DNA from: an uncultured Gammaproteobacteria bacterium | GTDB lineage: Bacteria; Patescibacteriota; Microgenomatia; JALYQM01 | Length of the DNA: 64,000 nt | NCBI GenBank assembly: GCA_964403585.1 | Contig: CAYOFQ010000001.1 | Location: 204,456 to 268,455 of the forward strand | Direction of reading: 5' to 3' | Shown here: positions 1 through 64,000 of the stretch, piece after piece | Position numbering within the stretch: position 1 is the stretch's first letter | Layout of the letters: each line of letters opens with the position of its first letter | Notes under the pieces: model-generated | The model's input: only the letters and a program-made list of their open reading frames with translations | What the model was told of the DNA's origin: nothing | Database searches by the model: none | Position numbers and translations under genes: made by a program

Positions 1-175
1 ACACCGAACCAATCGGAATACCTGCCCGTTTAGCAATCTCGTTAGTCGTCGCGTTATCATATCCCACTTCCGAAAAAAGTGTCGAAGCCACATCCAGAAT
101 ATGAGCTACTCTCTGGGCACTGCGTTCCTGCATTGGCTCATGACGCATCTCTTTTTGTTTTGTTGGCGTCTTCAT
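1..175 (-). CDS. TetR/AcrR family transcriptional regulator (partial; N-terminus in window, C-terminus off the edge)
   Basis: Reverse translation from ATG at 175 gives MKTPTKQKEMRHEPMQERSAQRVAHILDVASTLFSEVGYDNATTNEIAKRAGIPIGSV, a typical TetR N-terminal HTH. Confidence 0.65.
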   Translation of the reverse strand, partial: MKTPTKQKEMRHEPMQERSAQRVAHILDVASTLFSEVGYDNATTNEIAKRAGIPIGSV

Positions 176-289
176 GATCGGATTATACACCATTAATATA
201 CGAGCTTGTGCTCATAATATTCACTTATAGGATAATACTGCCATACTATCATTAAGTATCGTGATTCTGCAATTACCAACCTTTAATGA

Positions 290-295
290 TATAAT
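290..295 (+). promoter_or_regulatory. -10-like hexamer TATAAT 6 nt upstream of ATG (leaderless-type start)
   Basis: GATATAATCTCCGT-ATG with no Shine-Dalgarno sequence; the TATAATCT core also precedes the starts at 4994 and 36472. Confidence 0.35.
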
Positions 296-301
296 CTCCG
301 T

Positions 302-814
302 ATGGCTGAAGAAAAGCAACGTTATATAGTTATACCGCGTACGCTTATTTGTGTTTTTAGAAACGGAAAACTATTGCTCATGAAGTACTCGGGTAAGGGC
401 GAAAACCAAACTCAGGAGAAAGAAGATCGTAAAGATATATATAACCCGATTGGTGGACATATCGAACAAACGGAGGACATCATTGCCAGTGCCCGTCGAG
501 AGGCCGAAGAAGAAGCGGGGATAACCTTAATAGAGCCTAAAATAAAAGGCATTGTCAATGTTAACAACTTTTCAGGTAAAAACGTCATGATGTTCGTAGT
601 TACCGCAAGGACCGAGGATGAAGGACTAAAATCAACTTTAGAAGGCGAACTGGTATGGGTGGACCCTGCCACTATCGCACAGTTAAATGTTTTCAAAGAT
701 CTGAAATTAATCATCGAAAAGCTACTCGAACTCAAAGATAACCAAACCTTCGTTGGAACTTCTGTCTATGATGGCAAATTCGAATTACTGGATATACAAC
801 TCTCCACAATCTAA
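302..814 (+). CDS. NUDIX hydrolase
   Basis: Nudix box GGHIEQTEDIIASARREAEEEAGI (GX5EX7REUXEEXGU); stop overlaps the next start (ATGA). Confidence 0.75.
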   Translation: MAEEKQRYIVIPRTLICVFRNGKLLLMKYSGKGENQTQEKEDRKDIYNPIGGHIEQTEDIIASARREAEEEAGITLIEPKIKGIVNVNNFSGKNVMMFVVTARTEDEGLKSTLEGELVWVDPATIAQLNVFKDLKLIIEKLLELKDNQTFVGTSVYDGKFELLDIQLSTI

Positions 815-1962
815 TGAAATCAGCACTCTCTCCGCTCGTACGGCTCTATCTCATGAATGCGCTTGGTAAGGGTTTCTCAATCTTTTATTTCGTTCTGCTT
901 CCGGTATTTTATGCTCAAAAAATTATCGATTCGACGCAAATGGGCTATATTGGTGCGATTATGATAGCCATGCTTATTTTTGGAGCGATAACAGTTGTTC
1001 GGTGGTTACACAATATCGCAACGAAAACGTTATTGCAGGCGGCTGCTCTAAGCGGGGTGGCCAGTTCCTTTTTCCTTCTGTTTGCTTTAAATCAAAAGAG
1101 TCTGGAATTGCTGATAGCTTCCTACGCAATTATGGGGCTGGTCGTTGGAATTACCATGTCCGGAGTAAAAGCCGTTGCGGCAGAAATAACCGCCCGGGGC
1201 GACCGGTATAAGTCCCTCGCTAAACTGCATATGACCACCGATATCGTCCGCATTGGATTTCCCTTGCTGGTCTCAGGTGCCATCGTGTTGGGTTCCACCG
1301 GTGCTGCCGTTGTCCTCATCATGATTGCCGGCATTTTGTTTTTTCTGCTGACAAGCAGTCTGCCCAGAATTTCTCAGAAAATAAGCGTACCTTCAATTTC
1401 AGGCGGAAGTCTAAGGCACAACAAAGATTTCTTTTTTATGCAAGCTGTGGAATTTCTTGATTCTTTCTCCAGTTCTCAGTTATTTGTTTTTCTGCCCCTT
1501 ATATTTTTATCTAAAGGCTACTCGTTACAAAGTAGCTTATTACTCCAAACCTTTATTTTTCTGGGGTATATCAGCGGACGCTACTTTGTCAGTGTCCTTG
1601 CCAAACGGTTCTCTGGGCTGCAGGCCATCGCCTATGCGGAAATCGGCATGGTCATAAGCATTATTTTACTGCTGCTCACCAGTAATTTCTTACTCCTCTA
1701 TGTCATAACCTATTTTCTGGGCATCTTTGCGCGGGGAACATCACCGGCGATCGAAGCCCTTTCCATGGACACCCTCACCGAAAGTCAAACCAAAAAAGGG
1801 ACCGCGCTCCATATTGTTTTTGGCGACAGCGGCAGCGCACTAAGTCAACTCATTTTTGGCTTACTTATCGCCTGGTATGGAGTCAACTCACCATTTATTA
1901 TTTCAGCCGTGATCGCCGGAGTAGTTGGTGTGCTGTGTTTGAGTAGAAAAATAGTATTGTAA
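814..1962 (+). CDS. MFS transporter
   Basis: 382 aa, about 12 predicted TM helices with an MFS-like layout; translationally coupled to the upstream NUDIX gene. Confidence 0.6.
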   Translation: MKSALSPLVRLYLMNALGKGFSIFYFVLLPVFYAQKIIDSTQMGYIGAIMIAMLIFGAITVVRWLHNIATKTLLQAAALSGVASSFFLLFALNQKSLELLIASYAIMGLVVGITMSGVKAVAAEITARGDRYKSLAKLHMTTDIVRIGFPLLVSGAIVLGSTGAAVVLIMIAGILFFLLTSSLPRISQKISVPSISGGSLRHNKDFFFMQAVEFLDSFSSSQLFVFLPLIFLSKGYSLQSSLLLQTFIFLGYISGRYFVSVLAKRFSGLQAIAYAEIGMVISIILLLLTSNFLLLYVITYFLGIFARGTSPAIEALSMDTLTESQTKKGTALHIVFGDSGSALSQLIFGLLIAWYGVNSPFIISAVIAGVVGVLCLSRKIVL

Positions 1963-1991
1963 AAACCATTATTAGGACCTACAATGAAGGC

Positions 1992-2591
1992 ATGAACAAA
2001 CAAATTCTTTATACGATCGTACTTGCTTTTATTTTAAGTGCATGTACAAATTCCGCACCCACACCAACAATTCAACCTGTCGGGAGTACAACTCCACTAC
2101 CTGAGACAAAAACAAGTTCGCCGTCGGCAGATTCATCTCAAAACTGGAAAACCTATTCTTCGACTGATTATTCTGTCCAATATCCCAATGGGTGGACCGT
2201 TGAAGAAGGTACTAATGGTTTAGTGGAAATATTTAATCCGAAAACTGCGGTCGACGCAGTAGGGAACGGCGGTGGTAATCATAAAATAGAAACTGAATAC
2301 GTTAATATTACTCAAGTCAACTCGACACAAACGGTAAAGCAATATGTTGATGAAATATTAAAAACTAACCCAGCCTATATTAATGTCAGCACTGATGTAC
2401 TTCAAAGAGAGGTAATTAAAATAAATAATGTTACAGCCGAAATAATGAATGACAATGGTCAAGCTGCTGCTGCTAAAATATTGCACGTATCCAATGGAAA
2501 AAAGATGTTTATTCTCTATACATCAGATTTAGACATCCATGACCTAAATAAGAATGAGGTGAAGTTAATTAATTCGCTTAAATTTAAATAG
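1992..2591 (+). CDS. lipoprotein, unknown function (S/T/P-rich linker after lipobox)
   Basis: Signal peptide plus lipobox LSAC (MNKQILYTIVLAFILSACTNS), followed by PTPTIQPVGSTTPLPETKTSSPSADSS. Confidence 0.55.
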   Translation: MNKQILYTIVLAFILSACTNSAPTPTIQPVGSTTPLPETKTSSPSADSSQNWKTYSSTDYSVQYPNGWTVEEGTNGLVEIFNPKTAVDAVGNGGGNHKIETEYVNITQVNSTQTVKQYVDEILKTNPAYINVSTDVLQREVIKINNVTAEIMNDNGQAAAAKILHVSNGKKMFILYTSDLDIHDLNKNEVKLINSLKFK

Positions 2592-2599
2592 TCCTAACC

Positions 2600-2905
2600 T
2601 CAAACATGAGCAAACCACCAGCGGATCGAGTGCACAATGCCGCGCTTTTTATAGCTCATTCTCCAGCAGGTAATGATCACCCAGATTTTATCCGTATCAT
2701 TCCAGCGATATACCACACAAATCGTTTCATCATTCTCAGTTCGCTCGTTCTGTTCCAATCCATAAGAATATCCCCACGCTGCCTTCTTCCGGCGGTGCGG
2801 ATAATTAAAAACCGTCAGTACTTGTCGTTCAGTAAGCGCATGATAGTCCATCTTTTCTTTTGCTTTATTTGTGAACAGTACTAATGGCGGAGCAAGATAC
2901 GACAT
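2600..2905 (-). CDS. DUF4258 family protein (toxin-like small protein)
   Basis: HALTERQV...TICVVYRWNDTDKIWVIITCWR matches the DUF4258 pattern (hA..rm.eR....vVy......VITvy); start may be the internal Met near 2851. Confidence 0.4.
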   Translation of the reverse strand: MSYLAPPLVLFTNKAKEKMDYHALTERQVLTVFNYPHRRKKAAWGYSYGLEQNERTENDETICVVYRWNDTDKIWVIITCWRMSYKKRGIVHSIRWWFAHV

Positions 2906-2906
2906 A

Positions 2907-3521
2907 TTAGGTGCACGATGCCTGCGGGATCTGAATAGTTACATTTTCAAAATCCAGTGCCGTAAATAATTTGGTTAACTGTTTTTTGGCATTTTCACCC
3001 GCAACATTTAAGATATCCGATTCACACGCAGCTACCCGGATCGATTCTTCTGCCACTTGGCGGGTTTGGCCTTCCAGGTCTTTATCTCCCCGGTTAAGTA
3101 AGCCTTGTTGCCGGTCATACACGCGACTTTTCTCATTATCCAGCTTTACAAAGAAGATTTGTGGTTGTGGCAAGTTTACCGTTAAGTTTTTATCTTCTAC
3201 TTTAATAGCTGCATCTTTTATCTGAGATAAATCAACACCGGCTACTACCTCACCATGAGCGATAAATAAAATGCGATCGCCGTAGAGTAGTGTTTGCAGA
3301 GCATTACCTTCTTTTCCGCCTTCAATAATTTTTTCAATTGTAAAAGTTGCGCTCTCTAATCGGTTCAGTTCACGCATCTCCTTCACGACTGCCGTATGAT
3401 CACGATTAAAGGTATATTTGTTCCGGAGGGAAAAATATCCCAGCACTAAACTTACAATCAATGCAATGCCAAGTAATAGGATAAGCAATCTATTCATAAG
3501 GTTATAACAACAGTATAACAA
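2907..3521 (-). CDS. DUF4230 family membrane-anchored protein
   Basis: N-terminal TM helix followed by a domain resembling DUF4230 (LFIAHGEVVAGVDLSQI...FFVKLDNEKSRVYD); likely start is Met at 3497. Confidence 0.45.
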   Translation of the reverse strand: MLYCCYNLMNRLLILLLGIALIVSLVLGYFSLRNKYTFNRDHTAVVKEMRELNRLESATFTIEKIIEGGKEGNALQTLLYGDRILFIAHGEVVAGVDLSQIKDAAIKVEDKNLTVNLPQPQIFFVKLDNEKSRVYDRQQGLLNRGDKDLEGQTRQVAEESIRVAACESDILNVAGENAKKQLTKLFTALDFENVTIQIPQASCT

Positions 3522-4256
3522 TTATGATGATTTACCTGCAACTGTTTGTCGGGGGAAAAAACGTGTCTTGCCCCATTTGTAAAAATAAATACTTACGAGC
3601 AGGCAGACACTACCTAATACATATGCGGCCAGGACATCGCTTGCCCAGTGCTCACCTAAATAAATTCGTGAGGGACCGACCAGGAGTACCAGCGAAGCAA
3701 ACAAAACAAGCAACGCCGTTCGATGAAACGAATGCTTCATCAAGACATAACTTAAAAACCATAAAAATCCGAAAAATGAAGTGTATGAAACCGTGTGCAC
3801 ACTCGGGAAACTCGTATCACTCAGATGGTTGAGCACTGTTACCAGATCTTGGGAGGGGCGGGGGCGATTAATAAATTCCTTTACCAGAGCGGCAGCAGCA
3901 GCTGAACCAAAGCCACTCAAAAAAGTTACCACAGATTCCCATCGCAACCCAAGAAGAAAAACAAACAGCGATACAAAGAGAAGCATGATCGGAAATTGCG
4001 GCAAATATCCGGCCCAGCTGACTAAAGCCATCACCGGATAGAGTGGCAGTCGACGTGACTCCTGAAGTTCCTGAGTAATCATCAGATCGACGGTAAAGTA
4101 AGGGACAACACGCGCGGCTAACGCCATCACCCCAAACACAATAATCGCCAAAACAATATACCACTCAAAAACCAGCATCCGCAGATGCCGCTCTTGTGGT
4201 GAAACAATAAAGTCACGTACTTTTTGTCGGAAAACGGGAAAAAATGCCGGGTGCAT
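3522..4256 (-). CDS. PAP2 superfamily phosphatase (phosphatidic acid / undecaprenyl-diphosphate phosphatase-like)
   Basis: PAP2 motifs KEFINRPRP, SFPSVHT and SRIYLGEHWASDV in a polytopic membrane protein. Confidence 0.75.
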   Translation of the reverse strand: MHPAFFPVFRQKVRDFIVSPQERHLRMLVFEWYIVLAIIVFGVMALAARVVPYFTVDLMITQELQESRRLPLYPVMALVSWAGYLPQFPIMLLFVSLFVFLLGLRWESVVTFLSGFGSAAAAALVKEFINRPRPSQDLVTVLNHLSDTSFPSVHTVSYTSFFGFLWFLSYVLMKHSFHRTALLVLFASLVLLVGPSRIYLGEHWASDVLAAYVLGSVCLLVSIYFYKWGKTRFFPRQTVAGKSS

Positions 4257-4297
4257 ACACTTATTCTACAGGAAAAGTACGGTATAATACACCTCGT

Positions 4298-4969
4298 ATG
4301 GACGCTAAAACGATTGAGCTTGCCAAAAAAAATCTCTCCCGCGACCCGGTCATGAAAAAACTGATTGAGACTATCGAAACACCGGTTTGGTCAACAGATA
4401 ATAATCTCTTTTTCGATCTCCTTGACGCGATAATCTCTCAGCAGCTCTCGGTAAAAGCCGGAGCTACCATCCTCGGTCGTTTTATTGCACTTTTTGCTAG
4501 TTCGAAAACTACGATCGTTGAAAGCGCTCTGGGTAAAACTGCTTCCGAACCGAAAAATAAAGTTATTCTGCCGGAAGAAATTCTCGAAAAACCCGACGAA
4601 GTACTTCGTGCCGCCGGGCTTTCTAACGCTAAAGTACGCTATGTTAAAGCTCTCTCCCAGGCTATTGTCGATAAAACACTCGACTTGAAAGCAATACATT
4701 CACTATCCGACCAAGAGGTGATAACGGAATTAACGAAGGTCAAGGGAATCGGCAAGTGGACAGCCGAAATGATTCTGATCTTTTCGCTGCATCGGCCCGA
4801 CGTCTTCTCCGTTGGTGATCTCGGTCTTCGTTCGGCAGTCAGCAAATTATACGGAATCGAACGTGAGGGTCTGACAAAGATTGAAGAACTTTCCCGAAAC
4901 TGGAGCCCCTACCGTAGTGTTGCCAGCCGGTACTTGTGGCGAAGTTTAGATAATGAGCCGAAAATTTAG
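4298..4969 (+). CDS. HhH-GPD DNA glycosylase (AlkA-like 3-methyladenine DNA glycosylase II)
   Basis: Helix-hairpin-helix/GPD region VKGIGKWTAEMILIFSLHRPDVFSVGDLGLRSAV; start moved to Met 4298 (ORF track began at 4244). Confidence 0.65.
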   Translation: MDAKTIELAKKNLSRDPVMKKLIETIETPVWSTDNNLFFDLLDAIISQQLSVKAGATILGRFIALFASSKTTIVESALGKTASEPKNKVILPEEILEKPDEVLRAAGLSNAKVRYVKALSQAIVDKTLDLKAIHSLSDQEVITELTKVKGIGKWTAEMILIFSLHRPDVFSVGDLGLRSAVSKLYGIEREGLTKIEELSRNWSPYRSVASRYLWRSLDNEPKI

Positions 4970-4981
4970 CCGTATTTATGA

Positions 4982-4987
4982 TATAAT
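4982..4987 (+). promoter_or_regulatory. -10-like hexamer TATAAT 6 nt upstream of ATG 4994
   Basis: TGATATAATCTGGTA-ATG with no SD. Confidence 0.35.
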
Positions 4988-4993
4988 CTGGTA

Positions 4994-6013
4994 ATGTATA
5001 CGTATTTCTCCACATGTGTGAGCGGCACCAATCCGATTGTTGAAAAAATTCTCCGGACAAAATTAAAAGATCTCTCGGTCACGGTAAACATTGATGGATT
5101 ACTTGTCTACACCACCGAATCACTTCCCGAGGAAGTCAAACAGTTGCGCGGACTTAACAATAGCTTTCTGTTAGTTAAATTGTACAAAAATGCTCAGCCA
5201 ATAACCGCCGAAAAACTCATCAAGCAGACGTTGGGAGAACCCAAAATCCTGCAGAGCATAACTCAAAATATTTCGTCTAAACAGTTTACTTTTCGCATTG
5301 TAACGTCTGAAGAAAATCACATGGTTTCCGTAAATAATGCCCTAATTGAGCAATTGGAAGAACGTATTGGCCACCGCAGCCACCTTAAACCAAATCGACG
5401 CAATCCTCAAAATGAGATCTGGTTTTTAACCAGAAGTGAAGGCTATAGTTTTATCGGAATCAGGTTAACGCGCTCGTCTAATACCGAAAAGTCACTTGCA
5501 CAGGGAGAACTGTCACCTGAATTGGCTCATCTGCTGTGTAATATTTCCGAACCCGACAAAGATGACGTCATTCTTGACCCCTTTGCCGGTCACGGAGCCA
5601 TTCCAATTGAGCGAACTAATAGTAAATCCAAAGAAATTGTCGCAATCGAGAAAGATAAAGAGCGTGTTTCCGAATTGAAGGAAAAAGTTGCCAAACTCAA
5701 TAAGAAAATAACCATCTACCAGGGCGACGCAACCAATTTTAGTCAAATAGCCAATGAAAGTATCGATAAAATCATAACCGACCCGCCGTGGGGAGCGTAT
5801 GATACTGACTTGGATATCCCCAAATTATACGAGAAAATGCTTAAAGAATGTATCCGGGTCACTAAACCGTCGGGGATAATTGTCATCCTTACCGCTCAAA
5901 AAGAGACCCTCCTTAAAATATCCCGCAGCAGCAAGCAACTGGAGTTGATCGAGCAATATGACATTCTTGTCTCAGGCAAAAAGGCGGGAATATATAAATA
6001 TAAGAGGATTTAG
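4994..6013 (+). CDS. THUMP-domain class I SAM-dependent RNA methyltransferase (COG0116-like)
   Basis: Motif I ILDPFAGHGAIPIE and motif IV ITDPPWG (DPPW) typical of m2G/m6A methyltransferases; TATAAT 6 nt upstream of the ATG. Confidence 0.6.
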   Translation: MYTYFSTCVSGTNPIVEKILRTKLKDLSVTVNIDGLLVYTTESLPEEVKQLRGLNNSFLLVKLYKNAQPITAEKLIKQTLGEPKILQSITQNISSKQFTFRIVTSEENHMVSVNNALIEQLEERIGHRSHLKPNRRNPQNEIWFLTRSEGYSFIGIRLTRSSNTEKSLAQGELSPELAHLLCNISEPDKDDVILDPFAGHGAIPIERTNSKSKEIVAIEKDKERVSELKEKVAKLNKKITIYQGDATNFSQIANESIDKIITDPPWGAYDTDLDIPKLYEKMLKECIRVTKPSGIIVILTAQKETLLKISRSSKQLELIEQYDILVSGKKAGIYKYKRI

Positions 6014-7164
6014 TGGCGAAGTAATCGTACATACAGCATCAAGACCGTCAACAATAACAACTCTCCAATCGCCAGAGCCTGATTCGGCGCTAATGTATCG
6101 GCGAGCATCCCAAATAAGTAGGCAAATACGGCGAAAAACAAACTTGCTCCGAGGCTGTTAAGACTTCCCATCGTTGCGCGTTGTTTATCGGTAAATTCTT
6201 TTTGAAATAACGCATCCTTGGATATTGAGGTAATACCGTAGGAAAATGAAGTACTCGAGATTAACAGCGGGGATAAAATAGTCGGGAAAAGTGTCGCTAC
6301 CAGACCGGCAACCCGGGCATATATGGTCGCTCCGACCAACGATTCAAAGTGCCCAAACCGTTTCGTCACTGCACCACTTAAGCGCATGCCAATCGCTGCG
6401 CCGAAGTTCGCCAGCATTTTAGCCACACCGATTGCCCATACCGGCCACAATAACGCCACAAAAGCCGAACTGAACTGGTACATTGATTCCCCGATGCCGT
6501 AATCTAAAATCGACGCTATACTTAATAGTCTGAGCCGGTAATTTTCTTTAAATTTGCGTAGTGCTGTACTCAAATGGCTATAAATATTAGTCTCATCATT
6601 CCGGTCATATACGGTTGGCTCTCGAACCTGAAAGCTGATCAGCAGGCAAATAATCTGTGGAATAACAGACAGCCACAACACCAGCGGAAAAGAGAAATAC
6701 GCAATCACACCGCCCATTAAGGCCGATGCCGCCAGTGCAAACTGAAACATTGAATTTACTTTGCCTGAATATTCGGCATAGTCATTTTCTTGCCCGTACT
6801 CTTTGAGCGAATCATGTAAAAGCGCCTGATTATTTCCGCTGTAAAACGAACGCGCGAGACCGGCAAAGATACCCCCGATAACCAGCACCCAGAAATTAAC
6901 TCCTATCGCGAAGAATACTAAACTCAACACCGACATCACTGAACCCAGAACGAGTGTTCGCTTCCGTCCGACCATATCCGAAATAATCCCGGTAGGCAAT
7001 TCAAAGATGCTTGTTGAAAGCATCTCAACCGAGAATACCGCCAGTCCGAGTGCGTACGAATGCGTTATACCGGAAAAATAAATAATCGCCACTGGAGCAT
7101 AAGGCCGAAAGTCGGTAAAGAAATTAAACCAGGTCAGCAGTGAAATATTCTTATGAAACCGCAT
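6010..7164 (-). CDS. MFS transporter
   Basis: 384 aa polytopic membrane protein with MFS-like repeated 6+6 TM organisation. Confidence 0.55.
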   Translation of the reverse strand: MRFHKNISLLTWFNFFTDFRPYAPVAIIYFSGITHSYALGLAVFSVEMLSTSIFELPTGIISDMVGRKRTLVLGSVMSVLSLVFFAIGVNFWVLVIGGIFAGLARSFYSGNNQALLHDSLKEYGQENDYAEYSGKVNSMFQFALAASALMGGVIAYFSFPLVLWLSVIPQIICLLISFQVREPTVYDRNDETNIYSHLSTALRKFKENYRLRLLSIASILDYGIGESMYQFSSAFVALLWPVWAIGVAKMLANFGAAIGMRLSGAVTKRFGHFESLVGATIYARVAGLVATLFPTILSPLLISSTSFSYGITSISKDALFQKEFTDKQRATMGSLNSLGASLFFAVFAYLFGMLADTLAPNQALAIGELLLLTVLMLYVRLLRH

Positions 7165-7227
7165 TATTCTAAATGTACCATAGATTGCGGACTTGCCAAA
7201 TTCCTATCTTTTCGCATAATAGAAAAC

Positions 7228-8535
7228 ATGCCCCTCGAACTGAATGATCAATTCCAGTATGCCCTGGATATCATGGAAAACAGTAACAAGCACGTCTTCT
7301 TAACCGGACGCGCCGGCACCGGCAAATCTACCTTACTGACATATTTTCGGGGCACTACCCATAAAAATCATGTCGTTCTTGCTTCAACCGGAGCCGCAGC
7401 CGTCAATATTGGCGGCCAAACGATCCATTCTTTTTTTCACTTCATGCCCGATATAACCGAAGTCGAGGCCAGACGTTTAGGGCGTACCCATCAGCAAACC
7501 AAACTTATTAAAAAACTCCAGGCTATTGTGATAGATGAAGTATCGATGGTTCGCGCCGATCTTCTCGATTGTGTCGATGCATTTCTGAAAGAAGCCCGCC
7601 AAACGAGAGAGCCCTTTGGTGGCATTCAAATGATTTTTATCGGCGACATGTACCAGTTACCGCCGGTAGTTGGTAAAGACGAGGTAGAAATCTTTGCCCG
7701 GCTGTACGAATCGCCCTATTTCTTCGACTCCGAATCGTTCAAACGCATTAGCCGGTACGAGGAGTTTTATGAACACATCGAATTGCAGAAAATTTACCGG
7801 CAATCCGATCAGGATTTTATCAGCCTGTTAAATGGAATCAGGAACCGTGAGCTCCACAATACTAATTTATCGATCTTAAATGACCGGCTGCAACAGAATG
7901 TCGAAGTCCAAGCAGATTATATTTATCTGGTCACAACCAATAAACAAGCCGATGAAATCAACCGTGCCAATTTAGCTAAACTGCATACCGAAGAGCAGAT
8001 TTTTTATGGGGATATGCGTGGCGACTTTGAAAATAAAAGTCTGCCCACCGACGCAACGTTGACCCTCAAAATTGGCGCCAGGGTGATGTTTTTAAATAAT
8101 GATCCGGAGGAGCGCTGGATTAACGGCACACTGGGTGAGGTGCTCGGTTTTTACAGTGACGAAGCCAACGACAACATGCCAATTGTTGAAGTAAAAAAAG
8201 ACGATGGCCAGACAGTCGATGTCTACCCGCATACCTGGACAAATTATAAATCCAAGCTCAATGAAGAATCCGGAAAAATTGAAAAAGAAGCCGCCGGATC
8301 CTATACGCAAATCCCGTTAAAGTTAGCCTGGGCAATAACTATCCATAAAAGTCAGGGGAAAACCTTTGATAAAGTAATTATCGACATCGGTTGGGGCGCC
8401 TTTGCTTCAGGTCAAGTCTATGTCGCGCTTTCCCGCTGTAGGACGCTTGAGGGGATTATCTTAAAGAAACCTATCCAATATAAACATATTTTACTCGACG
8501 ACCGAATCAAGCGATTTTTCGCACCCAAACTGTGA
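7228..8535 (+). CDS. Pif1/RecD-like ATP-dependent DNA helicase
   Basis: Walker A GRAGTGKST; DEVSMV (Walker B); FIGDMYQLPPV; IHKSQG near the C-terminus, all characteristic of the Pif1 family. Confidence 0.7.
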   Translation: MPLELNDQFQYALDIMENSNKHVFLTGRAGTGKSTLLTYFRGTTHKNHVVLASTGAAAVNIGGQTIHSFFHFMPDITEVEARRLGRTHQQTKLIKKLQAIVIDEVSMVRADLLDCVDAFLKEARQTREPFGGIQMIFIGDMYQLPPVVGKDEVEIFARLYESPYFFDSESFKRISRYEEFYEHIELQKIYRQSDQDFISLLNGIRNRELHNTNLSILNDRLQQNVEVQADYIYLVTTNKQADEINRANLAKLHTEEQIFYGDMRGDFENKSLPTDATLTLKIGARVMFLNNDPEERWINGTLGEVLGFYSDEANDNMPIVEVKKDDGQTVDVYPHTWTNYKSKLNEESGKIEKEAAGSYTQIPLKLAWAITIHKSQGKTFDKVIIDIGWGAFASGQVYVALSRCRTLEGIILKKPIQYKHILLDDRIKRFFAPKL

Positions 8536-8536
8536 T

Positions 8537-9049
8537 ATGCAACCGACCTCCAAAAACGTACCGATGTCCTCAGCCCCATATGTCTATGATAAACAGGGCA
8601 ATATTGCCTGGGACAAAATGTGGGATTCTTTCTGTTCGCTTGCCAAAGAAGGAGGACCACCGCATCGGGGAACTGTGTTAAGCCATAAAGAATACAATTC
8701 TCAAACAGAAGAGTTCGCCAGGGCGAGTACTGAAATCCTGCGCGCCTATAAACTGCTGGTTCCATACCAAGCGGCCATTACTGACGATTACTGGGTCAAA
8801 GTCCAGCTTTATTCGCCGAATATGGCCAAATGGTTTGCCGAGATCATTAATTCTGAAAATGTTGAGTGTCGTGTAGAAAAAAGAACAATCTTTCTACCGG
8901 TCAACGATGACTTTTCCGGTAAAGAAATTAAGAATGTTGTAACCGTATTTGCGAAGGCCTTTCATTATTGGAAACTGCACCGCAGCTGGTTTGCCAAACT
9001 CGTTATTCATATCTCGGGTCAGGATTGGGAAGCCGGAATTTGGCGATAA
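8537..9049 (+). CDS. hypothetical protein
   Basis: 170 aa ORF starting 2 nt after the helicase stop; no recognisable motif. Confidence 0.3.
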   Translation: MQPTSKNVPMSSAPYVYDKQGNIAWDKMWDSFCSLAKEGGPPHRGTVLSHKEYNSQTEEFARASTEILRAYKLLVPYQAAITDDYWVKVQLYSPNMAKWFAEIINSENVECRVEKRTIFLPVNDDFSGKEIKNVVTVFAKAFHYWKLHRSWFAKLVIHISGQDWEAGIWR

Positions 9050-9090
9050 TCCCTCTTGAAACAATTCCGCTAAAATGGCATCGTAGATAC

Positions 9091-9519
9091 ATGACTATCA
9101 CCGGACTTTTGTTTATTATCGCTGCCTGGAGTATTGAGTGTTATCGCCTGGTACGGCATGATAAAAAAATAAATGAATGGTTCCTTGCCTGCTATATTAT
9201 CGGTGTATTTTTACTTGTTCTTGATGGTTTTGCCTCCGGGCCAAGTTTCACTGCCGTATTAAATCTCATCTCGTTGGGACTCTCCACATTTGTGTACGTA
9301 TATATCCTGCACAAATCCCATGAAGAAAAATCGTTATGGCATATATTTCCGTTTCATCGTAAACCAAAAAGCAAAAAATACTCTCCGGATATGGTCATGC
9401 ACTACATAATTTTGGCCTTATTAGTACTATTAATCCTTATAAGTGTTAAGCTTTTCACACCGGTGAATGCACACACCGAGCCATTCTGGCCGTTAACTGA
9501 CGCCCGTGCCGGTTATTAA
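9091..9519 (+). CDS. hypothetical membrane protein
   Basis: About 4 TM helices; start placed at Met 9091 to avoid overlap with the upstream ORF. Confidence 0.3.
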   Translation: MTITGLLFIIAAWSIECYRLVRHDKKINEWFLACYIIGVFLLVLDGFASGPSFTAVLNLISLGLSTFVYVYILHKSHEEKSLWHIFPFHRKPKSKKYSPDMVMHYIILALLVLLILISVKLFTPVNAHTEPFWPLTDARAGY

Positions 9520-9903
9520 TATCAGAACCTGTACAACGGCGAAGTATGCTACCACCGTTCCAATGAATCCGATTAACGGAATAAGCGTAAAAAAGGCTAT
9601 GTACTTCAATTTTTGTATAAGTGCGACGTACTTAGGATGAGGAAATATCCAGCTGGCAATCAATCCCAATGCTAATGATGTCATCAATGCATAGAGAAAT
9701 ACCGTCAAAATAATAAAAATAAAACTATCACCCATTGATGCAACAAATAAAATCGTTGAGAAAAAATTTGCGGCTAATCCAACCAGCCCGCAGAGAATAA
9801 AAGGTATATACCATTTAAATTTATGGAGGTAATAAATCTCCGCAATAAGTGAAGCAAAAAAAGGAAGTCCGAGCAGCGAAATTAATATGCCAATAACATC
9901 CAT
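9493..9903 (-). CDS. hypothetical membrane protein
   Basis: About 4 TM helices; start placed at Met 9903, immediately after the stop of the neighbouring gene. Confidence 0.3.
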   Translation of the reverse strand: MDVIGILISLLGLPFFASLIAEIYYLHKFKWYIPFILCGLVGLAANFFSTILFVASMGDSFIFIILTVFLYALMTSLALGLIASWIFPHPKYVALIQKLKYIAFFTLIPLIGFIGTVVAYFAVVQVLILITGTGVS

Positions 9904-9904
9904 A

Positions 9905-10414
9905 CTACTTAACAACAGTATAATGCAATTGCACCAGATCTTCCTGTAGTTGGTCAACACCTGCCAGTTTAAGTTTTATTCTGGTATCGGTTTCACTGAA
10001 AAGGGGAATACCTTTACCGAGAATAATCGGATGAACACTGATAAATACTTCGTCAATCAATTGAGCTTCCAGAAATGATGTATTGGCAATTCCGCCACCA
10101 ATAATAAGCAGCGATTCATGGCCCCGCTGCTGAAGCATCTCTACTATCTCTACCGGAGATTTATCAGTATAAATAACCTGATCTTCATCACGAACAAGCA
10201 GGGGATCATGGGTCATTACTATATTCAACGCTCCCTTATACGGGAAGTCGTCACCGGAAACCTCTTGAGTTCTTCTTCCCATCACTATCGCCCCGCACTC
10301 CTTAATAAGCCAGTTAAAATTCTCCCAGTCCGTAGCTGATACCCAGCTGGTGTCATCATCAGGCCCGGCAATAAAGCCGTCGATAGATATTGCCATATAC
10401 AAAATAACTTTCAT
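9905..10414 (-). CDS. dihydrofolate reductase family protein (RibD C-terminal domain-like)
   Basis: ILYMAISIDGFIAGPDDDTSW...IVMGRRT...LIIGGG pattern of the DHFR / RibD_C superfamily. Confidence 0.6.
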   Translation of the reverse strand: MKVILYMAISIDGFIAGPDDDTSWVSATDWENFNWLIKECGAIVMGRRTQEVSGDDFPYKGALNIVMTHDPLLVRDEDQVIYTDKSPVEIVEMLQQRGHESLLIIGGGIANTSFLEAQLIDEVFISVHPIILGKGIPLFSETDTRIKLKLAGVDQLQEDLVQLHYTVVK

Positions 10415-10415
10415 A

Positions 10416-11099
10416 TTAATTTCCTTTGAATTTGATCCCTAATTCGGGAATAACCGTATTTGCGTCTATAGTAAGTATAAACTCAATAGCCTTGGCGACC
10501 TCCTGAGTATTTAACGCATCATCCATATTTTTCTCGATTCCCATTTTCTTAAACATATGGGTCGAAAGTTTTCCTGGATAAATTCCGGTAACCCGAATAC
10601 CATATTTGGCCAACTCAGGCTCCAGTGACTTGGTAAATCCGGTTAACCCCCATTTGGTTGCATTATAAATTGAACGTTCTTTCTTTGCGTACAGGCCGGC
10701 CTGCGAGTTTATGTTAATAATTAAACCCTCTTTTTGCTGCTTCATAGTCGGTATAACTGCTTTCGTGAGAAGCATCACTCCGGTCAAATTTACCTGAACA
10801 ACCTTTGCGAGATAGTCCGCGTCGTTCTCATCCAGTTCCCCCTGGATCCATAACGCCGCATTATTAATTAAACAATCAATCCGACCGTGCTTAGAAAGTA
10901 TTTCCGTAATCGTTCGCGAAACATGTGCATAGTCGGAAACGTCACAAACGGCAAAGTCACAACCGATCTCTGCAGCTGTTTTTTTCAGTTTCTCCGGGGT
11001 AGGCGAGAGTATCACCACCGTGTACTGACCTACCAGCTGCTTGGCAATATCTTTACCTAATCCGTCGCTTCCTCCTGAAACAACAACTACTTTTTTCAT
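10416..11099 (-). CDS. SDR family oxidoreductase
   Basis: N-terminal VVVSGGSDGLGKDIA Rossmann motif; NNAA and YxxxK-type catalytic region. Confidence 0.65.
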   Translation of the reverse strand: MKKVVVVSGGSDGLGKDIAKQLVGQYTVVILSPTPEKLKKTAAEIGCDFAVCDVSDYAHVSRTITEILSKHGRIDCLINNAALWIQGELDENDADYLAKVVQVNLTGVMLLTKAVIPTMKQQKEGLIININSQAGLYAKKERSIYNATKWGLTGFTKSLEPELAKYGIRVTGIYPGKLSTHMFKKMGIEKNMDDALNTQEVAKAIEFILTIDANTVIPELGIKFKGN

Positions 11100-11101
11100 G
11101 A

Positions 11102-11545
11102 TTACTTACCTTCCTGCATTTTCAAAAAATCGCTAAGGATTGTCGCATGGTCGAACGCAAGCTCTTTAGGTAATTCGTCCCTCGCAAAAAATCTAAATTC
11201 CTCGGCATCGTCACCTGCCACTGGTTCACCTTCCACCTCAACAGCAAAGGCAAAATTAACCGCCTGCTTGGGGTGACGGTTGGGGTCAGTATAATAGTTA
11301 ATAAATTTGATCGACGTAACAGTCAAACCAAGCTCTTCTTTTACTTCCCGAATAGCAGCCTGTTCAGCCGTTTCGTCCCAATCAATATGACCTCCACACA
11401 GCGCCCAGTAATTTTTAAACGGCTCAGCGCCGCACTTAATAAGTAATATCTTGTTATCTTTTACCATCACCGCATCAACGGTAATCGCTCGATTGGCATA
11501 TCTTCCACACTCCGGACACGGAGTACTGGTATCTAACTGCAACAT
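11102..11545 (-). CDS. NUDIX hydrolase with N-terminal zinc ribbon
   Basis: CPECGRY zinc ribbon then Nudix box GGHIDWDETAEQAAIREVKEELGL; start set at ATG 11545, which has an AAAGGA RBS (the ORF track began at a TTG). Confidence 0.7.
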   Translation of the reverse strand: MLQLDTSTPCPECGRYANRAITVDAVMVKDNKILLIKCGAEPFKNYWALCGGHIDWDETAEQAAIREVKEELGLTVTSIKFINYYTDPNRHPKQAVNFAFAVEVEGEPVAGDDAEEFRFFARDELPKELAFDHATILSDFLKMQEGK

Positions 11546-11556
11546 ACAAATTCCTT

Positions 11557-12009
11557 TCAAAGAATATATTCCTGACGCGAGTCTTCTGGAAAATTTACTT
11601 CATCGAATAATACAATTAAGCGGGGTTTTAATTTGTAACAAACATGGCCGTCAGTTCCATCAAGAATTTCATCAACCCGGTCTTTACTCATTCCGTAGCG
11701 CTCTGCATAACTCGACATACCAATTTCTGCTGAAACACGCGAAGATAGTTCATACGCATCACCTTCAAGTTGCAATCCCCGGACCGGACCTCCTGGCGTA
11801 TGAGGTAAAACGACCGTCCCGGCCACACTTCCGTTCGCTCGAACTTCCATCGAATGGCACCGTGAGGGGAGAGAAATCCAATACAGATTCAAATCTGAGT
11901 CATAGGCAAAATAGACAGAGCACGCCCAGGGCTGGTTATCTTTAACAGTCGCAATTTGCAGCAGCCGTGCTTCCTTAAGATAATCTTCAATTAATGCACG
12001 CAGTTCCAT
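11557..12009 (-). CDS. pyridoxamine 5'-phosphate oxidase family protein (FMN-binding split barrel)
   Basis: 150 aa; LLQIATVKDNQPWACSVYFAYD is typical of the PNPOx-like family. Confidence 0.55.
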   Translation of the reverse strand: MELRALIEDYLKEARLLQIATVKDNQPWACSVYFAYDSDLNLYWISLPSRCHSMEVRANGSVAGTVVLPHTPGGPVRGLQLEGDAYELSSRVSAEIGMSSYAERYGMSKDRVDEILDGTDGHVCYKLKPRLIVLFDEVNFPEDSRQEYIL

Positions 12010-12137
12010 AAACCTCCTGGTTATTTCTCCTCTTTTGTTTCTAGATAATGCCGTAAATAATTTGCTTCTGAACTCGGTTGTAATGTCTTGTAAAGGACAT
12101 AATCATCAATTCCAAAATAACCGTCCGGCATCTGACC

Positions 12138-12551
12138 TCACACGGTAAATCCCCGGTGGGAATAAAATTCCAGGTTGTTTTCAGTTGTCCAAAGCAGCAG
12201 TTTATGTCCACCATCCTCAAGCACGGATTTCTCCCAGGCTGAAAGCAAAGCAGTGCCAATACCTTGACCATGGTAATCCTTATCCACTGCAAACCAGTTC
12301 GCAAACGCCACACCACCATAGTGCCTATTAATCATCAAATAGCCAATCAATTTCGTATCATCAAAAGCCAGGAAAATCTGCATCCGGCGGGCAATACCTT
12401 TCTCCAAGTTCTCCCGCGAATAATCCTGTTCAACAAAATATGAAAGCGAGTTATGTGAATAGTGCGAAAACTGTGAACGTAACGAACTTTCAAAAAAAGG
12501 AACAAAAATATCCAAATCCTCAATCGTTGCAAGCCGAATTAATGGAGTCAT
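12138..12551 (-). CDS. GNAT family N-acetyltransferase (ends at an in-frame TGA; reading frame continues to 12021)
   Basis: GNAT motif A HGQGIGTALL; the same frame after TGA at 12136-12138 encodes a further 38 protein-like codons (GQMPDGYFGIDDYVLYKTL...). Confidence 0.55.
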   Translation of the reverse strand: MTPLIRLATIEDLDIFVPFFESSLRSQFSHYSHNSLSYFVEQDYSRENLEKGIARRMQIFLAFDDTKLIGYLMINRHYGGVAFANWFAVDKDYHGQGIGTALLSAWEKSVLEDGGHKLLLWTTENNLEFYSHRGFTV

Positions 12552-12874
12552 TCCAGCTCTCCTTTCAACCAGTCATAATATTTTTGGGTCACATGCGCTG
12601 TAGGTATAGCAATAATACAGGGGGTATCATACGAATGAATCTGAAGAACCTCTCTCTCAAGAGCTTCATACTTAGACTCGATTGTCTTTGCAATCAGGGT
12701 AACCTCTTTACTTTCATCAATTGTCCCGGATTTGGGTGGCCAATAAAACATCGGCTGCATGTCAGGATAGATATTCACACAAGCACAAACCCGCTTTTCC
12801 ATGAGATGGCGACCAATTTTCTTGGCCTCATCAAGAGAGTCACAGGTAATATATACTAAGAGTAAGTCCGACAT
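12548..12874 (-). CDS. cutA: divalent-cation tolerance protein CutA
   Basis: LLLVYITCDSLDEAKKIGRHLMEKRVCACVN...HSYDTPCIIAIP matches the CutA1 family closely; start at Met 12874 with a GGAGA RBS. Confidence 0.7.
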   Translation of the reverse strand: MSDLLLVYITCDSLDEAKKIGRHLMEKRVCACVNIYPDMQPMFYWPPKSGTIDESKEVTLIAKTIESKYEALEREVLQIHSYDTPCIIAIPTAHVTQKYYDWLKGELE

Positions 12875-12881
12875 GGTTCTC

Positions 12882-13862
12882 CTAAGCGTAAAAGTTTCTC
12901 TCCCAGGCATGCTCTTTAAGCTTTTCAATTAATTCTGCAGGCAATCGCGGCTTTTCAGTGAGCGCAATATTTTCTTGAACATGGTTCGTTTTTCGCATTC
13001 CGGGAATCACGGTCGATACTTCCTTAAAGTAGAGAATATACCGCAGCGCCAATTCCGGAAGGGATGTAATGTCCCCGGAAACAAACTGCTGCAACCGCTG
13101 CACTCGAGCATCCAATTCCAGTAACCGTTCAGGGGTAAAATAGTCATTACGGAAATCACCATCATCAAAAGTCGTAGTGGCATTTAAATTTCCCGTCAGA
13201 CCGCCTTCATCCAACGGAACCCGTGCTATAACACCAATATTATTGGCTTTGGCAAATGGAAAAAATTCAGTCACCGGAGATTGATGAAAAATATTAAATA
13301 TCGTTTGTACAACCGAGATCAGACCGGCTTTACAGGCTTCAATACAATTAGTCGGTTCGTGATTATTCGTGGAGATGCCCCAGAACTTAACTTTTCCTTG
13401 TTTCGTTAAAGCTTGAATCGTTTCTTTCCACTCGTCGCTTTCCTCAACCCAGTCATCCTGCCACACATGAAATTGCATGATGTCCAGATATTCTACATCT
13501 AAAGTTTTAAGGCTCTCTTCAACCAGCGAGACAATATGCTCTTTGGGAAAAACTTCTTCTATTGAAACACCTTTTCGTGCCGGCCACTGCCAGTTTTTGG
13601 GATTAATCTTCGAAGCGATAACTAAATCTGTCTGTGGACGCTGCTTAATTATTTCACCAATCCATTTTTCAGATAATCCGTCACCATATGAACGGGCGGT
13701 ATCAATAAAATTAACTCCACTATCGATCGCCGTAAGTAATGATCGCTCACTCTCTTCCCGCGTTGCCCCAACCCAGCAATCGGAATCATTGGCAAATTGC
13801 CAGGTGCCATAACCAACCTCTGAAATTTTTAGTTCTGTTTTACCGAGAGTTCTGTATTTCAT
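12882..13862 (-). CDS. aldo/keto reductase
   Basis: LGKTELKISEVGYGTWQF...FIDTARSYGDGLSEKWIGE is a typical AKR N-terminus. Confidence 0.75.
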   Translation of the reverse strand: MKYRTLGKTELKISEVGYGTWQFANDSDCWVGATREESERSLLTAIDSGVNFIDTARSYGDGLSEKWIGEIIKQRPQTDLVIASKINPKNWQWPARKGVSIEEVFPKEHIVSLVEESLKTLDVEYLDIMQFHVWQDDWVEESDEWKETIQALTKQGKVKFWGISTNNHEPTNCIEACKAGLISVVQTIFNIFHQSPVTEFFPFAKANNIGVIARVPLDEGGLTGNLNATTTFDDGDFRNDYFTPERLLELDARVQRLQQFVSGDITSLPELALRYILYFKEVSTVIPGMRKTNHVQENIALTEKPRLPAELIEKLKEHAWERNFYA

Positions 13863-13902
13863 GTACCAATAATACTATAATCTTTTCTACCGGTACAGAT
13901 CG

Positions 13903-14793
13903 TTAATGGAATTGTTTTATACGCTGTATAGCTTTAGGAAGATCGGGAAGTAAATCACTTGCCACAACTCCGGTATCACCAACCTGTTCTTCAATCAAAC
14001 CGGCTGCTTCACCGTGGACATATACACCAACACACGAAGCGTCAAAAGGAGATAATCTCTGTGCTACAAAGCCTGCAATTGCTCCGCTCAAAACATCACC
14101 GGTACCGGCAGTTGCCAGTACTGCCGTTGCAAAAGGACTTTCAGCGATCTTCCCGTCCGGCGCTGCAATCAATGTGTGCGCGCCCTTCAAAACCACCGTC
14201 TGATGCGAAATCTTAACCAGGGTCTTCGCAAAATCAGAACGGCCTTTCTGAATTTCCGCTGCAGTAACTCCCAATAATCTACCCATCTCAGCAGGGTGTG
14301 GTGTCAAAATAGCCTTACCTTCAGGAATTTGCCAGACGTCGTCCAATTGCGAAATAATGGTTAAGGCATCGGCATCCAATATCACGGTTCCGGCAAAACC
14401 GCCGGCACGAAAATATTCTAAAAGTCCGGAGATCAGTGGTTTAACCGAATCTTTCAGCGAAAGACCGGGACCAATCAGGACGACATCATATTCGGGAATT
14501 TTTTCTATCAGTGGCTGCAAGGCTTGAGCAGAAAAAGCCCCGTCAGAGTCAGGTAACCGCACAAAAGTTGTTTCAGTGAGTTTGATGGCTAAAATAGCAT
14601 AAATACTCTCGGGGACTGCCAAAGTAACCAGGCCAGCACCCACGTGTTGTGCTGCCGAAGCTGCCAGATACGCTGCACCAATATACTGTTCCGATCCCGC
14701 GATCACCAGTACTTTACCGAACGTACCCTTATGCGCATCATTGGGACGGTGGGGGAGCAGTGAAACAATTTTCTCCGAGTTCAGAGTATCCAT
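13903..14793 (-). CDS. nnrD: ADP-dependent NAD(P)H-hydrate dehydratase (YjeF C-terminal / Nnr family)
   Basis: KGTFGKVLVIAGSEQYIGAAYLAASAA...GTGDVLSG are carbohydrate-kinase-like Nnr motifs. Confidence 0.7.
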   Translation of the reverse strand: MDTLNSEKIVSLLPHRPNDAHKGTFGKVLVIAGSEQYIGAAYLAASAAQHVGAGLVTLAVPESIYAILAIKLTETTFVRLPDSDGAFSAQALQPLIEKIPEYDVVLIGPGLSLKDSVKPLISGLLEYFRAGGFAGTVILDADALTIISQLDDVWQIPEGKAILTPHPAEMGRLLGVTAAEIQKGRSDFAKTLVKISHQTVVLKGAHTLIAAPDGKIAESPFATAVLATAGTGDVLSGAIAGFVAQRLSPFDASCVGVYVHGEAAGLIEEQVGDTGVVASDLLPDLPKAIQRIKQFH

Positions 14794-14827
14794 CTAAGAA
14801 GTATCATACACTATCGTGCTTTTTACG

Positions 14828-15079
14828 TTAATCCTTCCAGTTCCACCATTTTAATAGTTCGGTATCATGCGTTTGATTTGATGCAAAATAAACCGCACAG
14901 CGAAACGTGTACAGCATACACCGGTCAACCCTAATTCCTTGCAGGGCACACAACCGTTCATACATAGCTTCCGGATCTTCATTTTTCAAATCGGCAACAG
15001 TACGATAGCCAAGATTTTCCAGATCCTTTGCTACAGCTTTACCAACACCGGGAATAATTTCAAAAGGGGATTTAGACAT
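14828..15079 (-). CDS. helix-hairpin-helix domain protein (Cdd1/pathogenicity-locus-like)
   Basis: IPGVGKAVAKDLENLGYRTVADL is a HhH motif in an 83 aa protein. Confidence 0.45.
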   Translation of the reverse strand: MSKSPFEIIPGVGKAVAKDLENLGYRTVADLKNEDPEAMYERLCALQGIRVDRCMLYTFRCAVYFASNQTHDTELLKWWNWKD

Positions 15080-15080
15080 A

Positions 15081-15821
15081 CTATTTTAGAGTAAACCCCG
15101 CATCGACATAGATAACTTGTCCGGTCATCGCGTCGTTTTTTGCCAAGAAAACAAAAGCATCCGCAATTTCATCTTCGGTTACCCAACGCTTCAGGTAAGT
15201 TTGCTCAAGGAAAGTTTTATTCTGCTCGTCAGAAAAATTGTCATAATTTCTGGTTTTTACAAAACCAGGTGCAACTGCATTTACTTGAATTTTGGGCGCA
15301 ACCATCTTAGCCAGTGTTTTAGTAAAGCTATTGAGTCCTGCTTTAGATGACGCATAAACAACCGATCTGCCACCATGTTCAGCGCCACGAATCGAGCTTG
15401 TATTTAAGATTTTTCCGTATCCTTGTTTCTGCATATATCGCAATGCAATTTGAGAACACAACATCGGACCAATAAGATCAGTATGGACCAATTCAACTAT
15501 TTGCTCATAAGAGGCATCAGGATACGGAACTTTGTCATTAGGAATCGCCGCATTATTTATTAATATATCCACAGTATTATATTTTTTTTCAACCTCATCA
15601 AATAAAAGTCTAATTTGTTCAGGGTTGGAAACGTCTGCCTGAACAAGAAGCGCTTCTCCGCCCATTTCTTTGATCTTTGCCACAGTATCCTCACCCCCGG
15701 CTTTATTCACATTGTAATTTACCACAATCTTTGATCCTTCTTGAGCAAATCGTAACGCTGTGGCTTTGCCAATTCCACTTGAAGATCCGGTAATCACAAC
15801 AACTTTATTTCGTAAATCCAT
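15081..15821 (-). CDS. SDR family oxidoreductase (FabG-like)
   Basis: VVVITGSSSGIGKA; NNAA; S...YxxxK catalytic pattern (YASSKAG). Confidence 0.7.
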   Translation of the reverse strand: MDLRNKVVVITGSSSGIGKATALRFAQEGSKIVVNYNVNKAGGEDTVAKIKEMGGEALLVQADVSNPEQIRLLFDEVEKKYNTVDILINNAAIPNDKVPYPDASYEQIVELVHTDLIGPMLCSQIALRYMQKQGYGKILNTSSIRGAEHGGRSVVYASSKAGLNSFTKTLAKMVAPKIQVNAVAPGFVKTRNYDNFSDEQNKTFLEQTYLKRWVTEDEIADAFVFLAKNDAMTGQVIYVDAGFTLK

Positions 15822-15822
15822 A

Positions 15823-16518
15823 CTATATCCCTTCTATTGAATAAGTAACTCCAGCTTTTTGGAACAATTCTACATGACTTTTAGCTAAAACGCGAACCTC
15901 TACGTATGCTGCAGTATGACCGCCTTCTTGTAATACGGATAAAAGCCGCAACGTCCGGGGGGTAAGTTTTTTCTCTAAAATCGCCGCCACCGCAGTGCTA
16001 TGCGAACCTAAATCCACTCCGTAGGACAAAACAAAATGATTCCCCTCCACGATATCGATAAACTTAGCGACCAGGTATTCAAGTTTAGTCATCTCCGCAA
16101 GCGGTTGTTCAAATGCATCAAAGACGGTTAAATAGTTTTCCTGAATTCCTTTAGGCAGACAATCAGTCAACATTCTAATCTCTTCATGTTCCAGTAAATG
16201 TTTATCTGTTCCTAACCCCTGCAACTGCTGGTAGCTCGACACATCACCGGTAATTGTTTCACCAAGATCATGCACCCAAAAAATTTGATTTAACTCATCA
16301 GTATCGACTAAAGCTGCGAGTGCTGGACAAATTGCCCGCATCTGCATCCACATGCCAATACACGCCCATACATGCCCGACAATCGACTCACGCTTACCAC
16401 CTTGTTCGGCGGCCAGCATATAGGGCGTATCACCACACCGGTATTGCCAGTTTCCCGGAAAGGTTCTGGTCATAAACTCGAACATACCATCAATATCCGC
16501 TCGGAGGTCTGAGATCAT
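15823..16518 (-). CDS. HD-domain phosphohydrolase (YfbR-like)
   Basis: H...HD...D metal-binding pattern (HVWACIGMW...VHDLGETITGD). Confidence 0.5.
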   Translation of the reverse strand: MISDLRADIDGMFEFMTRTFPGNWQYRCGDTPYMLAAEQGGKRESIVGHVWACIGMWMQMRAICPALAALVDTDELNQIFWVHDLGETITGDVSSYQQLQGLGTDKHLLEHEEIRMLTDCLPKGIQENYLTVFDAFEQPLAEMTKLEYLVAKFIDIVEGNHFVLSYGVDLGSHSTAVAAILEKKLTPRTLRLLSVLQEGGHTAAYVEVRVLAKSHVELFQKAGVTYSIEGI

Positions 16519-17033
16519 AACATCATTTCCATCATTATTTCATCGTAATATGTTCCATCAACAAATAAATCACCGTGCGAAACCCCGATCATTTGAAAAC
16601 CCATTTTCTTATATAACTCATAGGCGCTTATCTGTTCAGGAACCACTTCTATCTTAATTTTCTTAATCCCGGTATGTTCTCTGGCCATACGCAAAATTTC
16701 TTCCACTAATTTACGTCCCAGGCCTTGCCCGCGGTACTTTGGATCAACATACGTTCCCCACACATGTGCAACATGACGCATCTTCGCATGCTGCATATAC
16801 TGAACGCCCACCAGACCAACTAATTTAGTTCCATTCCGCGCCACTACCATCTCTCCGACTTGAGATAAAAGACTCCCTTCGATCCGTTTCTTCCATTTTT
16901 CTTCAGGAACCTGTAATTCGTCTTCGTACGTTGCCAGAAAAGCCGTAGGGGAGTCTTGCAGAGATAAGAGCCGTAAATCCCGGAACGCTTCCCATTCATC
17001 CATTGTTGGTTTAGAAATTTGAATATTGCTCAC
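16515..17033 (-). CDS. GNAT family N-acetyltransferase
   Basis: Motif A RGQGLGRKLV; probable GTG start at 17033 with a GGAGG RBS (alternative starts are ATG 17003 or 17078). Confidence 0.65.
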   Translation of the reverse strand: MSNIQISKPTMDEWEAFRDLRLLSLQDSPTAFLATYEDELQVPEEKWKKRIEGSLLSQVGEMVVARNGTKLVGLVGVQYMQHAKMRHVAHVWGTYVDPKYRGQGLGRKLVEEILRMAREHTGIKKIKIEVVPEQISAYELYKKMGFQMIGVSHGDLFVDGTYYDEIMMEMML

Positions 17034-17106
17034 GTAAAGTACCTCCAATATCATTAATTCTAACGCAAGTAGTATCAAATAAAAATAACTGTTAAAATCA
17101 CTGCAT

Positions 17107-17820
17107 ATGGCACGAGATGTTCAGACAGAAATCCTTGCTAAATTGTACGGGGCTCCCGGACTACGCTACAGTGAAGCCCATCCTGAAGATGTCGAAAACG
17201 ATTTATATAACTATCATCTTCAGTCGCTGGTTAAAAAAGGCTTAATCGAAAAAAAAGACCAAATCTACTCACTTACATTTGATGGCCTTCAGCACATTGT
17301 CAAAAACAAACCGATAAACTTATCGGGAACTAAAGCCGACCTATTTAAAGTGAATGTTCTAACCCTCGTTTTGAAAGAAGAAAAGAATACAAAATATATT
17401 GTAAACCAGAGACGGAAAATGCATCCATTCTATGGCGATCAGGCAGTATTGGGAGGGATGGTCAAAAACGGTGAACCCATTGTGAGCGCAGCCAGCAGAA
17501 AACTTCAGGAAGAGTCCGGTTTGATAGCGGATTTTTCATTAGTTGGCGTCATAAGAGGCGTCTTTATTCATGAAGGTGAGATCCTTCAAGATATTCTCTT
17601 TCATGTATGTGTTGCTGAAGAATTCACGGGAGAGTTAGTTTCTGAAAATGAGTTTGGATCAAATTTTTGGGTTACTCTGGATCAGGCAATTGAAAGTGAG
17701 CATCATTCAAGAGCAGCACTCCTGCCTCTAATCGAATTGTATAGGCAGCTAAAGGCAAACACAGTTTCGCAAATACCGTTCTTCTACTTCGATCTTGAGC
17801 TCAAAGTCGATCATTTATAG
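17107..17820 (+). CDS. NUDIX hydrolase with N-terminal winged-helix-like region
   Basis: Nudix box GGMVKNGEPIVSAASRKLQEESGL; TAAAAT -10-like hexamer 8 nt upstream of the ATG. Confidence 0.6.
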   Translation: MARDVQTEILAKLYGAPGLRYSEAHPEDVENDLYNYHLQSLVKKGLIEKKDQIYSLTFDGLQHIVKNKPINLSGTKADLFKVNVLTLVLKEEKNTKYIVNQRRKMHPFYGDQAVLGGMVKNGEPIVSAASRKLQEESGLIADFSLVGVIRGVFIHEGEILQDILFHVCVAEEFTGELVSENEFGSNFWVTLDQAIESEHHSRAALLPLIELYRQLKANTVSQIPFFYFDLELKVDHL

Positions 17821-17864
17821 TACCGAGTGGGCCTTCACTAGATTTCCTCCATTTATAAGCTAAA

Positions 17865-18494
17865 ATGTCACTATATGTTAATATCAATGAAAATGTAGCT
17901 CAAACCAGGCGGAGTTATGAGCAAATATACACTCAATACGCCGAAAATAATAAAATGAATGAAGTTATTCAGGCCAACCTGGATAAGTTCATCGCTCACC
18001 TAAAAGGCCAACGGGTCCTCGATGTCGGGTGCGCTCAAGGGCGGGAATCACTGTATTTAAGAGAAAAAGGACTTGAAGTTAGCGGGTGTGACCTCACGCC
18101 TGAATTTATTGAGCTGGCAAAGAAAAACTGTCCGAAAGGGGAGTTCAGGGTTGCCGATATGCGGGATTTACCATACGACCCAAACCAATTTGATGGAGTA
18201 TGGGCTTCAGCTTCATATTTACATGTTCCCAAATCCGACGGACTGAGAACCCTTCAGGGCTTTAATACCGTCCTAGGTTCACAGGGACTCTTATATCTTT
18301 CGGTTATGGAAGGAGAACATGACGCTCTACGCGAAAATAAACAAATGAACTGGCCTGCACGACATTTTGCAGACTATAAACTCGACGAGCTCACTAATCT
18401 TCTTAACCGGTCAGGATTTCGAGTCATCGAGAATAATTCAGTACAGACCTCGTGGGGTCCAACCTTTTTACACATGTTCGCACGAAAGGAGTAA
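17865..18494 (+). CDS. class I SAM-dependent methyltransferase
   Basis: Motif I VLDVGCAQGRES followed by a methyltransferase type 11/12-like core. Confidence 0.65.
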   Translation: MSLYVNINENVAQTRRSYEQIYTQYAENNKMNEVIQANLDKFIAHLKGQRVLDVGCAQGRESLYLREKGLEVSGCDLTPEFIELAKKNCPKGEFRVADMRDLPYDPNQFDGVWASASYLHVPKSDGLRTLQGFNTVLGSQGLLYLSVMEGEHDALRENKQMNWPARHFADYKLDELTNLLNRSGFRVIENNSVQTSWGPTFLHMFARKE

Positions 18495-18496
18495 CT

Positions 18497-18913
18497 ATGG
18501 ATATTGTACTGCAGGTCGGAGTAAAGGCATTACTTAAAAATAAGGAGGGTAAGTATCTTTTATTAAAACGCTCGAAAGACAAATACAAAGAAGTTCACAA
18601 CCTCTGGGATATCCCCGGCGGACGCATCGATCCGGGTACGCCCCTCATGGAGAACCTGAAGAGAGAAATCCTGGAAGAAACACAGCTAAGCTTAATTGAT
18701 CAGCCACGCTTGGTTGCTGCTCAAGATATTTTAAAAGTGCCTGCACGGCATGTCGTCCGGCTTACGTATGTAGGCACCATTGATGGAGATCCTCAATTGG
18801 ATCAGCAAGAGCACGTTGATTACAAATGGGTTACTGTTGGCGAACTTAAAACCATTGAAGGGCTAGATTCGTACATAACTGAGGTTATAAATTCTGGTAT
18901 ACTGGAGTCATGA
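18497..18913 (+). CDS. NUDIX hydrolase
   Basis: Nudix box GGRIDPGTPLMENLKREILEETQL; start at Met 18497 with an AAGGAG RBS. Confidence 0.7.
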   Translation: MDIVLQVGVKALLKNKEGKYLLLKRSKDKYKEVHNLWDIPGGRIDPGTPLMENLKREILEETQLSLIDQPRLVAAQDILKVPARHVVRLTYVGTIDGDPQLDQQEHVDYKWVTVGELKTIEGLDSYITEVINSGILES

Positions 18914-19377
18914 TTGAACTAAACTCCCCCGCACCTGAATTCAATTTGCCTGACCAGGACAACAAGGAGCACAAACTTTCAGACTACCGGGGCAAGTGGG
19001 TTGTCGTATATTTCTACCCTAAAGACGATACCCCCGGATGCACCACCGAAGCCTGTTCGTTCAGAGATGACTATCAGGAACTGGAAAAGAACAACGTTCA
19101 GATACTGGGAATTTCGAAAGATTCGGTAAAATCTCATAAAAAATTTGCCGAAAAGTTTAACCTAAATTTTCCGCTGCTCTCCGATCCGGAAAAAACAACC
19201 ATCCATGCCTATAATTCCTGGGGAGAGAAAAAATTCATGGGACGGGTATTCGAAGGTATTCTTCGTAACACGTTTTTAATTAATCCGGAAGGCCAGGTCG
19301 CCAAAATCTATGAAAAAGTAACACCCAAAGGTCATTCAGCACAAATCCTTAGAGATGTTCGTGAATTGCAATCATAA
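18910..19377 (+). CDS. bcp: thiol peroxidase Bcp (peroxiredoxin)
   Basis: YFYPKDDTPGCTTEACSFRD is the peroxiredoxin active site with the peroxidatic Cys. Confidence 0.8.
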   Translation: MIELNSPAPEFNLPDQDNKEHKLSDYRGKWVVVYFYPKDDTPGCTTEACSFRDDYQELEKNNVQILGISKDSVKSHKKFAEKFNLNFPLLSDPEKTTIHAYNSWGEKKFMGRVFEGILRNTFLINPEGQVAKIYEKVTPKGHSAQILRDVRELQS

Positions 19378-19524
19378 CTGCTACAATGGCACTATGGATC
19401 TGGATTACAAAAATCCCTATTCGCGTAAATGGAAAAAGTTTAAGCCAACCCCTTTCTTGGTCCATCCAGTCAGCATAAATCCGGATATATTTCTCACTTC
19501 GGCGACAAAATCCGCATCACTTCC

Positions 19525-19869
19525 GTGATTATTACATTTATTGGATTGTACGTATTATATTTTGCGATCCAAACGATATCCTTCTATGCACACTTTACCG
19601 ACGGCTGCTCCAAATCCTGGCACTATTACATTAACTACATTGCTTTTTACTGTCGCAGCGACGAAGCTCCCTTTGAAACTGCGTTCCTCAGATTTCTATG
19701 CGTTGGTGCAGCGCTAATCATACTGTACTCGTTTATCGCGGTAATGCTCCGGCTGGAAGCTAAATACAAAATTCCACTCCCGCGCTGGATGGCAATACTA
19801 TTCTTTCTGATTGTTCCGTTTATATTTCTTGCATTTGTTTACGGAGGGTATTTGTTTGTGACCAGATAA
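19525..19869 (+). CDS. hypothetical small membrane protein
   Basis: GTG start; 3 predicted TM helices; no motif. Confidence 0.3.
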   Translation: MIITFIGLYVLYFAIQTISFYAHFTDGCSKSWHYYINYIAFYCRSDEAPFETAFLRFLCVGAALIILYSFIAVMLRLEAKYKIPLPRWMAILFFLIVPFIFLAFVYGGYLFVTR

Positions 19870-19898
19870 TGTAGAATAATTTGGTATAATTGCCGCAT

Positions 19899-20360
19899 AT
19901 GAAATATAACCCACCTGAAGTAGGAGAAATCGAACTTAATACCATTATTCTTGACCTGAATGGTACTTTAGCCGTAAACGGAGCTATTGTTGAAGGAGCC
20001 GAAGACCGGATTATTCAGCTTAGGGAAAAAGGCTATCAAATCGTGCTCTTTACCGGAGACCAGCGGGGCAATGCAGCTCAGTTGGCTGAAAAAATCGGGG
20101 TTGAAGTTAAAAAAGCCGGAAAATCCGAAGAAAAAGAAAAACTTACATTAGAACTCGACGTAAACAAGACCGTTGCTATCGGAAATGCCAGGATAGATAT
20201 CGGCACATTCAAGCACACCAAGTTGCGCATCGCCACCTTACAGGCGGAAGGCATTCATACGGGAATCCTGCCGTATGTAGACATTATTGTACCTTCAATT
20301 AACGATGCCTTGGATTTATTACTCAACGAAAATACATTTAACGCCACAATGCGGAGATAA
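19899..20360 (+). CDS. HAD superfamily hydrolase (soluble P-type-ATPase-like, COG4087-like)
   Basis: Motif I-like ILDLNGTL and motif IV-like AIGNARID; extended -10 TGGTATAAT 8 nt upstream of the ATG. Confidence 0.45.
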   Translation: MKYNPPEVGEIELNTIILDLNGTLAVNGAIVEGAEDRIIQLREKGYQIVLFTGDQRGNAAQLAEKIGVEVKKAGKSEEKEKLTLELDVNKTVAIGNARIDIGTFKHTKLRIATLQAEGIHTGILPYVDIIVPSINDALDLLLNENTFNATMRR

Positions 20361-20362
20361 CT

Positions 20363-21283
20363 ATGAATAAAAAGCGAATTATCACAGCCGGCCACCTCTG
20401 GAACGATATTGACGCCTATGCCAGCGCGATAGCATATCAAGAACTCTGTGAACTACTAAATATTGAGGCCGAAGTAGTTCTTTCTGGACCAATGAACGAA
20501 AGTGTTACCAAATCGGTAAAAACTATCAAAGCAGACTATAAAACCGAGCTGGTAGGGAATCCTGAAGATTTTGAGTACGTCATGGTTGACCTCTCTGATC
20601 CTGGACATTTCTCTAAGTTCGTCATTGAAGATCGGGTAATCGAACTCTACGACCACCACTGGGGATTTCAGGATCACTGGAGACAAAAGTTAGGGGACCA
20701 AGCCAAGATCCAGGTAGTCGGCGCTTGCGCTACCTTAATCTGGGAAGAATTTAAGCAGGCTGGAGTGCAAGACAAAATTTCTAAAGAGTCCGCGCTGCTC
20801 CTGTACACAGCTATTATTTCCAATACCTTGAACCTGCACGCGGATATAACCCAGGATTCCGACCGTCTGGCGATTAAAGAATTACACCATTACGCACAAA
20901 TACCTGAAAAATGGATCGAAACCTATTATGAAGAAGCGTCCGCGTCTGTTTTTAGTGAACCGGAAAAAGCCATGAAAAACGATACTAAGATCCTTAAAGG
21001 TGGGGACGATGAGTACGGCATAACCCAAATAGAGCTATGGGAAAGCCAGCCATTTATTAATGAACACCTCGGTCTTATCAAGAAAGTACTGTCTTCCTTG
21101 AATACTCAACACACCTTTTTTACTTCTCCCAATATTGCCCACAATTTTAACTACATCATCACCGAAGACGAGTTTGTAAAAAATAAGCTGACCGAGAGAA
21201 TTCAAGCAGAATTTAACGGCGAGATTGGCAAAACCAAACGACTCTGGTTACGAAAAGAGATTATTAAAGCCCTCGCGGAATGA
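20363..21283 (+). CDS. DHH family phosphoesterase (NrnA-like)
   Basis: DHH motif ELYDHHWG and DHH/DHHA1-like organisation. Confidence 0.6.
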   Translation: MNKKRIITAGHLWNDIDAYASAIAYQELCELLNIEAEVVLSGPMNESVTKSVKTIKADYKTELVGNPEDFEYVMVDLSDPGHFSKFVIEDRVIELYDHHWGFQDHWRQKLGDQAKIQVVGACATLIWEEFKQAGVQDKISKESALLLYTAIISNTLNLHADITQDSDRLAIKELHHYAQIPEKWIETYYEEASASVFSEPEKAMKNDTKILKGGDDEYGITQIELWESQPFINEHLGLIKKVLSSLNTQHTFFTSPNIAHNFNYIITEDEFVKNKLTERIQAEFNGEIGKTKRLWLRKEIIKALAE

Positions 21284-21299
21284 TATACTTACCCCAGAT

Positions 21300-22961
21300 A
21301 TGAACAAATGGCTGATCGCAATACTCTTTCTCGCTGCCGCGTTTCGCCTTGTTCTAATCGGCGACCACATGGGCGCCTTATACGGAGATGAAATCTCTAT
21401 CGGTTATAATGCCTATTCAATACTCAAAACAGGCCAGGACGAGTTCGGCCGGTTTTTGCCGCTTCAATTTGAGTCCTGGGGTGACCAGAAAAACCCCGTC
21501 TACATTTATACCGTCGTGCCGTTTGAAATTGTCTTCGGTCTCAATGCCTGTGCGGTACGCCTCCCCTCGGCGCTCAGCGGCATCCTCGCCATTTGGCTAA
21601 CCTATTTGCTGGTTAGAAAATTATCCCGATTTTTCGAAGACTCACCGCAAAACCGGAATAAGAGTGAACAGGTAGCATTAATTGCAGCCCTGCTTCTGGC
21701 GGTATCCCCCTGGCATGTCCATATCAGCCGGGGAGGATACGAGGCAAATATGGCACTAACGCTTGGGCTGTCTGGAGCGTATTTTCTGTTAGCGTGGCTG
21801 CAGGACAGAAAGTGGAAATATTTCCTGCTCTCAATTGGAGCATTCGTGCTCTCCATGTACACCTATTACACAACTAAATTATTTGTCCCGCTGCTCATTA
21901 TGTTACTGTGGAGCTGGGGCTATTGGATGACCCGGGAAAAGAATGCGCGAAAATTTCTTCATTTTGCCGCCCGCTATATAATCTTATTCGTTATTTTGTG
22001 TCTTCCAATTCTGTATTTAGCGCTCTTCTCCAATGGTCAGGCCCGTTTCGCTACCATTAATATTTTTTCCAACCCGCAAGTTGCCAAAGACGTCGATGTG
22101 ATGCGCAGCCCTTCAATGCTTTCACCAAGTCTTACTGAGATACTTGTGAACAAGCCATACGTCTGGTTCCGGGATTTTCTGCAGTATTATTCGGATAATC
22201 TTTCACCTTCTTTCTGGTTCGTCAACGGAGATAGCTCTTTGAGATATAGTATTGGCAATCACGGGATGTTGTATTTAATTGAAGCTCCATTTTTTCTGGT
22301 TGGATTTCTGTTTATGTTTCAGCGCAACCGGAAACTATGGATTCTACTGCTGGGGTGGATGCTATTGGCTCCGTTACCGACAGCTCTGGTGGGTAAAGCA
22401 TATGGTCTACGCAGTTTGGCACTGCTGCCGATTCCCATGATTTTTTCAGCCTACGGCTTTGTGACACTAAACGAATATATTAAAACCTACTATTCATACC
22501 GTATTGTGCGCATATTCTCGGTAATCGTCGCGTTCATTTTAATCGGATCGGTAAGCAATTGGCTGGTCCGGTACGCATATATTTATTCATCGTATGGGTA
22601 CTACTGGTATGACGGCATGACCAAAGATGCCATTTCCTATGCGCTGCAGCAGAGCCCTCGGTATAACCATGTCTTCATCTCCCGGTATTACGGAAAGACC
22701 GAAATGTACTATGCCTTTTATACCAGAATGAACCCCGAAGAATACCGCCGTTGCTCGCAGCATAAAGTGACCTATGAAGGCGAAGAAATGATACAATGTG
22801 GCAAATACATCTTTGGAGATATGGATACCAAAAACCGGGTTATAGATGACCTCCACCTTCCATCAAATTCACTCGTCATCGACGCCCCGGACGGTACTAG
22901 AGGTTCGGATTCCATACTGGCCCGAGACGATCAAAGAGAGTTGTTTAAAATAATAAAATGA
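21300..22961 (+). CDS. GT-C glycosyltransferase, PMT/ArnT-like (GT39/GT83-type, PMT_2); paralog A
   Basis: Polytopic membrane protein; first-loop DE motif YGDEISIGYNAYSIL; conserved PWH (SPWHVHISRGGYEAN) and C-terminal periplasmic domain shared with paralogs; stop overlaps the next start. Confidence 0.7.
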   Translation: MNKWLIAILFLAAAFRLVLIGDHMGALYGDEISIGYNAYSILKTGQDEFGRFLPLQFESWGDQKNPVYIYTVVPFEIVFGLNACAVRLPSALSGILAIWLTYLLVRKLSRFFEDSPQNRNKSEQVALIAALLLAVSPWHVHISRGGYEANMALTLGLSGAYFLLAWLQDRKWKYFLLSIGAFVLSMYTYYTTKLFVPLLIMLLWSWGYWMTREKNARKFLHFAARYIILFVILCLPILYLALFSNGQARFATINIFSNPQVAKDVDVMRSPSMLSPSLTEILVNKPYVWFRDFLQYYSDNLSPSFWFVNGDSSLRYSIGNHGMLYLIEAPFFLVGFLFMFQRNRKLWILLLGWMLLAPLPTALVGKAYGLRSLALLPIPMIFSAYGFVTLNEYIKTYYSYRIVRIFSVIVAFILIGSVSNWLVRYAYIYSSYGYYWYDGMTKDAISYALQQSPRYNHVFISRYYGKTEMYYAFYTRMNPEEYRRCSQHKVTYEGEEMIQCGKYIFGDMDTKNRVIDDLHLPSNSLVIDAPDGTRGSDSILARDDQRELFKIIK

Positions 22962-24739
22962 AAAAAATACTATTAGTCGGCACTATTCTCATCGGATTTA
23001 TACTTCGTTTTTACCAGTTGGGATCTATTCCGCCTTCCTTATATTGGGATGAAGTCGCCCTTGGGTACAATGCTTTTTCCATTGCCGAGACAGCTAAAGA
23101 TGAAGAGGGGAGATTTCTTCCCTTAAATTATTTCCGCTCATTCGGAGATTTTAAGCCGCCGGTATATATTTATGCAGCTGTTCCCATGATTAAATTTTTT
23201 GGATTAAGCGAATGGACGACCAGATTTCCGTCCGCGTTTTTTGGTTCTCTTTCAGTCGTGTTGTGCTATCTCATCACCCGACAGCTGCTCAAGCGGCTTT
23301 CGAGTAATGAATCTACGTTTCTCAACCAATCCCGAATCGAATGGATTTCACTCGCAGTAACTGTGCTTATGGCCATTTCACCGTGGCACACCCAAATTTC
23401 GCGGGTTGCCTATGAAGCCAATGTTGCGTTATTCCTCATCCTGCTAGGCGTATATTTATTTTTTCATGCCTTGGAAAATCAGTCACGTAAAACACTCTTG
23501 TTAACTCTCGCGGGACTCTCCTTTGTCTTAACGTTCTATACCTTCAACTCTAACCGTGTTTTTACACCTTTGTTGGTAGCATTATTAGCCATACTCTATC
23601 GTAAGCAATTATTCCCGACACAAAAAGCAATTCGTCAGGTACTGGTAGCGACACTTATCGGCTTAGCCGTATTGTTGCCGCTGCTTCCACACCTCGCCTC
23701 AAGTGAGGGCCGCCTGAGATACAAAGAAGTAAACATCTTTTCGGATGCTAAACCGGTCGAGGTTTCTAATCAACGCATCTCCCGGTTAGGAGATACCTGG
23801 TGGGCAAATATTCTCAATAATCGCCGGATTATTTATGCCCAGAATTGGTTTGACGGATATTTCAGACACTTCTCCGGTAAATTCCTATTCATTTCCGGTG
23901 ATGTTAATCCACGCTTTTCGCTGCAGGATGTCGGAGAGCTCTATCTCATCGAGTTGCCGTTTCTGATCATCGGTTTGTACCTATTTGCTTCCCGCCACAA
24001 AACCGAGCATCTCTTTGTCCTCGGCTGGATGCTGCTGGCACCAATTCCTGCTGCCTTTGCCCGCGAAACACCACATGCGCTTCGCACCCTCAACATTTTG
24101 CCGACTTTTCAGATCCTCGAAGCCTACGCCTTTATCTATGTTGTCTACCGGTTATATAAATATCAGTTTAAACAGATTCGTTTGCCGGCCATCTCAGTTA
24201 TTGCGCTGACCGTGCTATTCCTGTTTTTCAATATGTATTACTATTTGCATAATTATTACGTTCACTACCCTCGCTGGACTTCCCAGGAGTGGCAATATGG
24301 ATATAAACAGGTCATCAATGAAGTCGCCAAAGTCCAGGATCAATACGACCGGATTATTATTACCGACGGACTGGGACGGCCATATATTGAAACCGCGTTC
24401 TATCTTAAGTACCCGCCCGCTCAATTTCAGAAGGAACGCCGCCAGCACACCGATGCGACCGGTTTTGGGTTTGTTGAAGTCGATGGGTTTAATAAATATG
24501 AATTCCGCGGAATAGACTGGAAAAAAGAGATACCCAAACAGCAGGAAAGGGAGCGAGTCTTGTTGGTGGGAACACCGGCTGAACTTTCCAAACAGAAATA
24601 TTTCAAAAAAATTGTTCCCCGTTTAAACGGAGAAACCGTCTTTATCTTAAGTGATATCCCCTCAGGCATCGATGCATTAATCGAACTGGGGTTTTTAGAT
24701 GAAAACGGCAACCCGATCATTAAAGACGAAGCCCGGTAA
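22958..24739 (+). CDS. GT-C glycosyltransferase, PMT/ArnT-like; paralog B
   Basis: LYWDEVALGYNAFSIA, SPWHTQISRVAYEANVALF, LYLIELPFLIIGLYLF, LGWMLLAPIPAA and a YGYK C-terminal domain. Confidence 0.7.
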   Translation: MKKILLVGTILIGFILRFYQLGSIPPSLYWDEVALGYNAFSIAETAKDEEGRFLPLNYFRSFGDFKPPVYIYAAVPMIKFFGLSEWTTRFPSAFFGSLSVVLCYLITRQLLKRLSSNESTFLNQSRIEWISLAVTVLMAISPWHTQISRVAYEANVALFLILLGVYLFFHALENQSRKTLLLTLAGLSFVLTFYTFNSNRVFTPLLVALLAILYRKQLFPTQKAIRQVLVATLIGLAVLLPLLPHLASSEGRLRYKEVNIFSDAKPVEVSNQRISRLGDTWWANILNNRRIIYAQNWFDGYFRHFSGKFLFISGDVNPRFSLQDVGELYLIELPFLIIGLYLFASRHKTEHLFVLGWMLLAPIPAAFARETPHALRTLNILPTFQILEAYAFIYVVYRLYKYQFKQIRLPAISVIALTVLFLFFNMYYYLHNYYVHYPRWTSQEWQYGYKQVINEVAKVQDQYDRIIITDGLGRPYIETAFYLKYPPAQFQKERRQHTDATGFGFVEVDGFNKYEFRGIDWKKEIPKQQERERVLLVGTPAELSKQKYFKKIVPRLNGETVFILSDIPSGIDALIELGFLDENGNPIIKDEAR

Positions 24740-24743
24740 CGTT

Positions 24744-26465
24744 ATGCGAAGTAAATTATTACTACTGACTATTTTAAGCGCCGCACTTCTTCGTTTCGTG
24801 GGGTTGGGACACAATCCACCGGCATTAAATTGGGATGAGGTTGCTATTGGGTGGAATGCCTATTCTATACTCGAAACGGGAAAAGATGAGTATGGAGCTG
24901 TTTTTCCACTAACATTCCGCTCTTTTGACGATTACAAATCACCACTGTATATTTACCTCACTTCAGTAGCAATAATGCTGTTTGGTAAGACCGAATTTGC
25001 CATTCGTTTTACTTCTGCTTTTTTCGGCACGCTAACCGTTATTATTTTTTACTTTTTCACCAAGCGCTTACTTAAGACAGCCTCCACCGACCCAATCTGG
25101 CAAAACCGCATCGCCAATGTCGCTCTCTTTGGAACCGGCATTATGGCTATTTCGCCCTGGCATGTTCACTTCTCTCGTGTTGCTTTTGAAGCAAATATCG
25201 CCCTGTTTTTTGAAATACTCGGCACACTATTATTCTTACGTTGGGTTGAACGGCGAAAATATTCGACCATCATCTTTTCCGTTCTTGCCTACGCCGCCGC
25301 GCTGTATTCATATGCCAGTGCCCGCTTAATTATTGCTCTACTACTCGTGGGTTACGGAATCTACTTTCATAAAGTTTTATTCAAAGCCAAAAAGCAGGTT
25401 AGTCTGGCCATTATCTGTGCGTTAATTGTAAGCATCCCGCTGATCATGCAAATGTACCAGGGGGTCGGATTTGCCCGCTTTAATGCCACAACTATCCTCG
25501 GCAAAAATGTCATCGAAATCTTTACCCGCAACGATACCTTAGCTAAAGAAGACTTTGACGCCGGAAATGGCTGGCTCAGTTCCAAAGTGCACAATTTTCG
25601 CATTCCAATCGCTACCAATGTGATTCAAAATTATCTCTACCATTATAATTACGGCTTCTTATTTAATTCTGCCGACCTGCCCCGCCACCAGATTCCCGGC
25701 TTTGGATTATTGTATCTATGGCAACTCCCGTTAATCGCCATCGGAGCAGTCTTTTTAATTAAAAACAGGAAACAGATCAATGCCGTTCTTCCCTTGTGGT
25801 GGCTGTTTATTGCACCCATTCCGGCTGCTTTGACATGGCAGGTACCGCACGCCATTCGTGCATTGGCTATGCTACCCATCTTCAGTGTTTTAAGTGGACT
25901 TGGGTTGTGGGCATTCTTCAAATGGATGCAAAAAATCGACCTTCGTGCGTATACCAGACCAATGGCCACTACTACCCTGGAAAAAATGCAAAATCTATTT
26001 CACTGGATTTGGCCGAAAACAACCTATCTTCTAACCATGTTTCTCATGTCTATCTCTGCCGTCCAAATGGTCGTTAGTTACCATGTTCTGCTGCCCGCCG
26101 AATTTAGTCCGTACTGGCTGTACGGCAGAAAAGAAATGGTTAGCCAGGTGGAAAACAGAAAAAATAATTTCGATCACGTTGTTGTATCTCTATCTTTGGA
26201 TTGGGCATATCTCTGGTTCTTGTGGTACGGAAATTATGATCCGCAATGGTATTTAAACCAGGGGGGAACGGTCAGCGGAAGTTTTGAGGAATCACAAAAC
26301 ACGGTTGGAAAAATCCAATTCTTTAACTTTGATTATTTTAAGCTGAAACAAACACCAAACATTCTCATGATCGGATCACCCAAGGATTTCCCCGGCGGAA
26401 TCATTCCTGATCAACAGATTCTGGATCTTTCGGGGAAACCGATCATCTATATCGTTAAATCATGA
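24744..26465 (+). CDS. GT-C glycosyltransferase, PMT/ArnT-like; paralog C
   Basis: LNWDEVAIGWNAYSIL, SPWHVHFSRVAFEANIALF, LYLWQLPLIAIGAVFL and LWWLFIAPIPAALTWQVPHAIRAL. Confidence 0.7.
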   Translation: MRSKLLLLTILSAALLRFVGLGHNPPALNWDEVAIGWNAYSILETGKDEYGAVFPLTFRSFDDYKSPLYIYLTSVAIMLFGKTEFAIRFTSAFFGTLTVIIFYFFTKRLLKTASTDPIWQNRIANVALFGTGIMAISPWHVHFSRVAFEANIALFFEILGTLLFLRWVERRKYSTIIFSVLAYAAALYSYASARLIIALLLVGYGIYFHKVLFKAKKQVSLAIICALIVSIPLIMQMYQGVGFARFNATTILGKNVIEIFTRNDTLAKEDFDAGNGWLSSKVHNFRIPIATNVIQNYLYHYNYGFLFNSADLPRHQIPGFGLLYLWQLPLIAIGAVFLIKNRKQINAVLPLWWLFIAPIPAALTWQVPHAIRALAMLPIFSVLSGLGLWAFFKWMQKIDLRAYTRPMATTTLEKMQNLFHWIWPKTTYLLTMFLMSISAVQMVVSYHVLLPAEFSPYWLYGRKEMVSQVENRKNNFDHVVVSLSLDWAYLWFLWYGNYDPQWYLNQGGTVSGSFEESQNTVGKIQFFNFDYFKLKQTPNILMIGSPKDFPGGIIPDQQILDLSGKPIIYIVKS

Positions 26466-27266
26466 CGCTAAAACCTGCTCTTTTGCCCACTGCAGACTTT
26501 CCCAGTGTTTAGCCGGAATTCGTTCATGAGGGACATGGGACCACATCGCCAGTGAAGCCGCGAACTGGTCTTTAAACGCCCGCAGACAAATACTTTTATA
26601 AAACGCATCAATCGGCACTTGCTTTAGTTCATTGGTATAGAGCGTATACTGCCGCTCCATATAGTTGGAAATATCATCCGGAAAATAATAGTTTGGATCA
26701 TACGCAGGAGACACTGACCACTTACTCAGAAAATGGTACGTTCCCAGATTCCCGTCAACAATATCCAGAACCCGGGCAATATACGCGATCGGCAGAATAA
26801 CACATTCAGGGTCACCGTCTTTGTTCTCCAATACTGCTTTAGCTTTATTGAATTGTGAATAAAGGACATAGTCTTCCGCATCAAACATCCGCTGCGCTAC
26901 CATGTTCTCGTTAACTTCAATTTCCAGATCCGCATTATGATCAATCCCTTTATCCACGGCCGGAATATCCAGCGTCTCAATTTCCGGGAGATCATGTAAC
27001 CACAACATTCGCACCAGCATCTCTTTGTCGTCTTCTTCAATGTACAAAGATTCGGCCCACCGCACCAACCGGTGCAGATGCGCTAGGTCATTATCCGTAA
27101 TAAGATCGGGTGGATACCGGTTACTTTTGCCTCGTACAATCGATGCTGTCTGTTTAACCAGATCCTCCAAATCTTCAGGAACTTCAACAGGAATACCCAG
27201 TTTATCCCGGTAAAGGTAGGTAAACACAAATGGTTCGTACACCAGTTCGTTTTCAGGCATACACAA
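26460..27266 (-). CDS. hypothetical protein, possible HD-domain hydrolase
   Basis: HRLVRWAESL...LWLHDLPEIETLD resembles an H..HD..D metal-binding arrangement. Confidence 0.35.
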   Translation of the reverse strand: MCMPENELVYEPFVFTYLYRDKLGIPVEVPEDLEDLVKQTASIVRGKSNRYPPDLITDNDLAHLHRLVRWAESLYIEEDDKEMLVRMLWLHDLPEIETLDIPAVDKGIDHNADLEIEVNENMVAQRMFDAEDYVLYSQFNKAKAVLENKDGDPECVILPIAYIARVLDIVDGNLGTYHFLSKWSVSPAYDPNYYFPDDISNYMERQYTLYTNELKQVPIDAFYKSICLRAFKDQFAASLAMWSHVPHERIPAKHWESLQWAKEQVLAS

Positions 27267-27322
27267 AGTATATCATTTTAAGCGCATTTACCCGCACCGA
27301 GTTACAGTGTAAAATTCTTCAT

Positions 27323-27835
27323 ATGTCTGAACTGGAAATCGAAGTAACGTATCTGGCCAAATATCTTCCTCCCGGGCTGGAAGAAAGTCCGCATAGTGAA
27401 ATCTACGACAAACTTCTTACCAATGATCCGGTCTCACGAATCCGTTTACGGCAGCAAGATGATACCTACAACCTCACCAAGAAAACCAAACCCGACAGTG
27501 AAGATGCCTCTACTCATATCGAACAAACTATAGAGCTCAGTCAGACCGAATTTGAACTAATGAAAACATTACCCGGACTGGAGTTACATAAGACCAGGTA
27601 TTTTTATGATTACAACGGCCTAAAAATGGAGGTCGATGTCTTTCAGGATAATTTCGAAGGACTGGTAACCGTGGAATGTGAATTTCCCACCAGGCGCGAA
27701 AAAGATACTTTTGTGATGCCGGATTTTTGTTTAGTCGATGTAACACAGGAAAAATTTATCAGTTTTGCCTACGGAACAACCTATGAAGATTTTCAGGACG
27801 TCCTCAATAAATACAGCTATGTTCGTCTCTGTTAA
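27323..27835 (+). CDS. CYTH domain protein (triphosphate tunnel metalloenzyme / CyaB-like)
   Basis: N-terminal ELEIEVTYL resembles the CYTH EXEXK motif; about 170 aa. Confidence 0.45.
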   Translation: MSELEIEVTYLAKYLPPGLEESPHSEIYDKLLTNDPVSRIRLRQQDDTYNLTKKTKPDSEDASTHIEQTIELSQTEFELMKTLPGLELHKTRYFYDYNGLKMEVDVFQDNFEGLVTVECEFPTRREKDTFVMPDFCLVDVTQEKFISFAYGTTYEDFQDVLNKYSYVRLC

Positions 27836-29505
27836 ATAGATTCGTTACACGGCGCAATCAGCGGCAACTCGGGAGTTATTTCATACACATATCCCATTTC
27901 ATGAACTCCATTGGTAGATTTGGCTACAAATACCGGCCTAACAGTTTCCAGTTTTTTGTCACTCACATATACCAGTAACTTGCCACTCTCGCGAGCCAGA
28001 CAAACCAGGTCTTTCGGTTCTACATGTCCAACCTGCACAGACCCTAAACGCTGTGCATGCCTGAAGCCAATTTCATCCGCCGGAAGATACCTGGTCTCCC
28101 GTTGAAAAGTTTCCGGGTCGGTCTTCATATAAAATGCATAGAACATCAGCGGGTCCGAGAAGAACGGTTCGATCTGCATCGCAGTAGTTGAATCATATTT
28201 CTGCAGATAACCGGCCAACTGCCGAACATGCGAGTTATACAATATTTCATATTTAGTCGTATGAATGGTAAAAAAGTTTACATAAAACATATACGATTGA
28301 ACTCCCACTCCAGCCGCCACCACTAATGCTCCCAGGTACAGCCTCTTTCTCGGCAGCAAAGTGAATACATATTCAAACCCAAACGCTACGACAATAAACA
28401 GAAAAACAAACGAGGCCGATACCCGCATTTTATTCACATCTCCCGCCAGGATTGAAGGGATAGGCGTCGTAAATAGTGCGACAAGAACAACTAAAAATGC
28501 TACAGCATTCGTTCGCCGGTTCTTTAACAGATAATATAGTCCCGCCGCAAAGAAGGGGAGGGTAATTAGATAGAATTGCCCAAAGTCGGGAATCGAGTAC
28601 GCCAGCTGTTCCTTATCTCCACGACTAAACAAATATTCCGGTGAATACAATCCAATCAGGCGTTGTGTCAGTATCTGCCCGTACACCAGCACTTTATTTG
28701 CCGAAACGGCACACAGCTTCGGATGTAAATACAAACCGCAGTAATTACGTTCTTCAGTTATTTTCATTAATGGACCGGGATCATTGGCAAAACCAACCTG
28801 CTTGAGCCGGGATGTTCCAACGTTCCCTGCCAGTAACAACGGCACAATTAAAACCGCAGCCACCACACTCATCATTCCAATCTGCTTTAAATTTACTGCT
28901 TTCCGGTAATACAAAACGGCCAGAACCACCGGGAAAAAGAGTAACGTTACAAAACGATACGCCACATACGAATACCACGACAACAAAGCACTAACTGCAG
29001 TCAGTACCCAAAATAGCGTTCGTTTTGTTCCAATAGCCTTCAGTAAAAAAAGCACAGATAAGGCAAAAAACAACAGGCCAAGTGTCGACTCACGCCCCAG
29101 CCTGGCCATAAAAAAACTAAACGGACTTATCGCCATAATCAAAGTAGCTACCAGAGACACTCGTTTGGATATTCGTAGTTCACGCAGAATAAAATAATAT
29201 ACAGGCACCAGTGCCAATGCAGCTAACGCCGCCGGCATACGCGCAACCGCGGTCGTTAATCCAAATAGTGCAATTAACGGTACCATTGTATAGACATACA
29301 GCGGCATCTTTTGATCACCGTACGACTCGAAAACCAGAGGAAGAAATTTCCCGTGCTCATCATGTCCCGTTAACAACACCGAGTAGGCACTATATGCAAA
29401 CGCCGGCTCATCCACCAGCATGCCGTTAGGGGCAGAACCAAGGTTATAAAAATACACAAAACCCACCAGGAGAATGAGTATCATGAGCACGAGTGTACTT
29501 TTCAT
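27832..29505 (-). CDS. GT-C glycosyltransferase, PMT/ArnT-like; paralog D
   Basis: GMLVDEPAFAYSAYSVL, SPFSFFMARLGRESTLGLLFFAL, FYLITLPFFAAGLYYL; start at Met 29505. Confidence 0.65.
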   Translation of the reverse strand: MKSTLVLMILILLVGFVYFYNLGSAPNGMLVDEPAFAYSAYSVLLTGHDEHGKFLPLVFESYGDQKMPLYVYTMVPLIALFGLTTAVARMPAALAALALVPVYYFILRELRISKRVSLVATLIMAISPFSFFMARLGRESTLGLLFFALSVLFLLKAIGTKRTLFWVLTAVSALLSWYSYVAYRFVTLLFFPVVLAVLYYRKAVNLKQIGMMSVVAAVLIVPLLLAGNVGTSRLKQVGFANDPGPLMKITEERNYCGLYLHPKLCAVSANKVLVYGQILTQRLIGLYSPEYLFSRGDKEQLAYSIPDFGQFYLITLPFFAAGLYYLLKNRRTNAVAFLVVLVALFTTPIPSILAGDVNKMRVSASFVFLFIVVAFGFEYVFTLLPRKRLYLGALVVAAGVGVQSYMFYVNFFTIHTTKYEILYNSHVRQLAGYLQKYDSTTAMQIEPFFSDPLMFYAFYMKTDPETFQRETRYLPADEIGFRHAQRLGSVQVGHVEPKDLVCLARESGKLLVYVSDKKLETVRPVFVAKSTNGVHEMGYVYEITPELPLIAPCNESI

Positions 29506-29548
29506 TTTGTTGTGTATATACTGAGATAGAAAACTAGGACAATTATAT

Positions 29549-31279
29549 ATGCAACTCAAAAAAATAGGAATTATCGCCGTTTTTCTTTGTCTTATTATTG
29601 GTCTTTACCTCAGATTTTACAAGCTTACAACTGTTCCGGATATGCATTTAGACGAAATGTCGTTTGCCTATACTTCTTATTCGTATATAAAAACCGGGCT
29701 TGATGAATTTGGAAAACCTCCCGGAATTGTTTTTGAATCATTAGGCGATTACAAACTGGCACCATTTGCATTCGCAACTATGCCATTTGCTGCGATATCC
29801 GGGCTCGAGCCAATAACGGTACGATTGCCGTCTGCTTTATTCGGGTTAGGCACGGTGCTCTGTTTATACTTACTGGTAAATAGGCTCTATAAAAACAAAG
29901 CACTCGCTATCACAAGCGCATTGCTGTTGTTACTATCCCCCTGGCATATACTTTTCTCCAGAACAGGCAACGAAGCTTCACTGCAACTTTTCAGTATCAT
30001 TGCCGGAATGTACCTGTGGGCGTTATTCAGAAGCACTGAAAAGAAAAAATATCTCTTTTTATCCATACCGTTATTCTTAATCGGATTATATTCGTATTAT
30101 TCATCATTCGTATTCCTTCCTGCCTTTCTGCTGTTCCTGCCGTTGTTTAATAACAGAGGATCCCGCATCGTACACGCTCTACCCTTTGTAGTTATATCGC
30201 TACTTTTTCTCTTATTCTTTTTAACTCAGCCGACCCAGCGCGTAGGCCAAACCAGTTTTTTTAAGCATGGAGAAGTAGAGGCGTTGGTTACCGAAAGTCA
30301 TAGTGAAGAGAATGGTACGTTGCCGTTACCGATCGTCAGACTAATCCACAATAAATTCACTGTTGGCACGCAGTTATTGATTCGCAATTATTTCCAGCAC
30401 TACACCTACAACTTCCTTTTTCTTGAAGGCGATCCCTCATATGGAAGATACTCGTTACCGTTCCAGGGGCCGCTATACATTTGGATGCTTCCGTTCCTGG
30501 TCATCGGCGTAGGTATAGCATCACATAAAATGATCGTGAACAAACAGTGAATTTACGGATTAATGGTACTCTGGATGGCCATAGGTTTTTTGCCCGATTC
30601 CCTCTCATTCGAAATTTATATTCAGCGAACCTTACTGGTATTACCGGCGTTAGTATTTTTCACTGCTTTGGGGCTCATTTCTACCTACACGTACCTTGTC
30701 AAAAATTTTCCTAAATTTAATCCACAACCAATTTTATATATACTTAGCGCCGGAGTAATGATTGTTTCGCTGGTGCTTTTTTGGGACGCCTATTTTATCC
30801 ACCAGCGGATCCACCAGCCATGGCATCGGCAGGGGTGGGCACATGAATTTATAACAACGTTAAATCAGTTGGCTCCACAATATCCTCAAACAGTCATTGC
30901 CCGGGATTCACATATCCTGTACCTGTTTAATGAAAAGGTTGAGCCTCAGGAAGCACAGCAATTGCTTCGAGGAAATATTTCATCCAACGGCAGTTTCAAC
31001 TCTTTGACTAAATACAAGGACTATTTATTTATGCCAAATGATTGCCCGCTCGCCGGCAAATTAGATGTTCTTTATGTTTGCAACGGCGAAAAAATTCCAT
31101 TCAATAGCAAGGTACAAGCAGTTATCCGCTACCCGAGCAACGTACCGGCAAAAATCTTCATTACCTTTACTGAGCCAACTGCTGAGAACAGCCTAACCAA
31201 GGGTGACCGAATCAGTATTATGGAGGATACGATTAAAGATCCTAAAATCTTATCGGACGAGTATCCCGGTTACTGGTAA
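29549..31279 (+). pseudogene. GT-C glycosyltransferase, PMT/ArnT-like; paralog E interrupted by in-frame TGA at 30548-30550
   Basis: ORFs 29549-30550 and 30563-31279 are in the same frame; the sequence across the TGA (HKMIVNKQ*IYGLMVLWMAIGFLPDS) aligns with conserved KNRKQINAVLPLWWLFIAPIPAA of paralog C. Confidence 0.6.
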
Positions 31280-32836
31280 TTATTTAAATCGTTCCTCAAC
31301 CAATAATTTTCTGAAATTTTTTCGCGCTGTGGTCGGCCGTACTTGTAACCGCTGTATTCTCGAAAAGTCATTATTTAAGCCACCAACTAATCCTTCAAAC
31401 GGCTCGTAAATCGAAAAGTGTCTATCGCTATACTTCTCTGTCTGCGGCAATAGATCTCCCCCGGCCCGTCCGTCCTGATTAGCTCCATAAAACTCCGGCA
31501 CATAGCCATACGTCTTTTTACCATACCAGCTATACAAATACGCCCAGGTAGTATTAATTTCATACGGATTGGTATACGTCGAGAAAGTAAACGGCTGTTT
31601 GTTTGCTTGCTGGTACGTATAATCTATCAGCGCCAGTTGATCGCGCAACGTCGCCTCTTTCTGTATCACAAATATGCTCACTCCTTCGGCTTTGCGCAAC
31701 AGGAGGAATTGCACGTTAATATAGAGCAAAACGCTCAGTAGCGCCACAGTAATTATCCGTCCGGCTACACTCTGCCAGATTGTCACTAATGCAAAACTCA
31801 CCACGATATATACAAGCAGGGAAACGCCCAACAGTGAATGACTCTCACTGCGAGGTTGTAGCAGTTCCACTACCAGCGGTGAAAGCATAATTATCGCCAC
31901 AAAATACTTCGCCTGTTTTGCTGCATACCAAAGAAACGCACCAAGGCTGATGAGAAACAATGCAGCGGCAAAAATCTGGTAAATATCCCAGGGAAGCAGG
32001 GGGAGCGAAATTAGTTCATAGTACACTCGTGAAATAACTTTAAGTTTATCCGCCCAAAACAAACTCCGTTCCGAAAAATCCTGTAAATCCCGACCGGAAA
32101 ATAATCCGCTGCGTAATATCCGCACTTCAGTCAAAATCATTGTCGCAATAGTTAATACATAAAACACGACACCGAGTAGCACCGGCCACGAGGGAACAGG
32201 GAATTCTTTTCTGCGCCGTAAAATAATCACGGCCCCAACAAACATTGCTACCCACAAATAAACAGTATAGAGAAATGCCTGATTCGCCAACCCTAAGAAC
32301 AAAAACAGGAGCGGGATACGATTGTATGCCTGTTCAAAAACCACCCGCCAGTACAGATAGAAAAACACGCTCAAAATAATGGGCACTAACGCCGGATTGG
32401 AAATCCACACACCTGCGTGCACCGGTTGTCCAAATACCGCAAACATAAAGCTTGCCAGAATGCCTACCAGTGTACGTCCGGTAATTTTCTGCGCCAGAAG
32501 AAACACTGGAATGACGGTTAGCGAATTCAGAAAGCTTAACGCTACCGCCACCCAATACGGACTGCCTCCAAAGAGGGTATACAATAACCCGATCAGGTAA
32601 TAATAAAACACCCCATGATACAAAATATCATTCGAGCCGCTCGCCGATGGCCCTTGTATCTTTATGTCACCTTTTTCAAAAATACTTCGCGAAACCGCCG
32701 CGTCCCGCGCTTGATCATAAAAGAAATGCACATCATTATTGGAGATAACCGCCAAACGCACTGCAAAAGCCAAAACCACTAAAGCAATAATAAGTAAGCG
32801 GGTATTAGAGCGAGATATCTTGACCATTTTTTCCAT
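31280..32836 (-). CDS. GT-C-like polytopic membrane protein, divergent subfamily (FFYDQARD loop motif); paralog H
   Basis: About 13 TM helices; N-terminal loop FFYDQARDAAVSRSIFEKGDIKIQGP is paralogous to FLFDQGRDMLDVKEIVVGHHPTLIGP of the 34942 gene. Confidence 0.45.
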   Translation of the reverse strand: MEKMVKISRSNTRLLIIALVVLAFAVRLAVISNNDVHFFYDQARDAAVSRSIFEKGDIKIQGPSASGSNDILYHGVFYYYLIGLLYTLFGGSPYWVAVALSFLNSLTVIPVFLLAQKITGRTLVGILASFMFAVFGQPVHAGVWISNPALVPIILSVFFYLYWRVVFEQAYNRIPLLFLFLGLANQAFLYTVYLWVAMFVGAVIILRRRKEFPVPSWPVLLGVVFYVLTIATMILTEVRILRSGLFSGRDLQDFSERSLFWADKLKVISRVYYELISLPLLPWDIYQIFAAALFLISLGAFLWYAAKQAKYFVAIIMLSPLVVELLQPRSESHSLLGVSLLVYIVVSFALVTIWQSVAGRIITVALLSVLLYINVQFLLLRKAEGVSIFVIQKEATLRDQLALIDYTYQQANKQPFTFSTYTNPYEINTTWAYLYSWYGKKTYGYVPEFYGANQDGRAGGDLLPQTEKYSDRHFSIYEPFEGLVGGLNNDFSRIQRLQVRPTTARKNFRKLLVEERFK

Positions 32837-34874
32837 CCTTAGTGAGGATCGTCCGCTTTAAAGCGCCTTGTTTATCCAGCAAAATAATTGTTCCTCCACT
32901 GTACCCGGCCAGCTGCGCATCATACTGTTTCTCCAGACCCTGTACTCCGTGGTAGTTATAACTACTATAAATCCGTGTACAGCACTCTGTATACGCAGTA
33001 TTAGTGATATGGGTATAGTCGGAGTTGGAATAAATGCGTGCAGGATAAGGAGTAACATAAACACCTTTATACGAAAGTAATTCTTTCTGATCTTCGGCTT
33101 TCAGGTCCTGCCACGTTGTCATCAGCATTGTCGGAACACCCGTTAAACGATTCTGCACATAATAGTCATGAATAACAACCGCCGTAAACCCGGTGAACCG
33201 TTCCAGAACATGCAGCAATTTTTCTTCCTGCTGTACCTCAATTTCATCCGGTCGCACGGAAATAGCAAATCCCTGTTTGTCTTGCACAAGCACATGTCCG
33301 CCTTGCGTAATTGTTCCACGTTTCCCTAAAACCAGTGAAGTTTTAACGGTATCTTCCGGGGAAAAATCCGCCAGTAATAACCCCCAGTTCCATTCCACGC
33401 CCCAGCGGTTATGCACTCGTTTCAGCTGTAACTCTTTCGTTTCGGTAAATGATCCCAAATCCTGCGTATGATACGTCAATTCAACGTTTACTTTCCCGTT
33501 ATCTCCCGCAAATTCCCGTGACACCTCTTTAAATGAAATTGCCCTGACACCGGCATTAAATAAGGCGGTCTTGGCAATTGTCTGAAACATCTCCCGTTCT
33601 GTCGCCTGCACGCTTGAACGGGTTGTGTTTTCCTGGTACACATCAGAGAAAAATTGCTTTGAAAAATTCGTATAATATCCGGCTAATACCGAATCCGGCT
33701 TAGCTGTTAAAAAGCTTGGGGCATACAACAGTAAAATAATAATCGCCATAACAGCCACAGTTCCCGGACCTTGAACCCGACGATAGCCTAATGAAAACTT
33801 GGCAACCAGTAAATAAATAAACGGCAGTACCAGCAATAAGTAGCGGCTGTAAAACGGAATGCGCATGTACATAATAATCGACGCAATTAGGATGAGTGCC
33901 ATTCCTCGCCACACCAGAGTTTCCTTTTTCGAATACAGCACATATACCGCCACGCCTAAGCCGATCGCGCCCAATATCGGCCACAAGTACGTCCACTCAA
34001 TTACCGTTTCCAGGTTACCGGAGTTAACATTCGGCACCTTACCGGTAAATAATGATTGAAGTACTCCCAGCGGATGCAAAGGCAGTTTTGAAATAAGATA
34101 AATCGTCGCGATATATTTATGGAATTTAACCAGTTCAAGTATGCTGTGACCGAGCATAAAATAGCGGGCATACACCAGCAGAACCGCTACACCAAAACCG
34201 GCATAGTAGGCAAAAACCTCTTTCCACCAGCGTTTTTTTACCAAATAAGCTGTCTCCAACAACACCAGGACTGGAAATAATGTCTGCATTTTCGTTTCAA
34301 AGAATAAACACACCGCCGCACCACTCAGCACCGCCAGCCATAATCGCCTTCGTTCACTTTCCACCAGATACACAAAAGCAGACAAGTTCAACAGCAGGAA
34401 AAACAACTGGTAAATATCCAGCCAGGATTTCCAAAGTTGGGAAAAGAACAGGGGATCAAGATAAAACAGTGTCGTCACCAGCAATGCCGCCGACCTGTTT
34501 TTCAAAAGCTTTACACCTAATAAGTACAAACACACTAACGACCCAACACCAGCCAAAAAGGCCATCCACGCCACATTCCCGAACCACTTAATTGAAAAAC
34601 CAACCAGATACAGCGCCGCCGGTGGCTTATCTGTAATCACCAGCGACGGATCATCCCCCTGACTCAAACGGTACCCGGCATGGGCATACAACGCGTCATC
34701 ACCAATCGGGCGCTGGGATAACCGCAGTTGCCACTGCGAATGATCATAGCGATCCTTCCAGTACGCCACATCATACTTTTCACTAAAAGAGGTCCAATTA
34801 TAGGAAAAAATCAAATACGTCTGTATTACCAGCATTACTATACAGAAATAGGGAAGGAGTTTTGCTATTTTCAT
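32805..34874 (-). CDS. GT-C glycosyltransferase (PMT/ArnT-like, DD motif) fused to C-terminal PBP-dimerisation-like domain; paralog F
   Basis: N-terminal membrane domain with IGDDALYAHAGYRL; the C-terminal ~270 aa soluble domain ends with GLEKQYDAQLAGYSGGTIILLDKQGALKRTIL, which resembles the G.EK.YD..L.G..G......D..G signature of the PBP2/FtsI dimerisation domain. Confidence 0.5.
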   Translation of the reverse strand: MKIAKLLPYFCIVMLVIQTYLIFSYNWTSFSEKYDVAYWKDRYDHSQWQLRLSQRPIGDDALYAHAGYRLSQGDDPSLVITDKPPAALYLVGFSIKWFGNVAWMAFLAGVGSLVCLYLLGVKLLKNRSAALLVTTLFYLDPLFFSQLWKSWLDIYQLFFLLLNLSAFVYLVESERRRLWLAVLSGAAVCLFFETKMQTLFPVLVLLETAYLVKKRWWKEVFAYYAGFGVAVLLVYARYFMLGHSILELVKFHKYIATIYLISKLPLHPLGVLQSLFTGKVPNVNSGNLETVIEWTYLWPILGAIGLGVAVYVLYSKKETLVWRGMALILIASIIMYMRIPFYSRYLLLVLPFIYLLVAKFSLGYRRVQGPGTVAVMAIIILLLYAPSFLTAKPDSVLAGYYTNFSKQFFSDVYQENTTRSSVQATEREMFQTIAKTALFNAGVRAISFKEVSREFAGDNGKVNVELTYHTQDLGSFTETKELQLKRVHNRWGVEWNWGLLLADFSPEDTVKTSLVLGKRGTITQGGHVLVQDKQGFAISVRPDEIEVQQEEKLLHVLERFTGFTAVVIHDYYVQNRLTGVPTMLMTTWQDLKAEDQKELLSYKGVYVTPYPARIYSNSDYTHITNTAYTECCTRIYSSYNYHGVQGLEKQYDAQLAGYSGGTIILLDKQGALKRTILTKDGKNGQDISL

Positions 34875-34941
34875 AACTACCTAAGAATAGTACCATTATA
34901 CACAAGTACAGCCTAGGTACTGCCCAAAACGTTGAGAGTAT

Positions 34942-36444
34942 ATGAAAAAAATACTGCAATTCTGCATAAATGAATTCCGGCAGCACAAGCTGGATTATCT
35001 GCTCATACTGCTCATCGTACTCACCTCAGCCTTCTTCCGTTTTAAACCGCTTTTTACCGGAGATTTTGTGTTTCTTTTTGACCAGGGCCGCGACATGCTC
35101 GACGTCAAAGAGATCGTTGTCGGTCATCATCCAACACTTATTGGACCATTCACTGGTATGAAAGGGTTATTCCAGAGCCCGATGCATTATTACCTGTTAG
35201 CCATTCCTTTCATACTCACCGGAGGTCACCCGGCGGGAGGCATCGCCTTTACCATTATCACGTTTTTGGTTGGCATAACCCTGGCCTATGTTTTGGGTAA
35301 ACGCATGTACGGACGCCTTTTTGGACTATTTTTCGCCCTCATTTTTGCTTTTGCCCAAGGCTCAATGAGCAATTCCGCTAATTTCTGGAATCCTAACTGG
35401 ATCCCGCCGCTCATGGTGCCCTATTTATATTCGTTGTATCGCAGCAGAAAAGACCTTCGCTGGTTGCTCGCCGTCAGTTTTCTCGTAGGGTTGATGTCCC
35501 AGTTCGAAGCCGCCTTTGGCGTCATGCTGCTTATTTCAACCCTGTTGTTTTTACTCGTCTCATATCCGAAAGTATTCATCTCCAAATGGTTTTATCTCTC
35601 CGGCATCGCCTTTGCGATCAATTTTATACCGCAGGTCCTTTTTGACATCCGCCATGAGTACATGATGACCAATACCTTAGTCAATTTAATCACCGGTCGA
35701 ACCGAATCCTTGGGTATACCAATCCCATTCGATGTCCGCTTCTGGTACCGCATCGATGAAGTAACCAAAGCCACCATTTTTACAATACTCTACGATCGAA
35801 CACTCGCCCTGACAACACTTATCCCGATTCTTGGCACCCTCATAATTGCCGTTAGGAAAAAAGACTGGTCGACCATCAAAGCCCAACTGTTCTTTGCCGG
35901 CATTCCCTTCTGTTTGTTCCTCGTTTTCCTGGCCTTTCCACTTCCCGCCTGGGCGTGGTACTGGACGGGTCTACAAGTTTGCTACTATGCCCTAGTTGCG
36001 TATTCCTGTGCCTATCTTTGGCACTTCCATAAATTCGCCAAAGTTCTCGACGCCCTATTGCTCGCTCTCTGGGTAGGCTTGGCCACCTTCCCGGCCTTTA
36101 TTCCTTCCAACATGCCCGAAGAACCGGGAACCTTCAAAACCCAAGTTAAAATTATGGACGATATCTACGCCGATGCCGCCGGAGAACCGTTTGGTGTTTT
36201 TGTTTACACTCCTCCCATTTATGACTTCGCGTTCAAGTATTTGTTCTGGTGGCGGGGCATCACTAAATACAATTATGTTCCAACCGACTCCAAAGACGGC
36301 ACGTTCTATTTAATCATTGAACCCAACAAAGACAATCCACTCGCCATCGACGGTTGGAAAAAGACAGTCATTAAAGAAGGACAAACCGTCTGGACCAAAA
36401 AATATCCGGGAGATATTGAGGTAGAGAAGAGACAGGGGAAATAA
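34942..36444 (+). CDS. GT-C-like polytopic membrane protein, divergent subfamily (FLFDQGRD loop motif); paralog I
   Basis: About 12 TM helices plus a C-terminal soluble domain; paralogous to 31280-32836. Confidence 0.45.
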   Translation: MKKILQFCINEFRQHKLDYLLILLIVLTSAFFRFKPLFTGDFVFLFDQGRDMLDVKEIVVGHHPTLIGPFTGMKGLFQSPMHYYLLAIPFILTGGHPAGGIAFTIITFLVGITLAYVLGKRMYGRLFGLFFALIFAFAQGSMSNSANFWNPNWIPPLMVPYLYSLYRSRKDLRWLLAVSFLVGLMSQFEAAFGVMLLISTLLFLLVSYPKVFISKWFYLSGIAFAINFIPQVLFDIRHEYMMTNTLVNLITGRTESLGIPIPFDVRFWYRIDEVTKATIFTILYDRTLALTTLIPILGTLIIAVRKKDWSTIKAQLFFAGIPFCLFLVFLAFPLPAWAWYWTGLQVCYYALVAYSCAYLWHFHKFAKVLDALLLALWVGLATFPAFIPSNMPEEPGTFKTQVKIMDDIYADAAGEPFGVFVYTPPIYDFAFKYLFWWRGITKYNYVPTDSKDGTFYLIIEPNKDNPLAIDGWKKTVIKEGQTVWTKKYPGDIEVEKRQGK

Positions 36445-36458
36445 TAAATTTAGTAAGG

Positions 36459-36464
36459 TATAAT
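36459..36464 (+). promoter_or_regulatory. -10-like hexamer TATAAT 7 nt upstream of GTG 36472
   Basis: GGTATAATCTCCACA-GTG with no SD. Confidence 0.3.
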
Positions 36465-36471
36465 CTCCACA

Positions 36472-38103
36472 GTGAAGAAATTTCTATTCTGCACCATTCT
36501 TATACTCGCAATTGCACTCAGGTTCTACAAACTTGGCGTCGTACCCGGCTCACTCGATTGGGACGAAGTCTCCCTTGGTTACAATGCCTATTCATTATTA
36601 CTCAACGGCACCGACGAATACGGCAATACCTGGCCCTTATCCATTCGCTCATTCAATGACTACAAACCGCCTGCCTATGCCTATTTGGACATCATCCCGA
36701 CTGCCATTTTCGGTTTGAATGAATTTGGCACCCGCTTTCCGGCAGCGTTCTTTGGTTCACTCGCAGTGATTGGGGTATATTTTCTCACCAGAGAATTATT
36801 TCGCAATGAATCCAAACTCCCGCTTATCGCCATGTTTATTTTCGCCATCTCACCCTGGCACTTACAGTTCTCCCGCGCGGCCTTTGAAGGCAACATCGCC
36901 GTTTTCTTTGTAATTTGGGGAATGTATTTTCTCCTACGCTGGTTTCGCAATAACAAGCTGTATGAACTATTACTTGCCGCCGGACTGTTCGCCGGATCAC
37001 TCTACGCCTACCACGCCGCCCGCCTGATCGTTCCGTTGTTACTCTTCGGCGTAGCACTGAGGTACCGAAAGCACTTTTTAGCCCGAAAGCAATCCGTACT
37101 TACCGCGGCCGCCCTCGGTATAATTTTAGTTCTTCCAGTTGGTCTCACCTTAATTCGCGGCAGTGCCTCTGAACGGTTCTCTTCAGTCAGCATTTTTAGT
37201 CCGACGACCGAAATTCTTCGTCCGCTGGAATATGAACGCGAAGACAAAGCCACGGTGAACTGGAATTCCTGGTTACACAACCGCCGAATCGAATACGTCA
37301 AGGAATTTGTCGAAGGCTATGTTAATCATTTCAGTCCGGTGGCGATGTTCATGAAGGGCGACGTTGTCGAACGGCACCATGCTCCCGACATGGGATTATT
37401 TTATGTTATTGAATTACCGTTTATTCTAATCGGCATCTTTACCCTTATTGAAAAGAGATTTAATTATAAATTCCTGTTCTTCTACTGGGCGGCCATTGCA
37501 CCGCTACCTGCGGCTATCTCAACCGGCACGCCCCACGCCATTCGCAGCATTTTATATTTACCGCTCCCGCATATCGCCATCGCAGTGGGAATTTTCCAAA
37601 CGTATCAATTCATGACACAATATTTTAAGCAACCTAAATTCAACACCAGAACTCCCGCTATAACCATCGGAATTATCTTCGCGCTCTATCTCGGCAACTT
37701 TGCCTATTATCTCAATCAATATTATGGACATATGAACGTTGAGTATGCCGAATACTGGCAGTACGGCTACAAGGATTTAGTCGAGTATCTCCGACCAATT
37801 GAAGGTAAGTACGACAAGATCGTCGTAACTCCTGCCTACGATCAGCCCTATATTTACTTCCTCTATTACAAACAATACGATCCCCGGGTTTGGATTAATA
37901 ATGGTGAATTTAATAAAGGTTTCGATAAATACGAATTCCGCAAAATGGACTGGTATCAGGATCGCAAATTGCATAACACCCTATTAATAGGGGATAAGCT
38001 GGAAATTCCGGAGGGCGAAGCCGGAACCATTAAAGTGTTGCGCTATCCCGAAGGAACCAAAGGAAACCGGGACATTTTCAGGATCATTCCCTCGCAATAT
38101 TAA
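36472..38103 (+). CDS. GT-C glycosyltransferase, PMT/ArnT-like; paralog G
   Basis: GTG start; LDWDEVSLGYNAYSLL, SPWHLQFSRAAFEGNIAVF, FYVIELPFILIGIFTL, YWAAIAPLPAAISTGTPHAIRSI and YGYK C-terminal domain; TATAAT 7 nt upstream. Confidence 0.7.
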   Translation: MKKFLFCTILILAIALRFYKLGVVPGSLDWDEVSLGYNAYSLLLNGTDEYGNTWPLSIRSFNDYKPPAYAYLDIIPTAIFGLNEFGTRFPAAFFGSLAVIGVYFLTRELFRNESKLPLIAMFIFAISPWHLQFSRAAFEGNIAVFFVIWGMYFLLRWFRNNKLYELLLAAGLFAGSLYAYHAARLIVPLLLFGVALRYRKHFLARKQSVLTAAALGIILVLPVGLTLIRGSASERFSSVSIFSPTTEILRPLEYEREDKATVNWNSWLHNRRIEYVKEFVEGYVNHFSPVAMFMKGDVVERHHAPDMGLFYVIELPFILIGIFTLIEKRFNYKFLFFYWAAIAPLPAAISTGTPHAIRSILYLPLPHIAIAVGIFQTYQFMTQYFKQPKFNTRTPAITIGIIFALYLGNFAYYLNQYYGHMNVEYAEYWQYGYKDLVEYLRPIEGKYDKIVVTPAYDQPYIYFLYYKQYDPRVWINNGEFNKGFDKYEFRKMDWYQDRKLHNTLLIGDKLEIPEGEAGTIKVLRYPEGTKGNRDIFRIIPSQY

Positions 38104-38148
38104 GTGGTTTTTGTTAGTATATAAAAGCAATTAGTAGGATCAAAAAAT

Positions 38149-39660
38149 ATGGAACAAAAAACAGACGTACTCATACTCGGAGCCGGTGTTGCGGGGCTTG
38201 CTGCCGGCCACGAATTAACTAAAAAATCAGAGAAAAAGGTAACTATTGTCGAAAAGAATCCGTACGTCGGAGGTTTAGCCGTAACACTTAAAAAAAACGG
38301 CTTTGCCTTCGATTCCGGTCCCCACCGCTGGTTCACCAAGTCCGATGAAATTAATCAGTGGCTCAGAGACCTGCTAAAAGACGAATTAGTCGATGTCAAT
38401 CGCTTAACCCGTATCTATTATAAAGGCAAATACTATTATTATCCTTTAAAACCCATGAATGCCCTGAAAAATCTCGGTATTTTTAATGCACTCTGGGCAG
38501 TATCTTCGTATGTCTGGGTTCGTATTAAGTTAAAAACCGGACTCCGCAAAAAAGAAGTCAACAACATCGCCGACGCGTACATCAACCAGTTCGGATACAA
38601 ACTCTATTATGAATTCTTTCATTTTTATACTGAAAAATTATGGGGAAGAAAAACTACCGAGCTTTCCGGCGATTGGGCTTCCCAGCGTTCCAAAGGCCTT
38701 TCCATCTGGTCGGCGGTCAAAGACTCACTCGTAAAATCCAAAAATGTGATTAGTTTAATAGATAAATTCATGTATCCGAAATCCGGATTTGGCCGTATCG
38801 CTGAAAAAATGGAAGAAGATATTTTGGCCAAGCCGCAAAACAGCATCTCTCTTTCACAGGATGTTACCAAAATTGAATGGACCGAAGTGAATGGCGAGAA
38901 ACGCATTGTCGCAATAACCGTCACACCGACTGCTAAAGATCAAATTCATGACAAAGATATCACCATCAGTAATAAAGAGTTAAAAGAACCGTTGGCTGCC
39001 CAAGGTAGTGAAACCCGCATTGAAGCCGAGAGTGTCATCTCCAGTATGCCGATTACCGAACTGATTATCCGCATGGACCCGCCGGCACCCAAAGAAGTTG
39101 CCGATGCCGCCCACGGATTATCCTTCCGCGATGAGGTTCAGGTGACACTTATGATCAACAAAGCGCACTTTACTCCGGATAACTGGGTATATACCCAGGA
39201 TTCCAAACTCATTTTCGTGCGTTTAATGGAAATGGATTCCTGGACCGAGGGACTTTCGGCCGAAGGCACAACTTCCATAGTTTTTGAGTTAGCCTGTCAG
39301 GAGGGCGATGAGACCTGGAATAAGAGTGACGCAGAGTTAGCGGAAATGGTCGCCACAAACTACATCAACGAGTTCCATTATTTTGAAAAAGAAAATATTG
39401 TCGGTTCGTATGTTCACCGGGTCCCCAAGGAATATCCGGTCTATGACATTGGCTATAAAGAAAAAGTGGTGACCTTGAAGAATTATTTAAAAACATTTAA
39501 GAACCTGCAAATCATCGGACGCAACGGAACATTCAAATATAATAATTCTGATCACTCCATTCAGATGGGCTTGTATGCCGCTCGTAATTTAATGGGAGAA
39601 AATTACGATTTGGAAAATATAAATACCGACCGTGCGTATCAGGAGATCAAAAAAGTCTAA
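38149..39660 (+). CDS. FAD-dependent oxidoreductase (Rossmann GxGxxG; amine oxidase / protoporphyrinogen oxidase / Glf-like)
   Basis: DVLILGAGVAGLAAG...VTIVEKNPYVGGLAVT...FDSGPHRWF is an N-terminal FAD-binding fold. Confidence 0.6.
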   Translation: MEQKTDVLILGAGVAGLAAGHELTKKSEKKVTIVEKNPYVGGLAVTLKKNGFAFDSGPHRWFTKSDEINQWLRDLLKDELVDVNRLTRIYYKGKYYYYPLKPMNALKNLGIFNALWAVSSYVWVRIKLKTGLRKKEVNNIADAYINQFGYKLYYEFFHFYTEKLWGRKTTELSGDWASQRSKGLSIWSAVKDSLVKSKNVISLIDKFMYPKSGFGRIAEKMEEDILAKPQNSISLSQDVTKIEWTEVNGEKRIVAITVTPTAKDQIHDKDITISNKELKEPLAAQGSETRIEAESVISSMPITELIIRMDPPAPKEVADAAHGLSFRDEVQVTLMINKAHFTPDNWVYTQDSKLIFVRLMEMDSWTEGLSAEGTTSIVFELACQEGDETWNKSDAELAEMVATNYINEFHYFEKENIVGSYVHRVPKEYPVYDIGYKEKVVTLKNYLKTFKNLQIIGRNGTFKYNNSDHSIQMGLYAARNLMGENYDLENINTDRAYQEIKKV

Positions 39661-39732
39661 TCATTGATAACTAAAAAAAATGCTGTTATAGTAACATCAA
39701 CGTATTATTAGTCCTACCTACGAGGAACTTGT

Positions 39733-40398
39733 ATGAAAAAAATTGCCATGACTGCAATTGCAGTATTACTCCTTACCGCCTGTACTCAAAAGACAGCTAT
39801 GAATCCTACCGCTGCCGACGAGAGTATGGCTAAAAGACCGGAAGTTACTACGACCGCAGCTCCAACCGAAGAGCCGGAAGAAGACAACAGCAATAAAGAA
39901 AGCTCCAATGGTGCGATGTTGCGTGACGGATCATATCAGTTCAAACTCGCTTCTTTGAAAAACTCAGGCCGCGAAGGGTGGGCATATATTAAAGACGATG
40001 GCGGACGCGTAAAGGTAACTTTGAACATGCTTGAAAGCCGCACAGCTACCGCTACTGCGCAACCTGCACATATTCATGTCGGAATGTGTCCGGAACCGGG
40101 TGGAGTTAAATATGTGCTCGGCAACGTTGTTAATGGTAAATCCGAAACACTCTTGCCGCCAGGCATAACACTTGCATCAATTATGACCTTGGCAGAAGGA
40201 ACCGATGGTCTTTCTATCAATGTTCACGCCTCAACAACCGACACGAAGACCTATGTTGCCTGCGGTGACTTAAAATTCAAAAAAGGTCAAGCTATGAACG
40301 ATGGTAAAGCCAGTGGTTCTCCAAAGCCATCACATACCGGCAAAGCTTCACCTTCAACAACAGTTCGAGCCTCTCAAACACCAACAGTTCGTCCATAG
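39733..40398 (+). CDS. lipoprotein with CHRD-like domain
   Basis: Lipobox LLTACTQK; HIH motif AHIHVGMCPEPGGVKYVLGNV resembles the CHRD domain signature; S/T/P-rich tails. Confidence 0.4.
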   Translation: MKKIAMTAIAVLLLTACTQKTAMNPTAADESMAKRPEVTTTAAPTEEPEEDNSNKESSNGAMLRDGSYQFKLASLKNSGREGWAYIKDDGGRVKVTLNMLESRTATATAQPAHIHVGMCPEPGGVKYVLGNVVNGKSETLLPPGITLASIMTLAEGTDGLSINVHASTTDTKTYVACGDLKFKKGQAMNDGKASGSPKPSHTGKASPSTTVRASQTPTVRP

Positions 40399-40444
40399 GC
40401 TACTTCAGTAGCTCAATAAGCAAACTGTATCAACAGAAAAAGGA

Positions 40445-40478
40445 AAAGCTCTTTAGCAATAAAGAGCTTTTTTTGTTG
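40445..40478 (+). terminator. rho-independent terminator
   Basis: Stem AAAGCTCTTT/AAAGAGCTTT with loop AGCAAT, followed by TTTTTTGTTG. Confidence 0.6.
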
Positions 40479-40524
40479 AAGCCGGCATAGTTTCTTGCTA
40501 TAGTAAAAGGGGAAGGATCCGATC

Positions 40525-41022
40525 ATGAAGAAGGGGATACTAATTATCGCAAGTCTGCTTGCATTAACGGCGTGCACCGGTAAGCAAGCCACACCATTAC
40601 CAGCTAATCCGACGACACTGAATAATCTTGGCAAGGTTTCACCTGTAGCGCAGGTAACCCCCGAAGATTTAATTCCCAAAAAGTTACCGCTAACATTCAA
40701 ACTCGAAGCTCAAAATAATTCCAATCAAAATGGCACGATAACCTTTGAAGAAATCGACGGAAAAGTTAATTACAAAATAAGTCTGGAAAACGCCTCCGGC
40801 GAGCAGGTACATATTCATAACGGTTCCTGCCCCACACCGGGAACAGTTCGCTACACGCTAAACTCGCTAACCAATGGAAAAGCTGAAGGGACACTTTCCG
40901 GCCGTATCAATTTAAGTGTCCTAAAAGATATGGGCCAAATGGCGGTCGACGCACACAAACCGAATCAAAAAACCACCGTCTCTTGTGGTAATGTCGACTG
41001 GAAAACCGCGATTAAAGGATAA
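40525..41022 (+). CDS. lipoprotein with CHRD-like domain (paralog of 39733-40398)
   Basis: Lipobox LALTACTGK; VHIHNGSCPTPGTVRYTLNSLTNGKAEGTL is paralogous to the HIH region of the upstream lipoprotein. Confidence 0.4.
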   Translation: MKKGILIIASLLALTACTGKQATPLPANPTTLNNLGKVSPVAQVTPEDLIPKKLPLTFKLEAQNNSNQNGTITFEEIDGKVNYKISLENASGEQVHIHNGSCPTPGTVRYTLNSLTNGKAEGTLSGRINLSVLKDMGQMAVDAHKPNQKTTVSCGNVDWKTAIKG

Positions 41023-41026
41023 AACG

Positions 41027-41098
41027 TACCCTCGGTAGGAATCGAACCTGCATCAACAGCTTAGGACGCCGCTGCTCTATCCGTTGAGCTACGAGGGC
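41027..41098 (-). tRNA. tRNA-Arg (anticodon CCU)
   Basis: Manual fold on the minus strand. It has a 7-bp acceptor, U8, D-arm GCTC/AACGGATA/GAGC, anticodon loop GTCCTAA (CCT) and T-arm GCAGG-TTCGATT-CCTAC, which is close to E. coli argW. CCA is not encoded. There is one T-stem mismatch and a G1-U72 wobble. Confidence 0.6.
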
Positions 41099-41724
41099 TT
41101 AAATAACTCTGATGAACGTATTCGTATCGCAGTTAGCTTTTTTAACAAAGGAGATCCTTTTAGAACCCGAACTCTGCACATACCATAAGGAAGTTTACCA
41201 CTTTTCTTACCTAACTTTACTTCTATTTTTGAAAATTTTTCTGGTGATACCCCTGTGATGGAAGACCAGAAAGCGATACATGATTCTTGATTCAAATCTT
41301 CAAAAACTCGAATACTAACTCGTATTCTATCATATGTAACCCCAAATACCTCTTGAATTCCAGTAATAAATACTTTGATCATGTTAGGGTCGCTATTCAT
41401 GAAATTTAAATCCTTTTTATTTCCCTCCGCCCAATAGAGTGCACTAAGGAAAATAAGTTTTCCTGTTAAGTCCAGATGAGAAATTACCGTTTCGGCTTCT
41501 TGTTTTGCCTTTAATTCGTCTTCCATCTTGCGTCTAATACTCCCGCCTCTTTTTTTATTCCATAGTTCTCTATATTCAGGTAAAATTTCCACACCTTTTA
41601 TATACCTAAAGACCGTTCCATGCCCAATACCTAGTTCTTTCTTTATTTCAGGTAGACTAAACCCTTTTGATCGCATATCTTTGATTTTTTCAATGACATT
41701 CTGATTGAGTTTTTGCTTTCCCAT
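41089..41724 (-). CDS. HTH-domain protein with LAGLIDADG-like endonuclease domain (putative homing-endonuclease-like)
   Basis: Resolvase-type HTH (GFSLPEIKKELGIGHGTVFRYIKG) then LSALYWAEG (LAGLIDADG-like with an acidic residue at position 8); 3' end overlaps the tRNA 5' end by about 10 nt; likely start at Met 41724. Confidence 0.35.
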   Translation of the reverse strand: MGKQKLNQNVIEKIKDMRSKGFSLPEIKKELGIGHGTVFRYIKGVEILPEYRELWNKKRGGSIRRKMEDELKAKQEAETVISHLDLTGKLIFLSALYWAEGNKKDLNFMNSDPNMIKVFITGIQEVFGVTYDRIRVSIRVFEDLNQESCIAFWSSITGVSPEKFSKIEVKLGKKSGKLPYGMCRVRVLKGSPLLKKLTAIRIRSSELFKPS

Positions 41725-41866
41725 AATACCAGAATAATAAATGGAAATAATAATAGCAATACTTAACAAGGACGCATTATCCATTAAAAAACTTGCTCTA
41801 AGAAAAAGTTAATGATATCATTGATATACTGTCTAATTACAACAATAGTATAAAAAAGGAGTTTAT

Positions 41867-42409
41867 ATGGCATCATTAACCACACTCAACGACCTCTTCT
41901 TGGAAGAATTACGGGATATCTACAGTGCTGAAACACAAATTCTTGAAGCGCTGCCTAAAATGGCTGAAAAAGCTACCACCGAAGAATTACGAGATGCCTT
42001 TGAAGAGCATCTCGAACAAACCAAAGAGCATGTAACCCGCCTTGAACAAATTTTTACCGATCTTGACCAAAGCCCAAAGGGCAAAACATGTAAAGGAATG
42101 CAGGGCGCGATCGAAGAAGGAGCCGAAATACTCAAAATGGACGGGAATCCCAGTGTTATCGACGCGGCCCTTATCGGTGCAGCTCAGCGAGTCGAACATT
42201 ATGAAATTGCCGCTTACGGAACAGCTGCCACGCATGCCGAACAGCTGGGATTGGATGATGCGAAAGATTTACTTGGTGAAACTCTCGATGAAGAGAAAGA
42301 AACCGACGAGAAGTTAACTGATATCGCCGAGTCCGCGGTTATTGAAGAAGAGATGGAAGAGGGTGCTGCTGAAGCTGATGATGACGAAGACGAAAACCAG
42401 ACCGAATAG
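41867..42409 (+). CDS. DUF892 family ferritin-like protein (YciE/YciF-like)
   Basis: LFLEELRDIYSAETQILEALPKMAEKATTEELRDAFEEHLEQTKEHVTRLEQIF matches the DUF892 consensus; acidic C-terminal tail; AAAGGAG RBS. Confidence 0.7.
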   Translation: MASLTTLNDLFLEELRDIYSAETQILEALPKMAEKATTEELRDAFEEHLEQTKEHVTRLEQIFTDLDQSPKGKTCKGMQGAIEEGAEILKMDGNPSVIDAALIGAAQRVEHYEIAAYGTAATHAEQLGLDDAKDLLGETLDEEKETDEKLTDIAESAVIEEEMEEGAAEADDDEDENQTE

Positions 42410-43342
42410 TTACGCTTTTTGTCGCATCTCCCAGTACTTCACATAGCTCGAAGCAATATGTAAGGCAGAATAAATGGCCCACACCAGCCCCGGGAAACCG
42501 TCCTTGTATCCGCCATGGCGGAAATACAGCGAGAGAAATGTGATTTTGGGAGCGATAACCATATAGTAAAAATGCGAGAAGAATGATATTCCCGGGGCTT
42601 TTGAATCGGGGCCAAGTAACCCAGACATACCGCTCTTACCGACATTTGCTAACCACTGCTTGGCTTGCAATGAAGTATAAAAATTCGACCGAGTTAAGTA
42701 ACGCTCAAATGCAGGATCTGCCATATGAATAAGATCATGAGAAAGAAACGAAACCTGCCCGTCAATCACCATTTGGTCATGCACATCTTTCAGACCGTAT
42801 TTCGCTCGACCGCGTCGAACTAAACGAATCGTCCCATCCGGATACACGCCACCATGCATGAGATATTTTCCGAGAAAGTAATTCTTGCGGGGCATAAAAA
42901 AAGCCGCAATCGGTCCGTCTTCAGTACCGATATGCCCCTCGCGGGCAATCAGAAGTTCCATATGTCGCTTTAATAGCTCATATCTCGTCGCATCAACATC
43001 ATGATTCTCAAGCTCTTTCTCTGAACTCTCCACAATCTTACGAATTTCCTGGCCCAGTTCGGGAGTTACCCGCTCATCCGCATCCAACTGTAAAATCCAT
43101 TCTCCACTTGAAGCATCCAGGGATTTTTGCTTATTAATATGGAAAACAGGAGGATTATCCGTTTCAATGACCTTCGCTCCGAAAGTTTTAGCTATCTCCA
43201 CAGTCGTATCCGAGCTCCCACCATCAACAATCACTATCTCATCGGCAATAGCCTTAACCGAGTCCAAACAATCCTTCAGATTGCTTTCCTCATTAAAAAC
43301 AGCCAGCGCCACAGTTAATTTGACCGGTTTAGTATCTGTCAT
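42410..43342 (-). CDS. glycosyltransferase family 2
   Basis: LTVALAVFNEESNL...IVIVDGGSSDTT...LQLDADE are GT2 DXD-type motifs. Confidence 0.7.
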   Translation of the reverse strand: MTDTKPVKLTVALAVFNEESNLKDCLDSVKAIADEIVIVDGGSSDTTVEIAKTFGAKVIETDNPPVFHINKQKSLDASSGEWILQLDADERVTPELGQEIRKIVESSEKELENHDVDATRYELLKRHMELLIAREGHIGTEDGPIAAFFMPRKNYFLGKYLMHGGVYPDGTIRLVRRGRAKYGLKDVHDQMVIDGQVSFLSHDLIHMADPAFERYLTRSNFYTSLQAKQWLANVGKSGMSGLLGPDSKAPGISFFSHFYYMVIAPKITFLSLYFRHGGYKDGFPGLVWAIYSALHIASSYVKYWEMRQKA

Positions 43343-43613
43343 AGCACAAAAATTGTACCACCTCTCAGCAATTATGTATAATAACCGAAAGAAGCGAAAC
43401 TTGTTCGCTTTTGCGCAGCTTTCTCAAACTTGTCACTAGCTGCGCAGATGAACTTTTTACGCAGCGAGGACTTCCGCTGGAGGTCGCTGTTTAGAAATAA
43501 GCGACCGAAACTATTATTATGTGCGAGTGAGTGAGCTAAAAGTCATTTAAGGAGCACGGACTGAGCATCCGCAGCAAGTAAAAAGGCATCAATCTAGCGG
43601 CAAAAAATATTTT

Positions 43614-44675
43614 ATGAAAATAGCCATCGACACCTCCCCCTTACACAACCTCAACGCCGCCCGCGGTGTCGGCATGTACACCCGGCAGCTCGTCGAAGGG
43701 CTGTCCAAACTAACCGACGGAAACGAGTACCTGCTGGTAAAAGATGAAGTCGAACTTCAAAAAATAAAACCGGATCTCATCCATTATCCTTTTTTCGACC
43801 TCTTCTTCCGCACCCTGCCTAAAAGAGGGGATCTACCGGTCGTAGTTACCGTGCACGACGTGACGCCATTGGTACTACCCGACCTGTTCCCGCCCGGAAT
43901 TCGGGGGAAAATTAAGCTCTATCTGCAAAAAAAGAATTTACAATCGGTGGACAAAATCATTACCGACTCCCAGTGCTCCAAAAAAGACATTGCCCGGTAT
44001 TTGGATATCCCGTTGGATAAGATTGAAACCGTTTATCTGGCTTGCGATCCGGTCTACCAGCGGGAAACAGACGCTCAAAAGCTGACCGATATCAAAACGA
44101 AGTACAATCTCCCGGAAAAATATATTGTGCGGGTAGGCGATATCAACAAACATAAAAACTTTCATGCCCTGTTTGACGCGTTAACCAGAACCGACCCGGA
44201 TATTCACCTGGTGCTTGTCGGCAAAGCGCTCGGCGAGGACGCACCCATGATCGCCGAACTGCAGGAGATAGTCGAAGATATTCAAAACTTCAGTTTACAA
44301 AAACGGGTTCACAGGCTGGGCTTTGTACCCACTGAAGATATGTCAGCCATCTATACTGCAGCCCGGGCAACTATGCATAATTCATTGTATGAAGGATTTG
44401 GGTTAACTGCTCTAGAGTCCCTGCATTGTGGCACGCCTGTGATTGCCGGGGATACCGGAAGCCAGCCGGAAATTGTCGGTAACGCCGGATTACTCGTCAA
44501 TCCTTACGACGTAAACGAAACAGCCGGTGCTATTGAAGAAATATTTGCGTTTGACGAAGCAGTCTATAAAACATTACAAGAAAAAAGCATACAGCAAGCT
44601 AAAAAATTCTCGCTTGAAAAAATGACTCAGGAAACAGTCGATGTCTATGAATCTCTCCAAAGAAACCGTAATTAA
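43614..44675 (+). CDS. glycosyltransferase family 4
   Basis: EX7E region EGFGLTALESLHCGTPVIAGDTGSQPEIV. Confidence 0.7.
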   Translation: MKIAIDTSPLHNLNAARGVGMYTRQLVEGLSKLTDGNEYLLVKDEVELQKIKPDLIHYPFFDLFFRTLPKRGDLPVVVTVHDVTPLVLPDLFPPGIRGKIKLYLQKKNLQSVDKIITDSQCSKKDIARYLDIPLDKIETVYLACDPVYQRETDAQKLTDIKTKYNLPEKYIVRVGDINKHKNFHALFDALTRTDPDIHLVLVGKALGEDAPMIAELQEIVEDIQNFSLQKRVHRLGFVPTEDMSAIYTAARATMHNSLYEGFGLTALESLHCGTPVIAGDTGSQPEIVGNAGLLVNPYDVNETAGAIEEIFAFDEAVYKTLQEKSIQQAKKFSLEKMTQETVDVYESLQRNRN

Positions 44676-45999
44676 AATTGTCAAACATCCATTTTTTCAG
44701 GGAAGCGCCATTGCTTTTGTCGGATCTTTTGGCGTCAATGCCTTGAGCTATCTGTACAACGTCGTCATCGGTCGAATGCTGGGCGTTGTCGGATACGGTG
44801 AATATTTATCGTTGGTTTCAATTTTATATATCGCTTCTGTGCCATCAAATGTTTTGGGCACTGTCGTAACTAAATATACTGCAATTTTCTCTTCCCATAA
44901 TGAAAATCTGAAGATAAAATCCATGCTTATTAAGATGACTCAGTATTCGTTCATTTTTTCCCTGGCATTTATTCTCATTCTGACTCTATTTCAGAATCAA
45001 ATTATAGCGCAGCTAAAACTAAACCAGTTTTTATCATTGTTTTTAATTGGCCTTATATACACCTTTTCGTTTCCGCAGACAATTTTAAACGGGGCTTTTA
45101 CCGGCTTACAAAAGTTCGTCGCGGCCAGTGTCTATGGAGCAATACTGGTGTCGGTACGAATTATCTTAGCGGTACTTTTTATACTCCTCGGGCTCTATGT
45201 CAATGGAATTCTCTACAGCATGATTCTTTCCGCCATCATGGTCGTTCTTTTATCCTGGATCTCAATCTCCAATAGCATCGACGGAACAAAATTTTCCGTA
45301 CAGCAAAGTCTGCTGCAAGTCGGAGAATTTATCAAAGGAATAATAACGTTTTCACCACAAGCCACGCAGGGACTGATGCTTAATAAGGAATTACTCACCT
45401 TTGCAATGTTCACTGCCTTCAATAACTGGGGACTGGGTAGTTTAGTGCAAACAGACATTATCCTGGCTAAGGCATTTTTAAGCCCATACGATGCCGGGTT
45501 GTACTCTTCACTCGCAATTACCTGCAAAGTTATTCCGTTTTTTACACAACCCCTGGTCATAGTTATGTTCCCGCAAATTGTCCAGCGGGTTGCACAGAAA
45601 AAAAACTTCATGCCGTTATTTGCGGCCGTACTCGGAGTTGTAACACTAGGTGCCGGTTTCGTTACCGCAATATATATATTCTTCCCCCAATTGGTCATTA
45701 CCTTACTGTTCGGAAAAAAATTTCTGGAAGCTGCACCGTATATTGGAATCTTTAGTCTTGCTCAAATGGCCTATGCCATTCTTAACGTCTTCTCTTTCTT
45801 TTTCCTTTCCATCGGGAAAAATAAAACTGCGTCGTTGGTGCTGATTGCTGCAGTAATTCAGGCAATCGGTATTCAACTATTCCATAGTTCCTTAACTCAA
45901 ATTATTATGGTATCAATAGTAGTGATAGGTGGCTGCGTTGCGCTCTATGCGGCGCTAACACTGCAATTCTATTTCAAAACACAAACGCAAAAAGTATGA
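44641..45999 (+). CDS. MOP/PST-family flippase (Wzx-like polysaccharide biosynthesis protein)
   Basis: 452 aa with about 12-14 TM helices and a Wzx/MurJ-like layout; sits between glycosyltransferase genes with overlapping start/stop. Confidence 0.55.
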   Translation: MSMNLSKETVIKIVKHPFFQGSAIAFVGSFGVNALSYLYNVVIGRMLGVVGYGEYLSLVSILYIASVPSNVLGTVVTKYTAIFSSHNENLKIKSMLIKMTQYSFIFSLAFILILTLFQNQIIAQLKLNQFLSLFLIGLIYTFSFPQTILNGAFTGLQKFVAASVYGAILVSVRIILAVLFILLGLYVNGILYSMILSAIMVVLLSWISISNSIDGTKFSVQQSLLQVGEFIKGIITFSPQATQGLMLNKELLTFAMFTAFNNWGLGSLVQTDIILAKAFLSPYDAGLYSSLAITCKVIPFFTQPLVIVMFPQIVQRVAQKKNFMPLFAAVLGVVTLGAGFVTAIYIFFPQLVITLLFGKKFLEAAPYIGIFSLAQMAYAILNVFSFFFLSIGKNKTASLVLIAAVIQAIGIQLFHSSLTQIIMVSIVVIGGCVALYAALTLQFYFKTQTQKV

Positions 46000-46772
46000 A
46001 AATTTCTGTAATTATTCCCGCCTACAGACAACAAAAGACCATCATCGAAGACATGGGACACGTGCAGGATGTCCTTGAGCAGTTGCGTTACGACTACGAA
46101 ATGATTATCGTAAACGACGGAAGTCCGGACAAAACGTATGAGAAATTACAGGAATTCCACGACGAATATGCTAAACCGAAATCAAAAGTAAAAATTCTCA
46201 CGTATAGTAAAAATAGGGGAAAAGGGTACGCGGTACGCTATGGCATTTCTAAAGCCACCGGAGAATATATCGCGTTTATTGACTCGGGAATGGATTTAAA
46301 TCCCAACGGCCTATCCATGTTAATCGAACACCTCGAATGGTATAAAGCGGATATTGTAGTCGGATCCAAAAGACACCCCGCGTCGAAAGTAGAGTACCCG
46401 TTCCTACGCCGCGCCTACAGTTTTGGCTATCAGATGATGTGTGCCATACTTTTTGGGTTGAATGTAAAAGATACCCAGACCGGAATGAAAATTTTCAAAA
46501 GAGAAGTACTTGAGCGGGTTATGCCCCGCATGCTCATCAAAGCCTTTGCTTTTGACATTGAAATGCTCGCTGTAGCTCATCACCTGGGATTCACAAAGAT
46601 CTATGAGGCTCCTGTCGAGTTGCGCCACGATTTCACTAACACCAGTATTAATAAAAAAGTCGTGTTCAATATGCTCTGGGATACGGTTGCAGTGTTTTAT
46701 CGCATGCATATACTGCATTATTACGACGAAAGTAATAAAGAAAACTGGTTACAAAACCAGTTTGAAGAATAA
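45996..46772 (+). CDS. glycosyltransferase family 2, polyprenol-phosphate sugar synthase-like (DPM1/GtrB/ArnC-like)
   Basis: ISVIIPAYRQQKTI...IIVNDGSPDKT...FIDSGMD in a compact 258 aa soluble GT2. Confidence 0.65.
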   Translation: MKISVIIPAYRQQKTIIEDMGHVQDVLEQLRYDYEMIIVNDGSPDKTYEKLQEFHDEYAKPKSKVKILTYSKNRGKGYAVRYGISKATGEYIAFIDSGMDLNPNGLSMLIEHLEWYKADIVVGSKRHPASKVEYPFLRRAYSFGYQMMCAILFGLNVKDTQTGMKIFKREVLERVMPRMLIKAFAFDIEMLAVAHHLGFTKIYEAPVELRHDFTNTSINKKVVFNMLWDTVAVFYRMHILHYYDESNKENWLQNQFEE

Positions 46773-46773
46773 T

Positions 46774-47889
46774 ATGAACATTCTCTGGTTATCATGGAAA
46801 GATCCTACTCACCACGACGCCGGCGGCGCTGAAATTTCGGGTGAACAGCACGCTATTGCCTGGACCAGAGCCGGTCACCATGTCCACTGGGTAAGCATTA
46901 ATTATCCGGGCAGTCAGTCTACGGTAGTCAAAGATGGCGTCGAGTACGAACACGTCGGCCAAAAATGGATGTGGTTTCTGGGGCTTATTCATCTTTTTTT
47001 CTGGTTTAAATGGGTAACACACTGGAAGAATCGGTATGACCTGATTGTGGATGAAATACACGGGCCACCACTCCTGACGCCATTATATATTCGAAAACCC
47101 AAACTGGTAATTATTCACGAAGTGGCGGGAGATATCTGGAAAAAAACAGTGCCGTTCCCGATAAGCTGGATAATGCAATATTGTGTCGAGCCGCTTTTCT
47201 TTAAAGCGTACACAGATGTTCCCATCATCGCCGGTGCACAAACGACAATTGACGACCTTAAAAAAATAGGCATACCTGAGCAAAATATTCATTTCATCCC
47301 GTACGGGGTTACTATCCCGCAACAGAAGCAAACCTTTCCGAAGGAAACACAACCTACGCTTGTATTCCTCAGCCAGCTCCGTCCGATGAAAGGCTTTGAT
47401 CGTGTCTACGAGGGATTTAAAAAAATACAGCAAACTATTCCTGATGTTAAGTTATGGGTGGTAGGCGACGATAGTCTTCCGTATGGCCAGGAAATGAGAC
47501 AAAAAGTACTTTCAGAGCAAAAAAATGAGAACGTAACATTTTTTGGGAAAGTAAGTCAGGAGAAAAAATTCGAGTTGTTACAGCGTGCCCACGTTTTAGT
47601 GCACGGTTCATATAAAGAGGGCTGGGGGCTGGTGGTTATCGAAGCCAACGCAGTAGGCACTCCATCGGTTGTGTATGACGCTGCCGGGCTGCGCAACAGT
47701 GTGCACCACGCAGTCACCGGGTACATTGCCAAAAATACCGAGGAGTTCGCTCAGTATGGTATACTGCTCCTCGGTAATCAAACCACTTATGAGCAATTTC
47801 AACAGCACGCGAAAGAGTGGAGTGCTCAGTTCTCCTGGGAATCTGCCACCAGAGCTTCGCTCGAATGTATTGCCCAAATCACCAACTAA
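46774..47889 (+). CDS. glycosyltransferase family 4
   Basis: EGWGLVVIEANAVGTPSVVYDAAGLRNSV EX7E motif; start at Met 46774, 2 nt after the upstream stop. Confidence 0.65.
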   Translation: MNILWLSWKDPTHHDAGGAEISGEQHAIAWTRAGHHVHWVSINYPGSQSTVVKDGVEYEHVGQKWMWFLGLIHLFFWFKWVTHWKNRYDLIVDEIHGPPLLTPLYIRKPKLVIIHEVAGDIWKKTVPFPISWIMQYCVEPLFFKAYTDVPIIAGAQTTIDDLKKIGIPEQNIHFIPYGVTIPQQKQTFPKETQPTLVFLSQLRPMKGFDRVYEGFKKIQQTIPDVKLWVVGDDSLPYGQEMRQKVLSEQKNENVTFFGKVSQEKKFELLQRAHVLVHGSYKEGWGLVVIEANAVGTPSVVYDAAGLRNSVHHAVTGYIAKNTEEFAQYGILLLGNQTTYEQFQQHAKEWSAQFSWESATRASLECIAQITN

Positions 47890-47952
47890 CTATTCCATCT
47901 TTTCAAAAAAATATAGTATGCTATTTCTACAAGTATAGGCTATAGAACCACT

Positions 47953-50844
47953 ATGTTATTTAAACTTCGCGCATATAAGCACTATTTGTTTATTGTCCTC
48001 GCACTGGTCATGATGGGAGGATCTACACCGGCATCAGCCCAGGGGTCAATGACTGCTGAAAACCACGGTGAAGTCCGGATGTTTACGACCGTCCGCATCT
48101 TAAAAAACAATGCTCCGTTGCCAAAAGCCGATGTGGCTTTTGCCAATCAAAGCCGCACTACCGATCAACAGGGCTTTGCGACATTTGAAGACATTCATAC
48201 GGGGCAGTATCCGGTTAAGGTTTACTATAATGGCATTACCTATGATAACTCAATCAAAGTTCAAAATGCGCCATTAACAATTGATGTGTCCAAGAACGGT
48301 CCGTTTTCCCTGGATTCCGGACTGATGATGTTGTCTATACTTATCGCGGCTGCATTAATCATCGCTCTGGCAATTTATAACAATAATCAGGCCAAGCGTG
48401 CGAGTATTCAACCACAAACCAGCACCCGCAAATTAGCCTTTGGTGCACTGGTTTTTGTCCTGGTCTTAGCATTCATCATTACTATTGCAACGTACCAGAA
48501 CAACATCATCGCCGCATTATTTAATGCCAATAATGCCAATCAATCACTCGCCGCTGAACTGGACACAATTCCCAAGCCAACCAACGTTAAAATCTATGGC
48601 GATGACCGGGTGGCAACCGTAACCTGGACACCCGTGTCCGGTAGCAATGTGGTTGGATACGTTGTCAAATGGGGCAAAGAGAGTATTGGATCCTTTACCG
48701 ATATGAAACAAACGATCCACCCGATCACGCAAATCCAGCCACTGGAAAATGGCGTTAAATACATCGTCCAGGTCCAGTCGGTGCAAGGCAGCTATACCTA
48801 CAAACCAACCAGTAGTGAGCAGGGAGGCAATGATAAATTCGCTACTGCTAACGGCAACGTTTCCTTGCCGGTTGTCGCTAGCGTTATACCGACCAGTCAA
48901 CGCGTCGATTCTATGCGCAAAAGGCTCACCGGATTTTTTGACGATATGAACATCTCTGCCGGCGGTTTTGATGAAACGAAATGGAACCATGCCGTCAATG
49001 CCTGCGTCGCCGTTGGAGAGGACGGACAGTTTATAAATAGCCAACTACACGGACATAATATGACAGCCTCCGGGTTTTGTGACCGGGGTGGTACCGTATC
49101 GCGGGCGCGGGGAGTATTCGACATCACCGGACGCACCGAAGCCGATCCTGGAGTAATTGAATTTGATATCGACGGTGTATCACAACCGCGCGATGTCTGG
49201 TACATCGACCTTATTCCGACCGATGCCCGCAAAAACGGCATCCCGGTTGACGTAACCAGTCACAATGACCTTTTTGACGCCGATAGCGCCGATCCCGGGA
49301 GAATGATTCGTATCGCGCAATTACAAAACGGCACCGCCTCGTTAAATTTTCATTACTTTGGAGTAACTAATCAACCGGGGTCATTTGGATCGGCCAATCT
49401 CAATGTTAATATGGCGACTAAAACTCCCGGTTATGAATTTATGTCACCGGTAAACTTTCCCGTAGATACCGTTATTCCGAACGTCCGCCGGCACTGGAGA
49501 ATTGAATATTCACCAACCAAGTTAAAGGTATATATCGATGCCGTTAAAGTTGGCGAAGGAACAGTTCCGTCACTATTTGCCACTATTAAAAAATATCATG
49601 TACATTCAACACTTTTCTCGTACAATACGGGTAAACAATTCGACACGGTCGGCCCAACCACATCAATGTTGCACTGGGATAATTTTGGATTCAACGGCCC
49701 GGCACCAACGCTCGTTACTCACAATTATCTTGATGGTGGACCAACCGGCACAACGCCATTATTGGCCAGAGGAACCAAATCTGCACCCATCCCAACCGGC
49801 AACCGGACAACCAAAATTCCAATCCCTGATCCGATCGGAACTCCGGTAGGTAAAGTCCGCTTAATGTATACAGCACAACCATTCGGCTATAGTTATTATT
49901 ACTGGAATGTAAATAATTCAATTACGGTGAATGGTAAAAAATACAGTGTGCCGGATCCCCAACAGAATATACAGACGAGCGTATCTAAGGATAACGTCTC
50001 CATGACTAATATTCCGCACGCCACCGGTATTTATATTGAACCTGCCGACATCAAACAGGGGATGAATGAAATATCCTTCAACCTTAACACCGATATTCTA
50101 AACGTTCATCTCGAAGTGGACTATGAAAATAACAACGCACCGAACTATACGCAACCCAAAGATGTTTTTGCGAACTTCACCGGCTACGTTACACCACCGA
50201 TGAATGCTAACGATGCCTACTGGTTTGTTGAGCAAAAGATGGGCTTAGAAAATTTAGCAAACCCCGGAGCCTCACTGCCTCCAACTCCATCAACGACACC
50301 TGCCGCATCAGGCACTCCTCAGGCGACTCAGACACCAAGTCCATCTCCAAGCAGAACTCCGAGCCCAATACCGGCTACAGACACGCCTGCTCCAATAGTA
50401 GCTTCAACCCCAACACCTTCACCACTCTCCAGCAGTAGCACTGGGTCTGTCCTGACTATTTATGCTGCCGGAACTCCGGCTCGCGGAATCTATCCAACCT
50501 TAGTATTGAATATTAATAACAATGGTACGCGGACCAACGTTGCAACCTTTACCAACGTCAACGGCAATCCGAATTCCGGTCAATTCAACACCTTTACTTA
50601 TAAATCAAATACAGAACTCGTACCAGGCCAGATCCGGGTACGATTTACCAACGATTATTACAATCCCCAAACCGGTGAAGATCGTAATGTCCGGATTAAC
50701 AAGATCAGTATCGACGGTCAGGAGTATCTTAGCTCTACGCCTTCAGTTTATTCAACCGGTACCTGGGCGGCTTCCAACGGGTGTGCAGCCGGATATAAGC
50801 AGTCGGATTGGCTGATGTGTAACGGGTACTTTCAGTATAAGTAG
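47953..50844 (+). CDS. large cell-surface protein (signal peptide, CarboxypepD_reg-like domain, 2 TM segments, FN3 domain, Pro/Thr/Ser-rich linker, C-terminal CBM-like domain)
   Basis: Signal peptide MLFKLRAYKHYLFIVLALVMMGGSTPASAQGS; FN3 region PTNVKIYGDDRVATVTWTPVSGSNVVGYVVKW; low-complexity PPTPSTTPAASGTPQATQTPSPSPSRTPSPIPATDTPAPIVASTPTPSP; C-terminal beta-sandwich-like GQIRVRFTNDYYN...RNVRINKISIDGQEY. Confidence 0.55.
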   Translation: MLFKLRAYKHYLFIVLALVMMGGSTPASAQGSMTAENHGEVRMFTTVRILKNNAPLPKADVAFANQSRTTDQQGFATFEDIHTGQYPVKVYYNGITYDNSIKVQNAPLTIDVSKNGPFSLDSGLMMLSILIAAALIIALAIYNNNQAKRASIQPQTSTRKLAFGALVFVLVLAFIITIATYQNNIIAALFNANNANQSLAAELDTIPKPTNVKIYGDDRVATVTWTPVSGSNVVGYVVKWGKESIGSFTDMKQTIHPITQIQPLENGVKYIVQVQSVQGSYTYKPTSSEQGGNDKFATANGNVSLPVVASVIPTSQRVDSMRKRLTGFFDDMNISAGGFDETKWNHAVNACVAVGEDGQFINSQLHGHNMTASGFCDRGGTVSRARGVFDITGRTEADPGVIEFDIDGVSQPRDVWYIDLIPTDARKNGIPVDVTSHNDLFDADSADPGRMIRIAQLQNGTASLNFHYFGVTNQPGSFGSANLNVNMATKTPGYEFMSPVNFPVDTVIPNVRRHWRIEYSPTKLKVYIDAVKVGEGTVPSLFATIKKYHVHSTLFSYNTGKQFDTVGPTTSMLHWDNFGFNGPAPTLVTHNYLDGGPTGTTPLLARGTKSAPIPTGNRTTKIPIPDPIGTPVGKVRLMYTAQPFGYSYYYWNVNNSITVNGKKYSVPDPQQNIQTSVSKDNVSMTNIPHATGIYIEPADIKQGMNEISFNLNTDILNVHLEVDYENNNAPNYTQPKDVFANFTGYVTPPMNANDAYWFVEQKMGLENLANPGASLPPTPSTTPAASGTPQATQTPSPSPSRTPSPIPATDTPAPIVASTPTPSPLSSSSTGSVLTIYAAGTPARGIYPTLVLNINNNGTRTNVATFTNVNGNPNSGQFNTFTYKSNTELVPGQIRVRFTNDYYNPQTGEDRNVRINKISIDGQEYLSSTPSVYSTGTWAASNGCAAGYKQSDWLMCNGYFQYK

Positions 50845-50846
50845 TG

Positions 50847-51605
50847 TTATAACTTTCCCTTTTTACTCCAGTAGTGGGTATGAGCAAGCGAGAATGCACC
50901 GTCAACGGTGAGTGTTTGACCAGTTATATATTTAGCCTTATCACTGGCCAGGAAGACCATCGCTTCACCAATATCTTGGGGTGTTCCCAAATGCCCAACC
51001 GGCACGTGCGCAGACTTTCTATCCTGCAGTGCCCAGATATCTATTGCTCCTGGTGCCACTGCATTCACACGGATACCGAATTCAGCCAATTCTAGAGCAG
51101 TCTCCCGGACAAACATTTCTAATGCGGCCTTAGAAGAAGAATATGCCGGACGCATCATTGTAATTCGTGCATGCGTGGAAGACGTAAACAGAATCGATCC
51201 GGGTTTCTTGCGGGCAATCATTTCCCGCGCTGTTCGCTGCGAAAGAAAATACGGCCCAAGCACATTAGTCAGAAAAATCTTTTGCACATCGGAATAGGTA
51301 GCATCAAGGAGCGACGTATCCTGAAAATACCCGGCATTATTAACGAGAATATCCAGTGACGAGTATTTCTCCAGGATCCGGTCAACCAGCAGATCATTTT
51401 GTTCCTGGGAACTGATATCGGATTTCATTGCCACACAATCGAGTCCCTGTTTAATAAATTCACGCTCTGTTTTAAGCAGGTTTTCAGAGTCAATGTCACA
51501 TAAAACTACGGTTGCCCCGGCCTGAGCCATTTCCAGCGCAATGCCACGTCCAATTCCTTTCGCCGCACCGGTAATCAGAGCTATTTTTTGTGCAAGTTCT
51601 TTCAT
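50847..51605 (-). CDS. SDR family oxidoreductase
   Basis: IALITGAAKGIGRGIA Rossmann motif; NNAG; YSSSKAA catalytic motif. Confidence 0.7.
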   Translation of the reverse strand: MKELAQKIALITGAAKGIGRGIALEMAQAGATVVLCDIDSENLLKTEREFIKQGLDCVAMKSDISSQEQNDLLVDRILEKYSSLDILVNNAGYFQDTSLLDATYSDVQKIFLTNVLGPYFLSQRTAREMIARKKPGSILFTSSTHARITMMRPAYSSSKAALEMFVRETALELAEFGIRVNAVAPGAIDIWALQDRKSAHVPVGHLGTPQDIGEAMVFLASDKAKYITGQTLTVDGAFSLAHTHYWSKKGKL

Positions 51606-51652
51606 AAAGTCATTCTAACACATACATAGCAACAATGATAAAATAATAGCCA

Positions 51653-52699
51653 ATGATGACCTTTTCCATAATCATTCCCACACTCAATGCCAAACGAACA
51701 CTGGAAGAATGCCTGCAGCATCTTACTCAACAGAACTATCCGAAAGAACAATTTGAAATAATTAGCGCCGACGGCGGATCAACCGACGGAACTTTAGAAA
51801 TATTGCAAAAATATAATGTCAAAATTATCTCCAATCCGCTAAAGACCGGCGAGGCGGGTAAAATGGCCGGATTAAAGGCTGCGCAAGGGAAGTTCGTCGT
51901 TTTTCTCGATTCTGACAACATTTTAGTTGACCGGGATTGGCTAACTAAAATCGAAAAACCGTTTGAAGATCCGGATATTGTAGCATCCGAGTCACTTTAT
52001 TTTGTGTGCCGGAAAACAGACAACGCTCTAACCAGATACTTCGCTCACTTAGGTATGGGCGATCCAATTAATCTTTTTTTAAAAAACTACGACCATATTT
52101 CTGCCATTACCAACACCTGGACATCACTGAATATCCCTGCGGAACAGAAATCCGGGTATCTGAAAATACAATTAATTAAAGATCAGCCACTTCCTACAGT
52201 TGGGGCTAACGGTTTTGCGGTCCGTCGGGACTTACTTGCTCCGCTATTAAAGGATGATTATCTTTTTGACGTTGATGTAATTAAATTACTCATGAATACA
52301 AACAATAAATCATGTGTCATGGCCAAAGTGGACACCGGACTGGTGCACTTGTTTTCACCAGACATCAAAACATTTATCCGCAAACAACAACGAAGAATAC
52401 GTGATTATTTATATTATCAGGCCAAAAACTTACGGGTTTCCCAGCCAACCAATAATATTCTCATGCGCGTACTGTATCCGGGAGGTCCAACCTTTACCTG
52501 GTTGTTGGTTTTCATGGCTGCCTGCATTACCGTAATTCCGCTTATTGTACAGGCACTTATCGGTTTTGTGCGCAAACCGGATTGGGTATGGATACTGCAT
52601 CCATTGCTGTGCGAAATAACGCTCTTTGTGTATACAACCGAGCGGCTTAAAAGTTTTTTCAAAAAAGGCATTTATGATCGGTCAAAATGGAGTCAGTGA
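51653..52699 (+). CDS. glycosyltransferase family 2 with C-terminal TM region
   Basis: FSIIIPTLNAKRTL...IISADGGSTDGT...VVFLDSDN GT2 motifs; hydrophobic C-terminus. Confidence 0.65.
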   Translation: MMTFSIIIPTLNAKRTLEECLQHLTQQNYPKEQFEIISADGGSTDGTLEILQKYNVKIISNPLKTGEAGKMAGLKAAQGKFVVFLDSDNILVDRDWLTKIEKPFEDPDIVASESLYFVCRKTDNALTRYFAHLGMGDPINLFLKNYDHISAITNTWTSLNIPAEQKSGYLKIQLIKDQPLPTVGANGFAVRRDLLAPLLKDDYLFDVDVIKLLMNTNNKSCVMAKVDTGLVHLFSPDIKTFIRKQQRRIRDYLYYQAKNLRVSQPTNNILMRVLYPGGPTFTWLLVFMAACITVIPLIVQALIGFVRKPDWVWILHPLLCEITLFVYTTERLKSFFKKGIYDRSKWSQ

Positions 52700-52733
52700 A
52701 GTAATTCTATAATTGTCTGCCAAAGGAGTTCAA

Positions 52734-53459
52734 ATGTTTAGTTACGAACAAGTATTCAAAAATAAACAACGTGTTGTTTTCTTTATGGCGCACCCCGACG
52801 ATGTTGTGGTATTTTACGGGGCACTGATCAATAAACTCCGCCGGGACAAAAAAGACGTCTACGTGGTAACCGTAACCAATGGCGCCCGTGGCAGCCGCGA
52901 TAACGAAGTTACCGAAAACGATTTGGCTAAGGAGCGAATCGAAGAAGAAGTCAGCGCACTTGAATATCTCAACGTTCCCAAAGAGAACTTTATCTGCTTA
53001 AATTTCAAAGACGGCGAAGTCGAAAGCAATTACGCTCTCATTGGGGAAATCGCCCGGTATATCCGTAAATATAAAGCTGATGTTGTGTGTACACACGAAC
53101 CAACAATCATATACACCGAGACATACGCCAAGGACGGTTTCTTTGTCCAACACCGTGACCATCGGAAAGTTGCCGAAGCCGTAGTCGATGCGGCGTATCC
53201 GTTCTCGCGTGACCGGTCCTTTTTCCCGGAACACGCCAAAGAGGGAATTGAGCCGCATACAGTTATGGACATCATTATGACTGATGAAGCGGGGAGTAAC
53301 TTCGAAATTGACTACACCGACGATGTTGAAACCAAGCGCCGGGCACTTCTATTACATAAAAGCCAAATGAATGAAGAGTTTGTGAATGAAGTGCTTGATG
53401 CAGTAAAATTTGAAGATCGCTATCTGGAAAAATATTATTACGTTAATCTTTTATGGTAA
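52734..53459 (+). CDS. PIG-L/LmbE family N-acetylglucosaminyl deacetylase
   Basis: VVFFMAHPDDVVVFYGALI is the metal-binding HPDD motif of PIG-L/MshB/BshB-like deacetylases; AAAGGAG RBS. Confidence 0.7.
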   Translation: MFSYEQVFKNKQRVVFFMAHPDDVVVFYGALINKLRRDKKDVYVVTVTNGARGSRDNEVTENDLAKERIEEEVSALEYLNVPKENFICLNFKDGEVESNYALIGEIARYIRKYKADVVCTHEPTIIYTETYAKDGFFVQHRDHRKVAEAVVDAAYPFSRDRSFFPEHAKEGIEPHTVMDIIMTDEAGSNFEIDYTDDVETKRRALLLHKSQMNEEFVNEVLDAVKFEDRYLEKYYYVNLLW

Positions 53460-53464
53460 TAACT

Positions 53465-53836
53465 ATGTCAAACAATAATAAAATCTCTACCGGGAATGCC
53501 TTAGTAGAAGGACAGGATCGACGAGGCTGGTATGTTGGAGCTTTCATTGAGCCTGAGGGAGCACTACAGCACAACGCCGATGTCGAAATCAAATGGGGAA
53601 TACACCCCAAAGATGAGCAGCGCTCGAGCAAGGCCGGAGAAGGCAATGCGACCACAATGTCGGTTCTTATTAGAGGAAAGTTTGGGATTACCTTTAAAGA
53701 TCAGGAAGAAATTGTACTGGAAAAAGAAGGCGATTATGCCATTTGGAATCCTAATATCCCGCATGAAACTATAGCCTATGACAATTCGGTAATTTTAACA
53801 GTTCGGTGGCCGTCACTTTCAGCCGCAAAAAACTAA
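53465..53836 (+). CDS. small cupin-like protein
   Basis: 123 aa, beta-rich sequence with H..H/E pattern; weak assignment. Confidence 0.3.
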   Translation: MSNNNKISTGNALVEGQDRRGWYVGAFIEPEGALQHNADVEIKWGIHPKDEQRSSKAGEGNATTMSVLIRGKFGITFKDQEEIVLEKEGDYAIWNPNIPHETIAYDNSVILTVRWPSLSAAKN

Positions 53837-53837
53837 T

Positions 53838-54704
53838 ATGACCTGGTTTCTACTTGCCATCTGCTCAGTCTTTGCACTCGCTCTTGGTGAGCTCATGCAG
53901 CAGCACCTCCTGCATTTTAAGAATCAGTTCAGCGAACGCACCAGTGCCGTGTTAACGTTTCTTTTTCAGTCACTACTTACCGCACCGGTCATTCTGTTTA
54001 GCCCTTTAAGAAGCCAACTCTTCGCTCTGTTCCAGCCGGGTCTGTTTCCGCGCGTTTTGATTGTAACCTTTATCGCGTCTATCGCCATGATTTTTTATCT
54101 GCGAAGTTTTAAGGTTAAAAATATCAGCATCTCGGCTATTTTCGTATCGTTTTCCACCGTTATCTCTACCAGTTTGGGAATCATCTTCTTTCACGAAAGT
54201 TTGGATCCCCCCAAGTTTCTTGGGATAGGGCTCATATTAGGAGCAATTATCAGTCTCAATCTAAAAAATATCCATTTGGAAAAAAATCATTTCTATGGAC
54301 TGCTAGCCGGAATAATGTTCGGTGTAACATACTCTCTGGATAAAAGTATTCTTATAACCGGAATCCACCCGCTTATCTATGTTTTCTGGGCATTTATGTT
54401 AGTTCCTGTATTCGGGTTCCTTTTTAGCATCAAGGAAGTTATAACTAATCTGCAGGGGAAGAAATTAACTGACTTTAAATCTATCTACATCTCCGGATTC
54501 GGCTATTTTATCTACAATCTCTGTACGTTTTTCGCCTATCGGCTGGGGGGAGAGGTTGGTCGAATTGATGCCATTAATAACTCCCAAATTTTTCTTATCA
54601 TTCTCTTTGAATACTTCATCCTGAAGCATCAGGATGCCTTGCTCAGAAAAATTGTTACCGCCGCCATCGCCTACACCGGAGTCGTTATTTTAGGGCTAAC
54701 CTAA
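53838..54704 (+). CDS. DMT superfamily (EamA-like) transporter
   Basis: 288 aa with 10 predicted TM helices in a 5+5 arrangement. Confidence 0.5.
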   Translation: MTWFLLAICSVFALALGELMQQHLLHFKNQFSERTSAVLTFLFQSLLTAPVILFSPLRSQLFALFQPGLFPRVLIVTFIASIAMIFYLRSFKVKNISISAIFVSFSTVISTSLGIIFFHESLDPPKFLGIGLILGAIISLNLKNIHLEKNHFYGLLAGIMFGVTYSLDKSILITGIHPLIYVFWAFMLVPVFGFLFSIKEVITNLQGKKLTDFKSIYISGFGYFIYNLCTFFAYRLGGEVGRIDAINNSQIFLIILFEYFILKHQDALLRKIVTAAIAYTGVVILGLT

Positions 54705-55433
54705 GTCCGAGAGATAAATAGTATCGCCCACCTTCACTGTACCTTCAAGAACAATACTGCAGTAAATACCAAAATTCTTGCCATGCTCCCTCACTAACGT
54801 TTTAAGAATTTCCGGATTCATTTCTCCTGTTTTGGGGTCCATATTAATCGTGGTACAGCGCTTATCTAATTTAACTGCCACGATGCGGGCACTGTCTTCA
54901 CGATCACCAAATGTCAAAATTTTTCCGAGCCATGATTCTTCTTCATACGGCGCATTAGATGCGGTTTCAACCAGAATATTCATCCGAAATCGTCTCGGAT
55001 CAACCGGCGCACTCAGTTTAGAACTTAATTCATTCAGTGAACCAAGGCTCAACAGGGACACCGGCATGCTATGGTAACCCCCACGCCCCATCCGCACGAC
55101 AGTAAGTTTGCGGCCGGATTTTTCCGAAATTTCGTGCAGCAATTCTTGACTGTCTGCGGGGTAATCATTGCCTTTCGGTGTCCGTACACGCAGTTCGGAA
55201 GTTTTTGGATCTTCAGGAGAAACCAGATACGGAGCATAGCCAAGTAGTCCGGGGTACTTAATCGTATCCAAGAACGTCGGGGTTTCATTTGTATCCAGAA
55301 TATCAAATTTACGGGTGCGGTCTCCGAGTACGGATACCGACTTTAATACAATCTCCGGTAGCTCCACCCCTTGCATGCCCTTAAAAGGATAGATAGTTGT
55401 CTGGGTAACAGTCCCTGCGGCTACTCGTGACAT
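54696..55433 (-). CDS. MOSC domain protein (YcbX-like)
   Basis: MOSC N-terminal beta-barrel-like IYPFKGMQGVELPEI and MOSC-like RFRMNILV...RCTTINMDPKTGE. Confidence 0.5.
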   Translation of the reverse strand: MSRVAAGTVTQTTIYPFKGMQGVELPEIVLKSVSVLGDRTRKFDILDTNETPTFLDTIKYPGLLGYAPYLVSPEDPKTSELRVRTPKGNDYPADSQELLHEISEKSGRKLTVVRMGRGGYHSMPVSLLSLGSLNELSSKLSAPVDPRRFRMNILVETASNAPYEEESWLGKILTFGDREDSARIVAVKLDKRCTTINMDPKTGEMNPEILKTLVREHGKNFGIYCSIVLEGTVKVGDTIYLSDLG

Positions 55434-55469
55434 GCTAAGAGTATACACTATAGCTGGTATAATAGGGGT

Positions 55470-56330
55470 ATGAACAAGTCTCAATTTTCTGAATTAACCG
55501 TCGGTCCGGTAGAATTAAACATCAATAACAGCGAGGTAATGAAAAAATTTTATACGCATATCCTGGGTTTTACGGTTCTCAGTGAAGATGGGAGCACGAT
55601 AAAATTAGGGAAAAATTCAATACACTTGCTGACCTTCCATCAAAATAAAACGCTAAAATCGGCGCATCCGACCGAAGCCGGCCTCTATCACTTTGCCATT
55701 CTATACGCCTCACGGGCAGAATTAGCACGAACTATTCAAAACGTCTTAAAAAATGCCCCACATCATTTTTCGGGATCGGGTGACCACCTCGTTTCCGAGG
55801 CTTTTTATTTTTATGACCCTGAAGGAAATGGCATTGAATTATATTTCGACCGGGATCGCTCAAAATGGCAATGGGAAAATAATCAGGTCAAAATGGCCGC
55901 GCTATACATTGACCCGGCCGAATATATCCATGCCAATATGGTCGTTGAGGACCAAAACACCACTGTCAAAATGGGCCACATCCACTTAAAAGTAGGTGAT
56001 ATTAAAAAAGCCAAAGCATTTTATGTAGATATTGTGGGCTTTGAAGTAACAGCACAGTTACCGGGAGCACTATTCATCTCAGTTGGAGGATATCATCACC
56101 ACATTGGCTTAAATACCTGGGAAAGCTATGCAGCTGAAGAACGTAATGAAACCTTAGGCTTAAAAAGCTATGACCTGATTATTCCCAATCAGACCGAGAT
56201 CGACCAGCTGATTGAGAGATTAAAAATAAATAAGATACCTTTTTCTACCGAAGACAAGTATATTACTTTTTACGATCCCTGGAAAAATCAAATACGAATT
56301 AAAGCCAATGAAAAAAATCGTAATTCCTAA
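55470..56330 (+). CDS. VOC family protein (two glyoxalase/bleomycin-resistance/dioxygenase domains)
   Basis: Two repeats of the paired beta-alpha-beta-beta-beta module (FYTHILGFTV...; FYVDIVGFEV...) with His/Glu metal ligands. Confidence 0.6.
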   Translation: MNKSQFSELTVGPVELNINNSEVMKKFYTHILGFTVLSEDGSTIKLGKNSIHLLTFHQNKTLKSAHPTEAGLYHFAILYASRAELARTIQNVLKNAPHHFSGSGDHLVSEAFYFYDPEGNGIELYFDRDRSKWQWENNQVKMAALYIDPAEYIHANMVVEDQNTTVKMGHIHLKVGDIKKAKAFYVDIVGFEVTAQLPGALFISVGGYHHHIGLNTWESYAAEERNETLGLKSYDLIIPNQTEIDQLIERLKINKIPFSTEDKYITFYDPWKNQIRIKANEKNRNS

Positions 56331-56363
56331 GCTCAGGCACGCCACTTTTTACTATACAAACAA

Positions 56364-57479
56364 ATGCTCCTGCCACCACAGTCAATCAATAAGGAGAATG
56401 GCGTAGAACGGGTATTTAACACCTTACGCCTTATCCAATACGATCCGTTAAATCCCTGTGGGCGCAATACCGACCTCGTTTTACAAGTCAGGATCAAGGA
56501 TTATCATCCGGACGAATATTATCACTGGTTATATGACGAGAAAAAAGGAATTGAATGCTACGATAAGGAGCTCTGTATTATTCCTGTTGAAGATTTTCCT
56601 TTAATAACTCACCGTCAGCAACATACACAAAAACACCCATATTGGCAGCCATTCCTAAAAAAATATCAGGCTGAAATTGAAGAAATTTTAAAGTACATCA
56701 ATACTAATGGACCGGTAACATCAGCAGATATCGATAATAAAAAAAGAATCGCAGGGAACTGGAGCGAAAATGCATCCGTGGGAAGAGTAGCTCTGGATAT
56801 GCTCTGGAGAATGGGGCGACTCACTATTGTTAAAAGAGAAAAAGGACGGAAATATTATGACCTTATCTCTCATGCCTACAACACTGCACCTTCATCCGGA
56901 AAAACCGCACTGGCGTATGAGCATATTCTCCGACGGGTAAACAGCGTCGGTCTGTTACGGAAGTCGGGAACAGATGAAGGGTGGCAGGGATTGCGACCGA
57001 CCAAAGACAAAACTAATTTGGTGAATCAGCTTCTCAAAGAGGAACAGCTTCTGGAAGTGGTGATCGAAGAATCTAAAACGCAGTATATTGCCCTGGCTGA
57101 AGATCAACACGTACTCGAATCGTCACTAAATAAACACATGCAGCAGAAAAAAATGGTCTTCCTCGCACCACTGGATAATCTAATCTGGGATCGGGGTATG
57201 ATTCACGATTTGTTTGGTTTTTTTTACCGTTGGGAAGTGTATACACCTCTCGCCAAACGGCAATACGGGTATTACGTACTACCAATCCTATTCGGCGATC
57301 GTCTCATCGGTCGTATCGAGCCGGTTTTAACAAAAAACAAGCATTTAGAGATCAAAGGTTTCTGGCGCGAGGAATCCGAGAGGTGGGAAGAGCCGGAATA
57401 TGCTGCGCTGGAGAAAGCGCTTCATGCATTTAAAAAATATCTCCGTGCCCAAGATATAATTAATCCACCTCACCGGTAA
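56364..57479 (+). CDS. winged-helix DNA-binding protein of the YcaQ/AlkZ-like family (putative DNA glycosylase)
   Basis: Length and motif pattern (…QYDPLNP…, LLKEEQLLEVVIE…YVLPILFGDRLIGRIEP) resemble the HTH_42/YcaQ family; N-terminus appears shortened. Confidence 0.45.
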   Translation: MLLPPQSINKENGVERVFNTLRLIQYDPLNPCGRNTDLVLQVRIKDYHPDEYYHWLYDEKKGIECYDKELCIIPVEDFPLITHRQQHTQKHPYWQPFLKKYQAEIEEILKYINTNGPVTSADIDNKKRIAGNWSENASVGRVALDMLWRMGRLTIVKREKGRKYYDLISHAYNTAPSSGKTALAYEHILRRVNSVGLLRKSGTDEGWQGLRPTKDKTNLVNQLLKEEQLLEVVIEESKTQYIALAEDQHVLESSLNKHMQQKKMVFLAPLDNLIWDRGMIHDLFGFFYRWEVYTPLAKRQYGYYVLPILFGDRLIGRIEPVLTKNKHLEIKGFWREESERWEEPEYAALEKALHAFKKYLRAQDIINPPHR

Positions 57480-57495
57480 TACTTGCCTAGTCTGC

Positions 57496-57501
57496 TATAA
57501 T
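57496..57501 (+). promoter_or_regulatory. -10-like hexamer TATAAT 6 nt upstream of ATG 57508
   Basis: GCTATAATCAAAAC-ATG with no SD. Confidence 0.3.
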
Positions 57502-57507
57502 CAAAAC

Positions 57508-57954
57508 ATGAGCGAAAACTACATATATAAGTTTGATTTAGATAGTGCTAAAGAGGCCTTCCGTCAGGGCAAGCTCTTTGATTGGGCCCTGGAGTATCTC
57601 CGTTCTGAAGGGTGGCACGAAGTTCTGGCCAATCAGTTAATTGAAAAAAGACCACCAATAATTGAATTTACCGAGTATCCGCTTAATAATCTTAATCGAA
57701 CCATGGGACCCGAAAACTCCATGCCTGTCCAGGAAAAAATGGATCTGTGGGAAAAGCGTGTTAATTACCTGGTCGAAAAAATCAAACAAGGCCGCGAACT
57801 TCCGCCGCTAATTGTGACAGATTTCGGCGCAGATCTGGAAATAGCCGACGGCAGCCACCGCCAGGAAGCATATATTCGTTCCGGCATTGCTAAATACTGG
57901 ACCATTTTCTTCTTTACCAAACCGGAGAGTAAAAGACTTTTGACCGGTGTATAG
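57508..57954 (+). CDS. ParB/Srx-like nuclease-domain protein
   Basis: LEIADGSHRQEA matches the ParB N-terminal domain DGxHR motif; TATAAT 6 nt upstream of the ATG. Confidence 0.4.
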   Translation: MSENYIYKFDLDSAKEAFRQGKLFDWALEYLRSEGWHEVLANQLIEKRPPIIEFTEYPLNNLNRTMGPENSMPVQEKMDLWEKRVNYLVEKIKQGRELPPLIVTDFGADLEIADGSHRQEAYIRSGIAKYWTIFFFTKPESKRLLTGV

Positions 57955-57959
57955 ACATA

Positions 57960-58529
57960 ATGCCTGCTTTATGGCATAATCCGCTGCACATGTCTTTTGA
58001 AACATCCGCACGAAGCACCATAGCCTATCTCGATGCTCGCTTACAACGATCCCGACTACGGACTGAGTCCTTAGCTGCACGGCTCAGAACCGGCGACAAC
58101 CAACGCCGGACCGCCGAACTGGGTCGAGATGAATCTTCAGTTCAGTTCTTACTTGGACTTATTGAACCTACTACAAGACCACGAACCGTTGAAGCAATGC
58201 CCACAACGAATACTAATGCCGTCGAGACTGTCGTGCTTTCTGAACAGGGGACAGAACTTGCCGAACTGAGCCAGGCTTTTTTTCAGCAATACGAAGTATG
58301 GCTGAATCTGAATAATCAAAACGGTGAATTATTTCGAAAAGTCCAGGGTGCAGTTGCACAGCATTCAAGTATCAGTGCCAAAGTTGAAGGCGGCCTGGTT
58401 GAGCTTTCCTGGGATTTTGAAAAAGCCAGACGCTGGACCGGAATTATTGCCCTGGCCAGTGCCTTAGCAATGGTCGCAGCATACGGGGCGGTTGAGTCAA
58501 CTATGTCGGAAAAGCCGCCAACTCGGTAG
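57960..58529 (+). CDS. hypothetical protein (Ala/Arg-rich, GC-richer than surroundings, C-terminal TM helix)
   Basis: 189 aa ORF; composition is distinct from neighbours; no recognisable motif; a long antisense ORF (58316-58624) also exists. Confidence 0.25.
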   Translation: MPALWHNPLHMSFETSARSTIAYLDARLQRSRLRTESLAARLRTGDNQRRTAELGRDESSVQFLLGLIEPTTRPRTVEAMPTTNTNAVETVVLSEQGTELAELSQAFFQQYEVWLNLNNQNGELFRKVQGAVAQHSSISAKVEGGLVELSWDFEKARRWTGIIALASALAMVAAYGAVESTMSEKPPTR

Positions 58530-58561
58530 CCGCGCGGCAACGCTAGTGATAGAATAATTGC

Positions 58562-59719
58562 ATGGCCGACGTCCTGATACTTACTCCGTTCTTCTCTCCA
58601 AACGTCGGCGGTGTTGAGACCCATCTCGACGATCTTGTCGACGTACTAAAAGATAAAAATTTTAAATCCTACGTCCTGACGTATCAACCGCTCATGCTCA
58701 CAGTTAAAGCGCCCCGCATCGAAAAAAGAGGAAATACCGAAATTCATCGCATCGAATGGATTCGAAGCCTTTTTTATAAAGTCGAACCATATCCGGTGTT
58801 GGATTTCCTGTATTTAACGCCGCGGTTATTATGGGCGACCTTTTTCTTTCTCCTTTTTCATCCGCACGTTAAAGTAATTCACGCCCAGGGAATCAATGCC
58901 GCTTTTATAGCAGTACTACTCAAACCTGTCTTTCATACCCGGGTTATCATTAGTACCCATGCACTCTACGAATTTAATACTGAATCACTGTTTTCTAGAA
59001 TTACCCGCTGGACATTCAACCGGGCAGATAAAATTCTTTCCTTACTGAATCGCTCCAAACAGGAATTAATAAAATTAGGTGTAACGGAAGAAAAGATCGA
59101 ACCCTACTATCATTGGGTAGATCAGAAAATATTTATTCCTGCGGATAAGCCATCCGCGAAGGTAGCCTTACATTGGGAGGAAAACAAAATTCACGTTCTG
59201 TTTGTCGGGAGAATCTTCGAAAAGAAGGGGATAAATGAACTTCTTGAGGCAGCACAACTGCTAAATCAGCGCGATAATTTCGCCGCACTAATACACATTG
59301 TAGGAACAGGGCCGCTTGAAGACAAAGTTAAAAAAGCAGCCCGGGAGAATCCGCAACTGGATTTTATCGGCAGGGTCAACAATACCGATCTTCCCCAATA
59401 TCTTCAGGCTGCCGATATTTTTATCTTACCCTCAACCCATGAGGAAGGCGCAGGCCGGGTGATCATGGAAGCCTTATCTTGTGGTACACCCGTAATCGGT
59501 GCCAATCGGGGCGGGATTCCGGAAGTTATGGATTCTTCGGTAGGTGAACTAATCAAGGTAACTCCAGGTGAAATCATACATGCTATTCAAACAGTTATAC
59601 AAAGAATTAGCACAAAAGAACTAACGGGCGAAAAGTGCCGTGACTATGCTGAACAGAAATTTAGCAAACAAAATGCCGAGCAAATAATTGCAACGTATCA
59701 GGAACCTAAATTCGCATGA
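58562..59719 (+). CDS. glycosyltransferase family 4
   Basis: EGAGRVIMEALSCGTPVIGANRGGIPEVM EX7E motif. Confidence 0.7.
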   Translation: MADVLILTPFFSPNVGGVETHLDDLVDVLKDKNFKSYVLTYQPLMLTVKAPRIEKRGNTEIHRIEWIRSLFYKVEPYPVLDFLYLTPRLLWATFFFLLFHPHVKVIHAQGINAAFIAVLLKPVFHTRVIISTHALYEFNTESLFSRITRWTFNRADKILSLLNRSKQELIKLGVTEEKIEPYYHWVDQKIFIPADKPSAKVALHWEENKIHVLFVGRIFEKKGINELLEAAQLLNQRDNFAALIHIVGTGPLEDKVKKAARENPQLDFIGRVNNTDLPQYLQAADIFILPSTHEEGAGRVIMEALSCGTPVIGANRGGIPEVMDSSVGELIKVTPGEIIHAIQTVIQRISTKELTGEKCRDYAEQKFSKQNAEQIIATYQEPKFA

Positions 59720-61671
59720 AAAAAAAGATCATCCTAGCCTTAATATTCTTTTGGGTATTTCCCGGAAATTCTTTAGCCGCAGAATTACCAACTGTCACCA
59801 TTGTAAATCCAATTCGCGGGCCGCAATTAGGACTCGAAAAGCAGGATTTGGTTGCCAGTTTAAAATCACAATGGCAAAATACCCGGGATGCATCCGCTTC
59901 TGCTACCTGGCTATGGCAATTTTCAGCACTCGAAAACGAAGCAATGATGCAAATTGCCAAGCAGGAAATGATATCCCAGGAACATGGGGTGTTTCTGGAG
60001 ATCGATCGTAATACCGCTGAAAAATCCGGTCTGGGGTATAAGGGCCGCAACCAATGGTACCATTCCGACGGATTACTGCTGGTATCCTACGATCCAGGCG
60101 AACGCCGTAAAATTATCGATACAACCTTTACTAAGTTTAAGCAGGTATTTGGTTACTATCCATCATCAGTCGGCGCGTGGTGGGTTGGCGCCGAAGCAAT
60201 CGGGTACATGAAACAAAAATACGGTGTAAATGCAGTACTGCAATGTGCAGATCAGTTCGCCACTGATGCTTACTCTATTTGGGGTACACCGTGGAGTATT
60301 CCGTATCTTTCCCGTCACGACAATGCCGCCGTCCCTGCAGCTAAATCGGATGATGGGAGTGGAGCAGTTGTCATGCAATGGGCGCCTCGTGACCCTAATC
60401 GCGCCTATGGCGACTCTGTTACGCACAGCACCTACAGCATGCAGGATCTGTCTACCAAAAGCTATGATCTGCGGTATGTAGAATATCTGCAAAATATTTT
60501 TCTCAAAAAATCCGGGGATCAGGTTGTATTTGGTTTGGAAGGCGGGCTCATGCCTGAAGGGTACCAGAGTTATGGTGAGCAAGTCCGGCAAACTAAAACG
60601 TGGGAGACTCAAAACAAACTTAAAATTCAAACCATGCAACAATACGCCGAAGACTTTCTCGGTTCCGGAAAAGTCCTCCCCCCCACCAGCTATTTCCTGG
60701 CTAAGGATTACGAAAATAATAACCAGGCATTCTGGTACAATTCCCCGCAATATCGGTTAGGACTCCAAAAAGTCGGTAAGAAAATTCATTTAATAGACGT
60801 GCGCAATTATTCTAATACCTTTGAAGAAGATTTTAACGTTGTACCCAATGTCGAAAAACTGTTACGAATTGAAACGCGATCTATAATAGATTCGGTCAGG
60901 TTTCCTGATCACAAGCGCGACATTGCCGAGTCGGAGTTACCGCTAGAATTAGAATCACAGGAGGGCACACTCCTTCTCAGAACCGGATCGCAAGTAATAG
61001 GAAAACTTACGGAGAATTCAGCTACTGTGGGTGGAGTAGGGTATACATTTCTACTTGACCAGTCCAAAAATGAGATAGAGTCATTGCGTAAGGAAGCCTG
61101 GTGGTTAATGAAGCAAGCAGACTGGGAACACGATTACGGGCAATGGAAAGAAATGATCCTCACGAATAAAAAAGCCGCCACTAAGCTTGTCTTAATACTG
61201 TATCTCGCAGCCGGCGTACTCACAACAATCATTGTGCTTTCTCATCAAAATAATACCCGGCTGGCGACACTAATATTCTTAGTAAGCGTAATGATTCCTA
61301 CCTGGCAGGTGTATGCGTACGTGATGAAGCCGATCAACGTTATCCTCACTGAGTATGAATCTCAGGCGCTCCGGGCGGCTGTCAATACTGAGAAAAATAT
61401 CGCCTATCTGGAACCAGAACCGGGACTGGATTTCCGCGGTACCCGTCCGTTTCTCTACGATAAACCGGCTTTAGCCGAAAAACTAACCAAAAGGAAGTGG
61501 ACTTACCAGAGACGAAACGAGGGGACTCCGCTCGACATGTCATTACCTAATAATACGGTACTGATTGTCCCGCGGTATACCGGTCAGGATCTCTATCAGG
61601 AAGAATTGCCCAAATTCGGGCTCAGAAAAATCTATGATAACGCCCAGATAGTGCTGTACACAAATAATTAG
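59716..61671 (+). CDS. secreted/membrane-anchored protein of unknown function (signal peptide, large extracytoplasmic domain, 2 TM helices near C-terminus)
   Basis: Signal peptide MKKKIILALIFFWVFPGNSLAAE; TM segments LVLILYLAAGVLTTIIVL and ATLIFLVSVMIPTWQVYAYV; possibly carbohydrate-active, but no firm motif. Confidence 0.35.
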   Translation: MKKKIILALIFFWVFPGNSLAAELPTVTIVNPIRGPQLGLEKQDLVASLKSQWQNTRDASASATWLWQFSALENEAMMQIAKQEMISQEHGVFLEIDRNTAEKSGLGYKGRNQWYHSDGLLLVSYDPGERRKIIDTTFTKFKQVFGYYPSSVGAWWVGAEAIGYMKQKYGVNAVLQCADQFATDAYSIWGTPWSIPYLSRHDNAAVPAAKSDDGSGAVVMQWAPRDPNRAYGDSVTHSTYSMQDLSTKSYDLRYVEYLQNIFLKKSGDQVVFGLEGGLMPEGYQSYGEQVRQTKTWETQNKLKIQTMQQYAEDFLGSGKVLPPTSYFLAKDYENNNQAFWYNSPQYRLGLQKVGKKIHLIDVRNYSNTFEEDFNVVPNVEKLLRIETRSIIDSVRFPDHKRDIAESELPLELESQEGTLLLRTGSQVIGKLTENSATVGGVGYTFLLDQSKNEIESLRKEAWWLMKQADWEHDYGQWKEMILTNKKAATKLVLILYLAAGVLTTIIVLSHQNNTRLATLIFLVSVMIPTWQVYAYVMKPINVILTEYESQALRAAVNTEKNIAYLEPEPGLDFRGTRPFLYDKPALAEKLTKRKWTYQRRNEGTPLDMSLPNNTVLIVPRYTGQDLYQEELPKFGLRKIYDNAQIVLYTNN

Positions 61672-61721
61672 TGCGTGCTGCGTATTGCTTTTATAAACTC
61701 ACTTAGGTACAAATACGTAGT

Positions 61722-62252
61722 ATGATCAACGCGTATATCCGGGAACTGCTAAGTAGACTCTCACTACCTGCTGAAAATAATGTTCTGCAAATAACTCATA
61801 CGAGCGAAGAACCGAATAAAATTACGGGAGCAATTCAGCAGTCAGATACTGATGTAAGCACTATGCATCAAATGACTTTTCCTGCCAACGCTTTCGATGC
61901 GATAGTGATATATCAGGCACTGGAGTATACCTTACTGGAAAATAAGTCACTGGGCGAAATCTACCGGGTACTGAAACCGGATGGTAAAGGAGTTATTGTT
62001 GTTTCGAATAGAAATTTTCCGCTACTGTACGATCCTGTCGGTTGGTTTACACAAAACATACTTCGCGCACCTCTCCGTTCAAGCCGAGCCTGGAAAGGCA
62101 AGCACCGGTTATATCACGTTGACGATATCCGAAAAAAACTGGAGGCACACAGGTTGAGGGTTACAGAAATCCAGGCAATCTCATCTTCTGGGAAAGTACG
62201 TGAACTCTCAGAACCGTCAGAATTAATCGTTGCCTTAGTCCAAAAAAATTAA
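61722..62252 (+). CDS. methyltransferase type 11-like protein (motif I apparently degenerate)
   Basis: Post-I methyltransferase region FDAIVIYQALEYT...YRVLKPDGKGVIVV, but no clear GxGxG. Confidence 0.4.
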   Translation: MINAYIRELLSRLSLPAENNVLQITHTSEEPNKITGAIQQSDTDVSTMHQMTFPANAFDAIVIYQALEYTLLENKSLGEIYRVLKPDGKGVIVVSNRNFPLLYDPVGWFTQNILRAPLRSSRAWKGKHRLYHVDDIRKKLEAHRLRVTEIQAISSSGKVRELSEPSELIVALVQKN

Positions 62253-63748
62253 TGCTTTAATGAAACTAATTTTATGTCTCCCGAAGTGAACACCACATCC
62301 TCCGGTCGCAATTTTAGTTCGGAGAGCGTCGCGAAACTCTCCTTTACCAGGACATGTGTCAAAGAATATTTTTCCGCCAGCTCTGCAATCGGCACACGAA
62401 GAATCGGGTATACTTCCGTTACCCGCATAAGTCCGGGATTATCTGCATTTACAAATACTTGCGCTTTCGTATGATAAATCGTCATTGTTGTATTTTGGTG
62501 CGGAATACACAAGATTCGGGGAGTATCTGGCATTTTATTAATATACTCAAATATATTGACCAAATCTCCGGTAATACTGCGGTTACGATCTTTAATCACT
62601 CCTTTAATCTGAATGAAAAGAATCAACAGTAAATTGCCGACTAATAGCAGACCCAGGACAATCAGGGTCAGGGTTTTATATGGTCCTTTGATCAGTTCAA
62701 AAACTAAATACGCGGCTAACACACTGGATGGAACAGTAGCCATTTCCATATAGCGCTGCCCTTCACCGATGGGCATCAGATACTTAATTTTCAATACGAC
62801 TACACCAAAGAAATAAAAGAATAAAATCCATACCGCGAACATATATAAAATCGGTGGTACCGTCAGCCAGTTAAAGTAAGCGGCAATTATAAGGGCAAAA
62901 CCGCTCAAACTCCACGGATTAAGTCCAAAAACGGCAATTGGTGAAAATACCGAAAGGAAGGTATAAACCCGTCCAACCCAATCGGTCTCGGTATTTTTCT
63001 TAACAATCCCGCGCACCTGATGGGCAAATCGGTAGTCAAGGTTTTTTATCCAAAAATAGATATTAAATAAATGTCCTTTGAGCACCCGGATATAGTACCC
63101 ACGGGTAATAAGGAGGGCCAACGCAAATCCGAGAAAAAAGCTCTGCATGAATAGCGCAGTATTAAGATAAAACGTGAAGAATATAGCAATAAACAGAAAC
63201 GACTGGATCGCAAACCTATGGGTTAAGAAAAGCAGTGTCGTAAAAAATACCCCCGCGACATAAAACCAGATATTTCCGTAGTTTATATACATCAGCAAGG
63301 GAATAGTAGCTAAGCTGAAATTCAAATATCCAAGCGACCGCGGGGTAAGATAACTATTTTCCAAAGCAATCATCGGTGTGAGCATATAGATCGCTTGGGC
63401 CAGTAGCGACAAGTAAACATTATTGGTTAAGGTATACGCAACAAAATACACCAGCACTACCTGTAATGAATCAATAAACGGACAAATAAATCCCTGGATT
63501 TTGAGCAAGCGGTCTTTAGGAACAAAAGACAACACCGTCGGGAAAAAAGGCGGATAGTCAAAATAACCGTCAATAATAAATTGTCCGGTTAATTTTTCGC
63601 GCGGAATCCGGTGATTATTCTTGCGGATATGATCGGTTTCCAGAAGCCGAGTCCAGACGTCGACGCCAAACAACTTATTAAAGAGACGGGGATACGACTG
63701 GAGGATAAAATTTAGTACAGGAACAAGAAAGGGTAAAAGCACGTACAT
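62249..63748 (-). CDS. polytopic membrane protein with C-terminal soluble domain (possible GT-C-like / polymer-assembly protein)
   Basis: About 12 TM helices plus a ~110 aa C-terminal domain; adjacent to epimerase and GT4 genes. Confidence 0.3.
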   Translation of the reverse strand: MYVLLPFLVPVLNFILQSYPRLFNKLFGVDVWTRLLETDHIRKNNHRIPREKLTGQFIIDGYFDYPPFFPTVLSFVPKDRLLKIQGFICPFIDSLQVVLVYFVAYTLTNNVYLSLLAQAIYMLTPMIALENSYLTPRSLGYLNFSLATIPLLMYINYGNIWFYVAGVFFTTLLFLTHRFAIQSFLFIAIFFTFYLNTALFMQSFFLGFALALLITRGYYIRVLKGHLFNIYFWIKNLDYRFAHQVRGIVKKNTETDWVGRVYTFLSVFSPIAVFGLNPWSLSGFALIIAAYFNWLTVPPILYMFAVWILFFYFFGVVVLKIKYLMPIGEGQRYMEMATVPSSVLAAYLVFELIKGPYKTLTLIVLGLLLVGNLLLILFIQIKGVIKDRNRSITGDLVNIFEYINKMPDTPRILCIPHQNTTMTIYHTKAQVFVNADNPGLMRVTEVYPILRVPIAELAEKYSLTHVLVKESFATLSELKLRPEDVVFTSGDIKLVSLKH

Positions 63749-63795
63749 ATAGTACGAATTATATTCTATTTCCTACGACATGCAACAATCGTAAT

Positions 63796-64000
63796 TATTT
63801 GTATGCTTCTTTCCAGTTATATTTATCAACCAAGGCAAGTATTTCTTTAATACCTTCTTCAATTGAGTATTTTGGCTCATACCCGAGTAACTTCTGAGCC
63901 TTGGAAATATCAAGTGCTCCACGGAATACCTGCTGGCTGGTCGGTTCGCGTACTTCATACGTAAACGACGGAAACGCTGTTTTCAGAATTTCAGCGAAAT
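63796..64000 (-). CDS. NAD-dependent epimerase/dehydratase (C-terminal fragment; N-terminus beyond window end)
   Basis: Reverse translation ...FAEILKTAFPSFTYEVREPTSQQVFRGALDISKAQKLLGYEPKYSIEEGIKEILALVDKYNWKEAYK* matches C-termini of UDP-sugar 4-epimerases/dehydratases. Confidence 0.6.

Follow-up and report, generated by a model that had tools for sequence, protein, structure and literature searches.

An ancient array of nine GT-C-type glycosyltransferase genes, one of them fused to a PBP2a-like pedestal, in a Microgenomates-type Patescibacteria bacterium

ArnT (GT83), which transfers L-Ara4N from undecaprenyl phosphate to lipid A, and the wider Pfam PMT_2 group (PF13231) are among the known groups closest to the proteins described here. 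Sequence identity between ArnT and the array members is about 10%, and with the NCBIfam ArnT equivalog model (NF009784; cut-off 567 bits) only I gave a score, of 19 bits. Patescibacteria are generally held to be without an outer membrane and lipid A. In comparison with the protein O-mannosyltransferases of GT39 (yeast Pmt1/2/4 and actinobacterial Pmt), the array differs by its many paralogs per genome and by its polysaccharide-type context. A three-component glycosylation system composed of a PPPRS, a MATE flippase, and a GT-C of family GT136 has also been described (PMC11127046).

The window (the whole stretch of DNA analysed, 64,000 nucleotides) belongs to a Patescibacteria bacterium of the Microgenomates type, and nine GT-C-type polytopic glycosyltransferase genes, A to I, occupy its positions 21300-38103 (Table 1). 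The nine gene starts given in the preliminary description are those of genuine long ORFs, in agreement with the independent gene calls made on two Logan assemblies, both 100% identical to the window. The genes had been said to lie back to back, which does not hold strictly: A and B overlap by 4 nt, but two unrelated small genes (26460-27835) sit between C and D. The second of these, at 27323-27835, is CYTH-like by eye only, and a homologue 55-60% identical to it adjoins the C orthologue in the related loci L006 and L007. A further GT-C candidate at 62249-63748 (minus strand; 499 aa with about 9 hydrophobic segments, unmatched in Pfam) was rejected, the hhalign comparison being negative against both profiles. 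Promoter-like sites were at chance level in the promoter/terminator scan (38 found, 38.0 expected).

Table 1. Coordinates and characteristics of the array genes and of selected neighbours (window positions).
Feature	Coordinates	Strand	Characteristics
GT-C A	21300..22961	+	553 aa, subfamily 1, GDE first-loop motif, Pfam PMT_2 41.4 bits (cut-off 26.1)
GT-C B	22958..24739	+	593 aa, subfamily 1, WDE, Pfam PMT 33.6 bits (cut-off 22.7)
GT-C C	24744..26465	+	573 aa, subfamily 1, WDE, Pfam PMT_2 32.7 bits
HD_3-domain protein, not GT-C	26460..27266	-	Pfam HD_3 29.6 bits; interrupts the array
Small soluble ORF	27230/27323..27835	+	170-200 aa, no Pfam/NCBIfam match; interrupts the array
GT-C D	27832..29505	-	557 aa, divergent subfamily 1, VDE, Pfam PMT 25.6 bits (cut-off 22.7)
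GT-C E	29549..31279	+	subfamily 1, LDE; in-frame TGA giving E1 (333 aa) and E2 (238 aa)
GT-C F	31280..32836	-	518 aa, subfamily 2, first loop F-x-D-Q-x-R-D, no Pfam match
GT-C G	32805..34874	-	689 aa, subfamily 3, GDD; GT-C membrane domain and PBP2a-like part
GT-C H	34942..36444	+	500 aa, subfamily 2, FDQGRD, Pfam PMT_2 31.3 bits (cut-off 26.1)
GT-C I	36472..38103	+	543 aa, subfamily 1, WDE, best conserved member, Pfam PMT 40.5 bits
UDP-galactopyranose-mutase-like FAD flavoprotein	38149..39660	+	NCBIfam NF005548 446 bits (cut-off 389; unnamed family); adjoins I
Candidate Wzx/MOP-type flippase	44641..45999	+	polytopic, ~13 hydrophobic segments; Pfam Polysacc_synt 22.2 bits, below cut-off 28.2
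GT2b, candidate polyprenyl-phosphate-hexose synthase (donor-making)	45996..46772	+	best PDB match Pyrococcus Dol-P-Man synthase 5mlz, E 4e-20

The proteins have the polytopic GT-C-fold membrane domain and the acidic residue or residues conserved in the first extracytoplasmic loop that define the GT-C superfamily. The HMM searches bore out the assignment made in the preliminary description: A, B, C, D, E1, H, and I each passed the curated threshold of Pfam PMT_2 or PMT. PMT (PF02366) exceeded its gathering score in B, D, E1 (37.1 bits), and I and was below it or absent in A, C, F, G, and H; in most of the members PMT_2 scored as well as or better than PMT (53 bits in E1). F gave no Pfam match, yet an hhalign comparison of its family profile (A2) with subfamily 1 gave a probability of 98.2% across the first ~230 residues, with the Asp in register, and F and H were linked via intermediates matched by both queries. 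For G the PMT score of 18.9 bits was below the 22.7 cut-off, and its family profile matched subfamily 1 at 96.2% (hhalign). The DE or DD previously noted in the first loop of seven proteins is present in A to E, G, and I, and F and H carry YDQ/FDQ in its place. In the numbering of I, residues D31, E32, D48, E49, D63, K65, R135, and E139 are invariant in 27 subfamily-1 sequences, and all eight are retained by the six window paralogs of that subfamily; among the F/H proteins D41 is at least 90% conserved, and D59 shows no variation within the G family.

The SPWH...EAN and LYxIELPF segments and the C-terminal domain, described earlier as shared features, are common to A to E and I, in varied form in D, E, and I, and are absent from F, G, and H. 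Since these features are limited to A to E and I, the array is made up of three GT-C subfamilies and not of nine close paralogs: nine GT-C genes and their distinctness as paralogs stand, and a single nine-member family does not. Subfamily 1 is ArnT/PMT_2-like and comprises A to E and I, with a mutual identity of 27-36% (27-33% for A against B, C, D, and I). Subfamily 2, with its "DQ" motif, consists of F and H, and subfamily 3 of G alone, a GT-C fused to the noncatalytic N-terminal half of a PBP2a-type penicillin-binding protein. As for the Tyr-rich C-terminus, it is clear in A (11.3% of the last 150 residues) and I (14.0%), but the other members had only 4.7-7.3%.

In gene E, an in-frame TGA (30548-30550) cuts the coding sequence in two; the same frame resumes as an ORF at 30563-31279, and in alignments E1 corresponds to the N-half and E2 to the C-half of the paralogs. 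An intact orthologue of 576 aa is found at L006:19495-21225. The stop is also present in an independent second assembly (L001), 100% identical, so that an assembly error is unlikely; recoding of TGA was rejected as well, considering that TGA ends 11 of the 59 window ORFs and that table 11 yields long intact ORFs throughout. E is probably a pseudogene or a two-piece gene.

The most unusual part of the locus is G. Its residues ~1-390 form the GT-C membrane domain, and the remainder corresponds to the MecA_N domain and pedestal of PBP2a-like proteins. Residues 374-689 were aligned to positions 8-326 of the 668 of the NCBIfam model MECA_PBP2A, and Pfam PBP_dimer scored 46.5 bits. The transpeptidase domain is absent, as the alignments with the PBP2a model and the protein itself both end at position 326/668 and the next gene downstream is GT-C F. 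The AF2 model of G had a pLDDT of 83.2, with PBP2a, PBP5, and PBP3 as top Foldseek matches; among the solved structures matched by Foldseek there was no GT-C/PBP-pedestal fusion. At E<=1e-30 we found homologues in 155 cluster representatives, mostly of ~690 aa and matching from end to end. The presence of this peptidoglycan-associated pedestal domain in G suggests that the system, at least in part, acts at or on the peptidoglycan layer.

Related loci were retrieved by an alignment-based search of genome contigs; a single-protein query had matched none of them. Every paralog has an orthologue in another genome which is more similar to it than any paralog of the window. The closest orthologues of A (61%), B (73%), and C (65%) are in L003/L007, and B has others of 42-46% in Chisholm- and Gottesmanbacteria; the values were 73% for I, 40% for E, and 38% for G, and L006 holds those of D (37%, at L006:8238-9965), F (46%), and H (43%). 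In the NJ tree the window paralogs fell into separate orthogroups common to Gottesman-, Levy-, Chisholm-, Roizman-, and Woesebacteria. In Patescibacteria MAGs, arrays of 3-7 or more GT-C genes are the norm: among the full-flank loci of related Patescibacteria/Microgenomates, a median of 4 and a maximum of 7 GT-C ORFs lay within ±10 kb, 42 of the 43 loci had at least 2, and by the same count the window has 6. An H-type gene follows an I/C-type gene in many Microgenomates loci. A 649-aa ORF without Pfam match inside the Gottesmanbacteria arrays (L004:6447-8396) was also considered as a hidden GT-C, which its hhalign probability of 6.8% did not support.

These comparisons bear on the suggestion, made in the preliminary description, of a local expansion with a glycan diversification resembling phase or antigenic variation, that is, a recently expanded and switchable set of alternative glycosyltransferases. 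Several features would agree with it: the paralogs are many and lie on both strands, with the divergent pairs D/E and G/H, one member (E) is inactivated by a stop codon, and the gene order differs among close relatives. However, orthologues are 37-73% identical and paralogs only 27-36%, and no repeats were detected at the DNA level, so that a recent duplication or cassette system was rejected. Direct and inverted repeats in the array were limited to short ones of 70-89% at chance level, and no tandem repeats rose above noise. No homopolymer reached 8 bases, nor were runs of 7 enriched, the array having 8 of the 44 and making up 26% of the window, by which homopolymer phase variation was also discarded. 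Among the ORFs scanned at ~12.9-62 kb, a few short ones excepted, there was no recombinase or invertase, and two assemblies were 100% identical across the region. The phase-variation reading is thus largely refuted, and we consider it extremely improbable. Taking into account the closer orthologues elsewhere, the comparable arrays in related loci, and the lack of repeats, the array is an ancient, lineage-wide feature and not a recent or phase-variable expansion.

Downstream of the array, the UGM-like protein, GT2a, GT4a, the Wzx-type candidate, GT2b, GT4b, an SDR, and GT2c are kept at 63-85% identity in L003/L006/L007, the UGM-like protein being at 83-85% and the Wzx-type candidate at 63-65%. 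By NCBIfam, the UGM-like protein does not qualify as a bona fide UGM, its TIGR00031 score being 62.9 bits, far below the cut-off of 303.75; its PDB matches to UGM (E 1e-10) covered residues 5-186, and the likeness is confined to the N-terminal ~170 residues. Only 17 of 72 loci have its gene downstream of the I orthologue at a distance of up to 2.3 kb. GT2b is without obvious transmembrane helices by hydropathy, and its PDB matches after 5mlz were GtrB (5ekp) and ArnC. In L006 the Wzx-type transporter is followed by GT2b and then directly by the intact E-type GT-C. The nearby UGM-like protein, Dol-P-Man-synthase-like GT2, Wzx-type flippase, and GT4s point to the assembly or decoration of an extracytoplasmic surface glycan.

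The locus is probably an old conserved cell-envelope glycosylation region, whose GT-Cs are predicted to be extracytoplasmic sugar transferases that take polyprenyl-phosphate donors and act in distinct steps. The analysis establishes the content of the locus in genes, their fold, the conservation of the motifs, and orthology and synteny; donor, acceptor, pathway order, and any catalytic activity are inferred as follows. The donor would be synthesized in the cytoplasm by the Dol-P-Man-synthase-like GT2b and flipped by the MOP/Wzx-type transporter, whose Wzx assignment is below the Pfam cut-off. The GT-Cs may then use it outside the membrane, moving the sugar from the polyprenyl-phosphate carrier onto an acceptor at the outer surface of the cytoplasmic membrane, with the conserved acidic motif of the first extracytoplasmic loop as predicted catalytic residue. 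The target would be a surface glycan, a cell-wall polymer, or a surface protein. Considering that each paralog has its own orthologue across the Microgenomates, each of them most likely performs a distinct, nonredundant step with a different acceptor or linkage. Alternatively, GT2b could belong to a repeat-unit pathway of the Wzx/Wzy type, as an ordinary Leloir GT2. A bolder version, which we hold to be unlikely, is that the Microgenomates arrays are the extracytoplasmic assembly line of an undescribed, lineage-specific wall glycopolymer, with one linkage per paralog formed from lipid-phosphate-sugar donors, possibly among them a furanose made by the UGM-like flavoenzyme, and with G coupling the synthesis or attachment of the polymer to peptidoglycan. 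The reshuffling of gene order between close relatives weakens the notion of an ordered assembly line. If this bolder version is true, the system would be for GT-Cs what the SEDS-bPBP pairing is for those proteins.

The same GT-C assignment could be read in two other ways. The members may be PMT-like protein O-mannosyl- or hexosyltransferases whose acceptors would be different proteins, for instance those of the S-layer, pilins, or lipoproteins; eukaryotic PMT1-7 and TMTC1-4 and actinobacterial Pmt would be the parallels. We regard this as possible though doubtful: the NCBIfam Pmt equivalog (NF058602) was matched by E1 alone, at 18.3 bits against a cut-off of 800, A to E and I matched no Pfam family beyond PMT/PMT_2 so that neither MIR nor another domain of PMT type was detected in them, and the neighbours (GT4s, Wzx, UGM-like) resemble those of polysaccharide synthesis. 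In the structural comparison, AglB, ALG12, and ArnT scored as well as or better than the PMTs. An assignment of donor and acceptor from structure was discarded, the OST, ALG, ArnT, and PMT templates scoring alike; because the matches do not separate these types, they fix neither the donor nor the acceptor class. It has also to be weighed whether some or all members are noncatalytic scaffolds of GT-C fold, binding lipid-linked sugars or associated with a flippase, as archaeal Agl23-type proteins or PIG-U of the GPI transamidase. This is improbable, given that the best score with TIGR03663 (Agl23), 45.2 bits for C, was far under the cut-off of 126.25 and that catalytic GT-Cs scored much above PIG-U. 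The invariance of the acidic first-loop residues and of several charged ones in the 27 subfamily-1 sequences, the nearly invariant Asp of the F/H family, and the invariant D59 of the G family also speak against a noncatalytic role.

Patescibacteria (CPR) are abundant, mostly uncultured, and thought to live attached to host cells, and next to nothing is known of the chemistry of their envelope. Up to nine or more conserved extracytoplasmic GT-Cs are a big outlay for such small genomes (the source contig has 1.57 Mb and a related complete chromosome 1.09 Mb), and an investment of this size suggests a central role for surface glycans or glycoproteins in their biology. The locus represents neither a new enzyme class nor a new genetic mechanism; the enzymes it encodes are recognisable as GT-C. 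The preliminary description did not recognise it as a described system, which holds only in part: thousands of proteins of public Patescibacteria MAGs are already annotated automatically as "glycosyltransferase family 39 protein" or "ArnT-like," but our literature search for GT-C arrays in CPR/Patescibacteria found no paper describing or characterising them, although one may exist. The orthogroups, together with the GT-C/PBP-pedestal fusion and its hint of a connection to peptidoglycan, offer an entry point for the comparative and experimental glycobiology of Patescibacteria.

By comparison with known systems, the mycobacterial GT-C set (the tandem paralogs embC-embA-embB and AftA-D, beside glf/glfT2) follows a comparable logic, with several arabinosyl- and mannosyltransferases devoted to the wall. 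The Emb and Aft proteins differ from those of the array in being larger, with big C-terminal carbohydrate-binding domains, and in belonging to other GT families; the UGM-like neighbour is not a bona fide Glf, and no DprE1/E2 or decaprenyl-phosphoribose genes were present among the window ORFs scanned. The class B PBPs (PBP2a, PBP5fm, and PBP3) correspond by sequence and fold to the C-terminal ~310 residues of G (Foldseek E 1e-13). These PBPs have a single N-terminal membrane anchor, which in G is replaced by an entire GT-C membrane domain, and G has no transpeptidase. Regarding the three-component systems of extracytoplasmic, post-polymerisation glycosylation (GtrA/GtrB/GtrC; CsbB/GtcA/YfhO; PMC11127046), which unite a polyprenyl-phosphate-sugar synthase with a flippase and a GT-C and whose logic is also comparable, no GtrA-type small flippase was found, the candidate here being Wzx-like. 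The order of Wzx-type transporter, GT2b, and E-type GT-C in L006 agrees with the layout of these systems, from which the present locus differs in that up to nine GT-Cs would draw on a single candidate donor module.

A long ORF was present at each of the nine starts given in the preliminary description for the GT-C glycosyltransferase genes, named here A to I in window order (ORF list, 19-41 kb). The same genes were called on two independent Logan assemblies, SRR16481186 and SRR16481187, whose contigs were 100% identical to the window across 12.3, 7.1 and 6.3 kb. The nine genes do share one region, but the run is not back to back as had been stated, C and D being separated by two ORFs that are not GT-C. 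The small ORF of this pair looked CYTH-like by eye (EIEVTYL…) and also comes next after the C orthologue in the close relatives L006 and L007. Gene E is divided by an in-frame TGA into ORFs of 333 and 238 aa in one frame (E1 and E2). Considering that TGA is an ordinary stop in the window, where it terminates 11 of the 59 ORFs, that the second assembly carries the identical stop, and that L006 has an intact 576-aa orthologue spanning both halves (L006:19495-21225), E would most likely be a pseudogene or a two-piece gene.

Coordinates of the GT-C array, of the genes that interrupt it and of the downstream genes, in window order
Feature	Position	Strand	Remarks
GT-C A	21300-22961	+	long ORF
GT-C B	22958-24739	+	long ORF
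GT-C C	24744-26465	+	long ORF
HD_3-domain gene	26460-27266	-	between C and D
Small ORF	ends 27835	+	between C and D; without family match
GT-C D	27832-29505	-	long ORF
GT-C E	start 29549	+	TGA at 30548-30550; resumes 30563-31279
GT-C F	31280-32836	-	long ORF
GT-C G	32805-34874	-	long ORF
GT-C H	34942-36444	+	long ORF
GT-C I	36472-38103	+	long ORF
FAD protein, 503 aa	38149-39660	+	first downstream of I
Lipoprotein-like ORF, 221 aa	39733-40398	+	signal …LLLTAC; Ser/Thr/Pro-rich N- and C-terminal segments
tRNA-Arg			after lipoprotein-like ORF
GT2	42410-43342	-	after tRNA-Arg
GT4			after first GT2
Wzx-like polytopic protein	44641 onward	+	Polysacc_synt below cut-off
Second GT2 (GT2b)	45996-46772	+	next after Wzx-like gene
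GT4			after GT2b
fn3 + CBM60 protein, 963 aa	47953-50844	+	CBM60 carbohydrate-binding module C-terminal
SDR, then third GT2			after 963-aa protein
PIG-L-family de-N-acetylase, then EamA/SMR-like transporter	52713-54704	+	distal end of glycan cluster
Polytopic protein, 499 aa	62249-63748	-	about 9 hydrophobic segments; without Pfam match

A, B, C, D, E1, H and I exceeded the curated cut-off for Pfam PMT_2 or PMT; G reached 18.9 bits with PMT, slightly under the cut-off of 22.7, and had a clear PBP_dimer domain, and the Pfam scan of F gave no match. All-against-all BLASTP divided the nine proteins in three. Subfamily 1 comprises A-E and I, with 27-36% identity over almost the full length. F and H form subfamily 2; their direct similarity is confined to the region near the C-terminus, and numerous proteins of related loci, matched by both queries, link the two. 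G by itself is subfamily 3. The F/H family profile (24 sequences) was aligned by hhalign with the subfamily-1 profile at 98.2% probability over about 210 columns, the near-invariant Asp of F-x-D-Q-G-R-D falling on the Asp of W-D-E, and the G family profile (25 sequences) was aligned with subfamily 1 at 96.2%. The AlphaFold2 model of I, built from 27 sequences, had a mean pLDDT of 88.8 and a pTM of 0.88, and its Foldseek matches in the PDB at E≤1e-3 were GT-C enzymes only (STT3, AglB, PglB, ArnT, Pmt4, ALG9, Pmt1/2 and AftD). Taking into account these family and structural matches, the possibility raised earlier of transporters with chance DE motifs and no GT-C fold does not hold, and the window proteins are, as judged from profiles and a predicted structure, GT-C enzymes by fold and family. 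No single known GT-C family was preferred by the structural matches, and the window proteins are not members of the curated ArnT (19 bits against a cut-off of 567), Pmt (18 against 800) or Agl23 (at most 45 against 126) models. The DE/DD motif of the first loop was found in seven proteins, as had been described (GDE in A; WDE in B, C and I; VDE in D; LDE in E; GDD in G), F and H having DQ instead. The SPWH...EAN and LYxIELPF segments and the C-terminal domain, presented as common property, hold for six of the nine proteins and not for the other three.

Each paralog had a homologue in another genome closer than any paralog within the window, the best showing 61% identity for A, 73% for B, 65% for C, 73/65/44% for I, 37% for D, 40% for E, 46% for F, 43% for H and 38% for G. 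In agreement with these figures, a neighbour-joining distance tree without support values, to which 17 loci contributed 70 subfamily-1 proteins, assigned each of the six window members A-E and I to a clade of its own. With I were proteins from loci labelled Gottesmanbacteria, Levybacteria, Chisholmbacteria and Roizmanbacteria; with C, from Levybacteria, Chisholmbacteria and Woesebacteria; and with B, from Gottesmanbacteria, Levybacteria, Chisholmbacteria and Woesebacteria. A shared its clade with the close relative L003 and with Gottesmanbacteria, the clade of D held only D and its L006 counterpart, and E was joined by the L006 counterpart and a single gene of Gottesmanbacteria (L012). These closer outside homologues and separate clades speak against the local expansion initially suggested; judged by sequence comparison, the duplications are older than the divergence of these lineages.

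When I was searched against 5.8 billion proteins, 3963 of the 8000 candidates scored matched at E≤1e-10, the named ones being 'glycosyltransferase family 39 protein' or 'ArnT-like' from Patescibacteria, Gottesmanbacteria and Levybacteria. A contig scan with one genome per GTDB species gave at least 539 relatives, and the best 80 loci, which were taken, belonged almost all to Microgenomates-type MAGs. Several Patescibacteria-type loci (L007, L011, L013, L014 and others) are TPA_asm MAGs implausibly titled 'uncultured Gammaproteobacteria/Pseudomonadales bacterium', and single matches labelled Bacteroidota and Pacearchaeota were also present; such odd labels on these records are probably placeholders or mis-binned. 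GT-C ORFs were counted within ±10 kb of each hit with the three subfamily profiles (at least 100 bits). The 43 loci with full flanks had a median of 4 (range 1-7), at least 2 in 42 of them, with uninterrupted runs of up to 6; the window had 6 around I by the same count and 9 overall. At a lower threshold, L031 and L049, labelled Gottesmanbacteria, and L037, of Gottesmanbacteria type and titled 'uncultured Gammaproteobacteria', each had 8 within 10 kb upstream, where the flank limit ends the count. By these counts, the window is among the richer examples of a widespread arrangement and is no outlier. It was also possible to see, mid-array in Gottesmanbacteria, a 649-aa ORF without Pfam match (L004:6447-8396; L012, about 6432-8391), for which hhalign against the GT-C profiles gave 6.8%, an undetectable relation.

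Protein G (689 aa) joins a GT-C-like membrane domain (residues ~1-390) to a part (374-689) that aligned with positions 8-326 of the 668 of the PBP2a model, that is, MecA_N and the pedestal/dimerisation domain, the alignment ending at the transpeptidase boundary. The transpeptidase is absent from G, and also from the next gene downstream, which is F. The AlphaFold2 model of G (pLDDT 83.2) had PBP2a, PBP5fm and B. subtilis PBP3 as top Foldseek matches (E 1e-13, about 310 columns). When 1.84 billion cluster representatives were searched exhaustively with HMMER, 155 matched G at E≤1e-30, most of about 690 aa and end to end, and the named members were called 'hypothetical protein'; the GT-C/PBP fusion is thus an architecture that is conserved and has no name. 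In bPBPs, the PBP region concerned is in contact with SEDS polymerases, and in PBP2a it binds fragments of peptidoglycan. By analogy, G may act at the peptidoglycan layer, a link at which the fusion itself hints.

The downstream genes were retained in L003, L006 and L007 at 63-85% identity, and the content and order of the array varied among them: A-B-C-I in L003, with C and I adjoining; A-B-C, the small CYTH-like ORF, about 2 kb matching no window gene, and I in L007; and, in L006, C and the small ORF, then F and H with an H-like gene between them, then a D-like gene and I. The FAD protein (83-85%) was better conserved than the adjoining GT-Cs, and in 17 of 72 loci its gene lay on the downstream side of the I orthologue, at a distance of at most 2.3 kb. 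It scored 446 bits with NCBIfam NF005548, an unnamed family with a cut-off of 389, and 62.9 with TIGR00031, far under 303; its residues 1 to ~180 are UDP-galactopyranose-mutase-like (PDB, E 1e-10). The lipoprotein-like product is a plausible O-glycosylation acceptor, with a 42% homologue in the same place in L006, and the fn3/CBM60 protein is 60% conserved in L007. The EamA/SMR-like transporter is of the superfamily that includes the lipid-sugar flippases of ArnE/F type. The 499-aa polytopic protein could be a Wzy-type polymerase or ligase; GT-C profiles showed no similarity to it. Among solved structures, the Dol-P-Man synthase of Pyrococcus ranked first for GT2b (E 4e-20), ahead of GtrB and ArnC. 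L006 carries an intact E-type gene immediately after Wzx-GT2b (L006:17355-21225), which is the layout of three-component systems for extracytoplasmic glycosylation, as described in PMC11127046 for the addition of pentofuranose.

A phase or antigenic variation system, as proposed in the preliminary description, would have to operate in an array where Tandem Repeats Finder returned three trivial rows only and the repeat finder only matches of 18-40 nt at 70-89% identity, with four weak inverted pairs 6.8-9.3 kb apart. The array had no homopolymer of 8 or more bases, 7-base runs were not enriched, promoter-like sites occurred at chance frequency, and no recombinase was found among the neighbouring ORFs scanned. 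We consider this explanation very improbable. Non-catalytic roles for the GT-Cs are unlikely too: D31, E32, D48, E49, D63, K65, R135 and E139 (I numbering), invariant in the 27-sequence subfamily-1 alignment, are kept in all six window members, which argues that these would be active enzymes and not decayed copies.

Our preferred proposal is that a cytoplasmic GT2, with GT2b as the best candidate, would put a sugar onto polyprenyl phosphate, that a MOP/Wzx-type protein would flip the loaded donor, and that, on the outer side of the membrane, the GT-Cs would attach the sugar to different acceptors or sites, the predicted targets being cell-wall glycan, lipid-linked glycan or surface protein. 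This general scheme seems to us rather probable. Gene context and G favour a glycan or wall polymer as acceptor; protein O-glycosylation by the GT-Cs is a live rival, to which we give a limited probability. What the analysis shows directly is nine genes of GT-C fold that belong to three subfamilies, conserved residues of catalytic type, orthogroups of ancient origin, arrays found across the lineage and a conserved glycan-synthesis neighbourhood.

The enzymes are uncharacterised, of GT-C/PMT_2 type and already auto-annotated in many MAGs; in the literature searched, of incomplete coverage, no published description of Patescibacteria GT-C arrays was found. The densely packed local expansion and the possible variation system, on which the initial interest was grounded, are not supported by the evidence. 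What stands is an envelope locus that is well established, conserved and uncharacterised, from a phylum that is poorly understood; one of its proteins is an unusual fusion, and no new principle is involved. Clustered GT-C paralogs are known in mycobacteria, the embCAB and aft genes.

Follow-up and report, generated by a model that had tools for sequence, protein, structure and literature searches.

A 689-amino-acid protein encoded in a 64,000-nucleotide stretch of DNA (hereafter, the window) is a membrane sugar-transferring enzyme joined to the entire N-terminal, non-catalytic half of a penicillin-binding protein (PBP), with the cross-linking half absent. Its complete coding sequence, taken from the open reading frame list (32805..34874, minus strand; 689 amino acids plus stop), specifies a GT-C domain, an NTF2-like domain and a pedestal, in that order. 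An identical protein (P0001) is present in public data, and an independent contig, derived from a sequencing run, carries it too. An earlier note on this DNA had claimed a GT-C domain fused to a PBP dimerisation, or pedestal, module without a transpeptidase, and this central claim was supported by every check it proposed: a profile search, structure prediction followed by structural comparison, and a search for the fusion in related genomes.

Residues 393-689 correspond to the whole non-penicillin-binding module of a class B PBP of the PBP2a or B. subtilis PBP3 type, that is, MecA_N plus the PBP_dimer ‘pedestal’. The pedestal (residues 506-689; 32808..33359, minus strand) matched PBP_dimer (PF03717) significantly, at E = 7.4e-12 and 46.5 bits against a gathering cutoff of 24.4; because residues 518-675 align to positions 5-178 of the 180-position profile, the whole domain is matched. 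The earlier note had placed the PBP dimerisation signature in the last 45 residues, with a resembling segment upstream; the match extends well beyond these residues. PBP_dimer was found in 33 of 33 family members. Between the membrane domain and the pedestal lies an NTF2-like, MecA_N-type domain (residues 393-505; 33360..33698, minus strand), recognized from the family profile and secondary structure as three helices and a curved sheet with a WxxxWxW strand; the AlphaFold model shows this helix-plus-sheet pattern at residues 393-494. MecA_N is sub-threshold in the window protein itself (E = 0.073) and detectable in 19 of the 33 members (best E = 1e-8). This domain had been overlooked, and the soluble part measures ~300 amino acids (residues 390-689) rather than the ~270 estimated before.

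Structural comparison led to the same class of proteins. The AlphaFold model is confident (pLDDT 88.7, pTM 0.83), and in Foldseek searches with the soluble half the top 50 matches were all PBP2a, PBP5 or PBP3 structures at ~1e-13; no unrelated carbohydrate-binding fold was found. Against the PDB, the family profile matched PBP3 (7bn9) at E = 1.6e-22 over chain residues 25-327 and PBP2a at ~1e-17 over residues 9-302, the alignments beginning at about residue 9-25 of these chains; matches to MrdA (~1e-7) and FtsI (~1e-3) were far weaker than those to PBP3, PBP2a and PBP5. The NCBIfam models PBP4(5), pbp2_mrdA and PBP2a aligned through their N-terminal halves only.

The family alignment shows conservation of class B PBP motifs 1-3, each of which aligns to the corresponding segment of PBP3 and PBP2a (all on the minus strand). 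Motif 1, KRGTITQGGHVLVQD (residues 518-532; 33279..33323), has invariant R519, G520 and D532; the motif 2 equivalent, YPARIY (residues 610-615; 33030..33047), has invariant R613; and motif 3, GVQGLEKQYDAQLAGYSGG (residues 643-661; 32892..32948), has invariant G643, E648, L655, G657, G660 and G661. The latter two are the segments that had been quoted as PBP-like from the sequence, an assignment that proved correct. A further segment, ECCTRIYSSYNYH (32949..32987, minus strand), carries vicinal cysteines C631-C632 and H642; it is nearly invariant in the family and absent from the aligned place in PBP3 and PBP2a.

The pedestal ends where class B PBPs enter their transpeptidase, so that the end of the protein is itself a domain boundary, and the same GQDVxLxL end boundary is present in all members. 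PF00905 had no Pfam match in the window protein. Searches with four transpeptidase domains (tblastn) reached E = 0.13 at best in the window and found no remnant in 14 related loci; as a positive control, the N-module of the same PBPs matched 33752-32823 at E = 3.8e-20. The lack of a transpeptidase, claimed previously, is thus borne out. Lacking a C-terminal transpeptidase, the fusion protein has neither SxxK/SxN/KTG nor penicillin binding and is not a PBP; in practice, such proteins should not carry that annotation.

The N-terminal half (residues 1-389; 33708..34874, minus strand) is a polytopic GT-C-fold membrane domain, clear by structure and sub-threshold by sequence. Its AF2 model (pLDDT 84.6, pTM 0.89) returned GT-C enzymes as all of the top 25 Foldseek matches in the PDB, among them ArnT (5ezm, E = 2.8e-5, TM 0.57) and Pmt4 (TM 0.62); further GT-C matches included STT3, PglB, ALG12, PimE, DPY19, AftA and EmbA-B. 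By sequence, Pfam PMT scored 18.9 bits in the window protein, below its cutoff of 22.7. PMT or PMT_2 matched 12-13 of the 33 family members at E < 0.01 (best E = 3e-9), precomputed PF13231 or PF02366 matches are present on many relatives, and an NCBIfam search with the N-domain gave no match. A SEDS fold was considered and rejected: RodA (6pl6_A) appeared at rank 36 with E = 0.43 and TM 0.27 in Foldseek, which is noise level, and FTSW_RODA_SPOVE (PF01098) had no Pfam match in the window protein or in the 33 family members. The earlier description of the protein as a paralog of the neighbouring GT-C genes needs correction: its membrane domain is only remotely related to theirs (hhalign probability 36% over 113 columns).

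The GT-C domain places 11-13 helices ahead of the module, versus the single anchor of a class B PBP, and its helix at residues 370-389 runs directly into the module. From the K/R-rich loops on the cytoplasmic side, an extracellular position is predicted for the module. The most conserved part is the first extracytoplasmic loop (residues 26-84, YDxxYWKDRxxHSQW...R-x-IGDD; 34623..34799, minus strand), an acidic segment on the outer side between TM1 and TM2 with a mean pairwise identity of 62%, versus 46% for the whole membrane domain. Conservation singles out D59-D60 (34695..34700, minus strand) as the candidate catalytic acidic pair, at the GT-C ‘DD/DE’ position: D59 never varies in the family, whose conservation at D60 is at least 90%, two members having E there instead. 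By likeness to ArnT, PMT and PglB, this pair would be the catalytic position. D59(D60), D153, K195, K253 and R344-Y345 are invariant and lie on outside-facing segments, which makes an active site plausible. Residues 41-60 gained ~20 pLDDT with the module present (79/70 versus 62/49), other blocks staying within a few points; on this difference, which sets a model from a 33-sequence alignment against one from a 15-sequence alignment, we propose that the module may adjoin the active-site loop.

The fusion recurs in related genomes, as the earlier note had suggested looking for. We found 35 full-length relatives at 35-43% identity, and a profile search with the N-domain returned 93 clusters, every one a fusion. 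About 100 representatives of ~690 amino acids and the same architecture were found among 1.84 billion proteins, and the architecture is present in 13 GTDB species genomes. The family is confined to Microgenomates-type CPR bacteria, which are ultra-small and uncultivated. Mean pairwise identity is 48% in the NTF2-like domain and 49% in the pedestal, versus 46% in the GT-C part. At least one divergent member, P0150, keeps the rest but has lost a recognizable pedestal, which means that some lineages can dispense with this domain.

Immediately downstream, a gene for a 518-amino-acid membrane protein (31280..32836, minus strand; from the open reading frame list) starts within the last 32 nt of the fusion gene, and because of this overlap the two are probably co-transcribed. 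The 518-amino-acid protein had no Pfam match and clusters with a GT-C-like reading frame at 34942-36444. Across the window we counted nine GT-C paralogs alongside GT2, GT4 and flippase genes. An in-frame TGA interrupts a neighbouring GT-C paralog, indicating some gene decay or sequencing error in the region. A 258-amino-acid GT2 (45996..46772, plus strand) with sub-threshold NCBIfam similarity to PgfS, ArnC, PpgS and AglJ is suggestive of a polyprenyl-phosphate-sugar synthase and thus a candidate for donor supply; its homologs lie near the fusion gene in five related loci (L003, L004, L005, L010 and L011). In other genomes the genes run GT2 - YfhO - fusion - GT4 - YfhO, and a Wzx-type flippase is also present. 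Flippases in the window and related loci were of the Wzx type only, and no GtrA/GtcA-type protein was identified in the neighbourhood. YfhO-type GT-C enzymes are known to glycosylate teichoic acids (PMC5836110, PMC8035078). No peptidoglycan-synthesis genes were found in the window or any related locus, so the context itself does not point to peptidoglycan. The earlier note had suggested that the soluble domain could connect glycosylation with peptidoglycan or the divisome, or could dock substrates. The neighbourhood points to a surface-glycan locus rather than a cell-division cluster, and favours surface-glycan synthesis over the divisome.

We infer an enzymatic activity, a donor type and, above all, a role for the module and an acceptor as follows. 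The most likely role is that of a lipid-linked-sugar glycosyltransferase. On the reading we prefer, to which we give an even chance, the protein is an active ArnT/PMT-like GT-C enzyme in which the PBP-derived module replaces the usual C-terminal acceptor-binding domain and recognizes the cell wall or a wall-bound acceptor. The membrane domain would draw its sugar, on the extracytoplasmic side of the membrane, from a polyprenyl-phosphate-linked donor by way of the invariant D59/D60 loop; the module, positioned over that loop, would recognize peptidoglycan or wall-attached material as in PBP2a; and, given such recognition, the sugar would be delivered to a cell-wall-associated acceptor. The Foldseek matches include PBP2a structures (3zg5 and 3zfz) in which the allosteric site of the same module is occupied by a peptidoglycan analogue or muramic acid, and the NTF2 accessory domain of Pgp2 binds peptidoglycan (PMC8038945). 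The fusion may thereby tie surface glycosylation to the cell wall.

The main rival to this role is docking to a peptidoglycan synthase, with the pedestal and last transmembrane helix plugging the GT-C enzyme into a RodA/FtsW complex or an MreC/FtsQLB-like one and so tying glycosylation physically to peptidoglycan polymerisation in the elongasome or divisome. The class B PBP pedestal has been termed the ‘SEDS-interacting domain’, and pedestal-SEDS fusions are known (PMC12516126). The three motifs are strictly conserved here and helix 370-389 leads into the module much as a class B PBP anchor helix does, but SEDS, MreC, FtsL/B/Q and class B PBP genes are absent from the window and the 14 related loci, and the nearest PBP relatives are the MecA_N-bearing accessory subclass (PBP3, PBP2a and PBP5) rather than MrdA or FtsI. 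It is for exactly that subclass that evidence of a dedicated SEDS partner is weakest, as far as is known, and we consider docking unlikely. We find it similarly improbable that the module is plainly exapted, a structural cap or scaffold in place of an ancestral periplasmic domain, with an acceptor unrelated to peptidoglycan (an S-layer or pilin protein, a lipid-linked glycan or a secondary polymer). The context is entirely one of glycan and glycoconjugate synthesis, soluble acceptor-binding domains differ widely among GT-C enzymes (those of PglB, PMT and Emb proteins are very different), and both the family-specific ECC...H segment and the degenerate pedestal of P0150 show a module drifting from the PBP pattern. 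Yet the full NTF2-pedestal organization and all three motifs are kept at ~48% identity, more than a generic scaffold needs, and the module is present in all relatives of this GT-C subfamily that were detected.

It is also conceivable, though quite unlikely in our estimation, that the PBP-derived module serves this GT-C enzyme as a class B PBP pedestal serves a SEDS polymerase: on sensing newly made peptidoglycan or a morphogenetic partner it would allosterically switch on the fused glycosyltransferase, making a self-contained ‘glycosyltransferase + pedestal’ machine able to glycosylate, or even to lengthen, the glycan strands of the wall directly. If so, the pedestal would be a general regulator of membrane glycosyltransferases rather than a PBP-specific part, and CPR bacteria would possess peptidoglycan-directed GT-C activity. 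Very unlikely is a catalytically dead GT-C-like domain that merely anchors a PBP-like regulatory module in the membrane or acts as its sensor: the sub-threshold Pfam score and missing NCBIfam match would fit, but conservation across the protein peaks in the loop that holds the acidic pair, several more invariant charged residues sit on the domain's outer face, and its fold matches active GT-C enzymes. The in-frame TGA next door might also raise the suspicion that the reading frame is an artefact: a class B PBP gene cut short or in decay, the result of a frameshift, or a chimera created in assembly. That reading is effectively refuted by the conservation data, since the same architecture and end point recur in the ~100 divergent clusters and 13 species genomes with all parts equally conserved; the second contig carries the identical protein, and no transpeptidase remnant lies downstream.

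Targeted full-text literature searches found no description of a GT-C/PBP-module fusion, and within their reach the earlier suggestion that it is undescribed holds; a 2025 census of class B PBP architectures, which lists 2,572 pedestal-without-transpeptidase proteins, does not mention a PMT/GT-C fusion (PMC12516126). The pedestal is currently viewed as specific to SEDS-class B PBP peptidoglycan synthases, where it relays activating signals to the glycan polymerase. The conserved, selected attachment of a full PBP2a-type module to an unrelated glycosyltransferase class, without a transpeptidase, shows that the module is functional in its own right; its function could be wall or ligand recognition or the regulation of membrane glycosyltransferases. 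The family offers a natural ‘module-only’ system for what the NTF2-pedestal unit binds, bearing on the debated PBP2a allosteric site, and hints at how ultra-small CPR bacteria with large GT-C gene arrays might link surface glycosylation to the cell wall.

Compared with PBP2a (S. aureus), PBP5 (E. faecium) and PBP3 (B. subtilis), the fusion has the same NTF2-like extension followed by a pedestal with motifs 1-3, in the same order, over ~300 extracytoplasmic amino acids directly after a transmembrane helix; profile matches to this subclass span E = 1.6e-22 to 1e-13. Unlike them, it lacks the transpeptidase, has a ~390-amino-acid GT-C domain in place of the single anchor helix, contains the ECC...H segment and is only 14-25% identical to PBPs. 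With ArnT, PMT and PMT_2 enzymes it shares the GT-C fold, a long first outer loop in which an acidic pair is conserved, and a soluble C-terminal domain outside the membrane, whereas that domain is PBP-derived rather than of the ArnT/PglB or MIR/CBM type; sequence similarity to the Pfam models and to the PMT_2 paralogs next door is marginal. As in SEDS-pedestal(-transpeptidase) fusions, a pedestal is covalently joined to a membrane glycosyltransferase, and as in ‘pedestal-only’ proteins there is no transpeptidase (PMC12516126), but the membrane partner is not SEDS and the gene lies outside a dcw or mrd context.

The multi-component wall glycosylation systems of Gram-positive bacteria (CsbB/GtrB-type GT2, flippase and YfhO/GT-C) differ in that none of their characterized members has a PBP-type module, and the donor synthase proposed for the fusion is tentative. 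They resemble the fusion loci in gene content, with YfhO-family genes flanking the fusion in several genomes and GT2s and a flippase nearby, and their expected logic is the transfer of a lipid-linked sugar to a wall polymer outside the membrane (PMC5836110, PMC8035078).

The 689-aa fusion protein (32805–34874, minus strand; residue-to-coordinate mapping re-verified) carries at its C terminus the PBP-dimer-like domain that an earlier note had read from sequence alone. The resemblance is well beyond chance: in the hmmscan check, residues 518–675 matched positions 5–178 of 180 in the Pfam PBP_dimer profile (PF03717) and scored 46.5 bits where the gathering cutoff is 24.4 (E = 7.4e-12). The soluble part had been put at ~270 aa; its PBP-type nature stood but its size did not, as it spans about 300 aa and comprises two PBP-type domains, the pedestal and an NTF2-like domain with a weak MecA_N match (Pfam, residues 393–504, E = 0.073). 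In NCBIfam, residues ~375–689 align with full-length PBP models over the N-terminal half alone (positions 35–337 of 668 in PBP4(5), 8–326 of 668 in PBP2a and 36–231 of 593 in pbp2_mrdA). When a family profile from 33 members was run against all PDB sequences, the strongest matches were Bacillus subtilis PBP3 (7bn9, chain 25–327, E = 1.6e-22) and Staphylococcus aureus PBP2a (chain 9–302, E about 1e-17), followed by the N-terminal module of enterococcal PBP4/PBP5 (E = 1e-15 to 1e-13), the pedestal only of MrdA (E about 1e-7) and part of the FtsI pedestal (E about 1e-3). By this ranking the module falls in the subclass of class B PBPs that bears MecA_N. The structural check gave the same picture: for the full-length AlphaFold model (pLDDT 88.7, pTM 0.83), the top 50 Foldseek PDB matches were PBP2a, PBP5 and PBP3 only, at about 1e-13 over ~314 columns.

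Three class B PBP motifs are invariant or near-invariant family-wide, namely KRGxIxDxxGxxLAxD (518–532), YPxRIY (610–615) and GxxGxEKxYDxxLxGxxGG (643–661). Between the second and third lies a nearly invariant segment, ECCTRIYSSYNYH (residues 630–642; window 32949–32987, minus strand), which contains vicinal cysteines and a histidine; this segment is missing at the aligned position of PBP3 and PBP2a, is lost in a few members (ENSS or ENDT instead) and could be a vicinal disulfide or metal site. Every family member ends in GQDVxLxL and a few further residues; the aligned G(E/K)D(L/I)(H/Q)L of PBP3 and PBP2a instead runs on into the transpeptidase. The claimed lack of a transpeptidase held: tblastn with four transpeptidase domains found no remnant in any frame of the window (best E = 0.13) and no match in 15 related loci. 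As a positive control, the N-module of the database PBP P0139 matched the window at 33752–32823 (E = 3.8e-20).

The GT-C nature proposed for the N-terminal membrane domain was upheld by predicted fold. A model of residues 1–392 (pLDDT 84.6, pTM 0.89) had GT-C enzymes only as its first 25 Foldseek PDB matches; matches included ArnT (E = 2.8e-5, TM 0.57) and Pmt4 (TM 0.62), as well as human and yeast STT3, PglB, ALG12, PimE, DPY19, Pmt1/2, AftA and EmbA-B. We therefore regard the protein as a GT-C enzyme by modelled fold. Its Pfam PMT match (residues 101–231, 18.9 bits) falls just under the 22.7 cutoff, and PMT or PMT_2 reaches E < 0.01 in 12–13 of 33 family members (best E = 3e-9). The protein had also been called a paralog of its neighbours; kinship to the adjoining PMT_2 genes is remote, with an hhalign probability of 36% over 113 columns against the confident PMT_2 neighbour (36472–38103). 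That alignment does not cover loop 1 and so gives no DD/DE correspondence at the sequence level.

No other stretch of the protein is as conserved as this first outer loop (residues 26–84; mean pairwise identity 62%), in which D59 is invariant and D60 near-invariant; by analogy, the pair may hold the position of the catalytic acidic residues in ArnT/PMT/PglB-type enzymes. D153, K195, K253 and R344 are invariant charged residues on outward-facing segments. Across the family, the N terminus and loops 173–176, 214–216, 315–319 and 364–369 are K/R-rich and D/E-poor and hence predicted to be cytoplasmic; with loop 364–369 inside, the last helix (370–389) would run from inside to outside and place the PBP-like module outside the cytoplasm, as in genuine PBPs. 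A SEDS identity for the membrane domain, as in known SEDS–pedestal fusions, was rejected by the fold search: the SEDS polymerase RodA ranked only 36th (E = 0.43, TM 0.27), so this is not a fusion of the type in PMC12516126.

The fusion was also sought in related genomes, and a word-indexed search returned 35 full-length relatives (~690 aa, 35–43% identity), nearly all with a precomputed PF03717 match. The 297-aa module alone, searched exhaustively against 1.84 billion representatives, gave 103 matches at E ≤ 1e-10, almost all ~690-aa proteins with the module at ~390–690, or fragments thereof. From about E ≈ 1e-13 downward, matches were mainly ordinary 650–760-aa PBPs with the module at ~30–340 (23–26% identity); for four of these a MecA_N + PBP_dimer + Transpeptidase architecture was confirmed, and one ordinary PBP match is annotated PBP3 of Clostridiales/Mahella. 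The GT-C domain alone retrieved 93 clusters, in which all full-length matches were the GT-C/module fusion; in available data, this GT-C subfamily and the module are found only together. Two apparent module-only proteins, P0110 (353 aa) and P0115 (491 aa), were rejected as fragments of the family because their N termini begin inside the last GT-C helices. The 713-aa P0150, from the exhaustive module search, is a divergent member that keeps the GT-C domain with an IGDDGL loop and an NTF2-like region. PBP_dimer is undetectable in it and the RG and GxxGxE motifs are missing, so at least one lineage has a degenerate pedestal.

Only uncultivated CPR bacteria carry the family: GTDB species genomes with members are Levybacteria, Gottesmanbacteria, Roizmanbacteria and 'Patescibacteria group' MAGs, and a member in NCBI bears the name Candidatus Levybacteria. 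Among the loci of other genomes, L002, L003, L005, L008 and L011 come from four MAG records titled 'uncultured Gammaproteobacteria bacterium' and one titled 'Candidatus Pacearchaeota archaeon', which probably means that the titles are placeholders or taxonomically wrong, or that the contigs were binned wrongly.

About nine GT-C-type genes lie on both strands at window 21225–38103 and fall into two or more sequence types, among them PMT_2 proteins with a DE motif (~543–593 aa) and 'YDQxRD'-type proteins (~500–518 aa). L005 and L010 have comparable arrays beside the fusion gene. Within the array, plus-strand ORFs 29549–30550 (PMT_2/PMT matches) and 30563–31279 share a frame, with one in-frame TGA (30548–30550) between them; joined, they would encode ~577 aa, the size of neighbouring GT-C paralogs (575–593 aa). 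The TGA could be a sequencing error or a stop codon that is read through, or the pair could be a pseudogene, a paralog broken in two. The last 32 nt of the fusion gene (32805–32836, minus strand) overlap, in a different frame, a downstream gene starting at ATG 32836, which suggests translational coupling; its 518-aa membrane protein has no Pfam match and clusters with the PMT_2-positive ORF 34942–36444. Five other genomes show the order GT2 – YfhO (~770 aa) – fusion – GT4 – YfhO, with GT4 overlapping the fusion's stop and Polysacc_synt_3 flippases close by. In teichoic acid glycosylation, CsbB-type GT2s make the lipid-linked sugars used by YfhO-type GT-C enzymes (PMC5836110, PMC8035078).

The window also contains GT2 and GT4 enzymes, a Wzx-like flippase and a 963-aa protein (47953–50844, plus strand) with C-terminal CBM60, fn3 and CarboxypepD_reg-like domains, likely a surface or secreted glycan-binding protein beside the glycosyltransferase cluster. 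A 258-aa GT2 (45996–46772, plus strand) resembles PgfS, ArnC and PpgS below threshold, and five loci have homologs of it close to the fusion gene; it is a tentative candidate for donor supply. The recurrent 310-aa GT2 (42410–43342) was tried as a polyprenyl-phosphate synthase and gave only generic sub-threshold GT2 matches. Genes for SEDS proteins, class B PBPs or MreC were found nowhere in the window. An ORF pair of 385 and 651 aa (58562–61671) was rejected as a split SEDS/PBP, being a GT4 (58562–59719) and an unannotated protein (59716–61671, plus strand) that overlaps its end; neither the latter nor a 499-aa ORF (62249–63748, minus strand) has a Pfam match at E ≤ 1e-3.

GT-C enzymes such as PglB, PMT and the Emb proteins generally recognise their acceptor through a soluble outer domain, a part that the PBP2a-type module would play here. 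In PBP2a itself, entries of which (3zg5 and 3zfz) are among the Foldseek matches of the full-length model, a module of the same type binds peptidoglycan fragments at an allosteric site. NTF2 accessory domains likewise bind peptidoglycan in Pgp2 (PMC8038945). Loop-1 residues 41–60 had pLDDT values of 79/70 in the full-length model versus 62/49 in the N-domain-only model, other blocks staying within a few points. The module may thus sit against the catalytic loop, but the hint is weak, since the two models were built from alignments of unequal depth. Together, the acceptor-domain habit, the two precedents and the loop-1 ordering favour a wall-directed glycosyltransferase, to which we give about an even chance: the GT-C domain would transfer a lipid-linked sugar towards the wall, and the PBP-derived module would recognise peptidoglycan or wall-bound material.

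The known role of the pedestal speaks for a rival reading in which it docks to a SEDS or MreC-type protein; the genomic context speaks against this, as does the closer kinship of the module to PBP3/PBP2a than to MrdA/FtsI, and we consider it rather unlikely. That the module is a pure scaffold and the acceptor unrelated to peptidoglycan also seems improbable, and an inactive GT-C domain very improbable. An identical protein occurs on an independent contig from a sequencing run, and the two PBP-type domains match the membrane part in conservation, with identity of 48% in the NTF2-like domain and 49% in the pedestal versus 46% in the membrane part; an artefact or pseudogene is effectively excluded.

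Without a transpeptidase, the fusion protein is not a PBP, and its membrane domain, failing the SEDS fold test, sets it apart from the SEDS–pedestal fusions described in a 2025 census of class B PBP architectures (PMC12516126). That census counts 2,572 InterPro proteins with a pedestal and no transpeptidase; its main text mentions neither PMT nor mannosyltransferase. The earlier note had called the fusion undescribed, and we found no paper on the GT-C/PBP_dimer pair by domain name or Pfam accession; the family members retrieved are named 'hypothetical protein' or, once, 'ArnT-like glycosyltransferase'. The fusion joins two familiar modules in a combination that is conserved and uncharacterised, and specialists would be fairly surprised to see an entire PBP2a-type non-catalytic module maintained by selection on a non-SEDS glycosyltransferase with no transpeptidase at all.

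Follow-up and report, generated by a model that had tools for sequence, protein, structure and literature searches.

The cluster lies in a window of 64,000 nucleotides, the whole stretch of DNA that was analysed, from an uncultured Microgenomates (CPR) bacterium. ORF and Pfam analyses placed three GT2 genes, two GT4 genes and one MOP-fold transporter at the coordinates listed in an earlier note on this DNA. Together with their neighbours the features are:

21225..38103: array of PMT/PMT_2-type GT-C genes (Pfam PMT_2/PMT matches, TM segments)
42410..43342, minus strand: GT2a, predicted soluble GT-A glycosyltransferase of the GmaR/SunS type
43614..44675, plus strand: GT4a, cytoplasmic GT-B (GT4) glycosyltransferase
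44641..45999, plus strand: MOP, candidate Wzx/PST-type lipid-linked-sugar flippase (gene callers' start 44647)
45996..46772, plus strand: GT2b, DPM1/ALG5/GtrB-like GT-A glycosyltransferase without TM helices
46774..47889, plus strand: GT4b, cytoplasmic GT-B (GT4) glycosyltransferase
47953..50844, plus strand: CBM60 protein of 963 aa, exported or membrane-anchored, with fn3, CBM60 and a Ser/Thr/Pro-rich linker
50847..51605, minus strand: classical SDR oxidoreductase (adh_short_C2, 192.9 bits)
51653..52699, plus strand: GT2c, membrane-anchored GT2 with a modelled minimal cellulose-synthase-like fold
52713..53459, plus strand: PIG-L family de-N-acetylase (PIG-L, 95.1 bits)
58562-59719, plus strand: GT4c (Glycos_transf_1, 113.5 bits)
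59716-61671, plus strand: p651, with a signal peptide, a large outside domain and 2 TM segments

At the Pfam level the GT2 and GT4 family memberships held. All three GT2 genes scored above the gathering score of Glycos_transf_2 (65.3, 102.5 and 89.2 bits), and both GT4 genes exceeded the Glycos_transf_1 threshold, GT4a with 103.1 bits (and 42.3 bits for Glyco_transf_4) and GT4b with 119.6 bits. The PDB relatives of GT4a are generic GT4 enzymes. The reported start and stop overlaps could likewise be read from the sequence: GT4a (stop 44675) and MOP (start 44641) overlap by 35 nt, or by 29 nt with the gene callers' MOP start at 44647, an ATGA at 45996-45999 is common to the MOP stop and the GT2b start, and one base lies between the GT2b stop at 46772 and the GT4b start at 46774. 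The longest ORF of GT4b begins at 46603, and 46774 is the gene callers' start on an identical Logan contig. The arrangement is not due to chance, as relatives have this gene order too.

All three GT2 proteins had been taken for polyprenol-phosphate-sugar synthases that provide three donors for nine GT-Cs in a self-contained locus. The shared GT2 family, a weak N-terminal similarity of all three to DPMS and AglJ, and the C-terminal membrane helices of GT2c are in line with this. GT2a, however, groups with cytoplasmic transferases of the GmaR/SunS type, as judged from sequence comparison. Its family profile found GmaR (2.8e-23) and SunS (6.5e-17) in the PDB, and matched DPMS (2.8e-9), GtrB (1.3e-5) and ArnC (1.8e-4) in the N-terminal part only. 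The Glycos_transf_2 match covers residues 11-110 only, the protein has a conserved C-terminal helical extension, and prediction of TM segments found none in GT2a. GT2c, in turn, models as a minimal cellulose-synthase-like membrane GT2 and not as a DPM1/GtrB-like enzyme. Its AF2 model (pLDDT 91.9, C-terminal helices 281-334) gave PcManGT as the best Foldseek match (6yv7, TM 0.52), together with BcsA and HAS, while ArnC ranked 15 (TM 0.41) and neither DPMS nor GtrB was among the top 50 matches. The invariant residues of GT2c are D86-S-D88, D206 and R243/K244/R247, the last three on the interface helix, and D206 is an acidic residue at the place expected for a general base that serves a sugar-hydroxyl acceptor. 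In profile searches of the PDB the match of GT2c to DPMS, GtrB and ArnC was restricted to the N-terminal part, so that for both GT2a and GT2c the likeness to these synthases is confined to the nucleotide-binding half. The idea of three synthases is thus largely refuted and we consider it very improbable; it finds support for GT2b and fails for the other two.

Sequence searches leave GT2b as the only credible candidate for a polyprenol-phosphate sugar synthase in the locus. Its best solved relatives in the PDB are DPMS of P. furiosus (5mlz; 4.4e-20 with the single sequence, 3.9e-23 with the profile), GtrB (1.3e-18) and ArnC (6.4e-13). Alignments to these three reach about residue 177, whereas those to other GT2 structures stop at about residue 110, and the closeness to synthases of the DPMS/GtrB/ArnC/PpgS/AglJ type spans both halves of the catalytic domain. 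The NCBIfam models that match past residue 175 are PgfS, ArnC, PpgS, AglJ and DolP-hexose transferase. PgfS is the best of them (68.8 bits), far under the model cut-off of 500 bits, and GT2b was accordingly rejected as a PgfS equivalog. More than 500 relatives of GT2b were found among species representatives. The protein carries an unusual motif, D-x-G-x-D/E (D96-[AS]-G98-M-[DE]100), in which Gly replaces the second Asp of DXD in 36 of 40 orthologues, and TM segment prediction found none in GT2b. With no TM helices and a Gly in the DXD motif, its chemistry could therefore differ.

The assignment of the transporter to the Wzx/MOP family was confirmed by the fold of its model and by its relatives. 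The protein itself matches Polysacc_synt (PF01943) with 22.2 bits, under the cut-off of 28.2, and 12 of the 13 members of its family match PF01943; the same Pfam check found no MatE or MurJ match in the family. Its AF2 model (pLDDT 87.1) has the MOP fold, and Foldseek gave PfMATE (6fhz, TM 0.70), WzxE (9g9p, 0.68/0.74) and MurJ (0.56-0.66). From fold and family we consider the transporter a candidate lipid-linked-sugar flippase of the Wzx/PST type. The usual cargo of Wzx is diphosphate-linked oligosaccharides, which counts against flipping of the GT2b product.

Of the nine GT-Cs placed upstream by the earlier note, eight ORFs between 21225 and 38103 match PMT/PMT_2, one of them (32805-34874) below cut-off, and the ninth (31280-32836, minus strand) is a 10-TM protein without a Pfam match. 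The array is thus real, its GT-C genes having 7-11 TM segments each. We compared gene order in 80 loci of Microgenomates and WWE3, one per species, each with a GT2b orthologue at >50% identity; because these loci are related, the counts are not independent events. The MOP gene is immediately upstream of GT2b in 62 of 78 loci, and its stop overlaps the GT2b start or is at most 10 nt away in 52 of 64. GT4a occurs upstream of the MOP-GT2b pair in 45 of 72 loci and GT4b downstream of GT2b in 46 of 69. GT2a has its place after the GT-C genes and before GT4a in 32 of 63; it is inverted in this window but points the same way as the rest of the cluster in most relatives. A PMT_2-type GT-C was seen within 10 kb upstream of GT2b in 31 of 58 loci, as orthologues of GTC2 and GTC9 before GT2a-GT4a-MOP-GT2b, compared to 1 of 53 within 10 kb downstream. 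The usual order is several GT-Cs, GT2a, GT4a, a PIG-V-like GT-C (PF04188, 41.7 bits), MOP, GT2b and GT4b.

One could argue that adjacency does not mean shared function, i.e. that the block makes one glycan, such as a capsule or a polymer of the teichoic-like kind, while the GT-Cs act independently with donors from elsewhere. In the window, array and block are indeed set apart by the inverted GT2a and by unrelated genes that span about 4.3 kb (38149-42409), and the WWE3 and Saccharibacteria-labelled loci retain MOP-GT2b alone, without nearby GT-Cs. Against this, GT-Cs, GT2a, GT4a and MOP are contiguous and co-directional with GT2b in 26 of 58 loci, the PIG-V-like GT-C is often embedded between GT4a and MOP, and the GT-Cs show the upstream bias described above, which makes independent function quite improbable. 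The proposed tie between block and GT-Cs was borne out, as the association of GT4a-MOP-GT2b-GT4b with PMT_2-type GT-C genes is seen across Microgenomates.

Conserved synteny, like the gene overlaps and the family and fold assignments, is observed. On balance we lean towards a glycan-assembly locus that is conserved in Microgenomates and feeds PMT_2-type GT-Cs, the interval being the half that covers the cytoplasmic steps and the flipping; the substrates, flipping direction, acceptor and use of the GT2b product by GT-Cs in this scheme are what we infer. On the inner face of the membrane, GT2b would use a nucleotide sugar to glycosylate polyprenol phosphate, the Wzx-type MOP protein would flip the lipid-linked sugar, and the PMT_2-type GT-C paralogues, joined in relatives by the PIG-V-like GT-C, would use it outside the membrane for a protein or cell-wall acceptor. 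Characterised members of the PMT_2 and PIG-V families use polyprenol-monophosphate sugars. GT2a, GT4a, GT4b, GT2c and GT4c would be nucleotide-sugar-dependent transferases of the cytoplasmic side and not donor synthases; they may extend the GT2b product to a short lipid-linked oligosaccharide, or build a lipid-anchored primer that is later elongated by the GT-Cs.

Alternatively, the locus could be of the Wzx/Wzy type: undecaprenyl phosphate would be primed by a phosphoglycosyltransferase whose gene lies elsewhere, the six GT2/GT4 enzymes including GT2b would extend a repeat unit on Und-PP, the MOP protein would flip it, and the multi-TM neighbours would be polymerases/ligases or unrelated. The Wzx/Polysacc_synt family of the flippase, the large number of cytoplasmic GTs that share a co-directional block, the atypical DXD of GT2b and a Wzy_C protein near the GT2b orthologue of one Daviesbacteria locus (L004) would fit. 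On the other hand, no priming phosphoglycosyltransferase was found in the 64-kb window or in the relatives' loci with Pfam lists, the alignments of GT2b to DPMS, GtrB, ArnC, PpgS and AglJ enter the acceptor half whereas those to Und-PP-acting GT2s such as PglI do not, the linked membrane enzymes are of the PMT_2 and PIG-V families, and conservation is strongest for the MOP-GT2b pair and not for MOP with the full GT set. We judge the Wzx/Wzy scheme as a whole to be rather unlikely. The locus had also been called complete, self-contained and periplasmic. The window lacks not only the priming enzyme, for which a gene may exist in another part of the 1.57-Mb genome, but also a GtrA-type flippase and nucleotide-sugar or polyprenol synthesis genes, and since a CPR cell is probably monoderm, periplasmic is doubtful and extracytoplasmic safer.

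Because one synthase-like GT2 pairs with a Wzx-type flippase and is linked to GT-Cs in evolution, the cluster belongs to an already known kind of cell-surface glycosylation system. In Gram-positive bacteria, multi-component transmembrane glycosylation systems combine a cytoplasmic GT-A, Wzx and a GT-C, as in S. pyogenes GacI/GacJ/GacK/GacL, which attaches the GlcNAc side chain to the group A carbohydrate and in which GacK is the Wzx (PMC8035078). Common to both would be a GT-A that makes C55-P-sugar and may do without TM helices of its own, a flippase of the Wzx and not the GtrA type, and GT-C transfer outside the membrane. The present cluster differs in its CPR host, in having no GacJ-like small membrane partner beside GT2b, in the overlap of the GT2b start with the flippase gene, in up to nine GT-C paralogues vs. 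one, and in a conserved block that has five more cytoplasmic GTs. In the Agl system of Haloferax volcanii (AglJ/G/I/E on Dol-P, AglJ-primed Dol-P-oligosaccharides and AglD-AglR-AglS), a DPM1-like GT2 initiates a glycan on the monophosphate carrier or produces Dol-P-Man, the Wzx-like AglR and Agl15 are implicated in flipping, and AglS, a PMT_2-like GT-C, takes the monosaccharide donor once it has been flipped (PMC3871713). The same three protein types occur here and a phosphoglycosyltransferase is not needed, although our host is bacterial, GT4 enzymes would dominate any extension steps, and the window yielded no oligosaccharyltransferase of the AglB/STT3 type.

S. mutans Pgf pairs PgfS with the GT-Cs PgfM1/PgfM2 and the epimerase PgfE, and streptococcal GtrB/PgtC2 O-glycosylates Ser/Thr-rich disordered regions (bioRxiv 10.1101/2024.05.05.592596; PMC5856776). 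A GT-A paired with several GT-Cs and the PgfS match recall Pgf, as does the presence inside the cluster of a gene for a secreted protein whose linker is S/T/P-rich; GT2b, however, has no C-terminal TM helices such as GtrB-type enzymes carry, and protein O-glycosylation by this locus is our conjecture. GtrA/GtrB/GtrC, CsbB/GtcA/YfhO and ArnC/ArnEF/ArnT share the path from lipid-P-sugar synthase through flippase to GT-C, but the window has no GtrA-family or ArnE/F-type small flippase and the synthase is TM-less. In mycobacterial LM/LAM, the GT4s PimA/PimB' and the GT2 Ppm1 work with multiple GT-C mannosyl- and arabinosyltransferases. The likeness would be in cytoplasmic GT4s building a lipid-anchored primer, one DPM1-like donor enzyme and many elongating GT-C paralogues, whereas at sequence level there is no orthology beyond the family (PimB' 3oka: 5.6e-6, 4e-8).

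The whole interval from GT2a to PIG-L had been presented as one toolkit, which it is not. The CBM60 protein (CBM60 59 bits, fn3 28.3 bits), whose sequence has two hydrophobic segments and an S/T/P-rich stretch, is present in L010 and absent in L009, two relatives' loci, and is a lineage-specific insertion outside the conserved set; it may be a glycosylation acceptor. PIG-L, a 127-aa protein and EamA (to 54704) form another such insertion, as in L010 GT2c is directly followed by GT4c and p651. Reading GT2c, PIG-L and EamA as a mimic of ArnC/ArnD/ArnEF was tried and failed. In L009 GT2c is contiguous with GT4b. The SDR probably modifies a sugar and is found with the cluster in close relatives: in L009 its gene lies between those of GT2b and GT4b, and in L010 it precedes GT2c. 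GT4c and p651 are conserved partners beyond the interval; p651 has no Pfam match and sits between GT2b and GT4b in 9 of 69 loci.

Three GT2 glycosyltransferases in this locus had been proposed in the earlier note to be polyprenol-phosphate-sugar synthases, feeding nine GT-C enzymes encoded upstream. All ORFs on which the proposal was built were found in place, and the three GT2 and two GT4 genes scored above the Pfam gathering thresholds (Glycos_transf_1: 103.1 bits for GT4a and 119.6 bits for GT4b, threshold 26.4). The genes concerned are:

21225-38103, GT-C array of PMT/PMT_2-type ORFs
42410-43342 (-), GT2a
43614-44675 (+), GT4a
44641-45999 (+), MOP, a Wzx-type transporter gene
45996-46772 (+), GT2b
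46774-47889 (+), GT4b
50847-51605 (-), SDR
51653-52699 (+), GT2c
58562-59719 (+), GT4c
59716-61671 (+), p651, a protein without Pfam match that has a signal peptide, an extracytoplasmic domain of ~470 aa, a pair of TM helices and a C-terminal domain

The count of nine GT-Cs stood for eight ORFs in 21225-38103, which match PMT/PMT_2, whereas the ninth is a 10-TM protein without Pfam match. PDB searches with GT4a and GT4b returned generic GT4 relatives only and gave no clue to the acceptor. Reading the junctions from the sequence confirmed that GT4a overlaps MOP (by 35 nt, or 29 nt with the start chosen by the gene caller), that MOP overlaps GT2b in a common ATGA, and that GT2b nearly touches GT4b, with a gap of one base. 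Gene calls on a Logan metagenome contig identical to the window agreed, placing the GT4b start at 46774 and that of MOP two codons into the ORF, at 44647. In 41000-55000, scans for promoters and terminators gave counts equal to the shuffled expectation (31 vs 28.8 and 13 vs 13.4) and did not inform on operon structure.

When the earlier note's own grounds for refutation were applied to the classification of the GT2s, one of the three held: GT2b is DPMS/GtrB/ArnC-like, whereas GT2a is GmaR/SunS-like and GT2c matches PcManGT and BcsA best in fold. Among solved structures GT2b (258 aa) is closest to the dolichol-phosphate mannose synthase of P. furiosus (DPMS, 5MLZ; 4.4e-20 with the single sequence), and a profile of the 40-member family ranked DPMS first in the PDB (3.9e-23), followed by GtrB (5EKP, 1.3e-18) and ArnC (6.4e-13). 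These alignments extend to approximately position 177 of 270, spanning the nucleotide and acceptor halves, while those to chondroitin synthase, TarS and other GT2s end at about residue 110, that is, with the nucleotide-binding half. In the PDB searches the likeness of GT2b to the catalytic domain of DPM1/ALG5/GtrB/ArnC-type synthases thus covers both halves. The longest-reaching NCBIfam matches were PgfS, ArnC, PpgS, AglJ and the haloarchaeal dolichyl-phosphate hexose transferase, with scores so far under the equivalog cut-offs that they show family resemblance and not orthology. In place of the DXD motif GT2b has D96-[AS]-G98-M-[DE]100, where D96 is invariant, position 98 (the second Asp of DXD) is Gly in 36 of 40 orthologues and Asp in four, and position 100, four residues after the first Asp, is acidic throughout (Asp or Glu). 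Two further invariant motifs, KDTQxGxK and AFD[IV]ExL, presumably recall those of ALG5.

No hydrophobic or TM segment is found in the GT2b sequence. Human DPM1 and PpgS are likewise TM-less synthases that have partners. A further precedent is GacI, a cytoplasmic GT-A enzyme that works with the membrane partner GacJ (PMC8035078). A search for a GtrA-type flippase or GacJ-like partner found small ORFs with at least three TM segments only at 8968-9960 and 19525-19869, and the small multi-TM ORF at 9493-9960 had no Pfam match. In the locus comparison, the sole conserved membrane neighbour of GT2b is the overlapping MOP gene. On sequence grounds, GT2b is a candidate polyprenol-phosphate sugar synthase, and the only one of the three GT2s that qualifies as such.

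GT2a (310 aa) lacks a TM segment, and its first 110 residues alone match the Pfam GT2 model. With a profile of 31 orthologues, the PDB search ranked GmaR first (2.8e-23) and SunS next (6.5e-17), both of which are cytoplasmic enzymes that glycosylate proteins or peptides. DPMS, GtrB and ArnC were far down this ranking and matched the N-terminal ~100 residues only, so by this comparison the likeness of GT2a to polyprenol-phosphate sugar synthases does not cover both halves of the catalytic domain.

The AF2 model of GT2c (348 aa, pLDDT 91.9) combines a GT-A domain with an interface helix and with membrane helices at the C-terminus. The top Foldseek matches were PcManGT, BcsA and hyaluronan synthase (TM ~0.5); ArnC came at rank 15 (TM 0.41), and DPMS and GtrB were not among the top 50, which sets GT2c apart from the polyprenol-phosphate synthases. 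The sequence-profile ranking agreed with that of Foldseek. PcManGT is a "minimal cellulose-synthase-like" archaeal mannosyltransferase, and as GT2c has only two or three membrane helices a polysaccharide channel is not possible. Its invariant residues, D86-S-D88, D206 at a helix start and R243/K244/R247 in the interface helix, would fit a transferase working on a sugar hydroxyl. Proteins of the same length with 46-50% identity to the GT2c family occur in MAGs labelled Bathyarchaeia and Archaeoglobales, which suggests cross-domain transfer or strong conservation, and the family member of locus L007 (6001-6999) has a GT4, an epimerase and a Polysacc_synt flippase next to it.

The transporter's assignment drew support from its AF2 model (pLDDT 87), which Foldseek places in the MOP fold, and from the match of most of its family to Polysacc_synt. 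WzxE, the lipid III flippase, gave TM scores of 0.68/0.74, PfMATE 0.70 and MurJ 0.56-0.66. The window protein itself scored 22.2 bits against PF01943 (Polysacc_synt), under the gathering threshold of 28.2, and 12 of 13 family members matched this profile at E<=0.01 (best 1.4e-11); none of the 13 matched the MatE or MurJ profiles. A family profile found no match among PDB sequences even at E<=1, and for solved structures the fold comparison alone was informative. By model and profile the transporter is a MOP protein, probably of the Wzx/PST type, and a candidate lipid-linked-glycan flippase.

Relatives of GT2b were searched for in one genome per GTDB species, and more than 500 were found. The best 80 of these loci were kept with 10-kb flanks and annotated with HMMs made from the window's proteins.

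Gene neighbourhood of GT2b among the 80 loci kept; because these loci are related, the counts are not independent events
MOP directly upstream of GT2b, same strand: 62/78 loci
MOP stop overlapping the GT2b start or within 10 nt of it: 52/64 loci
GT4a upstream of GT2b: 45/72 loci
GT2a upstream of GT2b: 32/63 loci
GT4b downstream of GT2b: 46/69 loci
At least one PMT_2-type GT-C within 10 kb upstream of GT2b: 31/58 loci
PMT_2-type GT-C within 10 kb downstream of GT2b: 1/53 loci
Full set of GT-C, GT2a, GT4a and MOP: 26/58 loci

Orthologues of the window's proteins are found in MAGs of Microgenomates, Daviesbacteria, Woesebacteria and WWE3, which places the window in a CPR (Patescibacteria) bacterium, and those in the GT2b loci are 52-62% identical. 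Identity this low, together with the strong asymmetry between upstream and downstream, argues for selection on the linkage. In WWE3 and Saccharibacteria-labelled loci MOP-GT2b alone is kept. The evolutionary unit is the MOP-GT2b pair, which in Microgenomates is set within a larger block of GT-Cs and other glycosyltransferases.

The usual Microgenomates order is two to four GT-Cs, GT2a, GT4a, X, MOP, GT2b, (p651), GT4b and (SDR, GT2c, GT4c). X is a multi-TM protein of ~380 aa (9-TM; 7-10 predicted segments across relatives) that lies between GT4a and MOP in most Microgenomates relatives (L019:7563-8714, with equivalents in L012, L023, L033, L043, L049, L056 and L076). It belongs to the PIG-V mannosyltransferase family (PF04188, 41.7 bits in L019) and is therefore another GT-C. 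No homologue of X was found in the window; X is lost from this lineage, and the GT4a/MOP overlap is, for that reason, probably the trace of its deletion. The window represents a rearranged plan, where in addition GT2a is inverted, the last GT-C lies ~4.3 kb away from the block with unrelated genes in between, and a 963-aa CBM60 protein as well as the stretch from the PIG-L gene through EamA to an AlkZ-like gene (52713-57479) are inserted. In a relative with 75% identity (L009) GT4a-MOP-GT2b-SDR-GT4b-GT2c are contiguous, and in another (L010) GT4c and p651 directly follow GT2c; p651 comes after GT4c in the window and between GT2b and GT4b in 9 of 69 relatives.

Together, these data lead us to a model, which as a whole we regard as moderately probable, where GT2b would load polyprenol phosphate with a sugar at the cytoplasmic face, the overlapping Wzx-type protein would flip the lipid-linked product, and the PMT_2 GT-Cs (with the PIG-V-like enzyme in relatives) would consume the flipped donor outside the membrane, presumably by transfer to an acceptor. 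The other five glycosyltransferases would be nucleotide-sugar-dependent and could extend the GT2b product to a lipid-linked oligosaccharide, as AglG, AglI and AglE extend the AglJ product on dolichol phosphate in Haloferax volcanii (PMC3871713). AglD/AglR/AglS of the same organism are one of two precedents for combining a Wzx-type flippase, a lipid-phosphate-monosaccharide synthase and a GT-C (PMC3871713), the other being the S. pyogenes Gac system with its Wzx-type GacK (PMC8035078). The GT-A, flippase and GT-C types are all present in the window as GT2b, MOP and the PMT_2 GT-Cs, and their linkage is conserved (MOP in 62 of 78 loci). Alternatively, the five enzymes might build a lipid-anchored primer that the GT-Cs lengthen, on the principle by which mycobacteria assemble LM/LAM.

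The locus had also been called complete and self-contained, a description that found no support: no priming phosphoglycosyltransferase (PGT), GtrA, ArnE/F-type flippase, STT3/AglB, nucleotide-sugar or polyprenol synthesis genes were found among the scanned window ORFs. The Pfam scan took in every ORF from 150 aa upward in the locus and its surroundings, and part of the small ORFs between 300 and 12000. This bears on an ordinary Und-PP Wzx/Wzy pathway with its PGT encoded elsewhere, which we consider somewhat unlikely: neither the scanned window ORFs nor the Pfam lists obtained for the relatives' loci contain a PGT (Bac_transf or Glycos_transf_4). As for a Wzy polymerase or chain-length regulator, Wzy_C and Wzz had no match in the window, and one Wzy_C protein lies near the GT2b orthologue of L004. 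The small probability left after these two readings is shared by functional independence of the glycosyltransferase block and the GT-C array and by the version with three synthases.

A more specific form of the synthase-flippase-GT-C model, which we think improbable, is that in Microgenomates the TM-less ALG5/DPM1-like GT2b, translationally coupled to the flippase, primes a polyprenol-monophosphate oligosaccharide without a PGT, and that GT4a, GT4b, GT2a and GT2c extend it, the flippase moves it and PMT_2/PIG-V-type GT-Cs receive it. If true, these bacteria would have a pathway on the plan of the archaeal Agl or eukaryotic dolichol routes and unlike the bacterial Und-PP pathways.

All parts come from known families and follow the logic of described systems, so the locus is not categorically new. 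It is new as a variant, by a putative ALG5/DPM1-like synthase that lacks TM helices, has a changed DXD and overlaps the Wzx gene with its start, by having no GacJ or GtrA partner within the scanned window ORFs, by its conserved setting among several GT-C paralogues and five cytoplasmic glycosyltransferases, and by its wide spread in CPR lineages with uncharacterised envelopes. CPR/Patescibacteria are uncultured bacteria with tiny genomes that rely on contact of their cell surface with a host, and to our knowledge their envelope glycans are essentially unknown. A literature search on GT-C or polyprenol glycosylation systems in these bacteria returned nothing specific and no description of the locus. 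It offers a testable conserved set, in which the MOP-GT2b core has GT-Cs, GT2a, GT4a and the PIG-V-like GT-C at one flank and GT4b at the opposite one. A GT2b family of this size (more than 500 relatives in the species-representative genomes) suggests a surface glycosylation pathway that is shared across the lineage. After GacK, this gives a second bacterial context where a Wzx-type protein, not GtrA, is paired with a probable lipid-phosphate-sugar synthase, which bears on the question of what Wzx proteins can flip. The earlier note was a reasonable lead, although part of its rationale was wrong. For annotation it should be kept in mind that a GT2 beside a GT-C need not be a donor synthase.

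Several neighbouring genes have features of their own:

38149-39660 (+), FAD-dependent amine-oxidase-like oxidoreductase with a weak UDP-galactopyranose-mutase match, directly after the last GT-C
47953-50844 (+), 963-aa exported or membrane-anchored protein with fn3, CBM60 at the C-terminus and a linker of ~55 residues rich in Ser/Thr/Pro
52713-54704 (+), PIG-L de-N-acetylase (52713-53459), a 127-aa protein without family match and a 10-TM EamA transporter, mutually overlapping

The 963-aa protein has an orthologue in L010 and is absent in L009, being inserted inside the cluster in this lineage. In streptococci, GtrB/PgfS and GT-C systems attach O-linked sugars to disordered, Ser/Thr-rich stretches of surface proteins (bioRxiv 10.1101/2024.05.05.592596), and from the similarity of its linker to such stretches we conjecture that the protein is a candidate O-glycosylation acceptor. 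The position of the FAD oxidoreductase is kept in close relatives (L010), with a distant homologue in L009 and weak linkage beyond; together with the SDR it could modify a sugar or lipid-linked sugar, for which a DprE1/DprE2-like epimerisation was considered. By its overlaps the PIG-L/127-aa/EamA block looks like a small operon, which is not kept beside the cluster in relatives. An ArnC/ArnD/ArnEF-like role, where GT2c makes a lipid-phosphate-HexNAc that PIG-L deacetylates and EamA flips, was rejected, as GT2c is not ArnC-like, and the block is missing in relatives, where GT4c and p651 come directly after GT2c.

Within the array, a PMT_2-type GT-C at 29549-31279 (+) is split into ORFs of 333 and 238 aa by one in-frame TGA (30548-30550); the combined length is that of its 575-593-aa paralogues, and the split may reflect a pseudogene, a sequencing error or stop-codon read-through. 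In the 689-aa protein at 32805-34874 (-), an N-terminal part with nine TM segments that resembles a GT-C (PMT, 18.9 bits, below cut-off) is fused to a PBP dimerisation (pedestal) domain (PF03717, 46.5 bits), a domain composition that hints at a tie to the peptidoglycan synthesis machinery. Finally, two proteins with 8-10 TM segments and no Pfam match, at 31280-32836 (-) and 62249-63748 (-), may be divergent GT-C or Wzy-like enzymes; the latter has an orthologue in L046, a Daviesbacteria locus, where it lies 4 kb downstream of GT2b.
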